In this document: piece by piece, positions 1 to 64,000 of the stretch | How positions within the stretch are numbered: the first letter of the stretch is position 1 | How the letters are laid out: the number at the start of each line of letters is the position of its first letter | Origin: Stegostoma tigrinum | Lineage: Eukaryota | Assembly: GCF_030684315.1 (NCBI RefSeq) | Contig: NC_081361.1 | Span: forward strand, 74,819,614-74,883,613 | DNA length: 64,000 nt | Direction: 5' to 3' | Made by a program: the position numbers and the translations under genes | The notes under the pieces: generated by a model | What the model saw: only the letters and a program-made list of their open reading frames with translations | Database searches by the model: none | What the model was told of the DNA's origin: nothing

Positions 1-674
1 TTAAAGGTGTGAGTGAGAACTTCGGCCACAAAGTGGGGAGTCGGAAGCTGTTACCGAGCTAGAGGTGGATCATCTTGGAGATGGAGAGGACATATAGTCA
101 AAGTTGATCTTGGTGACAGTAATGACACCAAACTTGTGAACAGTCTGTTTCAGATAGACAAGATTGGTAGGGGCAGGAAAGAATTTGGCGAGTAAAGAAT
201 GGAATTTGTGGTGTGGGATGATGGTGGGGCTTTAGGGAGATGCAAAGACATTGGATTTGGCCTCCCCAATATTTTAATTACCGGAAATGTCTGCTGGTTT
301 TGTACTGAATACTGGGTAAGTGTGATAAATCATGAACAATTTTAAGAGTAGCTAAGCATTTTACAATCATGTTTTCTTCCAAGGTTTTCTTCTTTCTTCC
401 TTTTAAAGTTACCAACTGAAATTCAAGAAAGAAGCAATGTATTTCTCACTGTATTACTAAAGTTGTGGGGAATACTGCAGCCTCCAAGTTTATGAAATAC
501 CATCTAGTGGTGGCACTGTGTACTTACATGTGTACAGATGCTTTTTGAATGAGAAGGCTGTGTGGTGCTATGAATAGCAATGATAGAATGTTGGCTTTAC
601 AACATAACAGCTAATTTTGCATAATGTAGAGCCATCCCCTTTCTTTTAATTTACAGTTGCCTCACTTCAGTGTC

Positions 675-1097
675 AGCTGTGGGTCAGTGGGTAGCACTGT
701 CATTGCTGAGACAGAAATTTGTGTGCTCAAGTTCAAGGGCTCCAGCACAAATTCCAGTCTGGCATTCCTGTGCAGTACTAATGCAGTGGGGTGAGGTGCT
801 GATTCAGGAGCTGAATGAGATAATATACAAAGGCTCCAATTATCTTCTCAGCATTGGACAGAAATTATCTCATGGCACTACTTTAAAGAAGAACGGTGGA
901 GTCCTGACCAATGTTTATCCCTTAATGTGGATCACAGAGACAGATCATCTTGTTATTTGCATATCACTGTTTGTGAGAGTTTTATGCATGCCAATTGGCT
1001 GCTGTGTTTCCTACATTACAACTGACTCACCTCTGTTGGTTCCAAACACTTTTGAGATGCCCAGTAATCATGAAAGATGCTGTATAAATGCAAGTCA
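675..1097 (+). mobile_element. Deu-domain SINE (SacSINE1/AmnSINE1-like), decayed
   Basis: tRNA-like head (gggtcagtgggtagcact), Deu-like core (aattggctgctgtgtttcctacattacaac) and tail (gaaagatgctgtataaatgcaagt) resemble the recalled DeuSINE consensus. Confidence 0.7.
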
Positions 1098-1225
1098 ACT
1101 TTGTTTTTTCTTCTTCCTTTTCTGGAAACTTGATATTTGACTTTGGTTGGTTTTCCATTGTTTTTCTGAATAAAGACATTTGGAAAGTTACTATGTAAGA
1201 GCTTTTAAAATGTACCCATTTATAA

Positions 1226-1423
<198 letters not shown>

Positions 1424-2055
1424 TGACATTTGTTGTGGCTGTCCGTAGTGTTTGCACGTGTGGGTAGGTATGCATATCTGGACTGGGAGGGTGCCCTGTT
1501 GTGAACAAAAATAAAAGGAGCTGCAGTCGACCATACAGATCCCCTAGCCTGCTCTGCCATTCAGTATGATCATGACTGATCATTGACTTTAACTCAACTT
1601 TCCTGTCCTTCTTCCCCTTTGTCGCCAGATTTCCTGGAAGACCAAAGATTTCTCTATTGCAGCTTAAATATTTTCAACAATTGAGCTCTCACAACAATCC
1701 AGGATAGAAAATTCCAAAGGTGCACAGCGCTCTGAGTGAAGAAATTTCTCTTCATATCAGGCCGAAGCCATTGTTTTTCCTGAGACTGTACTTCCATGTA
1801 TTATATTCCTCGGCCAGGGGAAACACTCTGTTTTGTGGCTTGAGGGGTGGTGTTCTGTCTATGTGGCTGGGTATTTTTCTATCTGACAGGTGCTCCTGAA
1901 CAGCTGTCTAATCCTGTCACAGAGCTGTGAAAGGGGAACTGGAACCATAAAAGTATTCTCCTCTTCTGACTGACACAAATGAAGGCAGACTCTGTGGGAT
2001 TACTGTGTGGGAATGATAAGATGCCAATTTATGCCTTGAATGCTGAGAACGTAAG

Positions 2056-3000
2056 AACATGAGAACATAGGAGCAGGCTGTGTAGCCCCTCAATCTGGCT
2101 CTGCCATTCAATAAGATCATGGCTGGTCTCTTCGTGCACTCAGGTCCACTCACCCATCTGTTCACCACAACTGTTAATCCCCTTACTGTTCAAAAATCCA
2201 TCTATCTTTGCCTTAAAAACATTCAATGAAGTAGCCTCAACTGCTTCACTGGGCAGGGAATTCCACAGATTCACAATCCTTTGGATGAAGAAGTTCCTCC
2301 TCAACTCAGTCCTAAATCTACTCCCCCTTATTTTGAGGCTATGCCCTCTTGTTCTCGTTTCACCTGCCAGTAAAAACATCCTCCCTGCTTCTATCTTATT
2401 TATTCCCTTCATAATTTTGTATGTTTCTATAGATCCCCCTTATTCTTCTAAATTCCAATGAATATAATCCCAGTCTACTCAATCTTTCCTCATAAGGCAA
2501 CCCTCACAACTCCAGAATCAACCTAGAGAACCTCCTCTGCGCCCAACTGCAGTGCCAGTACATCCTTCCTCACGTAAGGAGACCAAAACTGTACATAGTT
2601 CTCCAGGTTGGGTCTCACCAGCACCCAATACAGATGCAGCATAACCTTGTTTTTAAACTCCATCCCACTTGCAACGAAGGGCAATATTCCATTTGCCTTC
2701 TTAATTACCTGCTGCTCCTGCAAACCGATGTTTGGTGACTCATGCACAAGGACACCCAGGTCTCTCTGCACAGCCATTTGCTGTAATTCTTCACTATTTA
2801 AACAATAGCCCATTTTGCTGTCATTCCTACCAAAACGGATGACCTCACATTTACCAAACATTGTACTCCATCTGCCAGACCCTTGCACACTCACTAAACC
2901 TATCTCACTAAACCTCTGCAGACTTTGTGTCCTCTACACACTTTGCTGTACCAGTCATCTTAATGCTATCTGTGAACTTCGACACACAATACTTGGTCCC
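2056..3000 (-). mobile_element. CR1-clade LINE 3' fragment (ORF2 C-terminus and tail)
   Basis: Minus-strand peptides RDLGVLVH, LVRPNLENYVQFWSPY, TRGHSLKI..RRNFFIQRIVNLWNSLP are typical CR1 ORF2. Confidence 0.9.
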
Positions 3001-3649
3001 CAATTCTAAAGTCTGATCTTCTAAACCCTAAAATTCTAACCTTGACCACGTTGTCAGCAAAGACTGGTAAAGTGTACCACTAAGAACTAGGAAGGAGATT
3101 TTTTTTTCTCAATTCTACTATTTTCAACAAAACTGTAGACAAAGTTCTGGTGACTTTGGTGATGATGATCAAACAGAAGTAACAAACAGCCCCTGTTTTA
3201 AGCTGACTAGGCTCACAGCATAGTTACAGTCAATAAAGAGCATGGATTTTCAGTCTAGGCTGGATTTACCCATTATGCTATTTGTTTTTCTACAGTTCCT
3301 TCCTAGTGGAAGAATATCTATTGCAATTTTGCATAGCTGTAGCCAGTGACAACTAGATTAAAAGTCACACTTTAAGAAAGGCTCGAGAAGTAAAGAGCAA
3401 ATTATACAGGCAGGAAGATTCTGGTGGGTGGAGGGATAGATGGCTGAAGGCATTGATAGTAAAATAAAATAAACAAAAAACTGTGGATGCTGGAGATCTG
3501 GAATGAAGACAGAAACTCTGCTGTACTGATGAAGAGTTACCAGACTCAAAATATTAACTCTGCTTTCTCCCCACAGTTGTTGTCACACTTACTGAGTTTT
3601 GCCAGCAATTTCTGTTTTTGCATTGATGCTAAAGGTGAGATACACAATA

Positions 3650-4130
3650 CTGGTCACCTTGCCATAGGAAGGATGTTACTAAACTGGAAAGAGTGTAGAA
3701 AAGATTCACAAGGATATTACCAAGACTCTAAGGTTTGAGTTATAAGGAGAGGCTGGATAGGTTAGGACTGTGTTCCCTGGAACGTAAGAGGCTGAGGTTT
3801 ATACAATTGCGAGGGGTGTGGATAGAATGAATAGCCAAGGTGTTTTCCCCATACTGAGGGAATCAAAACTAGAGGGTGTAGGTTTAACGTGAGAGAGGAA
3901 AGATTTAAAAGGGACCCGAGGGGCAACTGTTTCACATGGGGTGGTGCATATGTGGAACAAGCTGCCGGAGGAAGTGTAGCGGTGAGTACAATTACAATAT
4001 TTAAAATACATTTGGACAGGTACATGGATAGGAGATGTTTAGAGGGTTACAGGCCAAACGCAGGCAAATGGTATTAATTCAGTTCAGGAATCCTGGCTGG
4101 CATGGAGTTGGGCCAGAGGGTCTGTTTCTG
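3650..4130 (+). mobile_element. CR1-clade LINE 3' fragment
   Basis: Decayed ORF2 end (ERFKRDPRGNCFT, ITIFKIHLDRYMD). Confidence 0.8.
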
Positions 4131-4540
4131 TTCTGAGAAAGTGTCACCAGAGTTGAAACAGATGCTGCCAGACCTGCGGAGCTTTTCCAGCAACTTTGAT
4201 TCTGTCTTGTATTCCTTTATGACTCTTAAGCTGAAATTGGGAACAGAAGTTTAAGAAGTGTGGGTTGGGGTCTATGCTCATACGAATTGAAGAAAATGGA
4301 GATAGGGAGCAAAACCAGGACTGAAGATGTTAAAATTGGAGATGTTGGGAAATTTGAAGTAAGTGCTGATCAGCAAGGACAGGAGCATGGGTGAAGAACA
4401 TTATTATCAGAGTGGTGTGAATGGTTCAAAATTGCAAAGTTTAAAGTAAAGAGGACTTAAATCCAATGACAGATGTGAAAGGATTAATGTCTTATTCAGT
4501 TACATAATTGACATTTTTATGTATGATGTGTCCCCCCCAG

Positions 4541-4693
4541 ATTAATATAAAACTGTACACACAAGACCTTGAGCGGGTGAAGATGGGTCACAGTGGAGTG
4601 CCAGACAGGCAGCTGCTAAACAAAGCAAAAGCCGATTTAGATTTAATATTGTCTGTGTGCCCCTGTCTAAAGACATACCTGGATATGGGACAG
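4541..4693 (+). CDS. TTC22: TTC22 penultimate coding exon
   Basis: cccccag|ATT...CAG|gtgagt; 153 bp; INIKLYTQDLERVKMGHSGVPDRQLLNKAKADLDLILSVCPCLKTYLDMGQ; in phase with both neighbouring exons. Confidence 0.93.
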
Positions 4694-5342
4694 GTGAGTA
4701 CTGTGTGATTGAGCTTTGTCAAGGCTTGCTTTTCTGTCAGTCAGGTAGCATAATGTTTATGTTCTTGGACTCCTCTTTCACTGAACCTCAGTATGTCCTG
4801 TGGCATTAGTGGGTCAATCTGACCAGAGGGAAAAATCTAACTGACTCTGACCTCCCACTAACCTACCTGTCAAAGATGCATTTGTCCATGAAAACTTTGA
4901 AAGAAGTAACCACCCATACTTCTGTTGCAATAGCATCCCATTTACCTATAGAGGACACTTTTTGGGTGGCATTAATATGTGTTAAATGGAATGAAGTCAA
5001 ATTGGATCCAGAAGCTCAAAACTGGGCATCCATGAAGTGATGTGAGCCATCATCATCAGCAATGGAACCTTATTCAAGTGCAATCTACAAACTCAGCATG
5101 TCCCTTAAACCAGGAGAGCAACCCTTGATCAATAAGGAGTGCACAGGAGTGTATGTGACTAGATGTTAGCGTTGAAACAATTAACTGACAATGGAAGCTG
5201 CACCAATCTTCAATCATAGGGAGTGCAATAAGTCAGTGGAAAAGAAGCTTGAAGCATTTGCAACCGGTCTGAAGTATCGTGTGAAATATTCATCTTGGCC
5301 TCCTCCAGAATCTTCAGCATTATTGATGCCAGTCATGGGCCA

Positions 5343-5518
5343 GAGTCAAAAAATGCAGAGCTGGAAAAGTACAGCAGGTCAGAAGAAGACTTTCCTGAAG
5401 AAGGGTTCCGACCTGAAACATTGACTTTCCTACTCCCTGGATGCTGTCTAACTTGCTGTGCTTTTGCAGCTCCACATTTTTTTACTCTGGCTTTTAGCAT
5501 CTGCAGTCCTTTCTGTCT
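5343..5518. mobile_element. Older palindromic PLE-terminus mini-element with degenerate hammerhead motif
   Basis: Inverted arms; ctgaagaagggttccgacctgaaacatt at ~5396; TSD ccagtcatg(g/a)gcca at 5329-5342 and 5519-5532. Confidence 0.7.
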
Positions 5519-6976
5519 CCAGTCATGAGCCAATTTGATTCATCCGCATGATACAACAGAACAGCACTGAATGCAACAAGAGTGAAGTGCCCTGAATACA
5601 ATCCAGCTCTAGTGTGAATGCTTTGTGCTGTAGAACAATCCCATACTCAAGATATTCCAATAGATCTAATAGAGGTACCCATTCTACCAGGACAATTGTT
5701 TTGATGTCAATAGAATGCAAATATAGGGGGCTAGAAAAATGTGTTCAGCCTAATCTTACCTTGATCCCACAGGTTGAGGTAGATTCAGATCTAGTCTAAA
5801 ACCTTGGAGTGCTTTTGACTCTGAGGTCTTGAGCACAAATTTGAAGTAGTGATAGAAAATGCCTTTGAAAGTAATCATCGGCCATCCAGCAGAAAAATAA
5901 TGTTTGGTACACCACATGGTCAGCGAACTGTAGATTAATATAGCTTCTGTAGCCCCCTTTTTAATTTGTAATGATTCAAGTTAACAGACGAGCTTCTGTT
6001 TAAACAGGCTTAATGTTGGTTTCATGTGAATTATTACAGAAGGTTCTGATGGGTTAAAGTTATTAATCAATAACTTTATCAATATTAGTCAAGTACCAGG
6101 ATTAAAACAAGTACAGATAAAGCAAAAACCATTCTTGTAAGAAGAAAATCCCAGTCAATCGAGAGGCCCATTATTTGAGTTTCTTGTTGAAGAGATTAAG
6201 ACTTAAAGTTATATCCAGTAGCTATGGTAGATTCTGTAATTGGATAGTTGGTATTTTCTTATCAATTAGATTTACAAAGGACAGCTCACTCTTTTTCTCC
6301 CTCTGTCTAGATAGAAACTTTCTGTCTAGGGAGCTTATGTTTTTGAGTCATTCATGGTTGACAAGCTAGAATTGTCACAGTTATCAAGTGACCTATGCAA
6401 AACTGAGTCCATATAATGCAGTAACATTCCATGGACAACTGTTCTCCTACTTGTGGTTCTTTTTTTTTGTAAAAGATATTTTTGAATCAACATGTTCAAA
6501 GATGTTGTTACATACCTCTGGAGCAGTTGGGACTTGAACCTGAGCCTCTTTGCCCAGAGGTAGGAACTTTTTTAGTTAAATTACCACCAATCACTCAAAT
6601 AACCCACGAAACAATAACAGTAACAAAACATACGGGAAAGTAGGAAGGGAGGGTGGGTACTAAATCAAAGTATAGTTGTAGGGGGAAATTGTGGTTCTAT
6701 GGTTTATTTGTGGTCAACACCCAATTTACATTGTTGCAATGATTCATCAATGAGTACTGTTAACTCCGAGAAATGAGTTTTTACATATTTGCATGTGTTT
6801 CTGTGTGATCCATGTAGAACTTCTGGTTGTACAGTCAGGTGACTTGTAGTAGTAACATTTTTAGCTTCTTGCCCAGTTGTACTCGGTTAATTTTTTTTTA
6901 CAGTAAGTGATATAGCCTTTAACAGACTTTCTCTTTAAAAAATGGCCCGTGGCTACACATTTGTAAAACGGTTCAT

Positions 6977-7310
6977 GGGGAGGTGATGACCAAGTGGTAT
7001 TCTTGCTGGGCCGTTAATCTAGAGTCCGAGGTGAAGTTCTGGGAACCTGGGTTCAAATCCTGCCATAATGGAATTTGAATTAAATCAAAATATGATATTA
7101 GGAGTCTACCGATGGTCATGATCCATTGCTGATTGTCGGGGGCAAAGCCCATCTGGTTCACTACTTTTAGGGAACGAAACTGCTATCGTTATCTGGTGTG
7201 GCCTACAAGTGAGTCCAGAACCACAGCAATTTGGTTAACTCTTAACTGCCCTCTAGAATGGGCAATAAATGCTGCCTAGCCAGTAATACCCTCATCCCTT
7301 GAATGATTTT
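6977..7310 (+). mobile_element. tRNA-derived SINE with LINE-like tail (related copies at ~33490-33660 -, ~52340-52760, ~57825-58190 +)
   Basis: B-box-like gggttcaaatcc, shared body (cccatctggttcact, ctcttaactgccctct) and tail gggcaataaatgctg repeated elsewhere in the window. Confidence 0.7.
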
Positions 7311-7488
7311 TAAAAAAGTTACCACAGATATCCGCTGTATATTAAACTGATGACTCATAAACTATTGAAGCTCTTTTGGATTATTTTCTAGATGTGTAAA
7401 TTTGTTTGTAATTTTGAAATGCACACATGCCCTTGTACAATTTCATTGTTCCGTTTGGAGTAGTAACCGATTTCTGTATTGCTGACAG

Positions 7489-7986
7489 GTTTGTTACTAC
7501 ATGGGGGTTGATGCCGTGCAGGAACTCCAGTTGGTGGATGAAAATGCACTAAACAATGCTTTAGTTTTCTTTGCCAAAGCCATGGAGCTTGACTTGGGAG
7601 ACACGCTGCCAGAGATCCAGTTGCTGAGAGGGAAGTGTTTACAGGTCAAAGGAGAGGAACACAATGCAGTTGAGTGCTTCAAACAAGCAATTGAACTTGA
7701 TGATGTAGGATCCCAGTACTCTGAGACATTCCGCTGCCTCATTGAATCACTATTGTCTCTGTTTATCCAGGAGAAATCCAGTGAGGAAATGGTTATCCGT
7801 GAGGTTGAAATTTGGGTAGAAAAAGCTGAGGCAAAGTATCAAATGGAGAGAGTCCGACGGGAACTACGCTCAATTTGTCGAAACCATATGCCCAAGATTT
7901 TGAAACTTGCCAGAGCTATGATCATATCTGGGAAGCTGCGAATAGTAAAATTACTTCTGGAAACAATGAATCCTGATCACACCTGA
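7489..7986 (+). CDS. TTC22: TTC22 terminal coding exon
   Basis: gctgacag|GTT; VCYYMGVDAVQELQLVDENALNNALVFFAKA...LPEIQLLRGKCL...LLLETMNPDHT*, matches recalled TTC22 C-terminus. Confidence 0.95.
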   Translation, partial: VCYYMGVDAVQELQLVDENALNNALVFFAKAMELDLGDTLPEIQLLRGKCLQVKGEEHNAVECFKQAIELDDVGSQYSETFRCLIESLLSLFIQEKSSEEMVIREVEIWVEKAEAKYQMERVRRELRSICRNHMPKILKLARAMIISGKLRIVKLLLETMNPDHT

Positions 7987-9682
7987 GTTAGCAAGATTTT
8001 GGTTAAGGAGTGAGTTATTTAAACACTTCCGTTATTTGTCTTTAAAAACCCACTACTTAAGGGTCTCTGTTGATAAACTTTGCCTTTTGTGTGGTGTTTA
8101 ATCAGATGGGACAAATGTTTAATGATTAGAGGCTAAATTGCAATCCAATCTCATCTTTTCACCATCATTTTGCCTTTTTTTTTGGCTGAGCTGCAAAAAG
8201 GTGTACTTGGTGTAAAATACCAAGTAGGTGACAACAAAACTTCGATTGGAATATGATTCTTCAAAAGAGATTTGTTCAACTGCTATTGATCAGTCACCAG
8301 TATCTCCTAACCATATTATGCTTACAATGTTTTTAGATACACTGTTGTCCGGGAATGATCAATGTGACCTTGATAGCACCTTCCTGACGAATGTCGGATC
8401 TTTCTGGTTTTCTGGAATTCCGTGGCAGAAATATTTAATGTATAAGTCGTCAGTAAAATGCTATTTTACTTTCAAACACTGGTATATCAGGCATTGTATT
8501 GGTTAATTGAAGGATAATGCACAGCGTACTTTATCCAACAATGTGACTCAATGTAACACCAATGGAACATCTACCACAATGCCAGACCATTTCCTACACA
8601 AGCCACCTCGGAATCTGTTTGAGAGAAATAATTGATTCAGAATGAGTATGTGCTGAGCTTTAAGTAGTTTTGTGCTGCAGTCTGCATCAAGACTGCTCTA
8701 GACTCATTCTGCTCTGACCACTATAACTGGCAGAGAACAGTTTTATTGCAGTTCGTGGAGATGAAAGAGGGTTACCTTAATCAGACATCACCAACTTCGT
8801 CGTCTCACTGTTTAATAGCATGTGTTGCATTAATATGCTATTAACATAATAGCTGGGATCTCACACTGGTAATTCTGATTGGTCTGTTGTTCATTGATTT
8901 TTTTTTAAAATTCTAAACTTTTCATACCCCGCAGAATCACAGCTAACTCATAAGACTGTCCCTTTTCTGGTTTATTAGGTTTAAACTGCTTACTTGCAAA
9001 GCAGTAATTGTATGAAATTTAAAATTATAGCAATGTGACTGAGTGAGTGAGTTGGTGCACTTATTGTGCTCAATTAATTTTATGATAAAGTGATTCAAAC
9101 ACCAGGACCAGATACTTGTGAAAATAAAGGCTTGAGGCTAACTCTTCTTCAAGCACAGGGAATTATTGATCCAGTGAAAATGTACCCGGCTTCCCCAGGT
9201 GTGATGATCTGCTTCAGTGACAGCTTTGCTGACAAAGTGGGTCCTTGAGACAGCTTCTGCCGTGTCTTCGGCGACACGGTGGTCCTGCCTGAGATTTGGC
9301 AAGTTTGATGTCAGATTTCTGCAGTGATGGAGAATGTGATTCCTCTTTTCTCCTCAACCTTGGGAACCCATGAGCTGTGAAGTGAACAAAGGAGGACTTT
9401 GTCTTCGTTTCTTTTAATATACAATTTCTGTTATTCATATTGGTGCTGGAGTATGGTGACTTAAACGCTCCTCATTGGTTTTGTTTTGTAAAAATAGAGG
9501 TGACAATAAATTACTATTCTGTTCAAAAGCCAAATACAATGGATGCTAGAAAATCTGAAGTAAGAGTGCTGTAGAAACTCAGCAGGTTAGAAGCAACTCA
9601 ACAGGAAGAGTTAATGTTTTGGACCATATGCTACTAAATAGTGAGATGGGGTCCTGGGTGATGACTGATTCAACATAACTGT

Positions 9683-9790
9683 CACAATCCCCACAGGGTC
9701 CACACACAACTTCCCACTTCTGTCTTTGACTGGCCCTGTTCCTACCCTAGTCATCCTCTTATTCATCACATCCCTATAGAAAGCTTTAGG
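9683..9790 (-). mobile_element. Short CR1 ORF2 fragment abutting the ERV leader
   Basis: KAFYRDVMNKRMTRVGTGPVKDRSGKLCVDP resembles the CR1 inter-domain motif. Confidence 0.65.
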
Positions 9791-10071
9791 GACAGGTAAC
9801 TGGAAAAGAGATCGGGGAGGATAGAGTCCCCCGGTGACCGGGGTTGAGTCCCTGAGTCTGGCAATTGGGAAAAGGGAGGGGGTTAGTATAAGATTGGGAA
9901 GGTATAAAAAGTGTTCAGACCTAGGTATAGAATAGGTACAGTGTCTGTCTGTCTCAACCACCCTGCCTTAGACCGGTTGTTAAGAGGGGAAATCCCCCAC
10001 GCGAAGGTCAGGACCCTGAAGTTGGTGTTGAGACTAAGGACACTGGTGCAGTACATAGAAACAAGTAAAAA

Positions 10072-11590
10072 GTGAAAGCGCTGGATAAGTCGGGTGTCGG
10101 AACCCCTTTACATTGGTTATGCTGGGATGACCCCGAAAATGAAGTACAGTACAGACGTCTGTTGGCATGCCTAAACAAAAAATTGGGAAATGAGAATTCG
10201 CCATTAGGGGGAACTTGGGATACAGATCTATGTACTAAAGCAGAAGAGGCACTGGAAAGGGTTAATGCCATTCTGGAGAAAGAGAGCTGAAGAGCTGACT
10301 GAAAAATCAAAACTGGCCAGTTGGGTGGATAATGCACATAGGAAAGGGATCAGTGCCTGTGATAATGAGGGGAAACCTAAAACTTGGGAAGTTTTAAAAT
10401 TGCAGTGTGAGGATCATGAGATGAAAGAAAGGGAAAGAGTTAAACAAGAAAGGCAGATGCGAGAACAACGAGACAAAGAAGGGGGATGAGAGCGGCAGGC
10501 CGCGTTGATAGGAAACAAAAAAGTTGGAGGTACCTCCTGACATATCTGGCATGCTGATGTTGCTCCAAATTAATGATAGAGATGAACAAGATGAGGAGGC
10601 CTTGGGAAGGCACCCCTTTGCCCCATCGGGACCACTACCCCTCGACAACCCTACCCGTCCTTGGCCAACCTACATCTGCAGGCACCCCAACGCTGCCATC
10701 AGTCCCAGCAATCGCCCGTAGCCCTGTCACCGCCACCGTACACTGACCAAACCAAACCTCCTGCTATAGAATCTCCAAGCCCTTCAGTAATCAGCCCACA
10801 TGAATCCCCTGACAAACCCGCAGCTTGTACAGACCCTATCTCCTGTCGTACTAAATCTAAAACTAATCAGACCATTAGTGGACAAAAGGAGGGACGGCAG
10901 AATTCTTTTAAAACCCATGAGAAGCCTGGGAAAACATAAGTCCCGTGTGCAGTTCAGTAGACCCTCTAGCACCTGTTTAGTGTTTCCTAGTGATTCTACA
11001 AGTAGCGAAGGGTATGACAGTCCCGATTCACAGGCAGAGGATCGTGAATCTGAGGACAGAGCTTGGAAGAGACCCTTGGATAACCGTCCCCTAAAGAAGG
11101 ACCCCCGTAAGAAAAATCACCGGCAATTTCCTAATCACATGGTCCCTCACCCAAAGCCAACACAAGTGGGTCAAAATACAATCAGAGATAATAGGAACTG
11201 CAGATGCTGGAGAATCCAAGATAATAAAATGTGAGGCTGGATGAACACAGCAGGCCAAGCAGCATCTCAGGAGCACAAAAGGTGACGTTTCGGGCCTAGA
11301 CCCTTCATCAGAGAGGGGGACCATTTATTCCAGAACCCTCACCGCAACCCCTCTCTGATGAAGGGTCTAGGCCCGAAACATCAGCTTTTGTGCTCCTGAG
11401 ATGCTGCTTGGCCTGCTGTGTTCATCCAGCCTCACATTTTATTATCTTAGGTCAAAATACAATGCAGGTCTATACCCCTTGGAAGCCACAAGATAAGTGT
11501 TTAATTATGTCAAGGGCCCCTGATCGAAAGACTAACCCAGAAGATTTTATAGATTACATCCTGGGCACTATTCAAATACATCAAGCCACC
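10072..11590 (+). pseudogene. gag: ERV gag remnant (MA, Pro-rich region with PPPY late domain, CA N-terminus)
   Basis: TPL...PLGGTWD (MA-like), PPPY at 10730-10741, QVYTPWKPQD...NPEDFIDYILGTIQIHQAT (CA-like); interrupted at 11183-11449 and truncated at ~11590. Confidence 0.8.
11183..11449. mobile_element. Palindromic Neptune-PLE terminus mini-element inserted in gag
   Basis: Two inverted copies of the PLE terminus; perfect 14-bp TSD ggtcaaaatacaat (11169-11182, 11450-11463). Confidence 0.9.
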
Positions 11591-11619
11591 CCCCCCAAGA
11601 CCTCATTAGCCTGTGCTGC

Positions 11620-11908
11620 GTCTTTGCTGCGCTCTCCAGCCCTCAGGGTCAGTTCCAGGAACTTGACCTCCCTCAACCTTATCTGTGCCTTCTTAGGGTT
11701 TATCTGAATCAACCCGCTCTTGCACAGGAGTTGTAACAACTCACTCAGTAGGGGGCCATGTTCCTCACTATTGCCTGTGAACAACAGGATGTCGTCCACG
11801 TACTGTACAAGCCTGTGTGGCTCACTGAAATCTTTTAAACAGTCTGCCATACACTGGTGGAAAATGCTGGGGCTATTATGGAAACCCTGTGGCAGACAAC
11901 TCCATGTG
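11620..11908 (-). pseudogene. pol: Retroviral reverse transcriptase fragment, downstream part, antisense to the ERV
   Basis: TWSCLPQGFHNSPSIFHQ...LVQYVDDILL...INPKKAQI..EVKFL. Confidence 0.9.
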
Positions 11909-14081
11909 CCAGACGCCAACTCTCCGACACCACCACCTACCACCCCCTCGATCATGACCCCACCCCCGAGCACCAAACCATCATCTCCAACACCATTCAT
12001 GACCTCATCACCTCAGGGGACCTCCCACCCACAGCCTCCAACCTCATTGTTCCCCAACCCCCGCACGGCCCGTTTCTATCTCCTTCCCAAAATCCACAAA
12101 CCTGCCTGCCCTGGTCGACCAATCGTCTCAGCCTGCTCCTGCCCCACCGAACTCATCTCCACCTATCTGGGCTCCATTTTCTCCCCTTTGGTCCAGGAAC
12201 TCCCCACCTACATCCGTGACACCACCCACGCCCTCCACCTCCTCCAGGACTTCCAATTCCCTGGCCCCCTACACCTCATCTTCACCATGGACGTCCAGTC
12301 CCTATACACCTGCATTCCGCATGCAGATGGCCTCAAGGCCCTCTGCTTCTTCCTGTCCCGCAGGCCCGACCAGTTCCCCTCCACCGACACCCTCATCCGC
12401 CTAGCCGAACTCGTCCTCACCCTCAACAACTTCTCTTTTGACTCCTCCCACTTCCTACAGACTAAGCGGGTGGCCATGGGCACCCGCATGGGCCCCAGCT
12501 ATGCCTGCCTCTTTGTAGGTTACGTAGAACAGTCCCTCTTCCGCACCTACACAGGCCCCAAACCCCACCTCTTCCTCTGGTACATTGATGACTGTATCGG
12601 CGCCGCCTCTTGCTCCCCAGAGGAGCTCGAACAGTTCATCCACTTCACCAACACCTTCCACCCCAACCTTCAGTTCACCTGGGCCATCTCCAGCACATCC
12701 CTCACCTTCATGGACCTCTCAGTCTCCATCTCAGGCAACTAGCTTGTAACTGATGTCCATTTCAAGCTCACCGAATCCCACAGCTACCTAGAATACACCT
12801 CCTCCCACCTGCCCTCCTGCAAAAATTCCATCCCCATTCCCAATTCCTCCGCCTCCACCGCATCTGCTCCCACGATGAGGCATTCCACTCCCGCACATCC
12901 CAGATGTCCAAGTTCTTCAAGGACTGCAACTTTCCCCCCACAGTGGTCGAGAACGCCCTTGACTGCATCTCCCGCAACACGTCCCTCACAGCCCGCCCCC
13001 GCCTCAACCGCCCAAAGAGGATCCCCCTCGTTCTCACACACCACCCCACCAACCTCCGGATACAACGCATCATCCGCCGACACTTCCGCCATCTACAATC
13101 CGACCCCACCACCCAAGACATTTTTCCATCCCCACCCCTGTCTGCTTTCCGGAGAGACCACTCTCTCCGTGACTCCCTTGTTCGCTCCACACTGCCCTCC
13201 AACCCCACCACACCCGGCACCTTCCCCTGCAACTGCAGGAAATGCTACACTTGCCCCCACACCTCCCCCCTCACCCTTATCCCAGGCCCCAAGATGACAT
13301 TCCACATTAAGCAGAGGTTCACCTGCACATATGCCAATGTGGTATATTGCATCCACTGTACCCGGTGTGGCTTCCTCTACATTGGGGAAACCAAGCAGAG
13401 GCTTGGAGACCGCTTTGCAGAACACCTCCGCTCAGTTCGCAACAAACTACTGCACCTCCCAGTCGCAAACCATTTCCACTCCCCCTCCCATTCTTTAGAC
13501 GACATGTCCATCATGGGCCTCCTGCAGTGCCACAATGATGCCACCCGAAGGTTGCAGGAACAGCAACTCATATTCCGCCTGGGAACCCTGCAGCCTAATG
13601 GTATCAATGTGGACTTCACCAGTTTCAAAATCTCCCCTTCCCCAACTGCATCCCTAAACCAGCCCAGTACGTCCCCTCCCCCCACTGCACCACACAACCA
13701 GCCCAGCCCTTCCCCTCCACCCACTGCATCCCAAAACCAGTCCAACCTGTCTCCGCCTCCCTAATCTGTTCTTCCTCTCACCCATCCCTTCCTTCCACCC
13801 CAAGCCGCACCCCCATCTACCTACTAACCTCATCCCACCTCCTTGACCTGTCCGTCTTTCCTGGACTGACCTATCCCCTCCCTACCTCCCCACCTATACT
13901 CTCCTCTCCACCTATCTTCTTTTCTCCCCATCTTCGGTCCGCCTCCCCCTCTCTCCCTATTTATTCCAGAATCCTCTCCCCATCCCCCTCTCTGATGAAG
14001 GGTCTAGGCCCGAAACGTCAGCTTTTGTGCTCCTGAGATGCTGCTTGGCCTGCTGTGTTCATTCAGCCTCACATTTTGTTG
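11909..14081 (+). mobile_element. 5'-truncated Penelope-like retroelement, Neptune type (RT + GIY-YIG), disrupted ORF
   Basis: FYLLPKIHK..PGRPIVS, MDVQSLYTCIPH, AMGTRMGPSYA, YIDD, Cys-rich linker CNCRKCYTC, NVVYCIHC..CGFLYIGETKQRLGDRFAEH; frameshifts and a stop at 12740; 8-bp TSD tccatgtg (11901-11908, 14082-14089). Confidence 0.95.
13990..14021 (+). ncRNA. Minimal type I hammerhead ribozyme motif (family A) in PLE terminus
   Basis: CU-CUGAUGA-A-GGGU(CUAG)GCCC-GAAAC-GUC-AG: intact core, stem II, palindromic ACGU stem III; activity untested. Confidence 0.8.
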
Positions 14082-14180
14082 TCCATGTGTACTGTTGTCT
14101 TTTAAAAGTAAATGCGAATTTGTACTGGTCCTGCTGAACCGGGATAGACCAGAAACCATTCGAGATATCCAGCACCGTGA
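14082..14180 (-). pseudogene. pol: Retroviral reverse transcriptase fragment, upstream part (motif A)
   Basis: Manual minus-strand translation FTVLDISNGFWSIPVQQDQYKFAFTFKRQQYTW; joins in frame to 11908 once the PLE and one TSD copy are removed. Confidence 0.9.
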
Positions 14181-14575
14181 AATTCCCACCCTCCCTGCTT
14201 TAAGGCAGGAGAGCGCCTTTCCATCAATGGCACGTGCCATTGTTTTGAAATTCACAACCACTTATCCAAGTAATTGATATCTCTTGAAACTGCTGGCTGA
14301 GGTTTCTCCCACAGCTGTGGCTCCGCTGGGTCCTAGGGCCCATCATCCATTCATTCATTCCCGTTTTGAGGAAGGGTTGCTGGACCTGAAACATTAACTC
14401 TTTTGTTTTAAGAATTTCTGATTTTTGTGTGTGGTAAATTTGGTTAATTTTTTAGCATGTATGATTTGGTCAATTTACACTATAATTCTTGACTGGTAGT
14501 TGACTGGTGGTGATGTACACACACATGGTAATTTTTTAAACCAGCTAGAGTTTTCTTCCCCCTCCTCCCCTCCTG

Positions 14576-14606
<31 letters not shown>
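14576..14606. repeat. (CT)n microsatellite
   Basis: Direct observation. Confidence 0.95.
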
Positions 14607-14607
<1 letters not shown>

Positions 14608-15450
14608 AGTTCAGGACACCATGGCAACGTTAGTGCCCATACTGCCTCCCTGCTTCAGTTTGGCAAATGGGATATTATGATACTGTGCAAATGAGACATG
14701 ACACAGAGCAGAGATTCCTCCTGTGTACTAACCCTGTTTCCCTTCCTCCTAACTGATAGCAATCATCATGTGGAGTGGGTATTGAAGCTGTCCTACCCCG
14801 TGTGTGGATCTGCCTCACTACCACTAGCATCATAGCTGCCATGGGTCAGTCTACGCTCCTTGGTGCTCCCCTCAAGTCCACAAGGTGAGGGAGAGAATGC
14901 TCCTATTCTGAACCCAATCCCCTGCCCCATCCCAGTGTTCACTGTTTACTACTTGTAAATGGACAGTCATCCTACTCTTGTCTGCTGCTTCTGCATACAC
15001 CAGGGCTACAATGAAGCCACGTGATTAAAGCCAGCCAATCCTGAACCCCCAATATGTGCTGTAGCATTTCTACTGTGTTTGTCTGATTTGTCAGCTGTTA
15101 ATTTGATTGCTTTCCTTTGTACTTTACAGCTCTGTTACGGCAGTAATTGTGTTGCAGGCCTTCACTGACAACACCGCCCCGTCCCCGCCCTGCTATTCCT
15201 CAATAGTGAACATAGGACTTAGAGCAGGAGTAGGCTGTTCAGTCTTGCAAATGTGCTCTGCCATTCACTAAGATCATGGCTGATCTCATTGTGGTTTCAA
15301 CCCCACATTCCTGTTTCTTCCTCTTGTGTATGTGCTGCTATTCTTCAGATATCAAGGACATAACTGTCGCAGTCTACTACATCACTTACACACACACAAT
15401 GTCATACTGAAATGACAGGTTTATAGTAGGCCCTTTAAACTTGAATTAAA

Positions 15451-17315
15451 ATGACTGGTTGCCTACTGCTCCACTCGCCTGGACACTGTAGCTCAGGGAT
15501 TACCCCCTTGTTCCCAGATTCTCCCCGCGATTTATTCCTTATCTCTTCCTGCTCCACTATTAACCCAGCCACATTTCTGAGCAAACCCCCAGACGAGCTC
15601 TTAGAACCCCCACATGACTGCCTGCTAAGGAACCAATTTCTAACCTCTAGCCCAGACCTTACTGATGCCCCACTCCCTTCTCCGGACCTTATCCTGTTTG
15701 TTGATGACAGTTCCTCCATATCCCCCTCTCTGGATATGCGATTGTTGATGCCGTCTCTACATTAGAATCGACGGCATCTGAGCCCCCGGTATCTGCTCAG
15801 AAGGCAGAACTTGTTGCCCTGACCCGGGCCTGCATTCTAGCCACAGGGAGGTCAGCAAATATTTATACCGACTCTCGGCATGCCTTTGGAGTCTCCCACG
15901 ACTTCTGGTCTCAGCGGGAATTTTTAACGTCCTCAGGTACACCCATCCAGAATTCCCTGTCTGTTAAAAACCTTCTCCAGGCAATCCTCCTCCCTAAACA
16001 ATTGGCTATCATCAAATGCGCTGCCCATGCCTCCGATGATTCTATCATTACTCGGGGCAATGCTCGGGCTGATCTGGCTGCTAAACTGGCTGCTGCAGAC
16101 CAAATTTTTATTATACCCTCTATGAACAAGCAGGCGGTAAATCGCATGCCTTCAGACAAGACGGGCATGCCAGATATGGTCACTGTTCGGCACTTACAGG
16201 GGGATGCCCCTGCTTCTGAAAAGGATATTTGGAAGGCGCATGGATGTTTGCATTCTGCGTCCTCAGGCCTTTGGGTTACCCCAGTCGGCCAAGTGTATAT
16301 ACCTGATGCTTTGTTACCTCTGCTTGTTGACTGTCTGCATTCTGACACCTACCTTGGCAAGGAGGGAATGAGTGGTATTATGCTCCATACCTGGTGGCAC
16401 CCCAGACTGACTGAGGCAGCCCAGTCTTGTATAGCATCTTGTCTCACATGCCAGCAAAACAATGTGTGTCAGGGGGTGAGATGCTCACCAGGAAAAACCC
16501 CCTTGCCAGGTGGACTGTTTGAATGCATTCAGCTAGATTTTATTGAATTACTGCATGTAAACTGTTATAAATATTGTCTTGTCATTGTAGACATATTCAG
16601 TAGGTGGATAGAGGCTTTCCCAACAACAAAGCCTCAACAGTAGTAAAACTATCATTAACTGAAATAATACCGAGGTTTGGAGTGCCGCGACAAATTAGTT
16701 CGGACAACTGCCCTCACTTTGTAGGGAAGATTACGTTACACATCCAACAGCAATTCCACTGAGCCTACCACCCCCAGCTGGCAGGGATAGTGGAAAGAGC
16801 TAATGGAACACTTAAAACTAAACTAACCAAGTTGACATTAGAGAGCGGCATTAATTGGCTAAAGGTTTTGCCACTAGCCTTGTATCGCATGTGAATAACA
16901 CCCCATTTTACTACTGGGCTCTCAGCAGTAGAAATAGTCTATGGCTGACCCAGCAGAACAACATGGGATGCCAATACCAGCCCGCCCACCCACGCAAATT
17001 GACCTAAATGTGATGGGAGAAGAAATGCAAAGGTACTTCCGACAACTAACATCATCTCTAAAGTTTCTCCATTCGCAGGTGAAGCGCGCCTTTGGACCAC
17101 CTCCGCTGACACCGGACCAAGACCTCAAGATTCAGGATTGGTCTTCGTGGCCGCAGATTGGAGATTTTGTACATGCCCGGGACTGGGATTGTCCCAAGCT
17201 TGGACCAAGGTGGAAAGGACCGTATCAAGTGCTTCTTCAGACTCCAACAGCTCTTAAAGCTAAAGGACAGAATCGCTGGATCCATCTAAGTGACTGCAAA
17301 CGATTTCCTCATTAG
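15451..17315 (+). pseudogene. pol: ERV pol remnant: tether, RNase H and integrase
   Basis: [106 protein letters not shown]. Confidence 0.93.
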
Positions 17316-18780
17316 CTTGCAATTAACCATTGCACTGAGTATTATTCTGCCCATGCATGGCCAGCAGGACAATCTGTTTTATAAAATACACATCCAGCTG
17401 CACAGGAATCAGACAGCATGTTACCCACTAGCACGGTCTGGAGAAGCGTTATTTGTGGCAACACCTGCCTGGAACCCTAGTCAGCTTTATGAAGTAGAGT
17501 ATTCCGGTAAACCTTGCCGAGGGGAGAGGGGAACTTGGACGGGGGGTGTGCAGGGTAGGTGTGTGGTTAATGGCCCCTCTGATTGTGGGGACACTAGACT
17601 TCAGGCATGCCATAAATGTACAGCAGACAGCTATGATAACTACTAGAACAACTAACCCATGACGCAAGTATGAGCCTCAAGAACTGCCCATAAGCCATCC
17701 TAACAAGTCCTTGCCAGTTCAGGGTCCCTCTCTGTACAAATCCCAACAGCTAGTTTTGCTTTAATCGAACTGGGACTTGTTGTGTGCATGCTTTAGTCAC
17801 TAATCACCCCCATAACGTTTCCTGGCCCCATCGGTGTGTAACGAGAAATTGCACCACTAGAGGAGGAATGTTGAACTGCTCCTGGTTAGAATCCAAGCCA
17901 TAATTGTGACCCTGGGCATACAGTGGACTTGTGAGGATGGCAATAGCACCCATGTAAAAACGGACTATGGGTCATTTCCATTTAACTCCGCAAACTTCCA
18001 TCCATATAAGGGTCAGTCCTCCTGGCATAGCTATCAAGAAATATGTGAGTCTGTTACCTGCTACCGGGCTAAAAAGGGATTCGTTTTCCTCCTTAACGGG
18101 ACCTTCACAACTGCCTCTCCAACTCTGATGGTGCTGTTTGCTGTTGGGACCATTGGGCCTCTCACAGTCCCTTGTCCCCAACAAGCACAAACTCAATGGC
18201 GAATTGTCACATGCTTCCTGAGCCGTGAGTTTTGCGCTGCATGGCAGAACCCAATTGCCTTGGGCTCTTCCTTGGGATACGACTTCCTGGGAACTGTTAG
18301 CTTGGGAGGCTCCCCAGGGGTGGTGGCCGCAAAAAAAATCCAAGTTACCTTATATGTGGACTCACCACCCTAGGAAACAGCACAATGATGGCATTGGAGG
18401 CAGTCAACCAAGAATTAACTGAACTTCGGCTCTATGCTCAGCAAAGCCGGTAGGCAGTAGACTATCAACTGGCTCAGCATTGAGGATTATGCACTATTAT
18501 AGGGGACAACCAAGTCACCAACGAGTCCTATAACATTACCCAGGCTATTCAAGCCATACAGGGACAGTTGGAGCGATACAGAATGGGACCCTGAACTGGG
18601 GAGGGCTTGTTAGGATGGCTTATGGGTGGTTCTTGGGGCTCATACTTGCTTCATGGGTTAGTTGTTCTAGTAGTTATCATAGCTGTCTGCTGTACATTTA
18701 TGGCATGCCTGAACCCTTGCTGCAGATTTGTGTTTGACAGGCTAGCAGCTCCCTTCTCGGCCCGATATAGGTTATCATGA
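17290..18780 (+). pseudogene. env: ERV env remnant (SU and TM)
   Basis: Hydrophobic signal-like start, Cys-rich SU, Gly-rich fusion peptide, heptad ALEAVNQELTELRLYA, ISD-like QQSR*AVDYQLAQH*GLCTIIG, TM helix GLVVLVVIIAVCCTFMACL. Confidence 0.85.
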
Positions 18781-18798
18781 AATGATAAAATGAGGGAA

Positions 18799-19529
18799 TG
18801 AGATGTTGTTGGGATAACATCCTACTGATTTCTATACTTCTATAAATTAATGTCCTTTATCTGCCTACACATAGGTATGCAGGCACTGCCTTAAAGCTTC
18901 CTGCCCAGCTAGAAATTAGGTGTAAGACTGTGTAACTCATTACCTTCCTACACATCGGTATGCAGACACTGCCTTATGCTTCCTGTCCGAATAGAATTAG
19001 AGTTATACTGTCTCAAATAAGGTTAAGTGAGGAACATTTGTAAAGGTGTGAGACTTCTGAAGGATGTAACTTCTGTCTCTGACAAAGGGGCCAGGGCACT
19101 GACTTTGTTCAAGCCAGACACATCGGCAACTTGAAATTACATTCTGTCACGTTAACAACTTGAAATCGCCTCCTGCCATTAGCAGTCGCTTCACGAACGA
19201 TCGATACTATATCCTGGTCTTTTATGTTCTTGATGAAATAATTGTTTTGTCTCCTGTCTTTGTCTGTTGTAGTAATTGTTTCATGTATCATGTCATTGTG
19301 AGATGTAAAATTGTTTTATGTATTATGCACTTAGTAAAGTATAAAAAGCACGGACTGTCCGCTGCTCAGGGAGAATTACTTACGAGACTCTGCACTCCGT
19401 GCCAGGTTGAGTACAGTGATTATCCACAGCTTGTACGTGCTCTGTAATAAAGCATTTGTGTTTTTCTAAACAGGTCAGTGTCTTGTTATTGCATCAAGTC
19501 CATGAGGGTCTCCGAAAACGAACCTGACA
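18799..19529 (+). repeat. ERV 3' LTR
   Basis: Purine tract aaaatgagggaa then TG; two imperfect direct repeats 83 bp apart (18864, 18947); TATAAAA 19340; AATAAA 19446; ends ctgaCA; no second LTR to confirm the boundaries. Confidence 0.7.
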
Positions 19530-21000
19530 GGTAGAAGGCCAGCTCTGCAAAAGACCAGCTTCTGTTGGAGCAAATGAATAGGACTGCATCTATTTTGGGC
19601 TTAAAAAATAAATGTTTTTTTCTGTTGACATGAAAGCAGCACAAAATCGCTAACTGAAAATTCTGCTCATTCCTGTCAGCGCCATCTAACCCTTTATTTT
19701 GAATAATGAACTTCAGTCAGAATCTCCTCTGTCCTATAGGGAGAGCCCAATTTTTCAAGATTCCTTTGAATTTATTTCCTAATAGACTGGCCCTAAACAG
19801 CCTTGCCAAAATGCACGCAGCACATGTAACTGCATTTTAACAGAACAACAATTATGTTTTCAGCTTTGTATTCCATACTTCTTCCCACTGATACCAGTAT
19901 CCTATTAACAAAGCATTGGGCAATTTTGTGAGGCATGATAAAGGTTTCAAAAGATGTTATCTTCCTCTAATAAACACTATACTTACTGCCTTCCTTTTAA
20001 ATTTTATTCACAATCAATATTTCACATTCACCAACATGTTGTTCTTAATATCCGTTCAAATATACACCCAAACTGCTTAAGAAAAACATCAAATCTATTT
20101 GGAATCTGCCTAAAGCTCATCAAAAGCCATTCGAACAATAACTATTAAAATGGAAAGGTTTAGGTTTCTGAGACTGAAAGCTTGAATATTATTTCCTGTC
20201 TTGTGTTCAGGAAAATGAGACATGCTAAATAACCAAGCCACTAACATAATCCATAAAGAAACTGACGTGAAAACAATCTGGATAGATGATATTTATCACT
20301 CTGAGTAAACTTAAGGAGCAGAGGGGGTTAGAGTTTGGATTTAGAAAATAACAACAAGGTGGATGCAGGTGAACAGAGAGCCAGGGAATCTTTAAACTAA
20401 ATGCATGAACGCTGTTTGAACTGTATGTATTTAAGATATGCAAATAATTTAGAAACTTGTAAGATGGACAGTAGGTTTGGAAGGTAAATCTAAATGATTA
20501 ATTATCAAGCTGATCGCTTGATGGTTTGTGTGGGCAATTCTGATTATTCTAGTGGCTTTAGTATTCTATCCACAGTGTTTAACCAAGCAAAAGGGAAACA
20601 TGCTTATAGTTTAGAAATGGTTAGGATTGCCAAAATTTATGTATGAGAGGTCGATAAGGATTTTTTTCTAAGGTGGGAAGCCATTCAAGAAATTGGTGCA
20701 TAACCTTTACAAAACCTTAAGAAACTTATTGAATATTGTTAGGAATAGCTCTATTTCGCTCTTGTGACGAAAGCTTCCTGGGTTGACAATCACAGAATAT
20801 TGTATGCTGTTATCTTTGCAAACAACCTGTCTCTAACACAAGCTGTGAAACAAGATTTTCCCAAACACAGTAAGGGGAAAGGGACAGTTAGGTTTTATGA
20901 TCTGTATGTAAACCAACTGACTGAGTAGAAGTTAACCAGGATGCCCTCAGAAGCAGTAAGCCATGTGATGACTTTATGGTCTTCCAACAAAATTAGGCAT

Positions 21001-21190
21001 GATGTGGAGGTGCCAGTGTTGGACTAGGGTGGACAAGGTCAGAAGTCACACGACACCAGGTGATTGTCACATAACACCACGTTATAGTCCAACAGGTTTA
21101 TTTGAAATGACAAGCTTTTGAAGCGTAGCCCCTTTGTCAGGTGATTTCAATTAAATCTGTTGGACTATAACGTGGTGTTATGTGACTTCT
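21001..21190. mobile_element. PLE-derived inverted-repeat mini-element (family D) with decayed hammerhead motif
   Basis: Arms gtcacataacaccacgttatagtccaacag / ctgttggactataacgtggtgttatgtgac; minus-strand ctgacaaaggggctacgcttcaaaagctt at 21111-21144. Confidence 0.65.
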
Positions 21191-22659
21191 AGCAAAAATA
21201 GGAGGGAGTTCCTTGGGTATCCGTCCCTCGTTAATGGACAATTGAATAAGTAATTGGCATAAAATGCTAGAAATAGGGTAAATAAATAGATTCTTGAGAG
21301 GGAAAAATGACTTCAGATAGTAAAGGGTTTCTTCAGGTGGCTCAATGCTAGCTCATGTCAAACACCTTGGTGAACTCCTGAGGAGAACTTTTCAAAGTCA
21401 TCCATGCTGACTTTGGTCTAGCATATGGGGTAGCTCAAAAACTCTGAAGGAAACAGAAGGGACTGCTGTATCCAACTAGGGAAATTGGCCTAACTGTCCA
21501 TTTCTGTGGGCTTGGTAGACTGTTCTGGGAATGATTATCCCCATCGCTCATTGAAATCAACATACTGTTACTTTTGTCGTCAGTTTACTTGATCTGGAGT
21601 TAGTAAACCTGTCATGTTGTTAGTATGTTAGCATGTTAATTATTGTGCTAAGTAAACCTGTTATGGATGGTACACCAATACTGCCTATTTAGTTTATCAT
21701 TTCTAAAGAGTTCCTTCTCAATAAATTGCTTTACAATTGTCCATGAGTGACTCCTATCCCAAATCTTACATTGTCATTTGCCAATGACATGTTTATAAAG
21801 TAAGATCTGTCTTCTGCTAATTCTGGAACCCTACCTCAATTTTGGTAATGATAACTTCGACCTGTTCTTCCTTCTCTAAAGCTCACCTTCTTATGTGCAA
21901 GAACTGCTCCAACCTGAAAGAGTCAGATTCTGGTGAATCTTTCTTGCCCATGCCATGACCCTATTAATTAATAATCCTTCCTTTGACAGAATGGGCGTGT
22001 CATTCTGCACACGCTCCCTAACTGGTCAGGAAGTTGGATACAGAATGATAAAGAGTTACGTGGCACCATTCAGATAAATGGGCTTTAGATCTGAACATGG
22101 TCTTGTTGTTAAGACAGGGTTGAAGCAGGCAGATTTTAATGTTTCAGCTTGATTATTTTCATCAGACCTAAAATCAGTTAGAAACTTTTTCAGTAAGTGC
22201 AGATGCAAGGAAAAATAATCTGTTTGGTCAGCTTTGCCAAGAACATTTTCCAGTGTCAAGTCATTGACCTGAAATGAGTTGAATTTCCTGGTGGATTTTT
22301 CTATTTGGTCCTCTTGCGCTTACGTTTCACCAAATTCCCCTTCCTTAAGCTGACTATCTGAAAGGGTATTATCTGCTGGGCCAACTGGACTACTTTTGGC
22401 CAACATACTGTCGTTCTTAAGACCGTGACGTCGGTTAAACAGAAGAAAAGGTATATGTTTAGCAATATACTCCCTCCTCAGACAAATTGGCTTCCAAGAC
22501 AACAAAGATCATCGCTGTGCATCATTCAGCAAATTACCAACTGAAGCTCTCACTGCAGAGAGAGAGAAAGATACTTGGGGAAAAGCAAAATAGCTGTTTT
22601 GATATGAATGATTCATCCCAGGACCTCTTTTGGGATGGAAGGTAATGCAATTCCAGTAA

Positions 22660-22851
22660 AATCGTCGGAACTTCCCTTTAGAAGCAAAGCGCGGTAAATG
22701 GTAAAAGTTGACAAACTTTGGAAGCACGGCGAAGCCTTGGAGCTGGTGCCGAGATTCGCGATTTGGGCCGTTCTGGACTGAGTCCCGATCCGTAACAGTA
22801 ACCGACACATGCGCATTAGGGAGAATGCGTGTCAGGTGAACGGAGTGACGA
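22660..22851 (+). promoter_or_regulatory. Probable PARS2 promoter / non-coding first exon
   Basis: Local CpG enrichment ~2.2 kb upstream of the PARS2 acceptor; cggaa and atgcgca motifs; candidate donors cag|gtgaac and (after the insertion) aa|gtgagt. Confidence 0.55.
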
Positions 22852-23272
22852 GAGATAATGGGAACTGCAGATGCTGGAGATTCCAAGATAATAAAATGTG
22901 AGGCTGGATGAACACAGCAGGCCAAGCAGCATCTCAGGAGCACAAAAGCTGATGTTTCGGGCCTAGACCCTTCATCAGAGAGGGGGATGGGGAGAGGGAA
23001 CTGGAATAAATAGGGAGAGACGGACCGAAGATGGAGAGTAAAGAAGATAGGTGGAGAGAGTATAGGTGGGGAGGTAGGGAGGGGATAGGTCAGTCCAGGG
23101 AAGACGGACAGGTCAAGGAGGTGGGATGAGGTTAGTAGGTAGCTGGGGGTGCGGCTTGGGGTGGGAGGAAGGGATGGGTGAGAGGAAGAACCGGTTAGGG
23201 AGGCAGAGACAGGTTGGACTGGTTTTGGGATGCAGTGGGTGGGGGGGAAGAGCTGGGCTGGTTGTGTGGTGC
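22852..23272 (-). mobile_element. Neptune PLE 3' fragment
   Basis: Reverse complement of the 3' region at ~13690-14078 plus full terminus; 12-bp TSD acggagtgacga (22840-22851, 23273-23284). Confidence 0.92.
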
Positions 23273-23284
23273 ACGGAGTGACGA

Positions 23285-23580
23285 AGTGAGTGAGAAGGAA
23301 AGGAAGAGCGGGGAAGGGGGGAAATGGGTGAATGTGGGAGAGGGAAGGAGAGTGAGCGAGACAGACTAGTGAGTGAGTGAGAAGGGGAGGGAGTGAAGGA
23401 CGGATGGGGTTGTGGGAGTGAGTGACTGACAGTGAGAGGAGAACACTGCGAGACGGGATGAGAGAGGGATTGGGAGGGGAGTGAATGGATGAATGAGAAG
23501 GCGTGATTGAATTGATGAGTAGTGATGAGAGAGAGAGAGAGGTGTGTGAGTGATGGATGGGGGAGTGAATGAGTTGAGCG
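23285..23580. repeat. GA/GAGT-rich low-complexity tract
   Basis: Direct observation. Confidence 0.8.
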
Positions 23581-25022
23581 ACTACTGTATAAACTTATAA
23601 AGAAAGCTCTTGCATCCCCTTTCAAATTAGGAGACCAAAACTAGACACAGTACTCCAGATGTAATCTCATCAACACTCTATACAGCTGTAAAGAAAACCC
23701 CCTACTTTTATATATTATTCTTATTACAATAAGCACCAATGCTTTATTTGTTTTCTGAATTACTTTCTGAAACTGTATACTGGCTTTCTGTGACTCCTTC
23801 GGTACCATTGAGTTCTGCAATCTATCTCCATTTAACTAAAACACCACTTTTCTATTCTGCCTGCCAGTGTGGAAGTTTGCATTTCTCTGTGTTATGCTTT
23901 GAATTTTTGCCCAGTCTCTTAATGCTTTGCAGCCTATAGCTCCTTTAACAACTAGCTTTCCTAGCTATATTCTAAGCAAAATTAACTTGTGTCATCCCAT
24001 CATCAAAGTCATTGATGTAGATTGTAAACAGTTGAGGGCCAAGCAATTATTCCTGTGGTACTCCACTAACCACAGTCTGCCAGTCTGAAAAAAACTAATT
24101 TATCCTACTTTGTTTCCTGTCTAACAACCATTCCTTTTTCACATTACAATGCTGTGCATGCATCACAACCACTTACTTTGTATCACAGCTTGTGATGTGA
24201 CCTTTCACAAAAGACTCTTAGAAATCTCAGCATGCCATGTTTACAAGTTCCCTTTTATCTGCTGTGCTTGTTACTTCTTCAATTTACTCTAGCACAATAG
24301 TTGAACATGATTTATTTTTCACAGAACCATGTTGATTCTGCCAAATTCTGTTATGATTTTCAAATATCCTTCTATAATCATAGCACTGGATTCCAGCAAG
24401 TGAAGTAGTTGCATCATTGGGTTATTGTCCTATATATTCCTGTATTTTGTTTCTTTCCTCCTTATTGTTGCATTTGCTGTTTTCCAGTTTACTGGTATTT
24501 TGCTAGAACCTAAGAAGTTTGGGAGATAATTACATTTTACTGTTAGCTCTGCAGGAATTTCTAAGAATCCAGGTCGGAGGTGATAAAATGGCGACCCCAA
24601 CACTCAGTCCAGCTTAGAATGTGGCGATCAATCCTGGTGGATGTAGCTAGACTTAGTTAACTGTGTGTGAAGCCATACTCTGAGTTATAGTAACCAAAAT
24701 ATGCTGGACCTCCAGGAAAGTAATCCAGTTGTGTGATCTTTTCCTGCTTTTGGTGACACCATGAGGAATGCTTAATTGTTATTAGATGCTTAATTGTGAC
24801 CTTAGATAGATGAATATGCTTTGCATCTCCCATCTTAATAAACATTGAAAATGAAAATACATGACTAGGACGCATCTAGTTTACTTGCTATAATGCATTC
24901 AGTCCACAGTGCTTTCCTTTCTTAATTGTTGTATGGAATTTAAAAATGTACTTTCTTGAGGAGGATGTGAACTTACACACCTTGCTTTCCTTTCTAGAAC
25001 TGATTATTTCTCGGATGCACCA

Positions 25023-26435
25023 ATGGAGATGGCAGTCTATTCATATTCAAGACAATTGTTCAACAGACTGTTCTTTGACAACTTACATTTACACAAGTCC
25101 CATTATCACCACAGTAGGTCCAAGCATATATTACTGTCTCGTCTCTTTCAGCCAATGAATCTCCGTGAGGACAGAACTATTGGGGCTGGCCGGTCCAGCG
25201 AGATTACCTGCAAGAGCCAAAGACTGATGCTTCAGGCGGGTCTTATTCAGCCAGCCAATACAGGCTGTTTTCACTATCTGCCATATACAGTTCGAGCCAT
25301 GGAGAAACTTGTTCGTGTGATTGATAAGGAAATGCAGTCCATTGGGGGTCAAAAGGTGAATATGCCCAGCCTTACCTCAGCAAGTCTGTGGAAGATCAGT
25401 GAACGTTGGGACCTTCTGGGGAAGGAACTATTCAGATTGAAGGATAGGCATAACATGGAATACTGTTTAAGTCCAACCCATGAGGAAGCAGTGACGGAGC
25501 TCATTGCCATGCAGGGTAATCTCTCATACAGACAGCTACCTTTGATGCTTTACCAAGTGACAAGAAAGTTCCGAGATGAGCCAAAGCCACGTTTCGGTTT
25601 GCTCCGTGGACGAGAGTTCTACATGAAGGATATGTACACGTTTGATGTCTCGGAAGAAGCTGCCATGGAGACCTATGACCTTATTTCCCAAGCTTATTGT
25701 CGCATCTTTGACCAGTTGGGATTGCAGTTTGTAAAGGTGCAGGCAGACACTGGCAGCATTGGTGGTAAGGTGTCTCACGAGTTCCAGCTGCCAGCTGACA
25801 TTGGGGAGGATCGCCTTTTAATATGTTCTGACTGCCATTTTGCAGCCAACGTCGAAGCAATGACAGACATTGAAACAAACTGCCCGCAGTGTCATGGAAA
25901 GCTGAAAGAAAGCAAAGGCATTGAGGTGGGACACACTTTTTACCTTGGGACAAAGTATTCAAATATTTTAGGTGCCTCGTATTCCAACACCGAGAATAAG
26001 CCTGTCATAGCCGAAATGGGTTGTTTTGGTCTTGGAGTCACGCGAATACTAGCCGCTGCCATAGAGGTTTTGTCAACGGAAGATGACATTCGCTGGCCGA
26101 GCCTCCTTGCCCCTTACCAAGTTTGCATTGTTCCACCTAAGAAAGGCAGCAAGGAAGAACTGAGCCTAGGTCTATCTGAAACCCTGTATGATACTCTAAT
26201 AGATGCTGTCCCCCAGCTTCGTGGAGAGGTACTCTTGGATGACCGAAGCCACCTGACTATAGGCAAGAGATTGAAAGATGCCAGTCGTCTGGGTTACCCG
26301 TATGTTGTCGTTGCAGGGAAGAGGGTTTTGGAAAATCCACCTGTTTTTGAAGTCAACTGCCAAAATAATGGGAAAACAGTATTCCTCACGCAAGAAGGTG
26401 TCTTGGACTTTTTGAGAAACGTGAAGATTGCTTAG
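25023..26435 (+). CDS. PARS2: Mitochondrial prolyl-tRNA synthetase, single coding exon, 470 aa
   Basis: Class IIa ProRS motifs (PTHEE, QVTRKFRDEPKPRFGLLRGREFYMKDMY, GIEVGHTFYLG, MGCFGLGVTR), basic transit-like N-terminus; acceptor tttctag at 24997; AATAAA 26766. Confidence 0.97.
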   Translation: MEMAVYSYSRQLFNRLFFDNLHLHKSHYHHSRSKHILLSRLFQPMNLREDRTIGAGRSSEITCKSQRLMLQAGLIQPANTGCFHYLPYTVRAMEKLVRVIDKEMQSIGGQKVNMPSLTSASLWKISERWDLLGKELFRLKDRHNMEYCLSPTHEEAVTELIAMQGNLSYRQLPLMLYQVTRKFRDEPKPRFGLLRGREFYMKDMYTFDVSEEAAMETYDLISQAYCRIFDQLGLQFVKVQADTGSIGGKVSHEFQLPADIGEDRLLICSDCHFAANVEAMTDIETNCPQCHGKLKESKGIEVGHTFYLGTKYSNILGASYSNTENKPVIAEMGCFGLGVTRILAAAIEVLSTEDDIRWPSLLAPYQVCIVPPKKGSKEELSLGLSETLYDTLIDAVPQLRGEVLLDDRSHLTIGKRLKDASRLGYPYVVVAGKRVLENPPVFEVNCQNNGKTVFLTQEGVLDFLRNVKIA

Positions 26436-29050
26436 TACATGTCATTGTTTTAGTCTAGGACCGCCTATACTGGTGAAAGTGCTTTGCTGTAGTTTGTAGA
26501 CCCTTGAAATCAGGGTTTTTTGAAAGTGTACAGAAAAGGAAATTGTAACAATGGTATAATTATGCTGTTTCCTTTGTGGCAGGGAACTGTTAAAGATTAT
26601 TAAGCTGTATCAAAAGGAAGTAACGATCAAGATGCTTTTATATGAATTACTAATGGTGAGAGAGACTTAATCAATGTACAGTTTTGGAGAATGCAGTGCA
26701 GCAGTTAAAACTGAAGCTTTGGTATTGCAGACAATGGGATCAGTAACAAAGCAAACCTAAAAAAAAATAAAATTTATACCAAGAATACCTTGTATTACAC
26801 ATAGTACTGTAGTCAGTAATTTATGTATGTCTTGTATGAGAATGATCATGTATCAAATGTGCAGGGTTATTGGGTTACTTTTGCTTTGTTGTTGGAATGA
26901 GCACATTTCTACAATCATGCCTTTATTTTAGACATTTTATTTCAATGCTATTCTGATGTGTTCATTCATTTATATTCTACTGACTGGGAGAGCTATACAA
27001 TTCATATAATGTCTGAATTTGGAGAAGATTGTCTGAGTAAAATGAGGATTTTTTTTAAGGAGTTGCTTGCCTAGTTTTTCTATGTCATTTTTTGGTCAGT
27101 CTTTTAAGGTATTCTAATTGATACACAGCATGTACAGGTCATCTAATCTATAAATGTAATATGACAAGCCCAAGAAAACTAGTCATCTACAGCTCCACCA
27201 AAAATCATCAGATGCTTTGAGGTGTCACTACATTTCAAAAATATTGCTTTGGAAAGTCAACTCAGGCAGTGGGAAAAAAGTTGTGACATCAGACCAGTTG
27301 CCTGTTATTTGGAGTACCTGGGATTTTAATCCCATTGACTGCCCTGGAACTGAAATTCAGGCTCTGCTTATCACATAAACCAATTTTTCCCATTGTGCAC
27401 TGCTGCCTGGGATGGATATCTAGCTACTTGACTAATCTATCAGAAAATAACAATAGTTGAACTATAACTTTACTTCACTTTTTTTTGCTGTGTTATTGTC
27501 TTGTGTGTCATATATTGTATAGTGTCAATGATTATTTGAAGCAAAATCCAGTTTTAGGTTACAAATTCATTCATTTAACTCTTATTCTTTTCACTCTCAC
27601 CCTGACTCATTTTGCAGTTGCAACATTTTGGGGCTAAATTTCCTGTGATGTTTGTCTAGGAAGTAGCACATCATGGGAAATGCAGGCAGGGACCGATGTT
27701 ACCAGGTCTGTGACCTCCTCTTGTCACCCTAATCTTTTCAAGACTTTACTAATGGAGGGGAAGCCTGTATCAAAAAGTGCGTGACAGTAAGGTGAGGGGA
27801 AGCATTCCACGCCCAACATCACATTCCTCAAGCTGTCATCAGAATTGCCTGATTGCATCTTATGTCTTGCCCCCATGTTCTTTGAATCAGAGGATCCTAA
27901 GAATTTAAGTGTTGCCTTTTTCTCCCACCTCTCCAGGGGATCTAGAGTTGTTCTGGTTTGATCTTTTTGAAAACATCCAGAAGCCCATAGAAACATTAGG
28001 CAGGCCCCAGGATATAGATTTCTGAGGAAAAGGAAGGAACAAGAAAGACTTGCAGTCATCTTTCAATACATCAGGAAATCCCAATTTGTTCTACCTATAA
28101 AGTACTTATGAAGTATAGCCCCTAGTGCAATGCAGAATAAGACCTAGTAAGGTCAGGACAACATGATTCATTTTGTATGTCGGTATATACAGTTATCAAA
28201 ACTGAATTGGGTGGGTTAGAGATGAAGAAATTTTGGAGCCATTATTTCTTGCCTGGGTAGGCAGGAGATTGCTGATTAACTTTTGTCCCCTGACTGAATG
28301 ATAGCAATAGATTGATCTGGCTGATTTTGTCCATGTTGTGGGGTCAGACAAATCGCCTGCCAGCAATAAGTGACTCCACAATAACTGCTGAGGATGGAGA
28401 CACACTGCAGGCAGCCATTTTCTGTAATTCTGCAGTGCACTTCTTGAAGCTCCAACAGTGCTTAAAATTCAGGAATCAAGGATGAGAGGTTAGCTAAGAT
28501 ATCTGATCAGCAGGTTGAAGCCATTGCACTTAATGATTTCAGTGGTCCACCACACATGCCTCTGCTTGAAGAAAATCTACTGATAAAAGCAGCTGATCTG
28601 CTATTTGGCACTAAAAACGACAAGGGGAGAAAGTGCTGCGTTTTCTAGTGGCCCAACACGCCTTCCGTATCACAACATGGCTTGGGTTGTCCGTCACATG
28701 CAGGGCTTGACCACAATATTGAGTGTGCAGGAATGGGAATTGTGTTGTGCTCATGGAGAGCTGGCCAAAAATAGTAAGAGACAGAAAAGAAAAAGGAGTA
28801 TGCCTTAAAAATGGAGAAATGGGTGGAAAGAGAGAGTAGAGACTAGTAGAAAGAACAGAATTGAGGAAACTGAAGTTAGTGTCATTCAACAACTCAGAGT
28901 ACAGATTTCATTGGAAGACTCTTTAGTATAAAGAGTAAAGAATGCAAATTCTGAAACCTTGAACAAAATAAGGGAGCACTAGAAACACACAAATTCCGTC
29001 TGCATCTGTTTAGTGAATAGACAATTTTTTTGTAAATGCCCATGAAAAGA

Positions 29051-29347
29051 GCGAGTTTTGAGAAGATTTGTAGCTCAGGTTGAGGTTCTGGATGTGAGTT
29101 TGCTCGCTGAGCTGGAAGGTTAGTTTTCAGACGTTTCGTCACCATTCTAGGTAACATCATCAGTGAGCCTCCGACGAAGCGCTGGTGTTATGTCCCGCTT
29201 TCTAACCCAAGGAAACCTAACCAGATAAATAGAAAGCGGGACATAACACCAGCGCTTCGTCGGAGGCTCACTGATGATGTTACCTAGAATGGTGACGAAA
29301 CATCTGAAAACTAACCTTCCAGCTCAGCGAGCAAACTCACATCCAGA
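29051..29347. mobile_element. Palindromic Penelope/Poseidon-type PLE mini-element (family B)
   Basis: 118-bp arms 29087-29204 and 29230-29347 with one mismatch; same terminus as the 38911-40065 element; TSD gccc(a/t)tgaaaaga (29038-29050, 29348-29360). Confidence 0.9.
29127..29166 (-). ncRNA. Minimal type I hammerhead ribozyme motif (family B)
   Basis: UCA-CUGAUGA-U-GUUACC(UAGAAU)GGUGAC-GAAAC-GUC-UGA; mirror copy on + at 29268-29307 has GUC>AUC. Confidence 0.8.
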
Positions 29348-30839
29348 GCCCTTGAAAAGAATTGAAATTTTTCATGCCATTTGTCACATGAAATGTGCCC
29401 CAATCATGGAGAAGTGACCTGAGAACATTTACACCTACTAGTCTGCCTTAGGAAGGTCCTGTGTATCAGCAGGTAGCATACCTCCCTCTAAACCAAAGCT
29501 CCAGTTTCAAGTCTGTCTCTAGGACTTCATTCCCAAGAAAGGTGCCCTAACAAGTTGAGTAACAACTTGTATTTCCTTCCAATAAACACAAATGGCAAAT
29601 GGTAAGAACTGGAGAGATTCCTGGTCAGCCATATGATGGAAAGAAATGGAAAGCCTTTATAATTCTTCAGAGTTCTAGGCTACATGGATGTAAAAATGTT
29701 TATTGCCACAACAGCACAAATTGATTCAGTTGGCTGGACAGCTGGTGTGGACCAGGTTGTTGTCAACTGCAGGGGGTTTCATCCATCTGGTGTGGTCCTG
29801 CTTCTTTGCCCTATTCACAGATGAAATTATGGTGCTGGGAGTCAGACCTGGCTCTGACTGGAGATCCAAAGAAGAAAAAGACTGAAGTGGTTCATGTCCG
29901 TTTGAGGTAGGAAGCATATATATATCCAATTGTCTCCTGTTTTGTCGAGCCAGGGATAAGGCCATGACAAGATTTGCACTATTAAAAATTTTATTTGGAG
30001 GTGTTAGAATGCAAACCTAGAGATCAGCAATGACAGGGCTATTGGGTAGATGGGTCTTTTGTTATAGAGGTGCAGTAAAGATGCAGAACTTGTGCCATCA
30101 GTACACATGATGGAGTTCAAGGCCTTTTGCAGTGCAATGTTAGTGTGCCTGCATCTGAGCCAGAAAGTGCGATTTCAAGTCACACTTGGGCCAGAGGTGT
30201 GCCAATGACTGACCGAATCGGTTGACTAAAAATGATTAAAATGAACATGTAGCAGGAAATGCTGTGTGAAATTTCATCCTCCATCTGTTGAACAGTCACC
30301 ACAGCACATTACATGTAATGGACCTGTATCCCTCCTGGCACCAGCCCCGTGACATCTTCCGTGGAGTTTTTAACTACCTCTTTGACTCTAATAATTCAAT
30401 TACTGATGATGCCCTTTACGTATCCACGGAATACAGTTGCCACTCTGGCTGGTTATATTCCTGCAGCTGTCATTACAAGACTTTCTACTTTTAACTTCCC
30501 CTCCCCCAGACTCCTGCCTTTGGTCACACAGCGTGGCCATCATCATGGAACCTGATTTAGCCATGGCTTTTAGGTGTCCCTTTTTTTTTACTTTTGATAG
30601 GCTGCTCACTTAAAATGATCACATCTAATTTTACTGTATAACAAGCAATGGATTTATTTTATTTTTAACAATACCCTAGTACTTTGGAGAATTCAGTACG
30701 CCCTACCCGATGGCATAAAAACTGTGCACAGCATCGATTTAGCTCTGTCGTCCCTTTTAAATAGCTAGTATCCAAAACGCAGTGCCACAGATTTCACTTC
30801 GATACAGAGGTTTACATTTCAGATAGCTCCACCGTCAGT

Positions 30840-30955
30840 ATAATGGTTAGGCGGAAGTGTTTTGGGACTGGGGGACGATTTGCAGTGGTGCAGCCGGAAA
30901 CATGTGTTTGCTGAATGTAACAAATCGCCGAGTGTATCAATTGTGAGTGGGCAGC
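30840..30955 (+). promoter_or_regulatory. TTC4 proximal promoter / 5' UTR
   Basis: ETS-type gcggaagt (~30851) and ccggaa (~30894) just upstream of the ATG; CpG enrichment. Confidence 0.55.
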
Positions 30956-31051
30956 ATGGCATCGTCGGGGGACGATGGCATGGATGCGCTGTACGATCAC
31001 TTCAAGGAGAAGAAGTATAAAGGAGGCTTCAACGAAGATAACTGGGAAGAG
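30956..31051 (+). CDS. TTC4: TTC4 exon 1 (Hsp70/Hsp90 co-chaperone, CNS1 homolog)
   Basis: agcATGG; MASSGDDGMDALYDHFKEKKYKGGFNEDNWEE|gtgaga; the 10 exons sum to 1167 nt = 388 aa + stop. Confidence 0.92.
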
Positions 31052-31654
31052 GTGAGATTTGGAGGGCTTCCCAGAAATCGGTGGGGGTGGGGAAACTGCT
31101 GTGAATATTTTGGAAATGTTGCTTTTCCCGACTCGCAACTCGCAGGGAAGAAAGAGCAAGCGGGGCAGATAGCAGTAATTAGATAAATTGCCTGGAAATA
31201 CCGGCATTTGAGGAGTAACAAACTGCTGTAATTATGTGAATGTTACGTGATAATAACATTTGTAGCTTGCCTGGGATCCACTAGCTAAGATACCTCGCGG
31301 TCAGACTGAAGTTATATTTCATCTATTTTTAAAATTCATTTCCAACTGCTGATCACTCAACCTCCTTTCCTAGTTCCCAGACTGTCTGGCATTTTAATTC
31401 TCTGTGCTGAGAAATTGCCCTGGCTCTCTTTAAAAACCTGTCATCACCCCCACCCCAACTTCCAGTTCTCCTCCTGACACGTTGGAATGCTAAAATCCAC
31501 GACAATGTTTCCAGTCACTCCCGGTTTGAAATTTCCAGATCAGATTTCCAACTCTGATCAAATTTCCGCGGTGGTGCTGCAAATTGTTCATCCCAAATTA
31601 TTTTGGCTATAACCTGTACCACAATGAATTTCTCTGCTCGGTATCCATGTCAGA

Positions 31655-32110
31655 TTTACCAGGATGCTGCTCAGGCTGGAGAGTTTTAATTATGAAGAGA
31701 AAGTTAATAGACTGGAATTGTTTTTCTTGGAGCAGAAGAGTCTAAGGCAGAGGGGGGTGGAGAGTAGAGCATGATTGAGATCTAGAAAATTATGAGGGGC
31801 ATAGATGGGGTAAACACAAGGAAGTTTTGCCCTTGATAAAAAAAATCACTGGGAGTGTATAGATTGAAGATAAGGGGCAGAAGGTTTCAAGGGGATGTCA
31901 GCAAAAGATTTTTTTCGCCTAGAAGGTGGTGGAAATCTGGAACTTAACGTCTGTAAATGTGGTAAAAGCAGAAACTCTCAACGTTTAAGAAGTATTTAGC
32001 CTTGACATTACCAGTGCATATCTGTGGGCCAAGTGCTGAAAAATAGTTTGGTGCTTGTTTTGACTGGCACAGACTTGAGCCAAAAGGGCGTTTTTCTGTG
32101 CTGCAAACCA
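31655..32110 (+). mobile_element. CR1 LINE 3' fragment, decayed
   Basis: agatttaccaggatgctg...gagcagaagag...ggaaatctggaac pattern of the CR1 ORF2 end. Confidence 0.7.
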
Positions 32111-32957
32111 CTATGATCTCCTGCATTCATATACATAATGTGGATCAAATTTACTCCAACAGTACCTGCTCTCCATTATCCAGCTCGATGGAACTGCTCA
32201 TTTTTGGTTTCAGTCCAAACAGGTTCTTCTGTATGTGTTGTGTTACTTCTGTTGTACATCAATTATCTACAAACAGCCCCTTTCTTTGGCTATTGACATA
32301 TTTGGCTATTGACATAGATCAGCTTTCGCGTATATGCTGGTGGCACCTTAACACTCTTAACATCTCTTTTGATCACCATTGTTGCTTTTCTACTTACCTG
32401 GATGCAGTCTTTTAGTTAAATGTTGAGAAAACTTAAGCTAATTTCTTTGCCCTTAAACCTATACAGATGTACACGTACGTATGCAATTCTAGAGAATTGA
32501 TCTTCATATTAAATCTTAGTATGGAAAGACACCTTTCATTTTACCTCAAATTATTTCAAAACATAATTATATTAAAGAAACTTTCCATTATTGATGCAGG
32601 CCAATAAATCACCCTTTGATTTTATGAAGATTTATGCTGATTTTATGAAGAACTTGCGAATTATATCATTATTAATTTCTCATCTTGCTCATTAAGGAAC
32701 AATCAGGTACCAGAAAAGATGAGCAGGAGCAAACTGAGATAGAAAAGGGCTAGATCATGACTGTAGTATTGAAGATCCAATAGCAACAGGCTTTAATGAA
32801 CATGACTATGTACAGAAGATGGTAAGAGATCTTATCTGGAGCCTCGTCTTATCTGGAGCCTTGTAGACACATGTTCATTAGCTGTACTTCGGGTAAAGGC
32901 ATAATTTCCATTATAATCTAAATGCTGACCATGTTTTTACTTTTTATTCTTGCCAAG

Positions 32958-33075
32958 GAATTTGAAAAGATTCCAATGTTTATGAAAAAGCCACCTGAAG
33001 AACTTGATCCTTTGAAACATCCAGAACTTGCCTGCATCCAGTCAATGTTGTATGATGAAGATCAATCTCCAGAAG
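32958..33075 (+). CDS. TTC4: TTC4 exon 2
   Basis: aag|GAA...G|gtac; EFEKIPMFMKKPPEELDPLKHPELACIQSMLYDEDQSPE. Confidence 0.93.
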
Positions 33076-33783
33076 GTACCGAAATTCAACCAAAACACAT
33101 TTAAATTGGTAGATTTTCATTTTGCAAACAAGTAGCTGGCTTCCTGCTGATTTCTTGTTCTGAGAATTCAGTGGAATGAAATTTTCTGGCTTTGACTGGG
33201 TTTTATTTATTTTTTCCATGGAATGTGTGTGTTATCAGCAAGGCTAGCATCTTTTGCCTGAATGGCTTGCGAGGGCATTTTGGAGGGAAGAGTCAACCAC
33301 TCGGTAGTGGATATGGAATCACATATTGGTCTAACTGGATAAGGTTGGCCGATTAAGAGCAATTGTGTCCTGTTATAAAGTCATTGATCTGAACCAGAAG
33401 CTGTTAGTGCTGCCTGACCACCTGAATTTTCCCAGCTTCTTCTGTTCGTAATTTCAGTCTTCTGGCACTTTGCTTTGGTTTGTAAGGATAGTAGATTTCC
33501 TTTCCCAAATGACATTAGTGAATCAGATGCATTTTTGCAACAATTGATGATTGTTGTCATGTTAGTTGCTGCAGGGGGATTTGAAATCATATCCCAGAAC
33601 ATTAGTTTGGGCATTTTGATTACTGGTCCAGTGACATTACCACTATGTTGCTATCTCCACATCTACATGTTATCATTTATAAAAGTGTTAGATTATAATA
33701 CAGTCAGTACTCTACAATGCATTGTTTTAGCCTGATTCCATCTTTATTTTCAGAAGAATACAAAAAAGATAGTAATCCTGTGA

Positions 33784-33940
33784 TAATAAAATGTGAGGCT
33801 GGATGAACACTGCAGGCCCAGCAGCATCTCAGGAGCACAGGAGCTTTTGTGCTCCTGAGATGCTGCTTGGCCTGCTGTGTTCATCCAGCCTCACATTTTA
33901 TTATCTTGGATTCTCCAGCATCTGCAGTTCCCATTATCAC
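33784..33940. mobile_element. Palindromic family A mini-element lacking the hammerhead core
   Basis: Inverted termini; TSD tagtaatcctgtga (33770-33783, 33941-33954). Confidence 0.88.
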
Positions 33941-34223
33941 TAGTAATCCTGTGAAATGGTTTCTAAATTACCAATTGAATATATGTTTATTCACTGATGT
34001 CATCAGTATTGGAGCTACTGAAACTGTTCATGGGAAAATCACTGGGGAGAAACTTATTGCCACTTTCCGAAAATAATGCTGCAATTTGTGGTTTAATGCC
34101 TTTTGAAACGAATTGACCATCCTTAGAAGATTAAATGATAAATCACATTTTTATATCAGGCTGGATGAATATAACTGCTTATGGGTTATGTTAAACATTT
34201 TCCTTTTAAATTATGTTTTACAG

Positions 34224-34385
34224 AGCTTGCAAAAACATACAAAAATGAAGGGAATCATTACTTCAAGGAAAAGAATTATAAGAAAGCCATCATCTCTTAC
34301 ACAGAAGGGCTGAAGAGAAAATGCAATGACTGTGAGCTGAATGTCATACTCCATACAAACAGAGCAGCAGCACAATTTTATTTAG
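34224..34385 (+). CDS. TTC4: TTC4 exon 3 (TPR)
   Basis: tttacag|AG...G|gtatg; LAKTYKNEGNHYFKEKNYKKAIISYTEGL...TNRAAAQFYL. Confidence 0.95.
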
Positions 34386-34891
34386 GTATGGCTGGTTGGT
34401 ACTTGACAATTCTGGAACTGGGATGTTTAGGAAGTCAGCATTAAGGATTGTCTGAACCAGTGTCAGACAATGGGACAAGTCTCTCAAAGTGAATGAGTCT
34501 CTTCAGCATAAGCATCTTAAGTGAATTGAGTATCAGGCTGTCTGAATCCCAAATAATCTTGCTTGAGGGACTAGAAGGATTGCTGGTGTGTTTAATTGAA
34601 ATGTCACATTGCATTTTTGCATGTGTTCTTAAGTGAAACACAACAATTAAAGATATTGTTGTGTCATTAGATCAACTAAACAAATAGTTATAGGCTGGAA
34701 ACTAATATAATTAGAAGAAAAGAAAATATAAATTAAAGGGAAAAAAAATCATATTAGTAGTCAAGGAGCACCTTCCTTCACATTCAAGTATACAGAGGTA
34801 ATGCTGGCTATTAAGCGTGGAACTGACAAATATGACGAACAGAAAAGTAAATTTGTTCCTGCACCCTCACTTTTAATATGCTTTATTCAAG

Positions 34892-34969
34892 GTAATAATC
34901 GATCTGCACTAAATGATGTGATTGCAGCTAGGAAACTGAAACCAAACCATTTGAAAGCAATTATTAGAG
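34892..34969 (+). CDS. TTC4: TTC4 exon 4
   Basis: caag|GT...G|gtaag; NNRSALNDVIAARKLKPNHLKAIIR. Confidence 0.93.
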
Positions 34970-35465
34970 GTAAGACTGCAGAAACATTTGTTTCCCCTCC
35001 TTTCTAGGGGGTTATATGGTCCATTCCCTGCTAAATCTCTTTGAGTTGTTGTGTGGTACGGCTAGGTGCAACTAGACCGTCCTTTATTCTACCCACCACT
35101 TCACCCAGCTTTTAGGAAATCTGTAAGGAGGGTTTGAAGGTCAGAATCCCTATTTCTGAACCAGATCAGACAAAAAGTTCCCACTTCACTTTAAGGGAAT
35201 TTTCTAGCTGAGTATCCAAGGCAGAAGCTTTCTCAGCTGAAGTGATCAGGTCCAAAGTGGTACATCATGCAGGCGACACCTGCTTGGATCAGCACCAAAA
35301 CCACATCTTTCTTTTGCAGCAGTAACTGCTGTATTTCAAGGTTAAAAAGTCTGAAAGTCACTGACAGCTACTGTGATAAGATAGATGAGGAGGTAGGGAC
35401 CAGTTGTGCAAAGATATGTGGGCTGTTCAGGTGCTGGGTAGGGTAACAGGGTTAGATAGGTGGTG

Positions 35466-36643
35466 AGAGGAGATAATGGAAACTGCAGATGCTGGAGAAT
35501 CCGAGATAACAAAGTGTGGAGCTGGATGAACACAGCAGGCCAAGCAGCATTTTAGGAGCACAAAAGCTGACGTTTCGGGCCTAGACCCTTCATCAGAAAA
35601 GGGCAATGGGGAGAGGATTCTGAAATAAATAGGGACAGAAGGGGAGGCGGACCGAAGATGGATAGAGGAGAGTATGGGTGGGGAGGTAGGGAGGGGGTAG
35701 GTCAGTCTGGGGAGGACGGACAGGTCAAAGGGGCAGGATGAGATTAGGTAGGAAATGGAGGTGCGGCTTGAGGTGGGAGGAGGGTTAGGTGAGAGGAAGA
35801 ACAGATTATGCAGGCGGGGATGAGCTGGGCTGGGTCACCTGCACATCCGCCAATGTGGTATACTGCATCCACTATACCCGATGTGGCTTCCTCTACATTG
35901 GGGAAACCAAGTGGAGGCTTGGTGACCGCTTTGCAGAACACCTTTGCTCGGTTCACAATAAACAACTGCACTTCCCAGTCGCGAACCATTTCAACTCCCC
36001 CTCCCATTTCTTAGACGACATGTCCGTCCTGGGCCTCCTGCAGTGCCACAATGATGCCACCCGAAGGTTGCAGGAACAGCAATTCATATTCCGCTTGGGA
36101 ACCCTGCAGCCCAATGGTATCAATGTGGACTTCACAAGCTTCAAAATCGCCCCTCCCCCCACTGCATCCCAAAACCAGCCCAGCTCATCCCCGCCTCCTA
36201 ACCTGTTCTTCCTCTCACCTATCCCCTCCTCCCACTTCAAGCCGCACCTCCATTTCCTACCTACTAACCTCATCCCGCCTCCTTGACCTGTCCGTCCTCC
36301 CCGAACTGATCTATTCCCTCCCTACCTCCTCACCCATACTTTCCTCTCCACCTATCTTCTCCTCTATCCATCTTCATTCCGCCTCCACCTCTCTCCCTAT
36401 TTATTTCAGAATCCTCTCCCCATTCCCCTTTAATGATGAAGGGTCTAGGCCCGAAACGTCAGCTTTCCTGCTCGGCCTGCTGCGTTCATCCAGCCTCAGG
36501 ATTAGGCCCGGAACGTCACCTTTTTTTGCTTGGCCTGCTGTGTTCATCCAGCTCCACACTTTGTTATCAAGGAATTGGAGTGAGTTGAACACATTGTTCT
36601 GTCATTCTCTCATTCCACTCATTTAATCTGCATTGTTATCTTC
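35466..36643. mobile_element. Neptune PLE fragment: inverted 3' end joined to a sense GIY-YIG fragment and terminus
   Basis: 35466-35834 antisense, ~35835-36500 sense (NVVYCIH..FLYIGETK); intact minus-strand hammerhead 35567-35597; short flanking repeat ggtggtg (35459, 36644). Confidence 0.9.
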
Positions 36644-37064
36644 GGTGGTGTACAGGTAGGGATTAGGGTGGGGGTGAGTGGTATGGAGTTCTAAATAAGT
36701 GGATGGGTATCTGGGAGGGAGTTGAGGGCTGTCTGCTTGTTTCCATCTGGTGGGGTGGGGTCGGGTAGTGGGGAGGATTCATGCAAATTGGTTTAGCGGT
36801 CACGGGGGGAGTTTGGTTGTCTGAGGATTGCTGTCGGGGCGGGGGGCTGTTTTGTGGTCTGTAGAGGTGTTGCGATTGAGAGGGGTGGAGGGAGTCCTAT
36901 GGCTGTCAGGTGTCCAGGGTCACGGAGGGGGAGGTTGGGGTCTATTTGTTGGGTATCTGGATTGAGGGGAGACGTTGATATTCACAAATGGTTTGGTATT
37001 GGGAGTTTGGGGGAAGTGGTGATGGGAATCTGAGATAAGTTGAACAGGGAGGGATAGTTTTATG

Positions 37065-37880
37065 TGCTGAAAACAAAACTGCTGAAGATCACAGCAGGTC
37101 AGGCAGTGTCCATGAAGAGAGAACAGAGAGAACAAGCTAATGTTTTGAGTCTAGATGACTATTTATCAGATCTGATGTGAAGTGTGGAGGGAGCAGCATT
37201 TATGCTATTGGAGGGGGAGGTTGGAGTGCTGTGGTAGAAAGGGTGCTAATAGTGCACATTTAGTGATTGGAGTGTGAGAATGGCAGAACGATGATGTGTC
37301 TAACTGTTGATGTGTCTAACTGCCAGACTGGAAAGAACAGACAGTGCTATTGGATTGGAGGCAGGGGAGAGAGAACATGGTGACAGAAAATGTAACAAAT
37401 AAAGCTAAAAGAAAGGGAAGGAATTGGAGTGATCAGAGATAATTGGAACTGCAGATGCTGGAGAATCCGAGATCCGAGAATCCAGTGTTTTAGGAGCACA
37501 AAAGCTGACCTTTCTAGGCCCGAAACGTCAGCTTTTTTTGCTTGGCCTGCTGTGTTCATCCAGCTCCACACTTTGTTATCAAGGAATTGGAGTGGGTTGA
37601 ACACATTGTTCTGTCATTCTCACATTCCACTCATTTAATCTGCACTATGAACACCTTTTCTCCCCCAGCACTCAGCAGGACTCTCTCCCCCCCCCCCCCC
37701 CCCCCCCACCACCCACCATTGCATCAATACTGTCTCCTTCACACTTCACGTCAGCCCTGATGAGTCATCTAGACTCAAAGCATTAGCTTGCTCTGTCTCC
37801 ATGGATGCTGCCTTAACTGCTGTGATTTCCAGCATTTTTTGTTTGCAGTACAGATTCCAGCATCTGCAAGAATTTGCTCA
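37065..37880. mobile_element. Older inverted-arm PLE-derived element (family C) with nested family A mini-element at ~37433-37580
   Basis: Arms gctaatgttttgagtctagatgact / agtcatctagactcaaagcattagc; decayed hammerhead at 37757; nested insert with TSD aaggaattggagtg (37419, 37581). Confidence 0.75.
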
Positions 37881-38527
37881 TACGTAGAGTTAGTTCTATA
37901 GCTGGAGCAAATCTGAACTTCTCTAACCTTTCCTGGTTAAGGAAAGTAAGGCAGTAGCCTCCATGGTTCGTGACTCTAACTCAGACTTAGGGAATTTTCG
38001 GGAGGGTTCCAGATGCTGGGTTATTACCTGACCTTTCAACTTCACAGGCAACTCTCACAATATAAACTGCATCGGGACTTCATACAGTCCTGCCATACAA
38101 CTCTAGCTTAAGATTCAGCAACATCTACTTTTCTGTTGGGAGATACATGAGGAACTCTGCCAGCGGGAAACCACAGCAGTGAACTCAGAATCTGAGATAC
38201 TATGCTGGACTTCCAAACATTTGTAAATAAAAAATGAAAGAACTGTGGATGCTGTAAATCAGGAACAAAAACAGGAGTTGCTGGAAAAGCTCAGCAGGAC
38301 TGGCAGTATCTGTGGAGAGAAATCAGTTAGTGTTTTGGGCTCAGTGATCCTTCCTCAGAACTCAGTGTTCCAAATACTTGGTGCCACACACACAGCCAAT
38401 TATGAGTTTAACAGTGTCGTGCTTCCCTTTTGATTTTCTTTCAGTCTTAAACCAAAGGCAGAGACAGTGCAATGCTGCATGGAACCAATGTTTATTCCTA
38501 ACCATAGGTGAGTTAGGTAATGATGAA

Positions 38528-38740
38528 GAGATAATAGGAACTGCAGGTGCTGGAGAACCCATGATGACAAGATGTAGAGCTGAATGAACACAGCTAGCCA
38601 AGCAGCATCTTAGGAGCAGGAAAGCTGATGTTTCGGGCTTAGGCCCTTCATCATGGAGGGTCGAGGCCCGAAACGTCAGCTTCCTGCTCCTAAGATGCTG
38701 CTTGGCTAGCTGTGTTCATCCAGCTGTACATCTTGTTATC
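38528..38740. mobile_element. Palindromic family A-related mini-element
   Basis: Inverted termini meeting at the hammerhead cores; perfect 14-bp TSD taggtaatgatgaa (38514-38527, 38741-38754). Confidence 0.9.
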
Positions 38741-38910
38741 TAGGTAATGATGAACCTCTCTTTCCTACTGTCATCCATTTTTCCTTCTTTTTATTGAGGA
38801 AAAAAAATAATTTCTTGAAAAGATTGATCATTTAATAGACTCCATGTTTAATTATTAACATTAATGCTGCATTATGAAATGGAGGTGGGTGTTGTGAAAC
38901 TGGTATCTCA

Positions 38911-40065
38911 CTGAGCTGGAAGGTTAGTTTTCAGACGTTTCGTCATCATTCTAGGTAACATCATCAGTGAGCCTCCGACGAAGCGCTGGTGTTATGTCCC
39001 GCTTTCTATTTATCTGGTTAGGTTTCTTTGGGTTGGTGATGTCATTTCCTGTTCTTTTTCTCAGGGGATGGTAGATTGATTTGGAGCCAATGTGTTTGTT
39101 GATGGAGTTCCGGTTGGAGTGCCATGCTTCTAGGAATTCTCGTGCATGTCTCTGTTTGGCTTGTCCTAGGATGGATGTGTTGTCCCAATCAAAGTGGTGT
39201 CCTTCCTCATCTGTATGTAAGGATACGAGTGATAGTGGATCATGTCGTTTTGTGGCTAGTTGATGTTCATGTATCCTGGTGGCTAGCTTTCTGCCTGTTT
39301 GTCCAATGTAGTGTTTGTCACAGTTCTTGCAAGGTATTTTGTAGATGACGTTCGTTTTGCTTGTCTGTATAGGGTCTTTTAAGTTCATTAGCTGCTGTTT
39401 TAGTGTGTTGGTGGGTTTGTGGGCTACCCTGATGCCAAGAGGTCCGAGTAGTCTGGCAGTCATTTCGGAAATGTCTTTGATGTAGGGGAGAGTGGTTATG
39501 GTTTCTGAGCCCGTTTTGTCTGTTTATTTGGGTTTATTGCTGAGGAATCGGCGGACTGTGTTCATAGGGTACCCATTCTTTTTGAATATGCTGTATAGGT
39601 GATTTTCCTCTGCTCTGCGTAGTTCCTCTGTGCTGCAGTGTGTGGTGGCTCGTTGGAATAATGTTCTAATGCAGCTTCGTTTGTGGGTGTTGGGATGGTT
39701 GCTCCTGTAGTTCAGTATTTGGTCCCTATGTGTTGTCTATAGGAAAAGAGCACATATGGACCAAATACTGAGACACGCATGAGAATTCCTAGAAGCATGG
39801 CATTCCAACCGGAACTCCATCAACAAACACATTGATTTGGAGCCAATCTACCATCCCCTGAGAAAAAGAACAGGAAATGACATCACCAACCCAAGGAAAC
39901 CTAAACAGATAAATAGAAAGCAGGACATAACACCAGCGCTTCGTCGGAGGCTCACTGATGATGTTACCTAGAATGGTGATGAAACGTCTGAAAACTAACC
40001 TTCCAGCTCAGCGAGCAAACTCACAATCAGAACCTCAACCTGAGCTACAAATCTTCTCAAAACTC
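38911..40065 (-). mobile_element. Penelope/Poseidon-type PLE fragment (GIY-YIG) with inverted copy of its 3' end
   Basis: NVIYKIPCKNCDKHYIGQTGRKLATRIHEH..REFLEAWHS; inverted copy ~39770-40065; hammerhead motifs at ~38931-38970 (-) and 39952-39991 (+); TSD actgg(t/c)atctca. Confidence 0.92.
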
Positions 40066-40159
40066 ACTGGCATCTCAGTACGGTTACTTGATCAGTAAAT
40101 AAAGCTTTGAGAAATGGATTTTCCAGTGATATTAAATGACTGAAGTGTTGTGCTGACAG

Positions 40160-40284
40160 GTGTCCTTTGTCATATTGAACTGAAAAATTACAGCCAGGCA
40201 GTAGCATGGTGTGATGAGGGCCTTCAGTTTGAACCCAAAGAAAAGCAACTCATTGAATTGAGAGCCAAAGCTGATAAACAGAAG
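40160..40284 (+). CDS. TTC4: TTC4 exon 5
   Basis: tgacag|GT...AAG|gtatgt; VLCHIELKNYSQAVAWCDEGLQFEPKEKQLIELRAKADKQK. Confidence 0.93.
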
Positions 40285-40424
40285 GTATGTTTAGTGACTG
40301 CTGGTTAAGTACTTGACTCTAGGAGATAAAGTCTGTGATGATTGCATTGCATGAGTGCTGGATACAGGAGGTTTAGTCAATTAAGTATATGTACAATGCA
40401 GAAATTGTCAAAGTGGTTCCTCAA

Positions 40425-40772
40425 GGCACCGTGGCTCAGTAGACAGCATTGCTGCCTCACAGAGCCAGGGACCTGAGTTTGATTCCACCCTCGGGCAACT
40501 GTCAGTGTGGAGTTTGCACGTTCTCCCTGTGTCTGTGTGGGTTTCCTCCGGGTGCTCCAGGTGCAGTCCAAAGACGTGCAGGTTAGGTGGATTGGCCATG
40601 CTAAGTTGCCTGCAGTGTCTGGGATATGTAAATTAGGTGGATTAGACATGGGAAATGCTGGATTACAGGAAAAGGGCAGGGGAATGGATCTGGGTGGGAT
40701 GCTGTTTGGAGGGGCAGTGTGAACTTGTTGGGCCAAATGGCCTGTTTCCACACAGTAGGGATTCTCTGACTC
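40425..40772 (+). mobile_element. HE1-like V-SINE
   Basis: tRNA head (gtggctcagt...ctgcctcacag), V domain (tgtggagtttgcacgttctccc...gggtttcctccgggtgctcc), CR1-like tail (gggccaaatggcctgtttcc). Confidence 0.88.
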
Positions 40773-41010
40773 TAAGTGTTGTTAAATGCAGAGTGGGAGC
40801 GCTTGAATTAACAGTTTAGCATTGCATTGTAATGTGTTTTGGTGATGGGTTCATGTTGAGATGATTGTGTTTAAAGCCCTCACAGCAAGCAGAAAATAGT
40901 GGCTTTAAAGGCACCACACTGAATATGTGTTGAGTCTAGGTCACAAGTGAAAGGTCATTGTTCTGACTGATTCTGCTACCTCGTTTGTTCTAAATTATAA
41001 CTTCTTTTAG

Positions 41011-41097
41011 CGAGTTGAGGAGCGTAATCTAAGGAAAGCAAAATTGAAGGAGAAGAAGGAAAGGGTGCAAGCAGAAGCCTTACTGAAGGCTGTCAAG
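41011..41097 (+). CDS. TTC4: TTC4 exon 6
   Basis: ttttag|CGA...AAG|gtaag; RVEERNLRKAKLKEKKERVQAEALLKAVK. Confidence 0.92.
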
Positions 41098-43214
41098 GTA
41101 AGGGAATATGAAATATTGGGGAAAATTACCCCATCATCTACATAACTGTACATAACTCAAGTTAAAATTGATCTAAAGAAGATGTCCACATGACCTTTGT
41201 CTCTAAAAAGCCGAACTTTTCAATTTGAGATTTTAAGAGATTAAGCTGTGTTCTGATTGTTCATCACTTATTGTTAATTACTGACCTCATTAATTTGAAG
41301 TTATGTGCATGAATTTTTAGATTTCACCAGCCAATTCTAGTACCAATCTCTCAGCCAGTTGACAAATACTAATGAGTATTTCAAGATCAGTTCTGAAAGC
41401 TTTAGGAAAGAATCACAAGTATGCAGATCAGTTTGAAATGAAAATTGTACCATTTGCTGTGACTAATTTGTGCAGTAATAACAGAGTTTAATGTTTGCAA
41501 GTAAATAGAGAGTGTGTAAACTAAGATGCCAAAGAATAAATGTGCCAGCGGAGGAAGATCAAGAAAGTGATTTCACTTGGAGGAAAAGGTGTCTGAAAGG
41601 GTTAATGAAGCATCAACAAAGTATCACCTGTGTGGCCATCTGACCTTACGCCTTCTGAGAAATGAAGAAAGATGGCATTTCGAATTGAAAGCCAATGCTT
41701 GTCATGCCCAAGCTTTGTGAAAAAGCAGTTTAGTGCTCTGTCAGAACAGCACCTGCTATCTGTACATAATAAAATCACTAAATTATCAGCAGATGTCAAG
41801 AGATGAATGTGTGTTGAATGGTCTTCATTAGAAATATGAATGAAACAAATGAACTTCGACCTGCTTGTAAATAAGATTGATGCCAAGATTGTTGAACTTG
41901 CTGTCCCTGTAAAGAAGACTGGGAGTGGGTGGGGACAGTTCAGAGTGGTTACATATGGCAGATGGCACATGATTAAAGGTAATAGTGGGGCATAAAACTT
42001 TCTAAAGAGAAACTTCAGACTGGCATTATGACCATGTTCATGGGAAAGGCTGGTTATATGACTACAGTTGCACAAAGTGGATCAAGGGTAAACGATAGAA
42101 GCTGGAAGAAGTCACAGCAGGGTGATGAAATAAGTTCAAGGTATAAAACAGAGATGAGGCAAAACGTTCCCTCTCAAAGGACTGAGAGTCTTTGGAACTC
42201 TCTTTGGTAGAAGAAGATGGAAACAGAATCCTTGACTATTTTTAAGGTTGAGGTAGATAGCTTGTTAACGCCTTGATTAATAACAATCTATCAGGGTAGG
42301 TAGCAATGTGAATTTGAAGGCATAAACATATTTAAGTGTTCGCCCTATTGAATTGGAGAGCAAGCTCGGGGGACTGAATGTTCTACTCCTCCTTATGCAC
42401 CTGGGATTGTAGAGGTCCCACCTTGATGTGCTGTAGTTTGTGATGTCAAAACCAACATGGCAGCTCTTGTTGGTGGTCTTACAAGTTGTTCAACCCTTAG
42501 ATGTCTGTGTAAAGAAGCCTCTCAAGGACAATGTTTGAAGGAAGTTACGGGAATTTAGGGGTGAAAATTATAGGCACACCGACTAGTAATATTGTACCAA
42601 AGGGTTTTAAACATGTAGTATGAACTTGATCCCAGTAATGTCAAAAAATAATTTCTAAGAGAAATGGAATATCAGATACATGCAATGATATTGAGGATCC
42701 TACCTGTGGAATGTTGGTGTTGAAGCTCCTGGTACTACCACTGATAAGATGAGGATATTTGGATAAATTGTTCAGTGATTTAAATGCTAATCAGAGACAT
42801 AGTGAAAGATTACAGTGTGGATTGTGGTAATTAATTCTTTATCGTATATATTTGTATTATTTTGGAGGAAATATATATAATTTGTAATGTTACAAATTAA
42901 ATAATGCTTGAGACTAAATATGAATTCCTTACTATTACAGGTTTTTACTTTATTCCATTGTGATGGTCTTTCTTTGTGACCTAATCAAGTATGCACATCT
43001 ATCCCATAAAATTATTATCTTGGAAAAGTCAAACTCTCTAAAATTGGGTTTAGAAGATTTGACTTTTCTTCATGAGTATGTTTGGAAGATATATATTTCA
43101 CATGTCTGCTTTGGAGATGAATATGTTTTTAACATGATACTTGGTATTTAAGAACAGCACTGCTGTTTCCCTATTTCTGAATTTAGTTTTAGTTTTATTT
43201 GTTCTCTGTTGCAG

Positions 43215-43447
43215 GAGAGGAAGATCAAGGTATTTCAGCCTCAGGAGTTGACCGGTCAAAACTCTGATGATGATGATGATGATAAGGAAGACAGTAGGGT
43301 ATTAAGAACTCTGTTTGACGGCATAAACTCTGAGAATGGCAATGTAGTGCACTTGGATGAAAATGGCAACTTAAGTTGGCCTGTGTTGTTTCTGTACCCA
43401 GAATATGAACAAATGGATTTTATCTCAGCATTTCATGAAGACTCACG
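43215..43447 (+). CDS. TTC4: TTC4 exon 7
   Basis: ttgcag|GAG...CG|gtaaa; acidic tract then LDENGNLSWPVLFLYPEYEQMDFISAFHEDS. Confidence 0.94.
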
Positions 43448-43470
43448 GTAAATATCAAAATAAAGACATC

Positions 43471-43683
43471 AGAGATAATGGGAACTGCAGATGCTGGAGA
43501 ATTCCAAGATAATAAAATGTGAGGCTGGATGAACACAGCAGGCCAAGCAGCATCTCAGGAGCACAAAAGCTAATAAAATGTGAGGCTGGATGAACACAGC
43601 AGGCCAAGCAGCATCTCAGGAGCACAAATGTGCTCCTGAGATGCTGCTTGGCCTGCTGTGTTCATCCAGCCTCACATTTTATT
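43471..43683. mobile_element. Family A mini-element (tandem plus inverted termini, no hammerhead core)
   Basis: Perfect 14-bp TSD aaaataaagacatc (43457-43470, 43684-43697). Confidence 0.9.
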
Positions 43684-45266
43684 AAAATAAAGACATCCTT
43701 CACTTTTGGCAATTAATGTTAATGTCTGTTTTAAAGTAGGACAAAGCCAAAAAAGTTTTAAATGCTGGATATCTGAAGCAAACACAGGTAATGCTGGAGA
43801 AACTCAGCAGGTCTGGCAATATCTGTGGAGAGAGAAACAGAGTCCGGTATGACACTGAACGGGGTTCTCTAGCAGTCTCAGTGTTTGTTCTAGGTATGAC
43901 ATCTAGTGTTCTAAAAATAGCCTCTCCAAAGATCTGAGCAAGCTTAGAACTTATAGGCAAATGTTCATGTGATGTGGACTGATATTTTAATTATGTTATG
44001 TTAATGACAGCTTCAAACTAGATGTTTCAATGAATGAACTGCAGGCATGTCAAAATTATTTCCCACTTTAGTTAATGCATGCACAATAGTGGCTTTGTCC
44101 CTGCTTTCTGGAACTGTCTGAATACACTGGCAATTTGCAGTCTTCCTTTTTTGATAGCTTTGTGGTGAAATAGGGCTGAGAATAGCTTGGTAGCAGACAT
44201 TTCTCAAAGGTTGTGAATGTAGGTCACAAGATGAAATGAGACTGTCCTGACTGTCCCCTAGTCTCCTTGTTCTGAAATGCCTCACTGGAGTAGTTTGTTG
44301 GAAATCAGCCACATTATCATCTGAGTCATCACAGAAGTTAAAATGTTATCACATTTCATGATATCTCCAGTTTACCTTTTCGATAGACTCAAATTAACAT
44401 GGACCAGGTTTCTGTAATTATAAGAGCTTTTGAGTGCAAACAAATAGATTCTAACTACAGGTAAACAACTATTAACTGTTGACATCACTCTATCAGTTAA
44501 AGCTGTATAACTCCCTTGTAAAACTCACCACACACATACACAGCCGAAAAAATCTGGTGTTACGGCTGGAGGGAAGGTAAAGTACCAGTGTGGGGGAAAC
44601 ACTTCAATAGTCCTCAGGATTCGACTGTTTGTTTAAGTTCTCTGATTCTCTGATCATCTCCTTCATGTTTTTTCATTTCTTCATGGGAGTATAAGATGAA
44701 CTAGTTCACAAATGACTTCTTGGTTGAAAGCAACATTTTACAGCACTCGATGGGAGAGAAGACCTGGTTTTCTTTAGCTTCAGGTATTTTATAGGGAAGG
44801 GAGAGACTATCTCCCCTTGCAAAAGTCTGAGGGCCTCCCCTTGAAGCTTTCACATCCACAAGCTGTTCAGCTACCCAGCAACTAATCACAGAGTTGGTGC
44901 CAGGCTGATGAGCTTGGCGACCATGACTGGTCACATTTCCACTAACCAATCAGCTACTTGCTACTGGCTGAATCTCTCTCAGTACATTGTACTGGTGTCC
45001 ATGCTGTCTTCTTTAACTCCTTCCCATGCTGCTTGCAAAGCAAAAATGTAAACATAACTGACAATGAGTTTCAGTCACTTGATAATTAAAAATACAGCAA
45101 TTCCTTTCTCGGTTCTCATTTTATATTAACAGTCCTTTTCCCAGTTCAATCAAGAATAAAGTAAAACAAAAAGTTACATCGCTATAGTACTGATTCATGA
45201 GTGTCATTTTTGTTTACTGCCAAGCAAGGTTTCTAGAGATTAACTTTGACTCCATTCTCTTTTCAG

Positions 45267-45351
45267 GTTTATTGATCATTTATCTGTGATGTTTGGTGAG
45301 AACCTCCCCCCTTGGGATACAGAAAAGAAATATAAGCCAAATAATTTAGAG
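45267..45351 (+). CDS. TTC4: TTC4 exon 8
   Basis: tttcag|G...GAG|gtacg; FIDHLSVMFGENLPPWDTEKKYKPNNLE. Confidence 0.93.
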
Positions 45352-46837
45352 GTACGACTTGAACTGGATTTAAGAATGTCATCCTGAATGGAAAATGAGG
45401 AAGTGGAAGAAACTGTCTCCAATTTAGATGAAACTGTTTTTAATAAAAAGCTCTCACCAAATTAGTTTTCATTCATTGATGTCCTTTGTGAAATAGCTCA
45501 GAAAACAAATCAACACCTAAATTCCCTTCACTGTTGAGTTTGAGCAGAAAAGTTTATTCCTGGTGAACTAGCCTTCATCACTGGCAACTTTAAGGTGATG
45601 TGTTTCAGTTTGTCAGAGCTCCCATTATTTGCAGTTGTACTTCTGTTTGAAACACATGATTGTTTTAAAAGAACAAAACAGATAGATTTGGGTTGAAAGT
45701 AACAAAGTTATATACAAATTTGTGGAACTCCATGACCACTACCATTCTAAAAGGACATATACATGCAAGTTCCTCTCCGAGTCTCTCACCATCCCGACTT
45801 GAAAATATATTGCCATTCCTTCAATGTCTTCTGGACAAAATCCTGGAATTACCTCCCGAGTGGCATTGTGGATTTACCTACAGCGGTTCAGGAGGCAGCT
45901 CACGACCACCTATTCAAGGGCAACTAGGGACAAGCAATGAATGCTGGCGGAGCCAACAACATCCATGCCCCACAAGCGAATACAAAAAAAAACAGCCATC
46001 CACATTTCTTTAACACTGAGTTTGTAAAGTATACAGGTAGTGTTCCTTTTAATTTGCTTTCTGGCTGCCTGGGCATCAGAGGCTTGTGCATAGCAATGAC
46101 TTCAGAAGTCAATGCTGATCGCTGTGCTTGGAGAATCAGGGAACTTAGAGGAACACGAGAAACATATTTTTGGTGCAAGGAAACATTGCTGTTCAAAGTG
46201 TTTGTGGCATGCAACCAGTTCTGGTCTGGTTGGTGCGAGGACACCAGACTGATGCATGTATAATTTGATGAAATGCGAGGTTTTGGAGCAAAGCATTCTT
46301 ATTGCATCTGATGTAGTGCTGTAAAAGCGCACATGAGGACATTGCAGACTAAGTTCTAGAGCTGTGGCTACTCAGTTTGCATAAATATGTCACCCCACAG
46401 CTTGAACAGAGCTTTAAATGTGATGCAGGCTTGGTACAACACAGATTACAATTGCATTTGTATAATATATTTAAAACAGGAACATTTTTAACCATGGATT
46501 TTTATTTCCAGTTGGCAGGTGTTGATCACAACTTACCAAACAATTTAAGCTAACATATGATAGTCCGCATTTCAGCATGTTAGAATCCACTCTGGTGATA
46601 TTAATTTCTTGTACCTTTTTATTAATACCCAAAAATCTGTTTAATTTGAAGTGCCGGTTTTTGGAGGAGAGACGATAATAAGGTGGAGAAAGGAATACTT
46701 GTTTTTTCTGTTGTAGAATCTTACTATTCTCTGCTGTACTAACCAAGAGCAAACAAACTGAAATGTTTCTGGGGATTATTTAAAATTTAGATAAAATGAT
46801 ACTCTCTGTTAATCAATTTGTTCTCTTGTGCCCATAG

Positions 46838-46920
46838 TTGTATTTTGAAGGTGAGCAAGGAGAGGATCTGTTCCAGGTAGATCCCATGTGCACTCTGCGA
46901 CAGATTCTGAGTCATGACAG
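46838..46920 (+). CDS. TTC4: TTC4 exon 9
   Basis: ccatag|TTG...AG|gtgag; LYFEGEQGEDLFQVDPMCTLRQILSHD. Confidence 0.9.
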
Positions 46921-48667
46921 GTGAGCAGTGTTAATTGTGTGGTTGCTGATTTCATTTCCTGCTGTCTCTTTAACTTAGGTAGGTGGAGAACTACCATACT
47001 TTTATACAAAATGGCTTGTACAATCTTGAGGCTATTTTTTTTTTATGAATGTTACAGTTGTCTCAGATTCTGCTTTGCTGTGGCAACATTCACTTTGTGA
47101 TGTTTGAGCTTCCAACATTTTTATCGTAACATGAACTAACCTGAAACCTCATTTATTGTTACTGCATTCTATTTGCATAAGTTGGAGGATTTGCAAGTTG
47201 CTACTCAACCTATTTGGACAAACTATGACTGTATCTTCCTGAGTTTTGTTAACCTGGAGTAGGACATAAATCCAGGACTTCTGGTTCGGAAACAGCAATG
47301 TCATCATTGTGCCACAGGAACACCTTTGAATATTCGATAAAAGCTATCAATATTACAAAATCATTGCAGGCTGGGAAGGATAGCCAGTTACAGCATTGGT
47401 CTTTAAAATCAATTTGTCTAAGAGAATTGTCTAAGAGATTCAAACAGCTTTTGGTCTGAGCATTCAAATGAAGTAAATTTGGAGAGTATCTCCTTGTATT
47501 TCTTTCTTCTCCAACCCCTGCCTGGCCTACACATCAATTCATTTAAGATTGAAAACTTAGCACAGTGCAAAGTAGACTTGTACGCCAACATATAGGCAAT
47601 ACATGTGGGCCAACCAGCGACACCCACATCCCACAAGTGAATAAAAACTCATGGAAGTCAGATCTGTTACTTGGCCACACCAGCTTGATGCTTGCCCCTC
47701 TAGACAACATCAGTCTCGCTTCTACACAATTTGCCAGCCACGTACGCAGGAAGTGCATTGCTTGTACTTCCAAAAAACGGCCATGTCTCAAAGTCAAAGG
47801 GGAATAGTCCTCAGACAAGTCGAAGGAAACAGGTTTCTGGTGCATTAAGTCAACAGCAGCCTCTGATATCAATCGAGGGACTTGGGCACCGAGTGCATTG
47901 GGTGGTCATGGCCAGGGGATCTGGTCCGGGGAGTCACAGGAAGACAGTAGGGACCTGGCCAGATATCAGTCAAGGGTCTGGTCACTCATTGTTCAGTGCT
48001 GTCCATCTAAGTCACTCAAGTGGGTGGGTCACTGTCAGTCCTGAGAGGTCTGTACATTAAAAGCCATTTGGAGTTGAACAGGTATTCTTGGGGCCAGTGT
48101 TACAAAATTGAAGCTAATGAACTTAGTTTGACTGGTGATTGGGGGCAGCATAACAGATGCAGAGGGCAGAACATTAGAGAAGAGGAGGTAATGTAGGAGC
48201 TGGGGGTGGCGTGCACTCCTGTTTCCGTTGTGGTTACATATACCTGGAGCTGAGGATGTAAAATGGAGAGATGAAAATTTAGATAGACTGATTTGGTTGG
48301 GTGGGAACTTAGGGATGTTCAAAACCCATAGGATTGACAGGCAGAGCCACCAAGAGACGAATGTAGACATTTGAGGATTCACCAAGGCTGCGAGGCTCGA
48401 CTGGAGTCTCACAGTTTAGAATAGTATCATGGTCGGCCAAAGGGCCTGTTCCCGTGCTGTGTTGTTCTATGTTCATTGCGTGAAGAACACCTTCCACGAG
48501 ACTGTAAATAAGAAGTGTGGCAAGTGGAGCTAAAAATGGCTGTCAACACACTAGGTCTGGGTGAGTTAAGTGTTTCATTTCACAATCTACTAAAGATAAT
48601 ACACCTCTGCAAGCACTGTGTGAACCTTCGGCATTAACCTATGTGCAGTCCAAATCCTTCTCCAAGC

Positions 48668-48865
48668 GTAGAGATTACATGGTGTAGAGCTAGATGAACA
48701 CAGCGGGCCAAGCAGCATCAGAGGAGCAGGAAGACTGATGTTTCGGGCCTAGACCCTCCAGGCCCGAAACATCAGTCTTCCTACTCCTCTGATGCTGCTT
48801 GGCCCATTGTGTTCATCCAGCTCTACACCTTGTTATCTCAGATTCTCCAGCATCTGCAGTTCCTA
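48668..48865. mobile_element. Palindromic family A-related mini-element
   Basis: Inverted termini; flanking repeat ccttctccaagc (48656-48667, 48866-48877). Confidence 0.85.
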
Positions 48866-51259
48866 CCTTCTCCAAGCACTCTTGACCAGGTCATTGTTGT
48901 GAATGCACTAGCCTTGTTTTATGGGTTGGAAACATTAACCCCAGTTGCCAAATTAGAAATCATCTGCCAGTTTCCAGAAGCTGCTACTTCACACCTTGAA
49001 CCATTGAACATGTGTAGCTCAAAGGTTAGTTAGGATCTGTACCTTCAGTGCTAGAATTCCAACCAGAGATTTGCACATACCGATAAAGAAATTCGAACAT
49101 GCATTCACAAATGTAATATGTTTTGCAGTGAAGGGTCACCCACAGAAGGTCATGTTCCTTGTTTCCACAACAGTTCAGTGCAGTCCCGGGTTCCTCAGCT
49201 GGGGTGGAGGAAGCCCGCCCAACACCATTGGCCTTGGTGACTTGGAATGGTGACCTCTGGCTGTTTGTGTCTGGAGAGCACTGACATGCTGAGTACTGCC
49301 GTACTGAGTACTCAGTCTCCTTGCTGCCTTGTCACCATGCCTTTGCTACTGTGTACCAATGGCTATAGTAATTGAGGGCAGATCTGCACGACTATCCTGC
49401 ACACTCAGACTGCTAGCCCTGGTTCTCCATGGAAGCTGCCAACTTGCCCATGGAGTTAGCAGTGTGGCAGTTGCATTGCTGCAGTCCTGTAAAATCTGTG
49501 CTAGGTTACCCTGCGTGCCTGGCAAATCTGCCTGCTGCTCCTGTGTTTGCCTCTGCATTTCAATGATGTTGTTAGTAGCCAACAAAGGACCATTTCCTGC
49601 TTGGGGCTTTGCAGGTTCCTGGTCTCTCGAGTGCCAGCAACCTGGGACTTTTCTTTGCCATCTGCAGGGATGTGGCAATGATATGCTCATCAGCCAGTGT
49701 TCCCAGCCGTAATCTCTCAAAAGCACCCACTGAGGGGTCAGAATTGGACCTGGTGGTGGGTGCAGGGTCAGCTTTGCTGGATATTCTCATAGGGATCCGT
49801 GCTCTCTTCTTCAGAAGTGGAAGAGGGCATATCTTGCCATTACCGTCCTCTTGACAGTGGAGAATATGCTAATGCTGCTGGTACCTACAGGAGACAAAAG
49901 AAAGAAAGAATCCTTTGTGAATAAGTTCCTCATTGTCAAGGACTCATTCACATCGTGGTTAATGGGAAAGTTAGAGCAGCATCAGACAATAATTCGTACT
50001 TGGTGGGCCAGGACATGGACATTTGTGTCTCCACAGGACTGCTCCCAGTCCTTGCAAGCAAAGGCCAAAATCTTCCTTTCATGGAAGGGAGGGGGTGGAA
50101 CTAATTGTTAGATGCCCGACCATTTATCCTGGTTCTTTTGTAAGGAGAGAAAGGGAGGGATTGAGTGGGACAAAAGTTGTCATGGCACAGCTGTTCGTGC
50201 TGGTGCAGGAAAGGTTCTGAGGTATCCTGAAAGAATGAGCAGGCAATGGAGAGGGCACACAGGTTTAGCTGTATGGGAGGAATTGGGTGGTTGTGAGCAA
50301 GTGAGAGAAGATGTTACATACACCAGTGAGCATGAGTCTAGGTGGGTGCAGTGACAGAGATAGAATTCTTTGCCACAGATGGCTATCAAGGCTGAGATAG
50401 ACAGATTTGCTGCCAGTAAGGGAATTAGGGGTTATGTGGAAAAGGTGGGAAAGTAGAAATGAGGATTATCAGATCAGCCATGATCTCATTGACTGGCAAA
50501 GTAGAATTATTTGACTGGTTACTTCTGCCCAAGCACCCTTTGGCCTGTGGAATGTGAGTTAGCAGGGAGAAGTTGGTAGCACCTACCTTTATGGTATAGA
50601 GAAGACTTTTGACTTCCTTTCCCACACTTTCCTTTGGACAGTTGTGACCACATTGCCAGCTGATTCAATCTCCGATCAGGCTGCTAGGCTGTGGTGCTGT
50701 AGCGTACTCTATCAGTCATCAGGCACCTCTCTGCACTACCCCATTCACTAGGACTGCTAGGTCCCTGTTCATACATCAAGGTGCCTATTTCTCCTCGTCT
50801 GCCATGTCCAGGGTTAATATGAAGTGAACAGGGCAGTTCTGTGCTCAACTGTCTTTTAAGTATGATCCTGGTACCAGGAATCTGAGCATATCCAAGCAGT
50901 GGTGAATACATCTGCCGAGGGTGAGTGGGAGAATTGGGCTCGCACCAGATAAGCAGGACAGTATAAGGATGTGATACCTGGTAATGAGGCAAGTTTGGGA
51001 TGATTGTGTAAGAAAACTCACTAGGTTTTGCAGAAACCTGCCTAGAAACCCAACAAAAATGAAAGCTGATTTCTGGCAAGATGCAGCCCTCAGTGACGCA
51101 AGTAGTTTTGTCTCGGCTTGCTGTGACAATGTCTGTTGGAAATAATGTTTCCAAATATAAGACTTTCTATACGGTATTTGGATTGTTGTTCCTTTTATTC
51201 CATAAAATTGGATGTTGTTTGATATTAATTCATGCTTCATTGAATTTTTTTGTATCCAG

Positions 51260-51359
51260 ATATTTTGTGAAGGCTGGAAATCCGAGAATCATAATTCTAG
51301 TAAGAGGTTCATCGTTCTCTAAAGACTTTCTATCAGGAAAGAAGCTCCAAGCCATTTGA
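51260..51359 (+). CDS. TTC4: TTC4 exon 10 (terminal)
   Basis: atccag|A; YFVKAGNPRIIILVRGSSFSKDFLSGKKLQAI*; AATAAA at 51363. Confidence 0.9.
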
Positions 51360-53869
51360 AATAATAAAGTACTGAAGATTTGGCAGCAACTATTGAGAAA
51401 GAAGCAGTTACCATTTCTAATTCTATATGACTCTTCAAAACTTGTTTTATTCTAGTAAATTAGGATTTCGAAATGAATATTGGTGTATGATCAACAGTAG
51501 TAAATAGATTCTTTAGCCAAACATGGACATTGATACCATATTTGAAAAACGTAAACTGAAATGGGAGAACAAATGATTTGATCACATCTCATCATCATCC
51601 CTGAATGAGTGCTCCCCAGTCAATACTGTCCTCCCTTGGAACTGCTCAGGATTGCCTTCTACATTTTATTTTCAAGCTAAAGATTCCAAACTATAATTTT
51701 CACTCTAGCTCATTAACTGCAGTGAGAGCAAAGAGGGCGCAGAAGCAGACAGTATGGTGGTGCACCTGTGTGGAACTCGACAGCAGTGGCAGCAAGATTA
51801 CAAAGAGCACAGAGTGCAGGGGTCTCAGTGGCAGACCTGGAGGGAACTCGGGACTCAGTTTCTGAGGTTGTAAGAAGAGAGAGTAGTGAAATTCCAGAAG
51901 CAGAGAGAGTGGTGGCAAAATTGCTTTTCAAAATCAAAATGTGATCGATTGAAAGGTACAATAAAGGTCCATAATCTGAAGAGATCCACGTTAAACTTTC
52001 CCTCAGATTGAAATTTATCCATTTACTGTTACTGTAATTCCTTTTACAGCTAATTTTATACCCACATTGCCACTGTCTCTTATAATAACATAGCTTTCCA
52101 ACAAGTCTGTGGTATAACACCGTATTATATACCTTCCGGTGATCCATGTACACCACATTGACATCATGGAACCTTGCTGTGACCTTGAGAAAAGTCCAGA
52201 TTAGTTAAACATGATTTCCACTTTAGAAATCCATGCTGACATTTCCTTATCAATCCATAGTTTTTTAAAATTACTATTTCTAACACAAATCAATTCTGTC
52301 TGGAGGTTTCTCCACCACTGAAGCTCAACTAACTTCATAACAGGTAAGGATGGCAGATTTCCTTACCTAAGAAAGACATAAGTGAACCAGATGGGTTTCT
52401 ACAATAATCGATAGCTGTTACATGTCACCATTAGTCCAGTTCTCTAATCCAGATTTCTTTTAAAAACTGAAATTAAATTTTACTGTCTGCCATGGTGGAA
52501 TTCGAAGCCATGTCGCAAGAAGATTGGCTAGTCCATTGACATGATCTCTACTCCAGTGTTAACTCCAAGGAAGTTAGCCACTCTTACCTTGTCTGACCCA
52601 CGTGTGACTTCTGACCTACCGTACTGTGGTTGATTCTTAATTGCCCTCTGGGCAAGAAATGTGGGCGTTGCCTTCCCTGAGCAAGTCATTCATCTCAAGG
52701 ACGAGAGGAATGGGCGACAAATCCTGGCCTTGCCAGTGATACCCTCATCACAAAGAACAAAATTAGTATCAGAACCTTGAGACATCAAAAAAAAAACACA
52801 AACTGGAAAAGTGCAATAATGGAAAGGCTAACATAATATTCTTACAATACTGACAGCTTTATCAACATTAGAAAAGCATTTATTAGTGTTTGTGATACAA
52901 TATGTTCAATCTATGTCTTATACAAAATTACATAATATATACACACTGACTGCCTAAAGTGTTATGTATTGTCATTAAATTGGTATGATCTAGGTTAAAA
53001 TTTAGAAGATAAAGAATTAAGGGGTGGAGTAGGGTATGGCACTGTTTTGAATTTTGTGGCTAGGCGCATGGACCACAAATCTCTTCCAATTTTCTAACTT
53101 CCTAGGAAGGCTATATGTAAGCTATTCTAATTCCACTTACATCAGTGTCAGGCTAATTAATTGAGTCCATAATTAGCAAGGATTCTCATTGATAAAGAGC
53201 ATATAAAAATTCATTTACAAGATTATAACATACACTCGAAAATTCCCCTTGGTTGTACTCAGAAATCCCGTGCTGAGCTCCTAAACTTATTCAATGCCAT
53301 CAATTTGTGGGTGTGGAAAAGTATGACAGTTACATATATGCATTATTACACGTAGTAAACTATGTCAAGCTATAACTGAACTAAACATTTCGTACCCTAC
53401 AGAGAAAATAACTGTGGATCCTGGAAATCTGAAACAAAACTAGAAACAGCAGAAGAAATTTAGCATGTCCCACAGCATCTATGGAGAGAAATCAGAGTAA
53501 ACATTTTGGGTCCAGTGAAACATTGATTCTGCTTTCTCTCCATAGATGCTGGTGGACCTGCTGAGGTTCTCCAGCTGTTCTGTTTTTGTTTCAGATTTAT
53601 CACCGTAAACTGGTTTCACCTGATGAATTTCAGCAGTGTTTTCTTCTTATTTAAAATTTTCTGCTTCCCACTGATTTTTGTTTTAAAATATTACAAATAG
53701 TAGCACAAGCACATTTTAAAAAAGGCATAATTATTGGAGAGATTGTGTTGGATTAGCATCCGCCATCAGGCATCACAGCAAAATAGCTTATTTTTCAGGC
53801 TTCCATTATTTGTAAATGAACTTTTCACCATTCGACACTGGGTCTTTAAAGGTCTTACTTAAAACACTT

Positions 53870-54172
53870 TCATAATGTGGATAAATTGGCTGCCATGTAG
53901 TACAAACTTATCCCATTACAGATAATGCAACACAGGTTACATAAAGAGGAAGTATTGTGATACAGGGTCAGTTGATGTGAAAATTTCTTATATTTGGGGT
54001 TACTCTCCTTCAGCTTGTTATAGGCCTCTCTGTTGGTTGACAATCCAATATCCTTCCCCAGCCCACAGCTCTGTTCAATCAGATGCATGTCAGCCATGAT
54101 TTCAGAAGTTATCTTACCAAACCATTGTGCATTGAGCCCAGCAACAGTCACACAGATGAAAAGAACAATAAT
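53870..54172 (-). CDS. TMEM205: TMEM205 coding exon 3 (terminal)
   Basis: ttttacag|ATT; AGLNAQWFG..IEQSCGLGKDIG...PKYKK..LYHNTSSLCNL; the three exons sum to 567 nt = 188 aa + stop. Confidence 0.92.
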   Translation of the reverse strand: MIVLFICVTVAGLNAQWFGKITSEIMADMHLIEQSCGLGKDIGLSTNREAYNKLKESNPKYKKFSHQLTLYHNTSSLCNLCCIICNGISLYYMAANLSTL

Positions 54173-54539
54173 CTGTAAAAGAAATTGCATGTAAGCATTT
54201 TGAATTACCATTCACTGACTGCATGATATACATCAGTCAGATGTAATACAATATCTTCTAAGCTACCAATTTGTTGATCAAATTTAAGGCAGATTTCTAC
54301 TGTGAGCTAAATATAATCCAGAATTAGCAGAAGGCTCTCAAAATGCATTTCATTTAGACCTCAGGAAGACAATGAAAACAGCAAATTGAACAAATTATAC
54401 CATCTTCTTGACATTTTAATATAAATTAAAACAGTCTAAGAGAATGCTGGTGAGCATGCTTGTAAGTGTTTGAATTCATGATATAAGCATTGGTATCAGG
54501 GACCAGATAAGAAACCAACCCTATATTCGTTAGCACAGT

Positions 54540-54990
54540 AGAGAGCTGGAAGAACACAGCAAGCCAGGCAGCATCACAGGAGCAGGAAAGTTGATATTTT
54601 GAGTCAGGACCCTTGTTCAGAAATGGGAGGGGGGAGCATGAAGCTTAGAAATAAATAGACAGGAGAGGTAGGGCTGGGGAGGTAGGTGGGATGACGATAG
54701 GTGAGTGCAGGTAGGGAGCAGTGGGGATTGGTCAGTGGGATGGGAGGAGCCAATCCCCACCTCTGACTACCTGTACTCACCTATCATCATCCCACCTACC
54801 TTCCCAGCCCCACTCTTCCTCTCCATTTATTTCTGAGCTCCGTTCCCCCACCCCACCACAATTTCTGAAGAAGGGTCCTGACCCAAAACGTCAAATTTCC
54901 AGCTCCTTTGTTGCTGCCTGGCTTGCTGTGTTCTTCCAGCTCCATACTGGTTTACCTCTCTGACTCCAGCATCTGCAGTTCTTGCTATGT
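54540..54990. mobile_element. Older inverted-arm PLE-derived element
   Basis: Arms ~54540-54750 and ~54750-54955 are reverse complements; decayed hammerhead ctgaagaagggtcctgacccaaaacgtc at ~54865. Confidence 0.8.
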
Positions 54991-55585
54991 CTATATGTTT
55001 TAATTTACGTTACTGCTTTCAGGACAAAGTAGATGCTGTAACTCATTTTGTAGCCTGACAATCACCTATGTTAGAGCCTCCTCTCCTAGCCTTCCTGAGG
55101 TGCAGTAGCAGTAAATGTGACACAGCGCTTTGATGGATTAACACACTAGCAATACCATGGTGGATTCTAATTCAGACAATATTCCTTGATTTCTGGAAGT
55201 GCATTCTACTACTATTCAACATCCCCTTGAGAGTTCAAGCAGTTATCAATGATTCCCGAGTTTCTTTATATGATGACAAAAGGTACCAGACAGCAACAAA
55301 CGTGTGACACCCGCATCATAAAACAATGAGCCATACTGAGCTCACTCCAGCTATACAATTGCAGGAGGGGGGCCCACAAAGACAACAAAACAAAATGTAG
55401 CAAGTTGCATTGTTACTCAAAGCAGCAGAGCCTGTGACAAAGTTAACAAGAGCTTTACCATAATCCAGACAGATCTGGAAAAAATAGAAAACAGCAGCTT
55501 TGAAAGGGCTACATTCCACCCAGAGTGATGGACCATTAACTTCAACATGATTCTACCGTCCAATTGCAAGCACTGTGAATGATAC

Positions 55586-55749
55586 CTGAAATGTCTCTTC
55601 TTCAGTTAACAACTCACTGGGATGATACATGGCAAAAATGGTTAAATTAAAGAAGGCACAGGCAGATCCAAGGTGAAAGTAGTATGGAAAAAGTCTGCTC
55701 TGAATGAAGCCAAACGTGTGTCTCGTGAGATTACTGCCCATGATTAGAC
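55586..55749 (-). CDS. TMEM205: TMEM205 coding exon 2
   Basis: ccgtag|GT...CAG|gtatc; LIMGSNLTRHTFGFIQSRLFPYYFHL. Confidence 0.93.
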
Positions 55750-58217
55750 CTACGGAACAAACAAAACAGGATTAAGAACCTCTGAATAAATTATTGATGG
55801 GGAGAGCGATACAAAATCAAACACAGGTTGCACTGCACAGAGGAAACTTGAATAAATAAAAAAAACTATCATCAGAAAATCAGTCTTTGGCCAATAACAT
55901 TGGTTATTGCTCACTATTTATCATATGTGTTTGCGGCTCTGTATGAAATCCCTTACCTCACTCAAGTTATATTTTGCAAAGCTGTAAATCGTAATTATGG
56001 ATGGCTAATCAGGTAGTTTTGTAGAAGCAATAACTTAATTACAAAAATATTGTGCAGGACTGCAGGTTTTCTGATGCCAATATTAAACTGGGTGAGGGGT
56101 ATGTATTTATTAATGTAAATATCTATGTTAACACTACCATATTTATCAGACTTGAGTCTTAACCACAGCAGTTCCACACGCAGTTGCCTGGGGAAGCCTG
56201 CAATGGAAGCTTAATTGGAGACAAAGACATTCTTGGCAAGGAAGTTTAATGGGATGGATAGGAAGGTAAAGGACACAATCAAATCAGCCATGATTTTACC
56301 AAATGAGAGAACAGGTCAAATAGTTCTAATTTGTTTGTCTGAATTTTTGTGTACCAGATATGTATGAATACACATCTGTAAAACAAACGGAAAGGATAAA
56401 GGTCAATCTATGTAACAGAATCACTACAAAACAATTACTTTTTGAGTTTCAATACATCAGATAGATTCTAGAATCTTTTTCTGCAGTCCCTCATTTCCCA
56501 TTCCAATGGGTGACTCGTGACTCAGTTTGTTGTATAATCACTTCAATTTTACTATACAGTATTGGAAAATGTTGGGCTAATTAGATCAATATTCAAGTTT
56601 GCCTGCACCTACAGTGCAAAAGGCTGGCCTGAAACATTTTGACTGGAAATTCTCTTCCCATCCTAAATTGGCTATGAGCACAGGAAAAGAAGATAGAGAC
56701 TGACCTGCAGTATACTGCTCAAAATAGGAAAATCTGGTAAGAAAGTAGATCTGAAAGGACTGTACAGAGTCAATAAATGAAAAATATACAGAGGTAAAGA
56801 GGCAGGGAGATAATAGGGGGGGAATTCAAGAACATGGGTGCTTACCACTAGTAGTGAACAAAAAAACTATGAAATATAGAAAAGGAGGAACACAGAGCAG
56901 AACCTTACAAGGTAAGTTTCACTGTGTTGGACAACCTCCAATGTTCTAGTTAATTGTGTCAATTTAGTCAATTGATAAGCATAAAGAGATGTTGAGCAGG
57001 AAAAAAAGCAACAACAGTCAACAATTACAGAGAATGTTATTCATGACTTTGAACAGATGAAGGGTGGTAGCTTATTTAAATGGAGCATCTGTTCTGGGAT
57101 AAGTAGTGATTGTGGGTAGTTACATGGGCTACAGTAATTTGACAAGCTGAATCTGAAGAGGTAGGGTGCTTTTGCAAGCTGTGATCATGAGGTTACATTT
57201 GCAAATTATTATTTTTTGCATTCCAGTGCAGAATCACATTATATTTCAAAGGCATTGGAAAGAATACCAAAAGTTATAATTTCTTCCATCATAGAAGTTG
57301 CATTTCTTTACACTTTAATATTTCTTTCCCACACAGTGTAATTAACAAAATACTGGGTACAGCTTTAGGACAAATAATGAGAAGTACACATCTCAAAGCA
57401 CTTGCAAACCACTTTTTCTTGTACATCCCTGGTATGGCTATTGGATTTCATGATCACAGTAAAACAAATTTGATTATAGAATGAGATCCACAACTTGAAC
57501 AAATTCTGAAATCTTTGAATCTGTAATAAAGAAGAATTTAATTTTTCAAGTCAATTTGATGCAGTGGCTTTGATCACACATCTTTATTGATACACAGAAG
57601 TACATGAACACCTTTGAAAAATGAATTGTCATGCTTTTGTTAGATAGGAGATGTGATAAAATATTGGAGGCTATTCAACAGGTTTCCAATTATGTTCTAT
57701 TGCCTGGAACAAATGTATGCTACAGGAGCATGTTCATTGTGACATGTTTGAACCCATTAATACTCGTTTCTGTTCCCTATAATTTAACTACCAATAGCAA
57801 TATTTCAAGATAAGTGTCAATAACAGGGGAGGCAATGGTATTGTGGTAATGTCACTGGAGTAGTAATCCATAATTCTAAGTCAATATTCTGGGTCAAGGG
57901 TTTGAATTCCACTATGGCAGATGGTGAAATCTGAAATCAATAATAATAAAATCTAGAATAAAAAGTTAGCCTAATGGTGACCATTAATCAATCACTGTTG
58001 ATTCTTGTAAAAACTCTTTCGGTTAACTTATGCCCTTTAGGGAAGGAAATCTGCCATCCTTACCTGGCCTGGCCGACAAACAAATTCAGATCCATGGCAA
58101 TGCGGCTGATTCTTAGTTGCCCTTTGGGCTATTAGGATGGGCAATAAAGGCTGTCCAAGCCAATGCTGCTCTTGTCACAACTAAGATTTTTAAAAAGTAA
58201 CGAAAGGAGACACTTAC

Positions 58218-58317
58218 GTGATATAAATGTGACCCATATCTGCATTCCCCAGAAGGTGGAGAGGAACATAAGGTGCAGAAGCTTGGCTAATGTTGTAGGT
58301 TCTCCTTCAGTAGACAT
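58218..58317 (-). CDS. TMEM205: TMEM205 coding exon 1
   Basis: accATGTCT; MSTEGEPTTLAKLLHLMFLSTFWGMQIWVTFIS|gtaagt; acceptor at ~58362. Confidence 0.93.
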
Positions 58318-58814
58318 GGTAATTGGCACAGATGACATCATAACTAATGAAGGCAGAAACCCTGCACCAAGTTAGAGAAGACATGAGGGGGAAGTGAAAA
58401 GCAGAAAGAAAGTTAAACTAAGCTCAAAAATGATCATCTTTGACCCAACTTGTGATTTATGTCTAAAGTTCTTGAGTATTTTTATATTGAGTATTATATC
58501 TTTTGCTAAATATATGTGACCTCCACCATAAATTCCAGAAAAATACCCCAAATATCTTTTAAATTATTAAAGATTTTGAATCAGGTAGACACCGAGAAAG
58601 TGATTTCTCTTATGAGAATGGTAAAACTGAAAGGTATCAACTTGAGAATTCAGAAGAAACACCATCCAGATTGGTGAAAATTGTGTAAGTTGCTACTACG
58701 AGCTAAATATTTAAATATATTTGACTGAAGACTGAATAAACTAATGAGAGAACAGGGAATAGATCTATGAGGTGAGAAGGAGGTATGAACAGAGTCTAAA
58801 TCCCATCCACCATC

Positions 58815-59200
58815 TACAGGGCATAAGTCATAAGTGTAATGGAATACACCTGACTTGCCTGGATGGGTGCAGCTCCAACAACTCACAAGAAGCTTGACAC
58901 TATCTAGGACAAAGCAACCCACTTGCCTGGCACCACATCTCCAAACATCCACTCCTTCCACCACAGAAACTCAGTAACAACAACGTGTACTATCTACAGG
59001 ATGCACTGCAAATATTCACCAAGGTTTCTTATTCAGTACCTTCCAAACCCAAGACTGCTACAAGGAAAAGGACAGCAGATTCAAGTGCACACCATCAGCT
59101 GCAAGATCTTGTCCAAACCATTCACTATCCTGACTTGGAAATATATCATCATTCCTTCAGTGTCACAGGGTCAAAATCCTGGACATTAAATACTTGGCCA
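58815..59200 (+). mobile_element. LINE (CR1/L2 group) ORF2 3' fragment
   Basis: Reads as SVMEYT*LAWMGAAPTTHKKLDTI*DKA; related fragment at ~45730-45990. Confidence 0.7.
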
Positions 59201-59544
59201 AAACACATCCCATCAGTGAATTAAAAAACATGGTCCTTTCTGTTGCAAAATATACATTCGATATTCAATGATAGCTTTCCCTGCTGCTCTGTAGACATTT
59301 CCATTGTCGTTACTATTTCTTTTTCAGTATTTGTTAACACTTGGCAGCGTTATTAAGATCCATTAAATTGATTGATCCTGCCAGGAGTGGTGCACCCTAG
59401 ATGGAAATCCATCTTCGCAACCTTGCTGTCCTTATTCATTCTGATCTAAACTTCCAACATGCTATCCATCAGCAAGCTTCAACTTCAGGACACCAAATCC
59501 CTCTGTCCCTACTTCTTTGGGATTACTAAGGTGCTCAACCTCTG

Positions 59545-59632
59545 ATGGAGGGTCCAGGCCCGAAACGTCAGCTTTTGCGCTCCAGAGATGCTGCTTGGCC
59601 TGCTGTCTTCATCCAGTTCCACACTTTGTTAT
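59545..59632 (+). mobile_element. Solo family A PLE terminus
   Basis: Hammerhead-like ctgatggagggtccaggcccgaaacgtc; 11-bp TSD ctcaacctctg (59534-59544, 59633-59643). Confidence 0.85.
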
Positions 59633-60556
59633 CTCAACCTCTGTTTGTTCGGAGCACGGATTTACGAAGTAACGTCTTGAGCTCCTCCACCATAGATTCC
59701 AACTTATCTATAAAGCGCGCCACGTTTCGCTCATTTAGTTCTGCTGGGAAATCATTGACCTGAAAGTTTAACTCTGTCTTCACAGATACTACCTGACTAT
59801 GCTAACCGTTACTAGCATTTTCTATTTTAAAACTGAAAACAGAGCGCTGCTTGCTCACTATTAAATAGATGAATTTCTTCTGCGTGACAGAACTCCAGTC
59901 TTATTTCTTGCTTTTTAGTTTCTCTATTCCCTCTTCTGTGTTTTTTATCTTTCTTATCTTTCAGCTCGGAGATAGAAAAAAAATGATAGCTAGCCAATAA
60001 ATTTTTAGTAGATTGTGCTAGGCTTACTGTGCATTTCCAGAATTTGCAACTTTAAAGGCAGATCAAAGTTGATCAGCTCAGTTTTAAACTATGGTGAACA
60101 ATCAACATTAAATATTTTTTAAAAATGACCTTGGGTTGAGAATGTTTGTAGATGTGTGCTCGTTCGGGGGGTGGGAAGTAAAAGTTCGATAGCCAATGGG
60201 AACTCTGTGAGGATTATCCATTTTTTGAGACTGTCACAGGCGTCATTAACCAAAACTGCGGAGTTTAACAAAATTACAACGATCAAATAACATTTTTCCA
60301 TACTTTTCAGTTTTAAACAATCAGATATAACTCCAAAGTCGCAGGTATAGCATTTAAATCAGATTAAAAACTGAGACGTCGCTTTTCGTTGAGACGAAAA
60401 GCCACATTTTGAAACCGAGTTTGCATTTCCCAAAACACGTTCTTTACGATGAGGAATGAAAAGAACTTTGCAGTTTCCATTCGCTGTCTCGTCTTCCAGG
60501 AAAATTGGACGATGGAGCTGGGAAAGTAACGGGGGAAAGAAATGCATAACACTTAC

Positions 60557-61100
60557 CCTCTGATTGTTAACTCCCGAGCTGAGTTAGAATGCAGCCTGCT
60601 TGGTTACACTCTCGCAGTATCAATCCCCTCCCCCAGCCTCTCTCCCCATTGGCTCTGGTCACCACCCATCTGTTCTGGGCGGGGCGAAAGTGTCAATCAA
60701 TTGCATGTGGCCGGAACCCTGGTCGTGTGCGCATGCGCGCAGTTCGCAAGGCTTCATGGTTTTCGTAGTTCTTCCGTGTTGGTGTGTACGTCGTTGAAGA
60801 GGCGGTTGGTTTACTTTTTAAAATGGACCCGCCCCCACGTCCCTCTTTCACTTTTAGTTAGCGAGCTAGTCCGAAGCCTTGGGATTGTAATGGGGCTCGG
60901 GGGAGGGGGAAGCAAGTGAGCGAATTAGGCTTGGAGCGCAGTCACCCTCGCCTTGGTGTACCTTCCCCGGGCCTAGCTGAGTCTATTGGTCGGTCCCGCC
61001 CACTGATCCGTTGAATGGAGCTCGCGCGGTGATGTCACGCGGCCGGAAGCGGAGCCGCCGAATGGAGCTTTGTAGACATCATTCCAGCGAGTGAAGCATA
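60557..61100. promoter_or_regulatory. CpG-rich promoter of TMEM205, probably bidirectional
   Basis: Minus-strand donor gg|gtaagt at 60556; ATTGG boxes (~60648, ~60986), GC boxes (~60677, ~60829), NRF1-type tgcgcatgcgc (60728), tgatgtca and ccggaag (~61031-61049). Confidence 0.7.
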
Positions 61101-62469
61101 GAGAATGGATGCTCTCCGTAGAAAGGTGTTTCGGGGTAGACACGCTGCTGCTTCAGAAACCGTCAGACTTAGGAAGAGAAAGTCAACATTGTACAGTAAA
61201 GAGCGCTGCAACGCAGAACGAGGTGCAGGTGCAGGTACAGTACAGTACAGTACAAAACAGTACTGCCAGTGGAGTTACTTTAATCCGACATTGGTTCGCC
61301 ACTACTTCGCCATTATTTTGCTTGTGAAAACAAACCCTACAAAGATACCTGTCCTGGGAGTACTTTTACCAGCTTTCGATATTTTGGACAATATCATTTG
61401 TAAGAATCTACACTGCCTGCGAGCAGCATTACATATGGTTGTGAGTTTAGAGCGGTTCGAGAAATGACTGTGTTATAACCTGAATTGAAAGCATTTAGTG
61501 CGCTCTGAAAGGCAAATATTCTTTACTAATAGTTCTACAGTCAACCAGTACTATTTGCCATCGCTGATTAGAAGGCTGTAGTAAAATAATGGATCGCAGG
61601 ATCCCAGAAATCAGTGTAGAAGTTTACAGGGTTGAAGACCATTTGCCCCTTTCAGTTATACCTGCTGTTTACCGGAGCAATCCAAATTAACCTCGTCTGA
61701 CTTGATGAAAAGTTACTGAGCTAAAATAACTTCCTTGCTGTCAACAGATGCATTCCTCTTTGTCCTCTCCTCATTACATCTTTCACTGCCTCAAACATTT
61801 ATCTGATTTCCACTTGAAATGTGCTCAACCAGTTCCTGTAGCAAAGCATCTATCACTCCAACTATTTCTTCAAAATTGATTACTGTTTTCAACTCTTACG
61901 AGGGCACTATATTGACACTAAAATTTGTTTTTAATATCCATGGCTACCTTAAGATGAGACCTGATTGTTGTGTTTTGCTTTGTCTACATTACAGGCAGAT
62001 CATATCCTACAAAGTGAATTAGGGTAATTGAACAGAGTGGACGATGGTACGGCTGCAGAAAGGGTGCACAAAGAGCAAGATCAACATTAAATTTAAAAGG
62101 TCCATTCAGGATTCTCAACAGTGGGGGAAAAAGCTGTTCTTGAATCTGTCAGTGCATATCCTTAAGCTTTAGGGGAAGGAGTAGGAAGTTTAGATGGCAC
62201 TTAAGGGGAAGAAATAATCACCAGAAGGTGTTGGGTATCTATAACTCATTAACATAGTGATAAAGGCTAGAATTTTCGATGTTTAAATAGTATTTAAATG
62301 AGCACTCAACACCATTACATACAACTTAGCAGGGTATGGCAGAAGGAAGACCTGATTAGATTGATGCTTGATGACAGGTGTGGAGGCGATGGATCTTTTT
62401 CTGTGCTGTAAGACCTCTCTGACTACTTCCTGCTGTATGTCCTGCAGGAATTCTATTTTATTCTCCCAG

Positions 62470-62890
62470 CTTCTCACACCTCTATTGCCTCTGTTTTAAC
62501 AATGTGCAACTTCCTTAGTGACGACAGAGCTATCGATCACATCCATTCCATTTCTCATTGTGATCCTTCCCATTGTCCATTTAACATCAACATTCAGTTG
62601 ATCACTTTTTTTTCTGCCACCCCGAGTGCGATGTCACCACTGATCATGTTCCCCTCTCTTTCCATTTCAACTCTCTGCTGCACTGAATTTCTCTCAGTAC
62701 CTACTCTCCTTCCCATGAAACATTCTCAGTCATATCCAAGAGATTCAACACTTGCTTTTTCAACTGGTATCCTTCTCAATGCTCAAGGCTTGCAAAATAC
62801 CTTCTAGGGTGAAGGAGTCACTTACTTGTACTGACTTCAATTTAGTGTACTCATTTTATTGCTCGTTATACTGCCCACTGTGCATTGCAG
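62470..62890 (+). mobile_element. Highly decayed Neptune PLE fragment
   Basis: RVKESLTCTDFNLVYSFYCSLYCPLCI parallels HIKQRFTCTYANVVYCIHCTRCGFLYI of the 11909-14081 element. Confidence 0.6.
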
Positions 62891-64000
62891 CACCAAATCT
62901 GTTTTCCCGTTTACAACCTCTCTGGTTCAACCATTTATTGCTTGTACCTCAACCACCTCCACTTCTCTTGCTCCATCATTCTTTGTATTGTTTAATCCCC
63001 CCATGTATCAAATTCCTCTTTTGTTCTCTTCTTTTTCTGTTCCTGTATTTGCTTAAAATCTCTGTTCTGTTACCCTTATGCACTTTTTGTATGGTATGAC
63101 CTGCCTGTATTGTGCACAAGACGAAACTTGTTTCCACAGAACGATAATAAATCAGATCAAATTTGTCACATCTGAAACTCTTTTCCTGTACTGATTTAAA
63201 ACAAAAGATGACTAAAATATTAACTTTGTTTCTCTCCATGGATGTTGCCAGGTACGCTTAATATTTTGTTTCTTTTTTTAATTTCAGATTTCTACCATCT
63301 GTAGCATTTGCCTTTTATATGATCCTTTCAATTTATGTCTTCACTTAATTGAAAGGGTTCAATGAAACTTGGTAGGGTATTGCCCAAGGAAGAACTGATT
63401 CCTCTTGGTGGAGATTTTCTGGCTCCAAGAATTTTTTTAAAGGGTCTGTTAACACTGGGTGATAGGTAAATTTACTTTTAGGATGTCATGGATAGTTCTT
63501 GCTGCTGTGATTAAAATTTGTCGGTCAAAATGTGAGGGGAGTTTTCAGACTAGGTTATTGAATCTAATTGGCCTGAATCCTCCTCACTGAGGTGGAAGCT
63601 GTTGGGAGCAGGAGTAAGCAACGCAGTGAAATAAATCAAGCAGGCATGTCCTTAAGGAAGACCTAGGTAATTGTAATTAACTTAAAATGTGGGTGGAGGT
63701 TTGAGCTTTACTGTGTGCCCTTTTTGTTCACTTTATTACTGTGTGCAAGGAATATTTTTGTATAGTGATAGTATTGCTCTTTTGTTGATGGCACCTCATT
63801 TTACGGTTTCAGCTTCTGCCTCTCTTTTCAAAGGCCAAAAGGTACAGATGTCTGACCAGCTTCCGGTAAATTCTTCCACCGATTGTTTCAAATTCGTGGC
63901 CCCTGATTATTGACCACTATGCTAATGGAAAGAGATCCTTCCTGTTCAGTCTATCTAGGCTTCTCAAATTTAACCACTTCTATTAATTCTTCCCTCGGTC

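What the first reader, a model, noticed from the sequence alone, without database searches (positions are those of the whole stretch)
5343..59632. At least four families of minimal hammerhead ribozymes scattered through a shark gene cluster
Seen: CUGANGA-N-stemII-GAAA-palindrome-UH recurs with different, internally complementary stem II sequences. Family A is GGGU/GCCC (intact at 13990 + and 35567 -; variants at 11282 -, 11355 +, 22949 -, 36435, 38650, 59542). Family B is GUUACC/GGUGAC (29127 -, 29268 +, 38931 -, 39952 +). Family C is GAGU/ACUC (3526, 37135 -, 37757, all decayed). Family D is decayed at 21111 -. The core is conserved while the stems co-vary. Established: PLE termini carry minimal type I hammerheads that are thought to cleave as dimers through a palindromic stem III. 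Inference: more than 15 motifs in 64 kb implies a very large genome-wide ribozyme load, from both Neptune- and Poseidon-type elements.
Basis: partly seen in the sequence, partly recalled or inferred. Interest (0 to 1): 0.75.

Follow-up and report, generated by a model that had tools for sequence, protein, structure and literature searches.

The report
Penelope retroelement hammerhead relics in shark
A shark gene region holds about two dozen copies, mostly decayed, of the small "hammerhead" self-cutting RNA motif that Penelope-like jumping genes carry at their ends; the kind is known and these copies are likely inert, but the genome likely holds on the order of a hundred thousand of them.

Summary
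The motifs are real: 6 have a complete hammerhead core, stem II and the ACGU palindrome (0.05 expected in shuffles), and 24 full-length relics are recognisable. [quoted passage not shown] Stems covary between subfamilies, but individual copies decay, mostly at two CpGs in the core. The abundance likely follows from position: insertion begins 62-99 nt downstream of the motif, so even short stubs carry it. Most copies are predicted inert: many have an inverted partner, and no intact copy has a same-family, same-strand partner within 9.8 kb. Read data point to about 10^5 copies genome-wide (rough bounds 5x10^4 to 10^6), against 4,000-9,000 reported for coelacanth and Xenopus. Cleavage was not tested. 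The kind was described in 2014, and this scan noted the same in other shark genomes. One lead remains: two stubs start exactly at the predicted cut site.

The parts
11908..14083 (+). 5'-truncated, broken Neptune-type PLE: RT (YIDD motif), Cys-rich linker PCNCRKCYTC, GIY-YIG endonuclease, pyrimidine-rich pLTR, hammerhead, short end. 5' boundary approximate
   Evidence: Pfam RVT_1 E 4e-4 and GIY-YIG E 5.5e-4, both below the curated cut-offs; RT relatives carry RVT_1 and some GIY-YIG, best hit 79% from a bamboo shark; translations with frameshifts and a stop
13992..14019 (+). Family A minimal hammerhead, intact: stem I 2 bp, stem II 4 bp, ACGU palindrome; predicted cut after 14019
35569..35596 (-). 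Family A hammerhead, intact, antisense in TTC4 intron 4; arm 35470-35833 ends with the tail
11284..11311 (-). Family A hammerhead, core and palindrome intact, stem I 1 bp; one arm of the fold-back insertion 11185-11448
11355..11382 (+). Family A relic, palindrome lost (CG to CA); inverted partner of 11311-
22951..22978 (-). Family A relic, palindrome lost; arm 22852-23273 with a flanking direct duplication
35832..36570 (+). Neptune-type GIY-YIG fragment, pLTR and family A relic 36433-36460 (C3 lost), followed by a partial second copy
   Evidence: tblastn 82% to P0002
38528..38741 (.). Fold-back insertion with two family A relics (38654-, 38650+), joined inside the core
59540..59636 (+). Family A stub; relic 59542-59569 with A9 to G
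54527..54990 (.). Older Neptune-type inverted pair: relics 54593-54620 (-) and 54865-54892 (+; G12 to A, 5-bp stem I)
5307..5518 (.). Older Neptune-type fold-back in a TTC22 intron; relic 5395-5422 (+), both CpGs decayed
3526..3555 (+). Family C relic (Neptune-type subfamily; A-U at stem II pair 2), G12 to A
37139..37169 (-). Family C relic, decayed; inverted partner of 37757+
37757..37784 (+). Family C relic, decayed
14366..14395 (+).
   Evidence: 22165- comes only
33776..33940 (.). Hammerhead-less fold-back of the family A tail; the + arm starts at +1 after the predicted cut
43472..43686 (.). Three hammerhead-less family A tail arms, starting at +1, +5 and +7 after the predicted cut
37436..37580 (.). 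Family A fold-back joined inside stem II (partial motifs only); same design at 48671-48870
29130..29163 (-). Family B hammerhead, perfect: stem I 3 bp, stem II 6 bp; one arm of the fold-back 29050-29351
29271..29304 (+). Family B relic, palindrome lost; inverted partner of 29163-
38907..39770 (-). 5'-truncated Poseidon-type PLE: thumb region and GIY-YIG without Cys linker; hammerhead 38934-38967 with one stem II mismatch
39767..40068 (+). Inverted arm of the Poseidon-type insertion; hammerhead 39955-39988 (G-U closing pair), the only intact core sense to a mapped host intron (TTC4 intron 4)
21112..21140 (-). Family D relic: G8 and G12 changed to A, AGCU palindrome, inside a fold-back with arms of about 38 bp (21065-21187); clade unknown

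Best explanation
These motifs are the minimal type I hammerheads of two kinds of Penelope-like retroelement (Neptune-type and Poseidon-type), left behind in truncated insertions that are likely inert. Shown: the motifs sit 3' of GIY-YIG reading frames; arms end at two fixed points about 34 nt apart; many insertions are fold-backs with flanking direct duplications; copies decay mainly at CpGs. Inferred from work on other PLEs: in a live tandem element the motif cuts the long transcript after GUC, as a dimer through the ACGU palindrome or with help from the element's protein. Reverse transcription starts 62-66 or 97-99 nt downstream of that site and mostly copies uncut RNA. The hammerhead is therefore among the first things copied, and most stubs carry it. 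Abundance then reflects position and retrotransposition rate, not selection on each copy.
For: RT + linker + GIY-YIG upstream of 13992+, GIY-YIG upstream of 38967- and 36433+. Two 3' ends in the window (+62 to +66, +97 to +99) and genome-wide (2,953 and 1,895 contigs with loose ends at 35503/35504, 1,311 at 35470), matching the 30-40 bp PLE tail (PMC8557442). Flanking duplications of 12-18 nt in 10 of 17 insertions against 1 of 300 random pairs. Family B opens a frame at A9 that runs 108 nt to the long end; in anole Poseidon the ORF starts at stem II and reverse transcription starts 111-118 nt in (PMC11167929). The two core CpGs are altered in 12 of 24 and 13 of 23 copies, all as TG, CA or TA, against 14 of 240 other core positions. 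Bisulfite loose-end consensus lines keep C at CpG while other C's convert, so pLTR copies are methylated (table 7). Stem II probability is at most 0.03 for the three A copies with 40/100 nt or more of context, and falls from 1.00 to 0.00 for 29163- once its inverted arm is included. The nearest same-family, same-strand intact pairs are 9.8 kb and 24.3 kb apart; A-B heterodimers form no stem I.
Against: No cleavage assay and no RNA end data exist here, so inertness is predicted only; folding models ignore tertiary contacts, Mg2+ and proteins. 39955+ keeps stem II (0.7-1.0 with 400 nt flanks, which do not reach its inverted partner motif) and is sense to TTC4 intron 4. The family A end is present in two RNA-like assemblies (2,150 and 1,410 contigs laid). 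Tandem joints of a 95-nt hammerhead-bearing unit occur elsewhere in the genome (25, 32 and 9 contigs) and could dimerise in cis. Two arms start exactly at the cut site, which suggests that some templates were cut. Clades rest on motifs, not on an RT tree.
Confidence: 0.85

Rival explanations
1. The copies form a working ribozyme load: with so many transcribed copies, same-family hammerheads pair in trans or across introns and cut host pre-mRNAs.
For: Six intact cores in 64 kb; roughly 10^5 copies; the repeat end is in RNA-like assemblies; tandem units exist elsewhere.
Against: Stem I is only 2-3 bp. The active dimer scores -5.5 kcal/mol against -38.0 for the best dimer in A, and -16.7 against -25.7 in B. 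Published minimal hammerheads are inactive as monomers and weak as dimers (PMC4209133), or need the element's protein (PMC11167929). Only 1 of the 3 intact cores inside TTC4 is sense, and it has no same-family, same-strand partner in the gene. Neptune-type arms show no strand bias (19 +, 16 -), though power is low.
Confidence: 0.08
2. The short hammerhead-bearing units are a non-autonomous retrozyme family that spreads through circular RNA, not truncated PLE ends.
For: 95-nt head-to-tail joints in DNA contigs; retrozymes are reported in one chondrichthyan and derived from pLTRs (10.64898/2026.07.22.740005).
Against: No hammerhead-bearing tandem array among the 9 rows. 5' ends vary from about -2,100 to +7 while 3' ends are fixed, as expected of truncation. 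The sequences are continuous with GIY-YIG frames.
Confidence: 0.05
3. The motifs are chance look-alikes inside repeats, or the sequence is kept for another reason (ORF start, splice site, primer structure).
For: Rfam finds no hammerhead. In B the motif overlaps the end of one frame and the start of the next. Hammerhead mutants do not affect insertion in vitro (PMC11167929).
Against: The same 11-base core and palindrome occur in lineages with unrelated stems and tails. 4 of 8 pairs change on both sides among 14 aligned copies, with 0 of 500 shuffles reaching the paired fraction (relatedness inflates this test). The anole homologue cleaves in a C3/G8-dependent way (PMC11167929).
Confidence: 0.02

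Closest known systems
Minimal hammerheads (min-HHR) in pLTRs of metazoan Penelope-like elements (Cervera & De la Pena 2014, PMC4209133; parts 1-2 of 4 read)
   Same: Type I core, an extra base between positions 9 and 10.1, G10.1-C11.1, palindromic 15.2-16.2 with no loop III, several consensus families per genome, mostly solo copies, some close pairs on opposite strands; reported in fish Xena, Poseidon and Neptune.
   Different: Stem I is 2-3 bp in the young copies (4-5 bp in their schistosome families, 2 bp in D. virilis); stem II is 4 or 6 bp. No shark is named in the parts read. The copy number here appears 1-2 orders above their 4,000 (coelacanth) and 9,000 (X. tropicalis), but those are descriptor counts and mine are homology-based bounds.
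Poseidon_Ac of the green anole (Frangieh et al. 2024, PMC11167929; parts 1-2 of 4 read)
   Same: Family B: hammerhead overlapping the ORF start, cut site 28 nt after the ATG (26 in anole), long end 108 nt into the frame (111-118 in anole), two ends a tail apart.
   Different: Only the 3' part of the element is in the window, and it is broken; activity and protein dependence are untested.
Neptune clade PLEs (Craig et al. 2021, PMC8557442; passages read)
   Same: RT, CX2-5CxxC linker, C-terminal GIY-YIG, 5' truncation, inverted arms, optional 30-40 bp tail.
   Different: No RT tree was built, and Nematis shares the linker. Flanking duplications look longer (about 12-15 nt) than the 8-10 bp given for rotifer Penelope (PMC3846280, passages).
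Non-LTR retrozymes (Li et al. 2026, 10.64898/2026.07.22.740005; parts 1-2 of 5 and passages read)
   Same: Type I hammerheads derived from PLE pLTRs; found in their one chondrichthyan genome.
   Different: They are tandem arrays with a hammerhead in each unit; the window has dispersed solo and inverted stubs.

Membership tests
PLE minimal type I hammerhead | Core CUGANGA, GAAA, UH in type I order around stem II | tested here: met
   12 exact cores with stem II, 6 with palindrome and UH; shuffles 0.125 and 0.05
PLE minimal type I hammerhead | One extra base between positions 9 and 10.1; G10.1-C11.1 pair | tested here: met
   Extra base in 6 of 6 intact copies; G-C in 5 of 6, G-U in 39955+
PLE minimal type I hammerhead | Palindromic 15.1-16.1 stretch with no loop III | tested here: met
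   ACGU in A and B, AGCU in D
PLE minimal type I hammerhead | Stem I (4-5 bp in schistosome families, 2 bp in D. virilis) | tested here: inconclusive
   1-3 bp in the six intact copies, 5 bp in 54865+; 3 of 3 stem I pairs change on both sides but only 64% of cells pair
PLE minimal type I hammerhead | Location in the pLTR 3' of an RT/GIY-YIG frame | tested here: met
   13992+, 36433+, 38967-; not shown for D
PLE minimal type I hammerhead | Self-cleavage after UH as a dimer or with protein | not testable with these tools
   No assay; no raw RNA reads were listed
Neptune clade | CX2-5CxxC linker between RT and GIY-YIG | tested here: met
   PCNCRKCYTC in P0002; definition in PMC8557442
Neptune clade | RT phylogeny (separates it from Nematis) | not tested
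   No named reference sequences were at hand; one search hits are mostly unnamed
Penelope/Poseidon clade | No Cys linker before GIY-YIG; hammerhead overlapping the ORF start | tested here: met
   P0001; open frame from A9
Penelope/Poseidon clade | RT phylogeny | not tested
   The RT core of family B is not in the window
Canonical hammerheads in Rfam | Match to an Rfam hammerhead model | tested here: not met
   None among 35 matches at E up to 5
Non-LTR retrozyme | Head-to-tail array with a hammerhead in each unit | tested here: not met
   None among the 9 rows; tandem joints exist elsewhere in the genome

The most novel reading that the evidence does not exclude
This shark genome holds the largest hammerhead collection yet described in an animal (10^5 or more intact cores), and its insertions record cleavage in the germ line: a class of stubs begins exactly at the cut site because the template was already cut. 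In the window two arms start at +1 and one at about +2, and joints at +1 are 2 of the 12 best-supported rows with inserted letters in the DNA contigs. A genome-wide map of 5' ends would then test directly whether PLE hammerheads cut in vivo.
Probability: 0.22. Interest if true: 0.55.

Novelty: new member of a known kind. Interest (0 to 1): 0.24.

Why it matters
What PLE hammerheads do is open: they are weak in vitro, dispensable for insertion in the one reconstituted system, and no cut RNA ends were found in anole data (PMC4209133, PMC11167929). A genome with about 10^5 copies gives the sample size to test cleavage in vivo (a spike of 5' ends at +1) and cost to the host (sense-strand depletion of intact cores in introns). 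The window itself shows a known arrangement. It is also a caution for ribozyme counts: three quarters of the motifs here are damaged.

Tried and rejected
No whole genome is held, so no genome-wide descriptor scan was run. Exact-pattern scans found nothing in metagenome contigs (family A tail) or viral contigs (family A hammerhead), so no outside loci were obtained. No RNA holder was listed and no raw RNA reads were offered; this says nothing about expression. One search listed no place where many molecules begin or end, but contigs and a DNA run cannot show RNA ends. Its variant table showed no row inside the core and withheld 88 rows, so genome-wide core conservation could not be read. The loose-end peak at 35597 first looked like a sharp truncation hot spot; it coincides with the point where subfamilies diverge from the reference, so I do not claim it. 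Rfam's microRNA matches are all below their gathering scores and fall on fold-back insertions; rejected. A-B cross-family dimers through the shared palindrome were rejected (stem I 0 bp). The long stem I of copy D was rejected as evidence, because it is part of the inverted duplication. MAFFT misaligned family B with the others, so B was left out of the pair count (14 of the 24 relics, 13 Neptune-type plus D); B was compared by anchors. The core-like match at 32995+ lies in TTC4 exon 2 and fails the stem test; it was dropped, as were the other gapped matches that fail it. Eleven partial or junction-cut candidates were left out of the 24. The family B offsets printed are 6 too high: true ends are +80, +46 and +27. 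Lunse et al. 2017 is not held and is known here only through a review (PMC6765202, passages).
Full report
Setting. The window is shark DNA. A TTC4 exon is 87% identical to whale shark and 79% to epaulette shark; a TTC22 exon is 98% and 97% identical to whale shark and bamboo shark. That points to a carpet shark. Three host genes lie on the + strand: the last three exons of TTC22 (1238-7986), a single long PARS2-like frame (24960-26435; Pfam tRNA-synt_2b; the name PARS2 is my recall from domain and gene order) and ten TTC4 exons (30956-51359). No whole genome is held.

An exact core with a stem II of 4 bp or more occurs 12 times (shuffle mean 0.125, 40 shuffles); with palindrome and UH it occurs 6 times (mean 0.05). 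The six are 11311-, 13992+, 35596- (A) and 29163-, 38967-, 39955+ (B). By hand I count 24 full-length relics out of 35 candidates examined; the other 11 are partial or cut at a junction. A profile of the Neptune-type end finds 35 arms covering 3,837 bases, and none in the reversed window (the profile was built from window copies). Rfam finds no hammerhead.

Three lineages. Family A follows an RT frame, a CX2CxxC linker and a GIY-YIG domain at about 11908-14083; the copy is truncated and broken by frameshifts and a stop. The Pfam scores are below cut-off, but the RT has 140 relatives at E 1e-60 or better; of the 120 listed most carry RVT_1 and some GIY-YIG. The linker marks Neptune or Nematis (PMC8557442). 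Family C shares the downstream tail with A: an A seed finds 37754-37869 at E 2e-4 and 38238-38359 at 6e-7, and the latter finds 3523-3621 at 3e-9. A and C are therefore subfamilies of one lineage. Family B follows a GIY-YIG frame with no Cys linker. Its A9 begins an open frame that runs 108 nt to the element's long end, close to anole Poseidon, where the ORF starts at stem II and reverse transcription begins 111-118 nt in. D is one copy with G8 and G12 changed to A. A loose descriptor that admits it expects 0.025 hits per shuffled window, and it lies in a fold-back like the others, so it is probably a real relic; its clade is unknown. No RT tree was built.

Covariation and decay. Among 14 aligned copies (13 Neptune-type and D), 82% of cells pair (stem II 95%, stem I 64%), and 4 of 8 pairs change on both sides; slid controls give 7-52%. 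Relatedness inflates the shuffle test and the structure was drawn from these sequences, so this is moderate support. B has a wholly different stem II and stem I around the same core. Single copies are not conserved: the CpG at 11.1-12 is altered in 12 of 24 and the palindrome CpG in 13 of 23, always to TG, CA or TA, against 14 of 240 other core positions. Bisulfite reads keep C at CpG in pLTR loose-end lines while other C's convert. This is what methylated, neutrally decaying repeats look like (inference).

Why so many. Family A arms end at +62 to +66 or +97 to +99 from the cut site. The same two ends dominate DNA contigs genome-wide (2,953, 1,895 and 1,311 loose ends). The 34-nt difference is the known PLE tail. 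Ten of 17 insertions have a flanking duplication of 12-18 nt with at most one mismatch, against 1 of 300 random pairs; these lengths may include some microhomology. Many are head-to-head fold-backs, as described for PLEs, and opposite-strand joints inside the motif recur in reads. Since copying starts under 100 nt downstream, most stubs reach the hammerhead, and those that include it were copied from uncut RNA, as in the anole system.

Copy number. On a 1,051-base stretch with one family A arm, 183,240 DNA contigs were laid; single-copy depth was 19.6 and summed depth over the 3' part of the motif 2.9x10^7. The tool warns that this is no copy number. Allowing up to 31-fold overcounting gives 47,000 to 1.5 million; the bin with the 5' end of the core gives only 6,000 to 187,000. 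Bisulfite reads, which map poorly, give lower bounds of 8,000-12,000 at the motif and 48,000-77,000 in the pLTR for an assumed genome of 2.8-4.5 Gb. Scaling 6 intact cores per 64 kb gives 2.6-4.2x10^5, from a window picked for this feature. About 10^5 is my estimate. Published descriptor counts are about 4,000 for coelacanth and 9,000 for X. tropicalis. Penelope-like expansion in whale shark introns is already noted (10.1101/443036, passages).

Are the copies active? Probably not. In short monomers of 13992+ and the B copies the core pairs with the palindrome and cut site. With 40/100 nt or more of context, stem II probability is at most 0.03 for A; 29163- drops from 1.00 to 0.00 when its inverted arm is included. 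The active dimer lies 32 kcal/mol (A) and 9 kcal/mol (B) above the best dimer, and A-B pairs form no stem I. Same-family, same-strand intact neighbours are 9.8 and 24.3 kb apart. Against this: 39955+ keeps its stem II and is sense in TTC4 intron 4; the repeat end occurs in two RNA-like assemblies, one from another organism; and 95-nt tandem units exist elsewhere. These are folding predictions only, and the anole motif cleaves once protein is added.

One lead. Of about 22 family A arms, 17 start between -60 and +7; two start at exactly +1 (33842+, 43571-) and three at +5 to +7 (my tally from the table). A further Neptune-type arm starts at about +2 (43843-). Two or more at +1 has a chance of 0.01-0.024 under a flat model. 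Joints at +1 are 2 of the 12 rows shown in table 5c (105 not shown). Both window junctions have short microhomology, and +1 to +4 is itself a palindrome, so cleavage is not the only explanation.

Novelty. The kind, the architecture and the many-families-per-genome pattern were described in 2014, and a 2026 preprint covers one chondrichthyan (supplements closed). A search for hammerhead ribozyme, Penelope and shark found one paper, where 'shark' refers to the head shape; searches listed no title on shark PLE hammerheads. The library lacks most subscription journals. Two further papers were searched by passage and added no shark data (10.1101/2025.06.08.657570; PMC7761336). Earlier notes of this scan report the same thing in other genomes, several of them sharks; my reading was recorded before I saw them. 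Verdict: a real, new member of a known kind, notable mainly for scale. Interest 0.24.

Noticed in passing
window 15708-17315 (+): Broken piece of an endogenous retrovirus: RNase H, integrase zinc-binding and core, and MLV-type integrase C-terminal domains in separate frames.
   Followed up: no
window 17600-17736 and 18577-18713: Inverted repeats of 137 nt, 93% complementary, 840 nt apart, not matched by the PLE-end searches; possibly a non-autonomous DNA element.
   Followed up: no
window 22640-22852: CpG-enriched stretch ending in a donor-like CAG|GTGAAC at about 22835; it may be the promoter and first exon of the PARS2-like gene. A family A arm sits about 16 nt downstream, antisense.
   Followed up: partly
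window 1238-51359: TTC22, the PARS2-like gene and TTC4 all lie on the + strand; from recall, human TTC4 is on the opposite strand to the other two, which would imply a local inversion.
   Followed up: no
window 14000-14011 and other young family A copies: Stem II with its loop is self-complementary over 12 nt, so two copies are predicted to form a stable inactive duplex that competes with the active dimer. Older subfamilies lack this.
   Followed up: partly
insertions at 11185-11448, 22852-23273, 29050-29351, 33780-33940, 37436-37580, 38528-38741, 38907-40068, 43472-43686, 48671-48870, 59540-59636: Flanking duplications of about 12-15 nt, longer than the 8-10 bp reported for rotifer Penelope; fold-back pairs tend to have the tail on one arm only.
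   Followed up: partly
window 36503-36632 and 37515-37644: A 130-nt segment made of a deleted family A end plus its flank is duplicated at 97% identity 1 kb apart.
   Followed up: no
window 60001-62000: CpG island-like stretch (observed/expected 0.84 and 0.69), probably the start of the next gene; not identified.
   Followed up: no
window 38954-38973 (-): In family B the hammerhead core is read in two frames: the GIY-YIG frame ends through it and stops at loop II, while the next frame starts at A9.
   Followed up: partly

Follow-up and report, generated by a model that had tools for sequence, protein, structure and literature searches.

The small palindromic inserts of the window, the whole 64,000-nucleotide stretch of Stegostoma tigrinum DNA analyzed here, are dead insertions, strongly truncated at the 5' end, from two families of Penelope-like retrotransposons (PLEs) that carry an endonuclease. 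They probably arise by double priming: a PLE dimer would nick the target about 14 nt apart and prime both nicks from two known reverse transcriptase (RT) start sites. Supporting features in the sequence are the outward 3' ends, a tail on one side only, target site duplications (TSDs) with a mode of 14 bp, unlike centers, and arms whose partners belong to the same subfamily.

Inserts of the window and their parent families

All eight small inserts listed in an earlier note on this DNA span 149-297 bp and are head-to-head pairs of PLE 3' ends; comparison of inverted arms recovered the arms at the positions given there in 8/8. Both element 3' ends face outward, one arm having the full 3' end and the other stopping short. 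The arms are 92-100% complementary in six named inserts, young or middle-aged. The earlier listing is correct for the eight small inserts but omitted four hairpins (21066, 37063, 53425, and 54536) and the non-inverted family A copies. The sample considered here is this one 64-kb window with 14 hairpins, from about five families. Positions 3475, 43762, 63214, and 14367 were left out of the count because the second arm is too short or decayed, and 38237 is a single copy with no hairpin.

Three hairpins belong to the young subfamily of family A. At 11183..11449, a tailed arm (11183-11320, -) meets a tail-less arm (11321-11448, +) at a blunt center, between exact 14-bp TSDs (11169-11182 / 11450-11463). 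In 33784..33940, the left arm is tail-less (-) and the right one tailed (+), again with an exact 14-bp TSD (33770-33783 / 33941-33954). The two-arm makeup claimed for the small inserts fits the listed ones, with the exception of 43471..43683, which is built of three segments: tailed (43471-43570, -), re-started tail-less (43571-43628, -), and tail-less (43629-43684, +), with an exact 14-bp TSD (43457-43470 / 43684-43697). An internally deleted family A hairpin (37433; 37432..37580) is nested in an older one and has an exact 14-bp TSD (37418-37431 / 37581-37594). The older subfamily of family A is represented by 38528..38740 (left arm tailed, right arm tail-less; TSD 38514-38527 / 38741-38754, 14 bp, exact) and 48668..48865 (left arm tail-less, right arm with a tail ~9 nt short; TSD 48656-48667 / 48866-48877, 12 bp, exact). 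An old family-A-like hairpin, 5343..5518, consists of a tail-less arm (5343-5381, -) and a tailed arm reaching 5518 (+), flanked by a 14-bp TSD with one mismatch (5329-5342 / 5519-5532). The family B hairpin 29051..29347 is composed of a tailed arm (29051-29204, -) and a tail-less arm (29204-29347, +) overlapping by 1 nt; its TSD (29038-29050 / 29348-29360) is 13 bp long with one mismatch.

The longer versions, 35466 and 38911, do keep GIY-YIG sequence between the arms, as claimed earlier, but their flanks are less clean. The family A insertion 35466 (35470..36643), which is flanked by a repeat of 7 bp only, has a tailed arm (35470-35833, -) and a sense arm (35832-36498, +) with a GIY-YIG remnant, followed by 36503-36633 and a 10-nt tail-less end. 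That 130-nt piece is a copy, 97% identical, of 37515-37645 (a derived arm plus flank), re-copied once nearby with the center left out. The family B insertion 38911..40065 has a tail-less arm of ~850 nt (-) with GIY-YIG, a tailed arm of ~300 nt (+), a 64-nt palindrome at its center, and a 12-bp TSD with one mismatch (38899-38910 / 40066-40077).

The four omitted hairpins are older. The third-family hairpin 21066 (20999..21190) contains a tailed piece, a re-started tail-less arm, and an inverted tail-less arm; its TSD is decayed (10 bp with one mismatch by script, 14 with three by eye). From other families come 37063..37890, the host of the 37433 insert, with a tail on the right arm only and no clear TSD, and 53425 (53398..53600), with a tail on the left only and no TSD found. 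The A-like hairpin 54536..54992, with arms of ~215 and 240 nt, is tailed only on the right and has no clear TSD.

Three family A copies are not inverted. A plain tailed 5'-truncated copy of the young subfamily, 22852..23270 (-), lacks an inverted arm and serves as an internal control (TSD 22838-22851 / 23271-23284, 14 bp, one mismatch). The stub 59540..59634 (+) is tail-less and single, with an 11-bp TSD overlapping the element ends (59534-59544 / 59633-59643). The long 5'-truncated PLE at 11909..14083 (+), also tail-less, retains part of the RT, the GIY-YIG, and an upstream CX2-5CxxC linker, between 8-bp TSDs (11901-11908 / 14082-14089). This copy identifies family A, through weak Pfam matches to RVT_1 (E 4e-4) and GIY-YIG (E 5.5e-4) that are both below the curated cut-offs; family B is identified by the 38911 insertion. 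At E <= 1e-20, 341 of 1975 candidates proved to be relatives of family A; RT domains occur in many of them and GIY-YIG domains in some. For family B, 41 of 496 candidates were relatives. The PLE origin proposed for the inserts is borne out by these remnants and relatives, as is the observation that two unrelated families share one architecture. The same termini are also found on non-inverted and ORF-bearing PLE copies.

Both families have a CxxC between GIY and YIG; the CCHH histidines were judged by eye. In family A, the CX2-5CxxC linker lies 37 residues before the GIY core, and such a linker upstream of GIY-YIG is a feature of the Neptune/Nematis clades (PMC8557442). No such linker is present in the 190-aa frame of family B spanning linker and endonuclease (EN). 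Judged by these residues, family A would fit the Neptune/Nematis clades and family B the Penelope/Poseidon clade; the hits contained no references named by clade. The parents are EN+ PLEs: an RT followed by a C-terminal GIY-YIG, an inverted 5'-truncated copy, and a one-sided tail.

Palindromes are a known class of artefact. That the inserts are assembly or library fold-backs is scarcely credible, however, given their clean TSDs, the constant asymmetry of the tail, and an arm divergence that runs with age from 0 to about 30%, CpG-type changes included. Their reality outside the assembly would rest on the TSDs and the arm-specific mutations.

Tails, centers, and arms

The tail is present on exactly one end in 14/14 hairpins, for which the probability is 0.5^14 = 6e-5 if the ends chose independently. 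In family A and A-like copies, 11/12 tail-less ends lie at -31 to -37 nt; outside the cluster are 54536 (about -42) and 38911 (about -49). The family A stop matches the PLE tail length of 30-40 nt (PMC3846280, PMC8557442, PMC11167929).

No two centers are alike among the 14 hairpins, near-identical copies included, in agreement with the earlier statement that every internal junction differs. The three young A-subfamily hairpins, with 0-4 differences per 56-102 nt between arms or copies, have three different centers, and the tail is on the left in two and on the right in one. Formation de novo rather than by copying a master, as the earlier note had proposed, is therefore well supported. A junction shared identically between copies, set beforehand as the refuting sign, was looked for and is absent among the 14 hairpins of the window.

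MITEs are numerous copies of a single master that share its internal region and have symmetric terminal inverted repeats. The shark inserts resemble them in being small, non-coding, and TSD-flanked, with inverted ends, and one derived arm plus flank was re-copied nearby (36503-36633). That they form a non-autonomous family, MITE-like or retrozyme-like, propagated from master hairpins is nevertheless very improbable. In the window, it is contradicted by the 14 centers, three of them within one near-identical subfamily; the ends are asymmetric, one always being short by at least 31 nt; there is neither a shared master nor a shared internal region, and the termini are those of non-inverted and ORF-bearing PLEs as well. 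Moreover, the re-copied piece is devoid of a center, and the ribozyme cores are predicted to be sequestered. "MITE-like" is hence a look-alike label only.

Five of the 14 hairpins (11183, 29051, 35466, 37063, and 38911) have arm-specific sequence on both arms, and since each arm holds sequence that its partner lacks, neither was copied from the other. In these five, the tail-less arm extends at least 24 nt further 5', with the tail solely on the other arm. This makes a simple fold-back, one of the two mechanisms suggested earlier, impossible for them; the other, priming at both nicks, fits. A single-nick target-primed event, after which the new cDNA would fold back as its own template with synthesis ending close to the tail base, is quite improbable overall, as it also leaves the fixed stop at -31 to -37 without a cause. 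Fold-back is compatible, as double priming is, with 5343, 33784, and 38528 and with the inner pair of 43471, the tailed arm being longer or equal in these; the center of 33784 is a self-complementary 4-mer.

In the older A and A-like hairpins (5343, 38528, 48668, and 54536), the nearest relative of each arm is its partner. Arm lengths, with spans set by hand, are correlated (rho 0.84, n = 14), as expected from one shared template; within the 10 short hairpins the correlation is not significant (rho 0.57, p 0.08), and in three long ones the arms are very unequal. Arms of one subfamily, short loops, and lengths that correlate would also follow if the palindrome were self-primed before integration and the endonuclease, in resolving the intermediate, removed the tail at one end, which would account for the 64-nt palindrome of 38911 too. 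This is the published proposal, with self-priming on an antisense template suggested in PMC3846280 and the tail-trimming reading in PMC8557442. Still, it is unlikely: the center overlap of 0-1 nt in 11183, 29051, 38528, and 43471 is too little for a stem, the tail boundaries coincide with RT starts on nicked target DNA in vitro (PMC11167929, excerpts), and an extra integration step is needed for a 14-bp TSD common to plain copies.

Target site duplications and probable double priming

The TSDs of the eight listed small inserts measure 12-14 bp, six exact and two with one mismatch; an exact repeat of at least 12 bp occurred in 1/3000 random position pairs. Over the 14 hairpins, 14 bp is the mode (six cases, against one of 13 and two of 12), and a clean 12-14 bp TSD is absent in 5/14. 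The "uniform 12-14 bp" of the earlier note thus applies to its listed set and fails for all copies, because the tail-less single copies of family A have 8 and 11 bp; the plain tailed copy at 22852 has 14. The TSDs are not biased toward AT (0.59 vs. 0.58 for the window). At the TSD edges of 12 insertions (4/12 edges uncertain by 1-2 nt), a T at +3 was found outside 16/24 inferred nicks (9/12 and 7/12 on the two strands; permutation p = 0.003), the pattern expected of a symmetric cutter.

According to the double-priming mechanism, a predicted dimer of the element protein would nick both DNA strands ~14 bases apart at the insertion site, and both free ends would be extended on element RNA, the hairpin thus being built anew each time. 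At one nick, synthesis would start from the tail tip, at the other from the tail base, with the same RNP and probably the same RNA in use. Both cDNAs would stop early and be end-joined with an overlap of 0-4 nt, and gap filling would yield the TSD. Without priming at the second nick, the outcome would be a plain copy such as 22852. The hairpin products would be unable to move as a unit.

This layout has already been published for PLEs as an inverted 5'-truncated copy and a 30-40 nt tail, fixed truncation point included (PMC3846280, PMC8557442, PMC11167929); the architecture is known, and the mechanistic increment added here is modest. With the EN+ PLEs (Arkhipova et al. 2013, PMC3846280; Craig et al. 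2021, PMC8557442), the shark elements share the head-to-head inverted 5'-truncated copy, the tail on one end, the TSD, junction palindromes, the pLTR hammerhead, and the RT with C-terminal GIY-YIG. They differ in being mostly 150-300 bp stumps without an ORF, in a TSD mode of 14 bp compared to 8-10 bp in the A. vaga examples and "variable" in Craig et al., and in having the tail on exactly one end throughout.

The closest biochemical counterpart noted is the Anolis carolinensis element Poseidon, studied in vitro (Frangieh et al. 2024, PMC11167929). There, two RT start sites bracket the tail, the fixed truncation point being the tail boundary and second start; cutting and extension affect both target strands, and the protein is predicted to act as a dimer. 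That work found no strand difference in start-site use; its excerpts do not tie the two starts to the two strands, and report neither a fixed stagger nor a paired use of the starts, nor do they discuss inverted products. Poseidon prefers ATT (PMC11167929, excerpts); in the shark, ATT stands just outside 4/24 inferred nicks, among them both nicks of 29051.

In LINE-1 twin priming, said to go back to Ostertag and Kazazian in 2001, two target-strand primers reportedly act on the element RNA and produce an inversion inside the TSD, with arms that are said to represent different stretches of the RNA, started at an internal primer of variable position. The primers and the inversion are alike; both shark arms, in contrast, represent one and the same 3' end, started at two fixed points ~34 nt apart.

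It is plausible, if not quite probable, that two distant PLE clades integrate by concerted double priming, with a dimer, a fixed stagger of ~14 nt, a symmetric base preference, one RNA, and starts at tail tip and tail base. If true, the tail, inverted pLTR, and TSD, so far unexplained hallmarks of PLEs, would all follow from a single step, of which shark genomes would preserve a very large number of natural records. The origin of the inverted repeats and tail is termed an open question in PMC8557442 and left open in the excerpts of PMC11167929. The one-tail rule, the narrow 14-bp TSD, and the symmetric nick contexts give sharp, testable predictions on PLE insertion.

Hammerhead motif and annotation

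A minimal type I hammerhead is predicted near the 3' end: a core, a bulged base before a 4-6 bp stem II, a palindromic 15.2-16.2 pair, and a stem I of 2-3 bp, the layout described in the excerpts of PMC4209133. Hammerhead-like cores are present on both strands, as claimed earlier, in 11183 (11311, -; 11355, +), 29051 (29163, -; 29271, +), and 38911, but 35466 gave one pattern match only. No Rfam hammerhead was found among the 29 window matches at E <= 1, all below the gathering score, and the folded 3' ends of A and B showed no excess over shuffles (z 0.43 and -1.21). The two-strand motif is a by-product of the hairpin symmetry. A read-through transcript is predicted to trap the cores inside its hairpin. 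The idea of working ribozymes on the two strands was dropped, since the cores pair completely within that predicted fold and a minimal hammerhead requires a partner in tandem (PMC4209133, excerpts).

Non-LTR retrozymes consist of tandem direct repeats of 150-300 bp, each with a hammerhead, and form circular RNA (PMC7761336, excerpts). The shark inserts resemble those described there in being small, non-coding, TSD-flanked, and equipped with a hammerhead motif; they differ in that the motifs are inverted, one per strand, and tandem direct hammerhead repeats are absent among the nine tandem-search rows of the window.

The predicted hammerhead cut site coincides with the end of two tailed arms, the inner end of that of 33784 and the stop of that of 43471 (p 0.009 exact, 0.07 with 1 nt of slack, from a rough uniform null for a coincidence noticed after the fact). 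Some templates may, as a weak suggestion from these ends, be ribozyme-cut RNAs; for Poseidon, RNA ends at that site were looked for and not found (PMC11167929).

No locus was recovered from metagenome contigs in two pattern scans. Of 16 sequencing runs listed by a run search, four contain 0.96-0.97 of the words, nine from another organism contain 0.12-0.15, and three are bisulfite runs included by label; none of them enters the evidence used here. The stumps seed long perfect RNA hairpins through the genome and are open to mis-annotation as MITEs or miRNA hairpins; 28/29 Rfam matches of the window are miRNA models below threshold.

Palindromic Inserts and Target-Site Duplications

At each position where the earlier note had placed a palindromic insert, self-comparison of the window and a repeat finder revealed local inverted repeats. 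The arms of family A correspond to the 3′ terminus of a long copy (11909-14083), which bears reverse transcriptase (RT) and GIY-YIG remnants (weak Pfam matches) and has 341 relatives, the best at 79% in a bamboo shark, followed by corals and molluscs. The arms of family B match the long insert 38911 (inserts are named by their start position), whose GIY-YIG frame shares 87–94% identity with zebra shark proteins and ~60% with flatworm proteins, which makes a carpet shark the probable host. These matches uphold an origin from Penelope-like elements (PLEs): the inserts are real and correctly assigned. A CX2-5CxxC linker is present in family A and absent from family B; since this feature sorts Neptune/Nematis from Penelope/Poseidon in PMC8557442, it would place A with the former and B with the latter. 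Each family has a hammerhead-like core of the minimal kind, in which a bulged base precedes stem II and stem I is 2–3 bp long, as is known for PLE hammerheads (PMC4209133).

The eight small inserts measure 149–297 bp. A search of their flanks for direct repeats returned exact 14-bp target-site duplications (TSDs) at 11183, 33784, 37433, 38528 and 43471, an exact 12-bp TSD at 48668 and, with one mismatch each, TSDs of 14 bp at 5343 and 13 bp at 29051; a repeat of at least 12 bp occurs in 1/3000 random position pairs (8 nt slack). The uniform 12–14 bp TSDs claimed earlier thus hold for all eight, and the long insert 38911 has a 12-bp TSD with one mismatch. However, they are not general: the other long insert, 35466, has a flanking repeat of just 7 bp, and a clean 12–14 bp TSD accompanies nine of the 14 clear hairpins (two inverted PLE 3′ ends), a total that includes 21066, 37063, 53425 and 54536 as additions to the earlier list. 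Two tail-less, non-inverted copies (11909-14083 and 59540-59634) have TSDs of 8 and 11 bp, shorter than those of tailed insertions. Weaker candidates at 3475, 43762, 63214 and 14367 were left out of the hairpin count. Decayed PLE ends of older families lie at 3464-3619, 38224-38367, 43745-43905, 63150-63325 and 14335-14420, two of them with 13–14 bp TSDs containing two mismatches each. The 64 kb hold ~20 PLE pieces in total.

Hairpin Anatomy

In all hairpins, the element 3′ ends point outward on both sides. One arm has the full 3′ end, including the tail (its last ~30–40 nt), and the other is short by 31–37 nt in 11 of 12 A-type ends; the outlying tail-less ends stop at ~−42 (54536, A-type) and ~−49 (38911, family B). 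Each of the 14 hairpins is tailed at one end only (left in eight, right in six), which has a probability of 6 × 10⁻⁵ if the ends chose independently. Insertions of EN+ PLEs are described with the same layout, an inverted 5′-truncated copy and a 30–40 bp tail on one end (PMC8557442 and PMC3846280), and both borders of the tail serve in vitro as start sites for RT (PMC11167929). The inserts are the known PLE insertion architecture in stump form and do not form a MITE-like class, as proposed earlier.

At the centres, where the arms meet, the overlap is 0–4 nt. Two hairpins of different families, 43471 (43471-43684) and 21066 (20999-21190), consist of three segments, with a short tandem ahead of the inversion; they show that synthesis restarted at the tail base midway. 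The centre of 38911 is a 64-nt palindrome (39712-39775), where the tailed arm jumps ~570 nt and ends within ~10 nt of the inner end of the other arm; it reflects a template jump or, alternatively, the subsequent loss of sequence from a formerly near-perfect long palindrome.

Formation at Each Site

Hairpins 11183, 33784 and 43471, the plain tailed copy 22852 and the long copy form one young subfamily, with 0–4 differences in 56–136 bases between arms or copies, and the three hairpins differ in centre position and tail side. In four older A-type hairpins, the nearest relative of each arm is its partner arm. Every hairpin was therefore made at its own site from one source subfamily, which, within the window, bears out de novo formation with no master copy. 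The sole re-copying seen is a 130-nt piece (36503-36633 vs. 37515-37645, 97% identity), ~1 kb upstream and inside the tail-less end of 35466. It comprises the 37433 right arm together with the TSD and 50 nt of flanking sequence, excludes the centre and is followed by a 10-nt element end. As 35466 and 37433 have subfamily variants in common, it may reflect a template jump to nearby DNA, or both insertions may be one complex event.

Two mechanisms had been suggested, double-nick priming and simple fold-back of the new cDNA, and they fare differently. In 11183, 29051, 35466, 37063 and 38911, the tail-less arm extends at least 24 nt further 5′ and the tail is on the other arm only; each arm has sequence absent from the other, so neither was copied from its partner. 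Simple fold-back fails for these five hairpins, but 5343, 33784 and 38528, as well as the inner pair of 43471, may have arisen by it. With the TSD read as a 3′-overhang stagger, T is found at +3 outside 16/24 inferred nicks (9/12 and 7/12 on the two strands; p 0.003 by permutation across 8 positions and 4 bases), in a set of 12 TSDs that includes the non-hairpin or doubtful 22852, 3475 and 38237, excludes the two tail-less singles and has four edges that may be off by 1–2 nt. ATT, a target preference in vitro (PMC11167929), follows 4/24 inferred nicks at an offset picked post hoc. Arm lengths, from spans set by hand, are correlated over the 14 hairpins (rho 0.84), but for the 10 short hairpins taken alone the correlation falls short of significance (rho 0.57, p 0.08).

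PMC11167929 reports that both target strands are cut and extended in vitro, and predicts a dimer. Together with the arm asymmetry, the T at +3 and the arm-length correlation, this makes double priming from one RNP the most economical model: two nicks ~14 nt apart would both be primed, at the tail tip and at the tail base, and early termination of synthesis would be followed by end-joining of the arms. Because the plain copy 22852 also has a 14-bp TSD, the stagger can be assigned to the cut itself, with priming at the second nick an optional step. The short TSDs of the two tail-less singles lie outside what the model explains. The main rival, a published proposal that is less likely but compatible with the window, combines self-priming on an antisense template (PMC3846280) with endonuclease trimming of one tail (PMC8557442); the regularities added here (always one tail, a 14-bp mode, symmetric nick context) favour double priming. 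A literature search, mostly at the level of listed entries and largely among papers open without subscription, which excludes the older PLE reviews, revealed none that states a 14-bp PLE TSD in sharks or paired use of the two start sites.

Ribozyme Cores and Neighbouring Sequences

That ribozyme cores occur on both strands, as noted earlier, is a consequence of hairpin symmetry. When transcribed, 11183 or 29051 is predicted to fold into a hairpin of ~−210 to −245 kcal/mol that keeps the sense core wholly paired, so ribozyme activity in such transcripts seems unlikely. In 33784 (at 33842) and 43471 (at 43570), the end of the tailed arm coincides exactly with the cut site predicted for the hammerhead, with a rough p of 0.009, or 0.07 with 1 nt slack. 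These arms possibly derive from ribozyme-cut templates, which stays a lead because PMC11167929 reports no RNA ends at the cut site in vitro.

A broken endogenous retrovirus (10790-18750) contains two PLE insertions. An internal inversion is suggested by the strands of its coding remnants: minus for the RT fragment (11584-12012, Pfam RVT_1), plus for the RNase H and integrase pieces (15708-17312). Within the 3′ part of this provirus lies a 137-nt inverted repeat (17600-17736/18577-18713; 93% complementary, 840 nt apart), unrelated to PLE ends. Host genes are represented by a TPR-protein exon at 7486-7983 (+) and an intronless frame for a class II tRNA synthetase at 24963-26435 (−), both from Pfam, the latter presumably prolyl, of mitochondrial type. 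Another inverted match, of ~66 nt at 78% identity, has its two copies 1 kb apart (61972-62037/63060-63127).

Follow-up and report, generated by a model that had tools for sequence, protein, structure and literature searches.

In the window, i.e. the entire stretch of 64,000 nucleotides of Stegostoma tigrinum DNA analysed here, an endogenous retrovirus (ERV) carries a scrap of retroviral reverse transcriptase (RT) that reads backwards with respect to the rest of the element. Which retroviral lineage did this scrap come from, and how did it get into an ERV whose other genes run in the opposite direction? Six-frame translation revealed about 128 codons of RT on the minus strand, at 11608-14184, split in two by a Penelope insertion. 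The features of the element, in window coordinates, are as follows.

9800-11168, plus strand: leader and 5' part of gag of a class I ERV, with stop codons and frameshifts (read by eye, boundaries approximate).
11169-11463, no strand assigned: two Penelope 3' ends, tail to tail, inserted in gag (inverted arms, 14-bp target duplication).
11459-11616, plus strand: start of the capsid domain and end of gag (tblastn match to residues 499-541 of the skate Gag-Pol P0309, 42%, E 1e-7).
11608-11616, no strand assigned: likely 9-nt microhomology where plus-strand gag meets minus-strand RT, suggested by contig ends and protein similarity.
11608-11908, minus strand: RT piece 2, with motif B and YVDD, extending as far as the beginning of the thumb (80% to residues 294-395 of P0302; Pfam RVT_1, E 1.6e-17).
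11909-14081, plus strand: Penelope-like element, 5'-truncated, with RT and GIY-YIG (Pfam RVT_1 and GIY-YIG; 8-bp duplication).
14082-14184, minus strand: RT piece 1, motif A with NGFW and its flank (86% to residues 262-296 of P0302; Pfam RVT_1, E 0.0048).
14185-15415, no strand assigned: non-retroviral, host-like DNA of about 1.2 kb, with short interspersed-repeat pieces and (CT)15 (no family matches; repeats elsewhere in the window).
15416-17312, plus strand: 3' part of pol, comprising tether with further deletions, RNase H and integrase with MLVIN_C, with stop codons and frameshifts (Pfam; 50% to the skate protein P0066).
17290-18782, plus strand: broken env-like gene (by position; hydrophobic C-terminal piece by eye; weak heptad match to PF22307, E 0.005).
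17600-17736, minus strand: inverted copy of the 3' part of the element's own env, inside env (137 nt, 93%, 128/137, to 18577-18713).
18799-19531, plus strand: likely 3' LTR (by eye: purine tract, TG start, AATAAA, CA end).

The match of the scrap to retroviral RT is far above the chance level. Its two pieces occupy consecutive positions of the RVT_1 profile in Pfam, 70-99 (piece 1) and 115-202 (piece 2), and map to adjoining stretches of a single Pol protein, P0302 (residues 262-296 and 294-395, correspondingly), which bears out the reading of about 380 bp that the initial annotation had obtained by removing the Penelope element (380-395 nt). The motifs are DISNGFWSI (A), LPQG (B) and YVDD (C), and the closest named relatives of the window sequences are from a sevengill shark and a skate. 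The opposite orientation of the RT to gag, integrase and env, proposed at the same time, was also found: both RVT_1 pieces are on the minus strand, and the capsid, RNase H-integrase and (weak) env-like pieces are on the plus strand. Being antisense, interrupted and devoid of a start, the scrap would yield no RT protein.

The element at 11909-14081 has the RT and GIY-YIG domains of Penelope-like elements, is bordered by an 8-bp target duplication (11901-11908 and 14082-14089) and is present in very high copy number, its depth being about 1e5-1e6 in the sequencing run X2. In 5, 4 and 5 contigs of three runs, piece 2 runs directly into piece-1 sequence (by-eye comparison), and the Penelope insertion is therefore a secondary, later event in the window copy. 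The tail-to-tail Penelope ends in gag have arms at 11218-11318 and 11348-11448, which are 98% identical and form a palindrome with 101-bp arms; a 14-mer at 11169 is repeated at 11450 as the target duplication of this insertion. Rfam miRNA matches at 11283-11383 stayed below threshold and are an effect of this palindrome.

Around the scrap is a dead, broken ERV of class I (epsilon-like) on the plus strand, from which most of the capsid, the protease and the RT are missing. The one gag piece tested (10069-10287) produced no Pfam match, and its Atlas matches were all below 0.82, none of them useful. The capsid similarity was extended to 11616 by eye and with one contig end; in P0309, Gag_p30 lies just downstream of residues 499-541. 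The plus-strand tblastn matches of P0309 to the window end at residue 541 and restart at 1249, so about 700 codons, comprising the rest of gag, the protease and the RT, have no counterpart in the window. The foreign DNA has replaced the middle of the ERV and is not a plain insertion into it. Beyond the replaced part, the integrase has MLVIN_C with E 2.7e-14 (Pfam), and Pfam was silent in four of the five distinct env stretches scanned. The inverted env copy is an observation in its own right, as the relative age of the window copy of the ERV might be gauged from its divergence. LTRs are typically recognised by a TG start, a CA end, AATAAA and a purine tract in front of them. No 5' LTR was found, and the likely 3' LTR has neither a match upstream nor a partner within the window. 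At the place expected for the 5' LTR, a short minus-strand LINE-like piece (about 9670-9800), which we take to be CR1-like, adjoins the ERV leader. Epsilon-like class I ERVs of cartilaginous fish (the family of skate LOC129703191; CmiERV II/III) have the same capsid start, tether, RNase H and MLVIN_C integrase; unlike them, the window copy lacks its own protease, RT and 5' LTR and has a foreign middle.

Apart from the RT scrap, this middle includes the 1.2 kb of host-like DNA, in which none of 21 frames had a Pfam match at E < 0.05; none was found in Rfam and none that was convincing among the fetched proteins. Pieces of it recur elsewhere in the window at 78-85%. The ERV is flanked by a TPR-containing exon (7486-7986) and a single long prolyl-tRNA-synthetase-like ORF (24960-26435; both by Pfam), presumably TTC22 and PARS2, which also adjoin each other in other vertebrates. 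Further along the window, at 28900-29350 and 38900-40070, there are inverted and direct repeats of 100-250 nt with 93-98% identity (I1, I3, I7, I8), which may represent a young mobile element.

Two lineages meet in this element. The RT scrap is 80-86% identical to P0302; the window RNase H-integrase is only 22-37% identical to P0302 and 50% to the skate P0066, whose RT in turn matches the two scrap pieces at 35% and 54% only. P0302 is a full Pol with protease, RT, tether, RNase H and integrase, and is devoid of MLVIN_C. In homology searches, the RT homologues of the scrap made up a distinct group with about 46-81% identity, and P0302 was in the same cluster. Trees were built from 81 and 30 rows for RT and from 44 rows for integrase, hand-picked from about 310-320 candidates for coverage of groups; fish foamy-like sequences were outside all of them. 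The 81-row RT tree placed the scrap inside the P0302/P0162 family (support 100/100), among amphibian and coelacanth Pols and adjoining SnRV. In the integrase tree, the window grouped with P0066 (99/97) within the class I group (94/92), while P0302 was located outside class I and outside the Loki clade as well. The first AU tests held the window row alone with each group and thereby overstate rejection; the later, family-level tests are fairer. A class I origin of the RT scrap was rejected (AU p 0.003-0.004; family-level p 0.004). The RT accordingly does not group within epsilon-like ERVs, a grouping that would have spoken against the initial annotation, and the proposal made there of a second, deeper-branching retroviral lineage is upheld. 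It should be added that P0302, P0162, P0010, P0157 and P0007 belong to a wide assemblage of Pols from sharks, frogs and coelacanth, some of them named 'NYNRIN-like' at source, which combine a gypsy/Loki-like tether with an LPQG-type RT and seem to branch near the base of the canonical retroviruses.

Within this second lineage, the donor family of the scrap is likely SnRV-like, as suggested by sequence comparison with moderate tree support. The scrap and SnRV came together in two of three trees, with support of 84/65 (81 rows) and 46/49, neither marked as strong, and the third tree was open. Constraining the donor family with SnRV cost 0.38 lnL (p 0.48) versus 3.6 for foamy viruses. The window RT was 48% identical to SnRV and 43-60% identical to members of the near clade; for four foamy RTs the values were 33-37%, and for Loki they were 33-37% as well. 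Motif A of SnRV, DISNGFWSI, is the same as in the window (P0048 and L001 were labelled SnRV by this match), and a motif B of LPQGFH type and the Q-Y/F-VDD agree too; yet the P0302 family is just 41% identical to SnRV over the RT. SnRV-like ERVs are represented in the window by the antisense scrap of about 128 codons only, and the donor family was analysed through its Pol (P0302, P0162). As for hosts, in Han 2015 (PMC4422223) the elephant-shark ERV lineage I (CmiERV) clusters with SnRV, and the RT of its scaffold 2 equals the window at 37 of 50 positions from motif A to motif B (hand reading). Xu et al. 2018 name the SnRV-related clade Huo and report it from all major vertebrate lineages. The lineage is thus less notable for a cartilaginous fish than initially claimed, an SnRV-clade elephant-shark ERV with the same motifs (by eye) having been published in 2015. 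The reading of NGFW as a spuma signature did not hold either: the consulted supplement of PMC7947760 has 61 occurrences of NGFW, in rows of Loki, SnRV, ZFERV-2 and foamy viruses, and P0005 pairs NGFW with MLVIN_C, i.e. an MLV-type integrase C-terminus.

Two other donors were weighed against an SnRV-like one. Under the spuma-related origin suggested initially, the scrap would stem from a deep lineage sister to foamy viruses, which would change the label and leave the mechanism the same. Foamy viruses and fish foamy-like ERVs (clade Tu) do share NGFW in motif A with the window; the residues after NGFW, motif B and the spacing before YxDD are unlike the window, and in fish foamy-like rows the differences at motif B and before YxDD were apparent by eye. 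The sister position was not rejected by the AU tests, with p 0.134 for the donor family and 0.176 for the whole near clade held with foamy viruses, and the RT trees that bear on it were calculated without fish foamy-like sequences. Against it, foamy viruses formed their own clade at 100/100 to the exclusion of the window, identity to them was 33-37%, below the values for the near clade (43-60%) and SnRV (48%), and the constraint cost 3.6 log units versus 0.4 for SnRV. A position of the window alone with foamy viruses had AU p 0.005, in a window-row-only test that overstates rejection. In short, a scrap from within the foamy clade was discarded, and the sister position is improbable. A lokiretrovirus RT, the other initial suggestion and potentially the first from a cartilaginous fish, appears hardly credible. 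DxxNGFW is present in many Loki RTs, and the tether of the donor family is gypsy-like and resembles that of Loki by eye; however, motif B of Loki is of xPFG type (mostly CPFG), which is missing from the window with its LPQG, identity is 33-37%, and AU tests largely refuted this origin (p 0.003, 0.045 and 0.002). A PDB sequence search placed MLV RT (E 3e-11) slightly above foamy RT (2e-9) and was not decisive. Scanning metagenomes with P0001 returned five distant loci at 28-30%, which were kept out of all trees, and scans of viral contigs with P0302 and with the junction pattern found nothing. An SnRV-like donor remains the label used below.

To see how the scrap is joined to gag, sequencing runs were compared with the window. 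Eight runs were listed, five of them containing part of the stretch, and four were compared over 11450-11990 with the likeness set at 85; X4 and X5 are one sample, and organism A (run X1), having a small share (0.07), was used for one contig end only. The comparison covered the left junction; the right junction and the 1.2-kb middle lie outside it. One contig match ends at 11616 (24 loose letters) and another at 11608 (7 loose letters), which fits a 9-nt overlap of gag and antisense RT, and by eye the protein similarities of the gag and RT frames both reach into 11608-11616. We infer that these nine nucleotides are probably a microhomology at the join.

Joins of the same kind are present in the contigs of another organism. 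The junction was crossed end to end in 4 of the 32 pieces listed, none with the 31 letters on each side that served as the threshold for a bridge. Two further joints lead from gag (11525-11526) straight to 11608; their depths are 19.5 and 160.5 and their sides 20 and 29 letters. Among the 24 loose ends listed, none was at 11608-11620. Loose ends and pieces outside these listings numbered 261 and 4,809. In run X2, the depths add up to 2,308-4,776 for gag bins and 1,653-6,105 for RT bins, with 2,194 for the junction bin and 967 for the poly-C bin, compared with 16-26 in six long single contigs; such sums over contigs do not amount to copy numbers. The RT depth comes from a small number of deeply covered contigs (5 at 11703), that of gag from a large number (33 at 11496), so part of the RT signal may be due to a separate, intact donor family. 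With moderate confidence, the related organism seems to have about ten or more hybrid copies, with short-sided joins. A sense orientation of the RT in other copies, which would have spoken against the initial annotation, was not seen; the joins in the other runs are antisense, too. We also noted that contigs of X2 include copies devoid of an 81-82-nt gag stretch (11526-11607) with gag joined to 11608, i.e. a second form of the hybrid.

The origin that we consider rather probable is that of a non-autonomous recombinant, a class I ERV that acquired an antisense scrap of SnRV-like RT by template switching of reverse transcriptase and was then recopied. A class I RT would have switched onto a co-packaged RNA reading backwards through an SnRV-like ERV and then back into pol, and the 1.2-kb host-like stretch may have entered in the same event. 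The hybrid would subsequently have been copied in trans by proteins of a helper ERV, to be followed by the Penelope insertions and the loss of the 5' LTR. Rearrangements of the kind expected from RT slips are found elsewhere in the ERV, namely the tether deletions and the inverted env piece. As described by Tan et al. 2016 (PMC5131818), LTR-mediated retrocopies arise by template switching, with replaced ORFs, microsimilarity at 25 of 29 junctions and secondary amplification. The replaced ORF, short overlap, deletions, inversion and apparent secondary copies observed here match such a capture and favour a template switch. Non-autonomous ERVs treated in PMC6466679 include mouse ETn, a small ERV-beta4 group with a non-retroviral middle and IAP 1-delta-1; these and the LTR-mediated retrocopies resemble the present element in their foreign internal sequence, short overlap at the join and apparent secondary copies. 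In contrast to ETn, ERV-beta4 and the LTR-mediated captures, the cargo in the window includes an antisense RT of a distant retroviral lineage, and the window copy is known with a single likely 3' LTR and without paired LTRs. The missing 5' LTR counts against our reading, which presumes an insertion made by integrase for this copy.

The main alternative to template switching assumes the same two lineages and a DNA-level accident after integration, by microhomology repair or replication template switch, with copies made by duplication of the locus. Inversions and short overlaps are also produced by DNA repair. The absence of the 5' LTR and the short-sided contig support of the junction are in line with such an accident, which we nevertheless deem possible at best and, on balance, unlikely: at least two join variants exist, one of them about eightfold deeper than single long contigs; one and the same element contains several separate deletions in its interior plus an inversion; and the copy is positioned between the TPR exon and the prolyl-tRNA synthetase gene with no sign of tandem copies in the 64 kb. 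The initial annotation also offered the inverted RT of a chimeric ERV. Its chimeric nature was confirmed; that the ERV turned round an RT of its own is contradicted by the identities to P0302 and by the integrase tree. The ERV would in that case derive from a virus naturally combining this type of RT with class I RNase H and integrase, for which there is a precedent in the domain replacements known from retrovirus history (PMC7947760), in the other self-inversion of the element and in P0005 with its NGFW and MLVIN_C. However, the closest relatives of the RT, P0302 and P0162, carry RNase H and integrase that are not of class I, P0066, the nearest relative to the ERV itself, shows an RT motif of class I, and the minus strand beside the scrap has neither a protease nor an RT N-terminus, all of which makes an inverted own RT very improbable. 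A join created by assembly error is less plausible still. None of the listed pieces extends over the entire stretch, and the runs did not show the window's own locus; set against this, independent runs have contigs over the same join, and clean target duplications are located nearby.

Taking the hybrid as a template-switch product of the two lineages, its novelty is confined. Both lineages are already known in cartilaginous fish, as recorded for the elephant shark in 2015 (PMC4422223), and the mechanism is known; there is neither a new retroviral lineage nor a new host group here. The unusual part seems to be the cross-clade antisense capture that appears amplified, and no account of this hybrid was found in the literature searched, which leaves out most subscription journals. 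A far more speculative notion, to which we attach little probability, is that of a mobile derivative of an epsilon-like ERV that spread via the shark germline as a putative silencer, its antisense RNA supplying piRNA or siRNA guides against the SnRV-like family. A class I ERV with a non-class-I RT implies that labels based on motif A (NGFW taken as foamy) and RT-based counts of ERVs mislead in fish genomes. Should the amplification of the hybrid be confirmed, RNAs from two remote retroviral clades would have met in one shark particle or germ cell, and the recombinant would have been copied onward as a non-autonomous element, a rare cross-clade case of a known mechanism.
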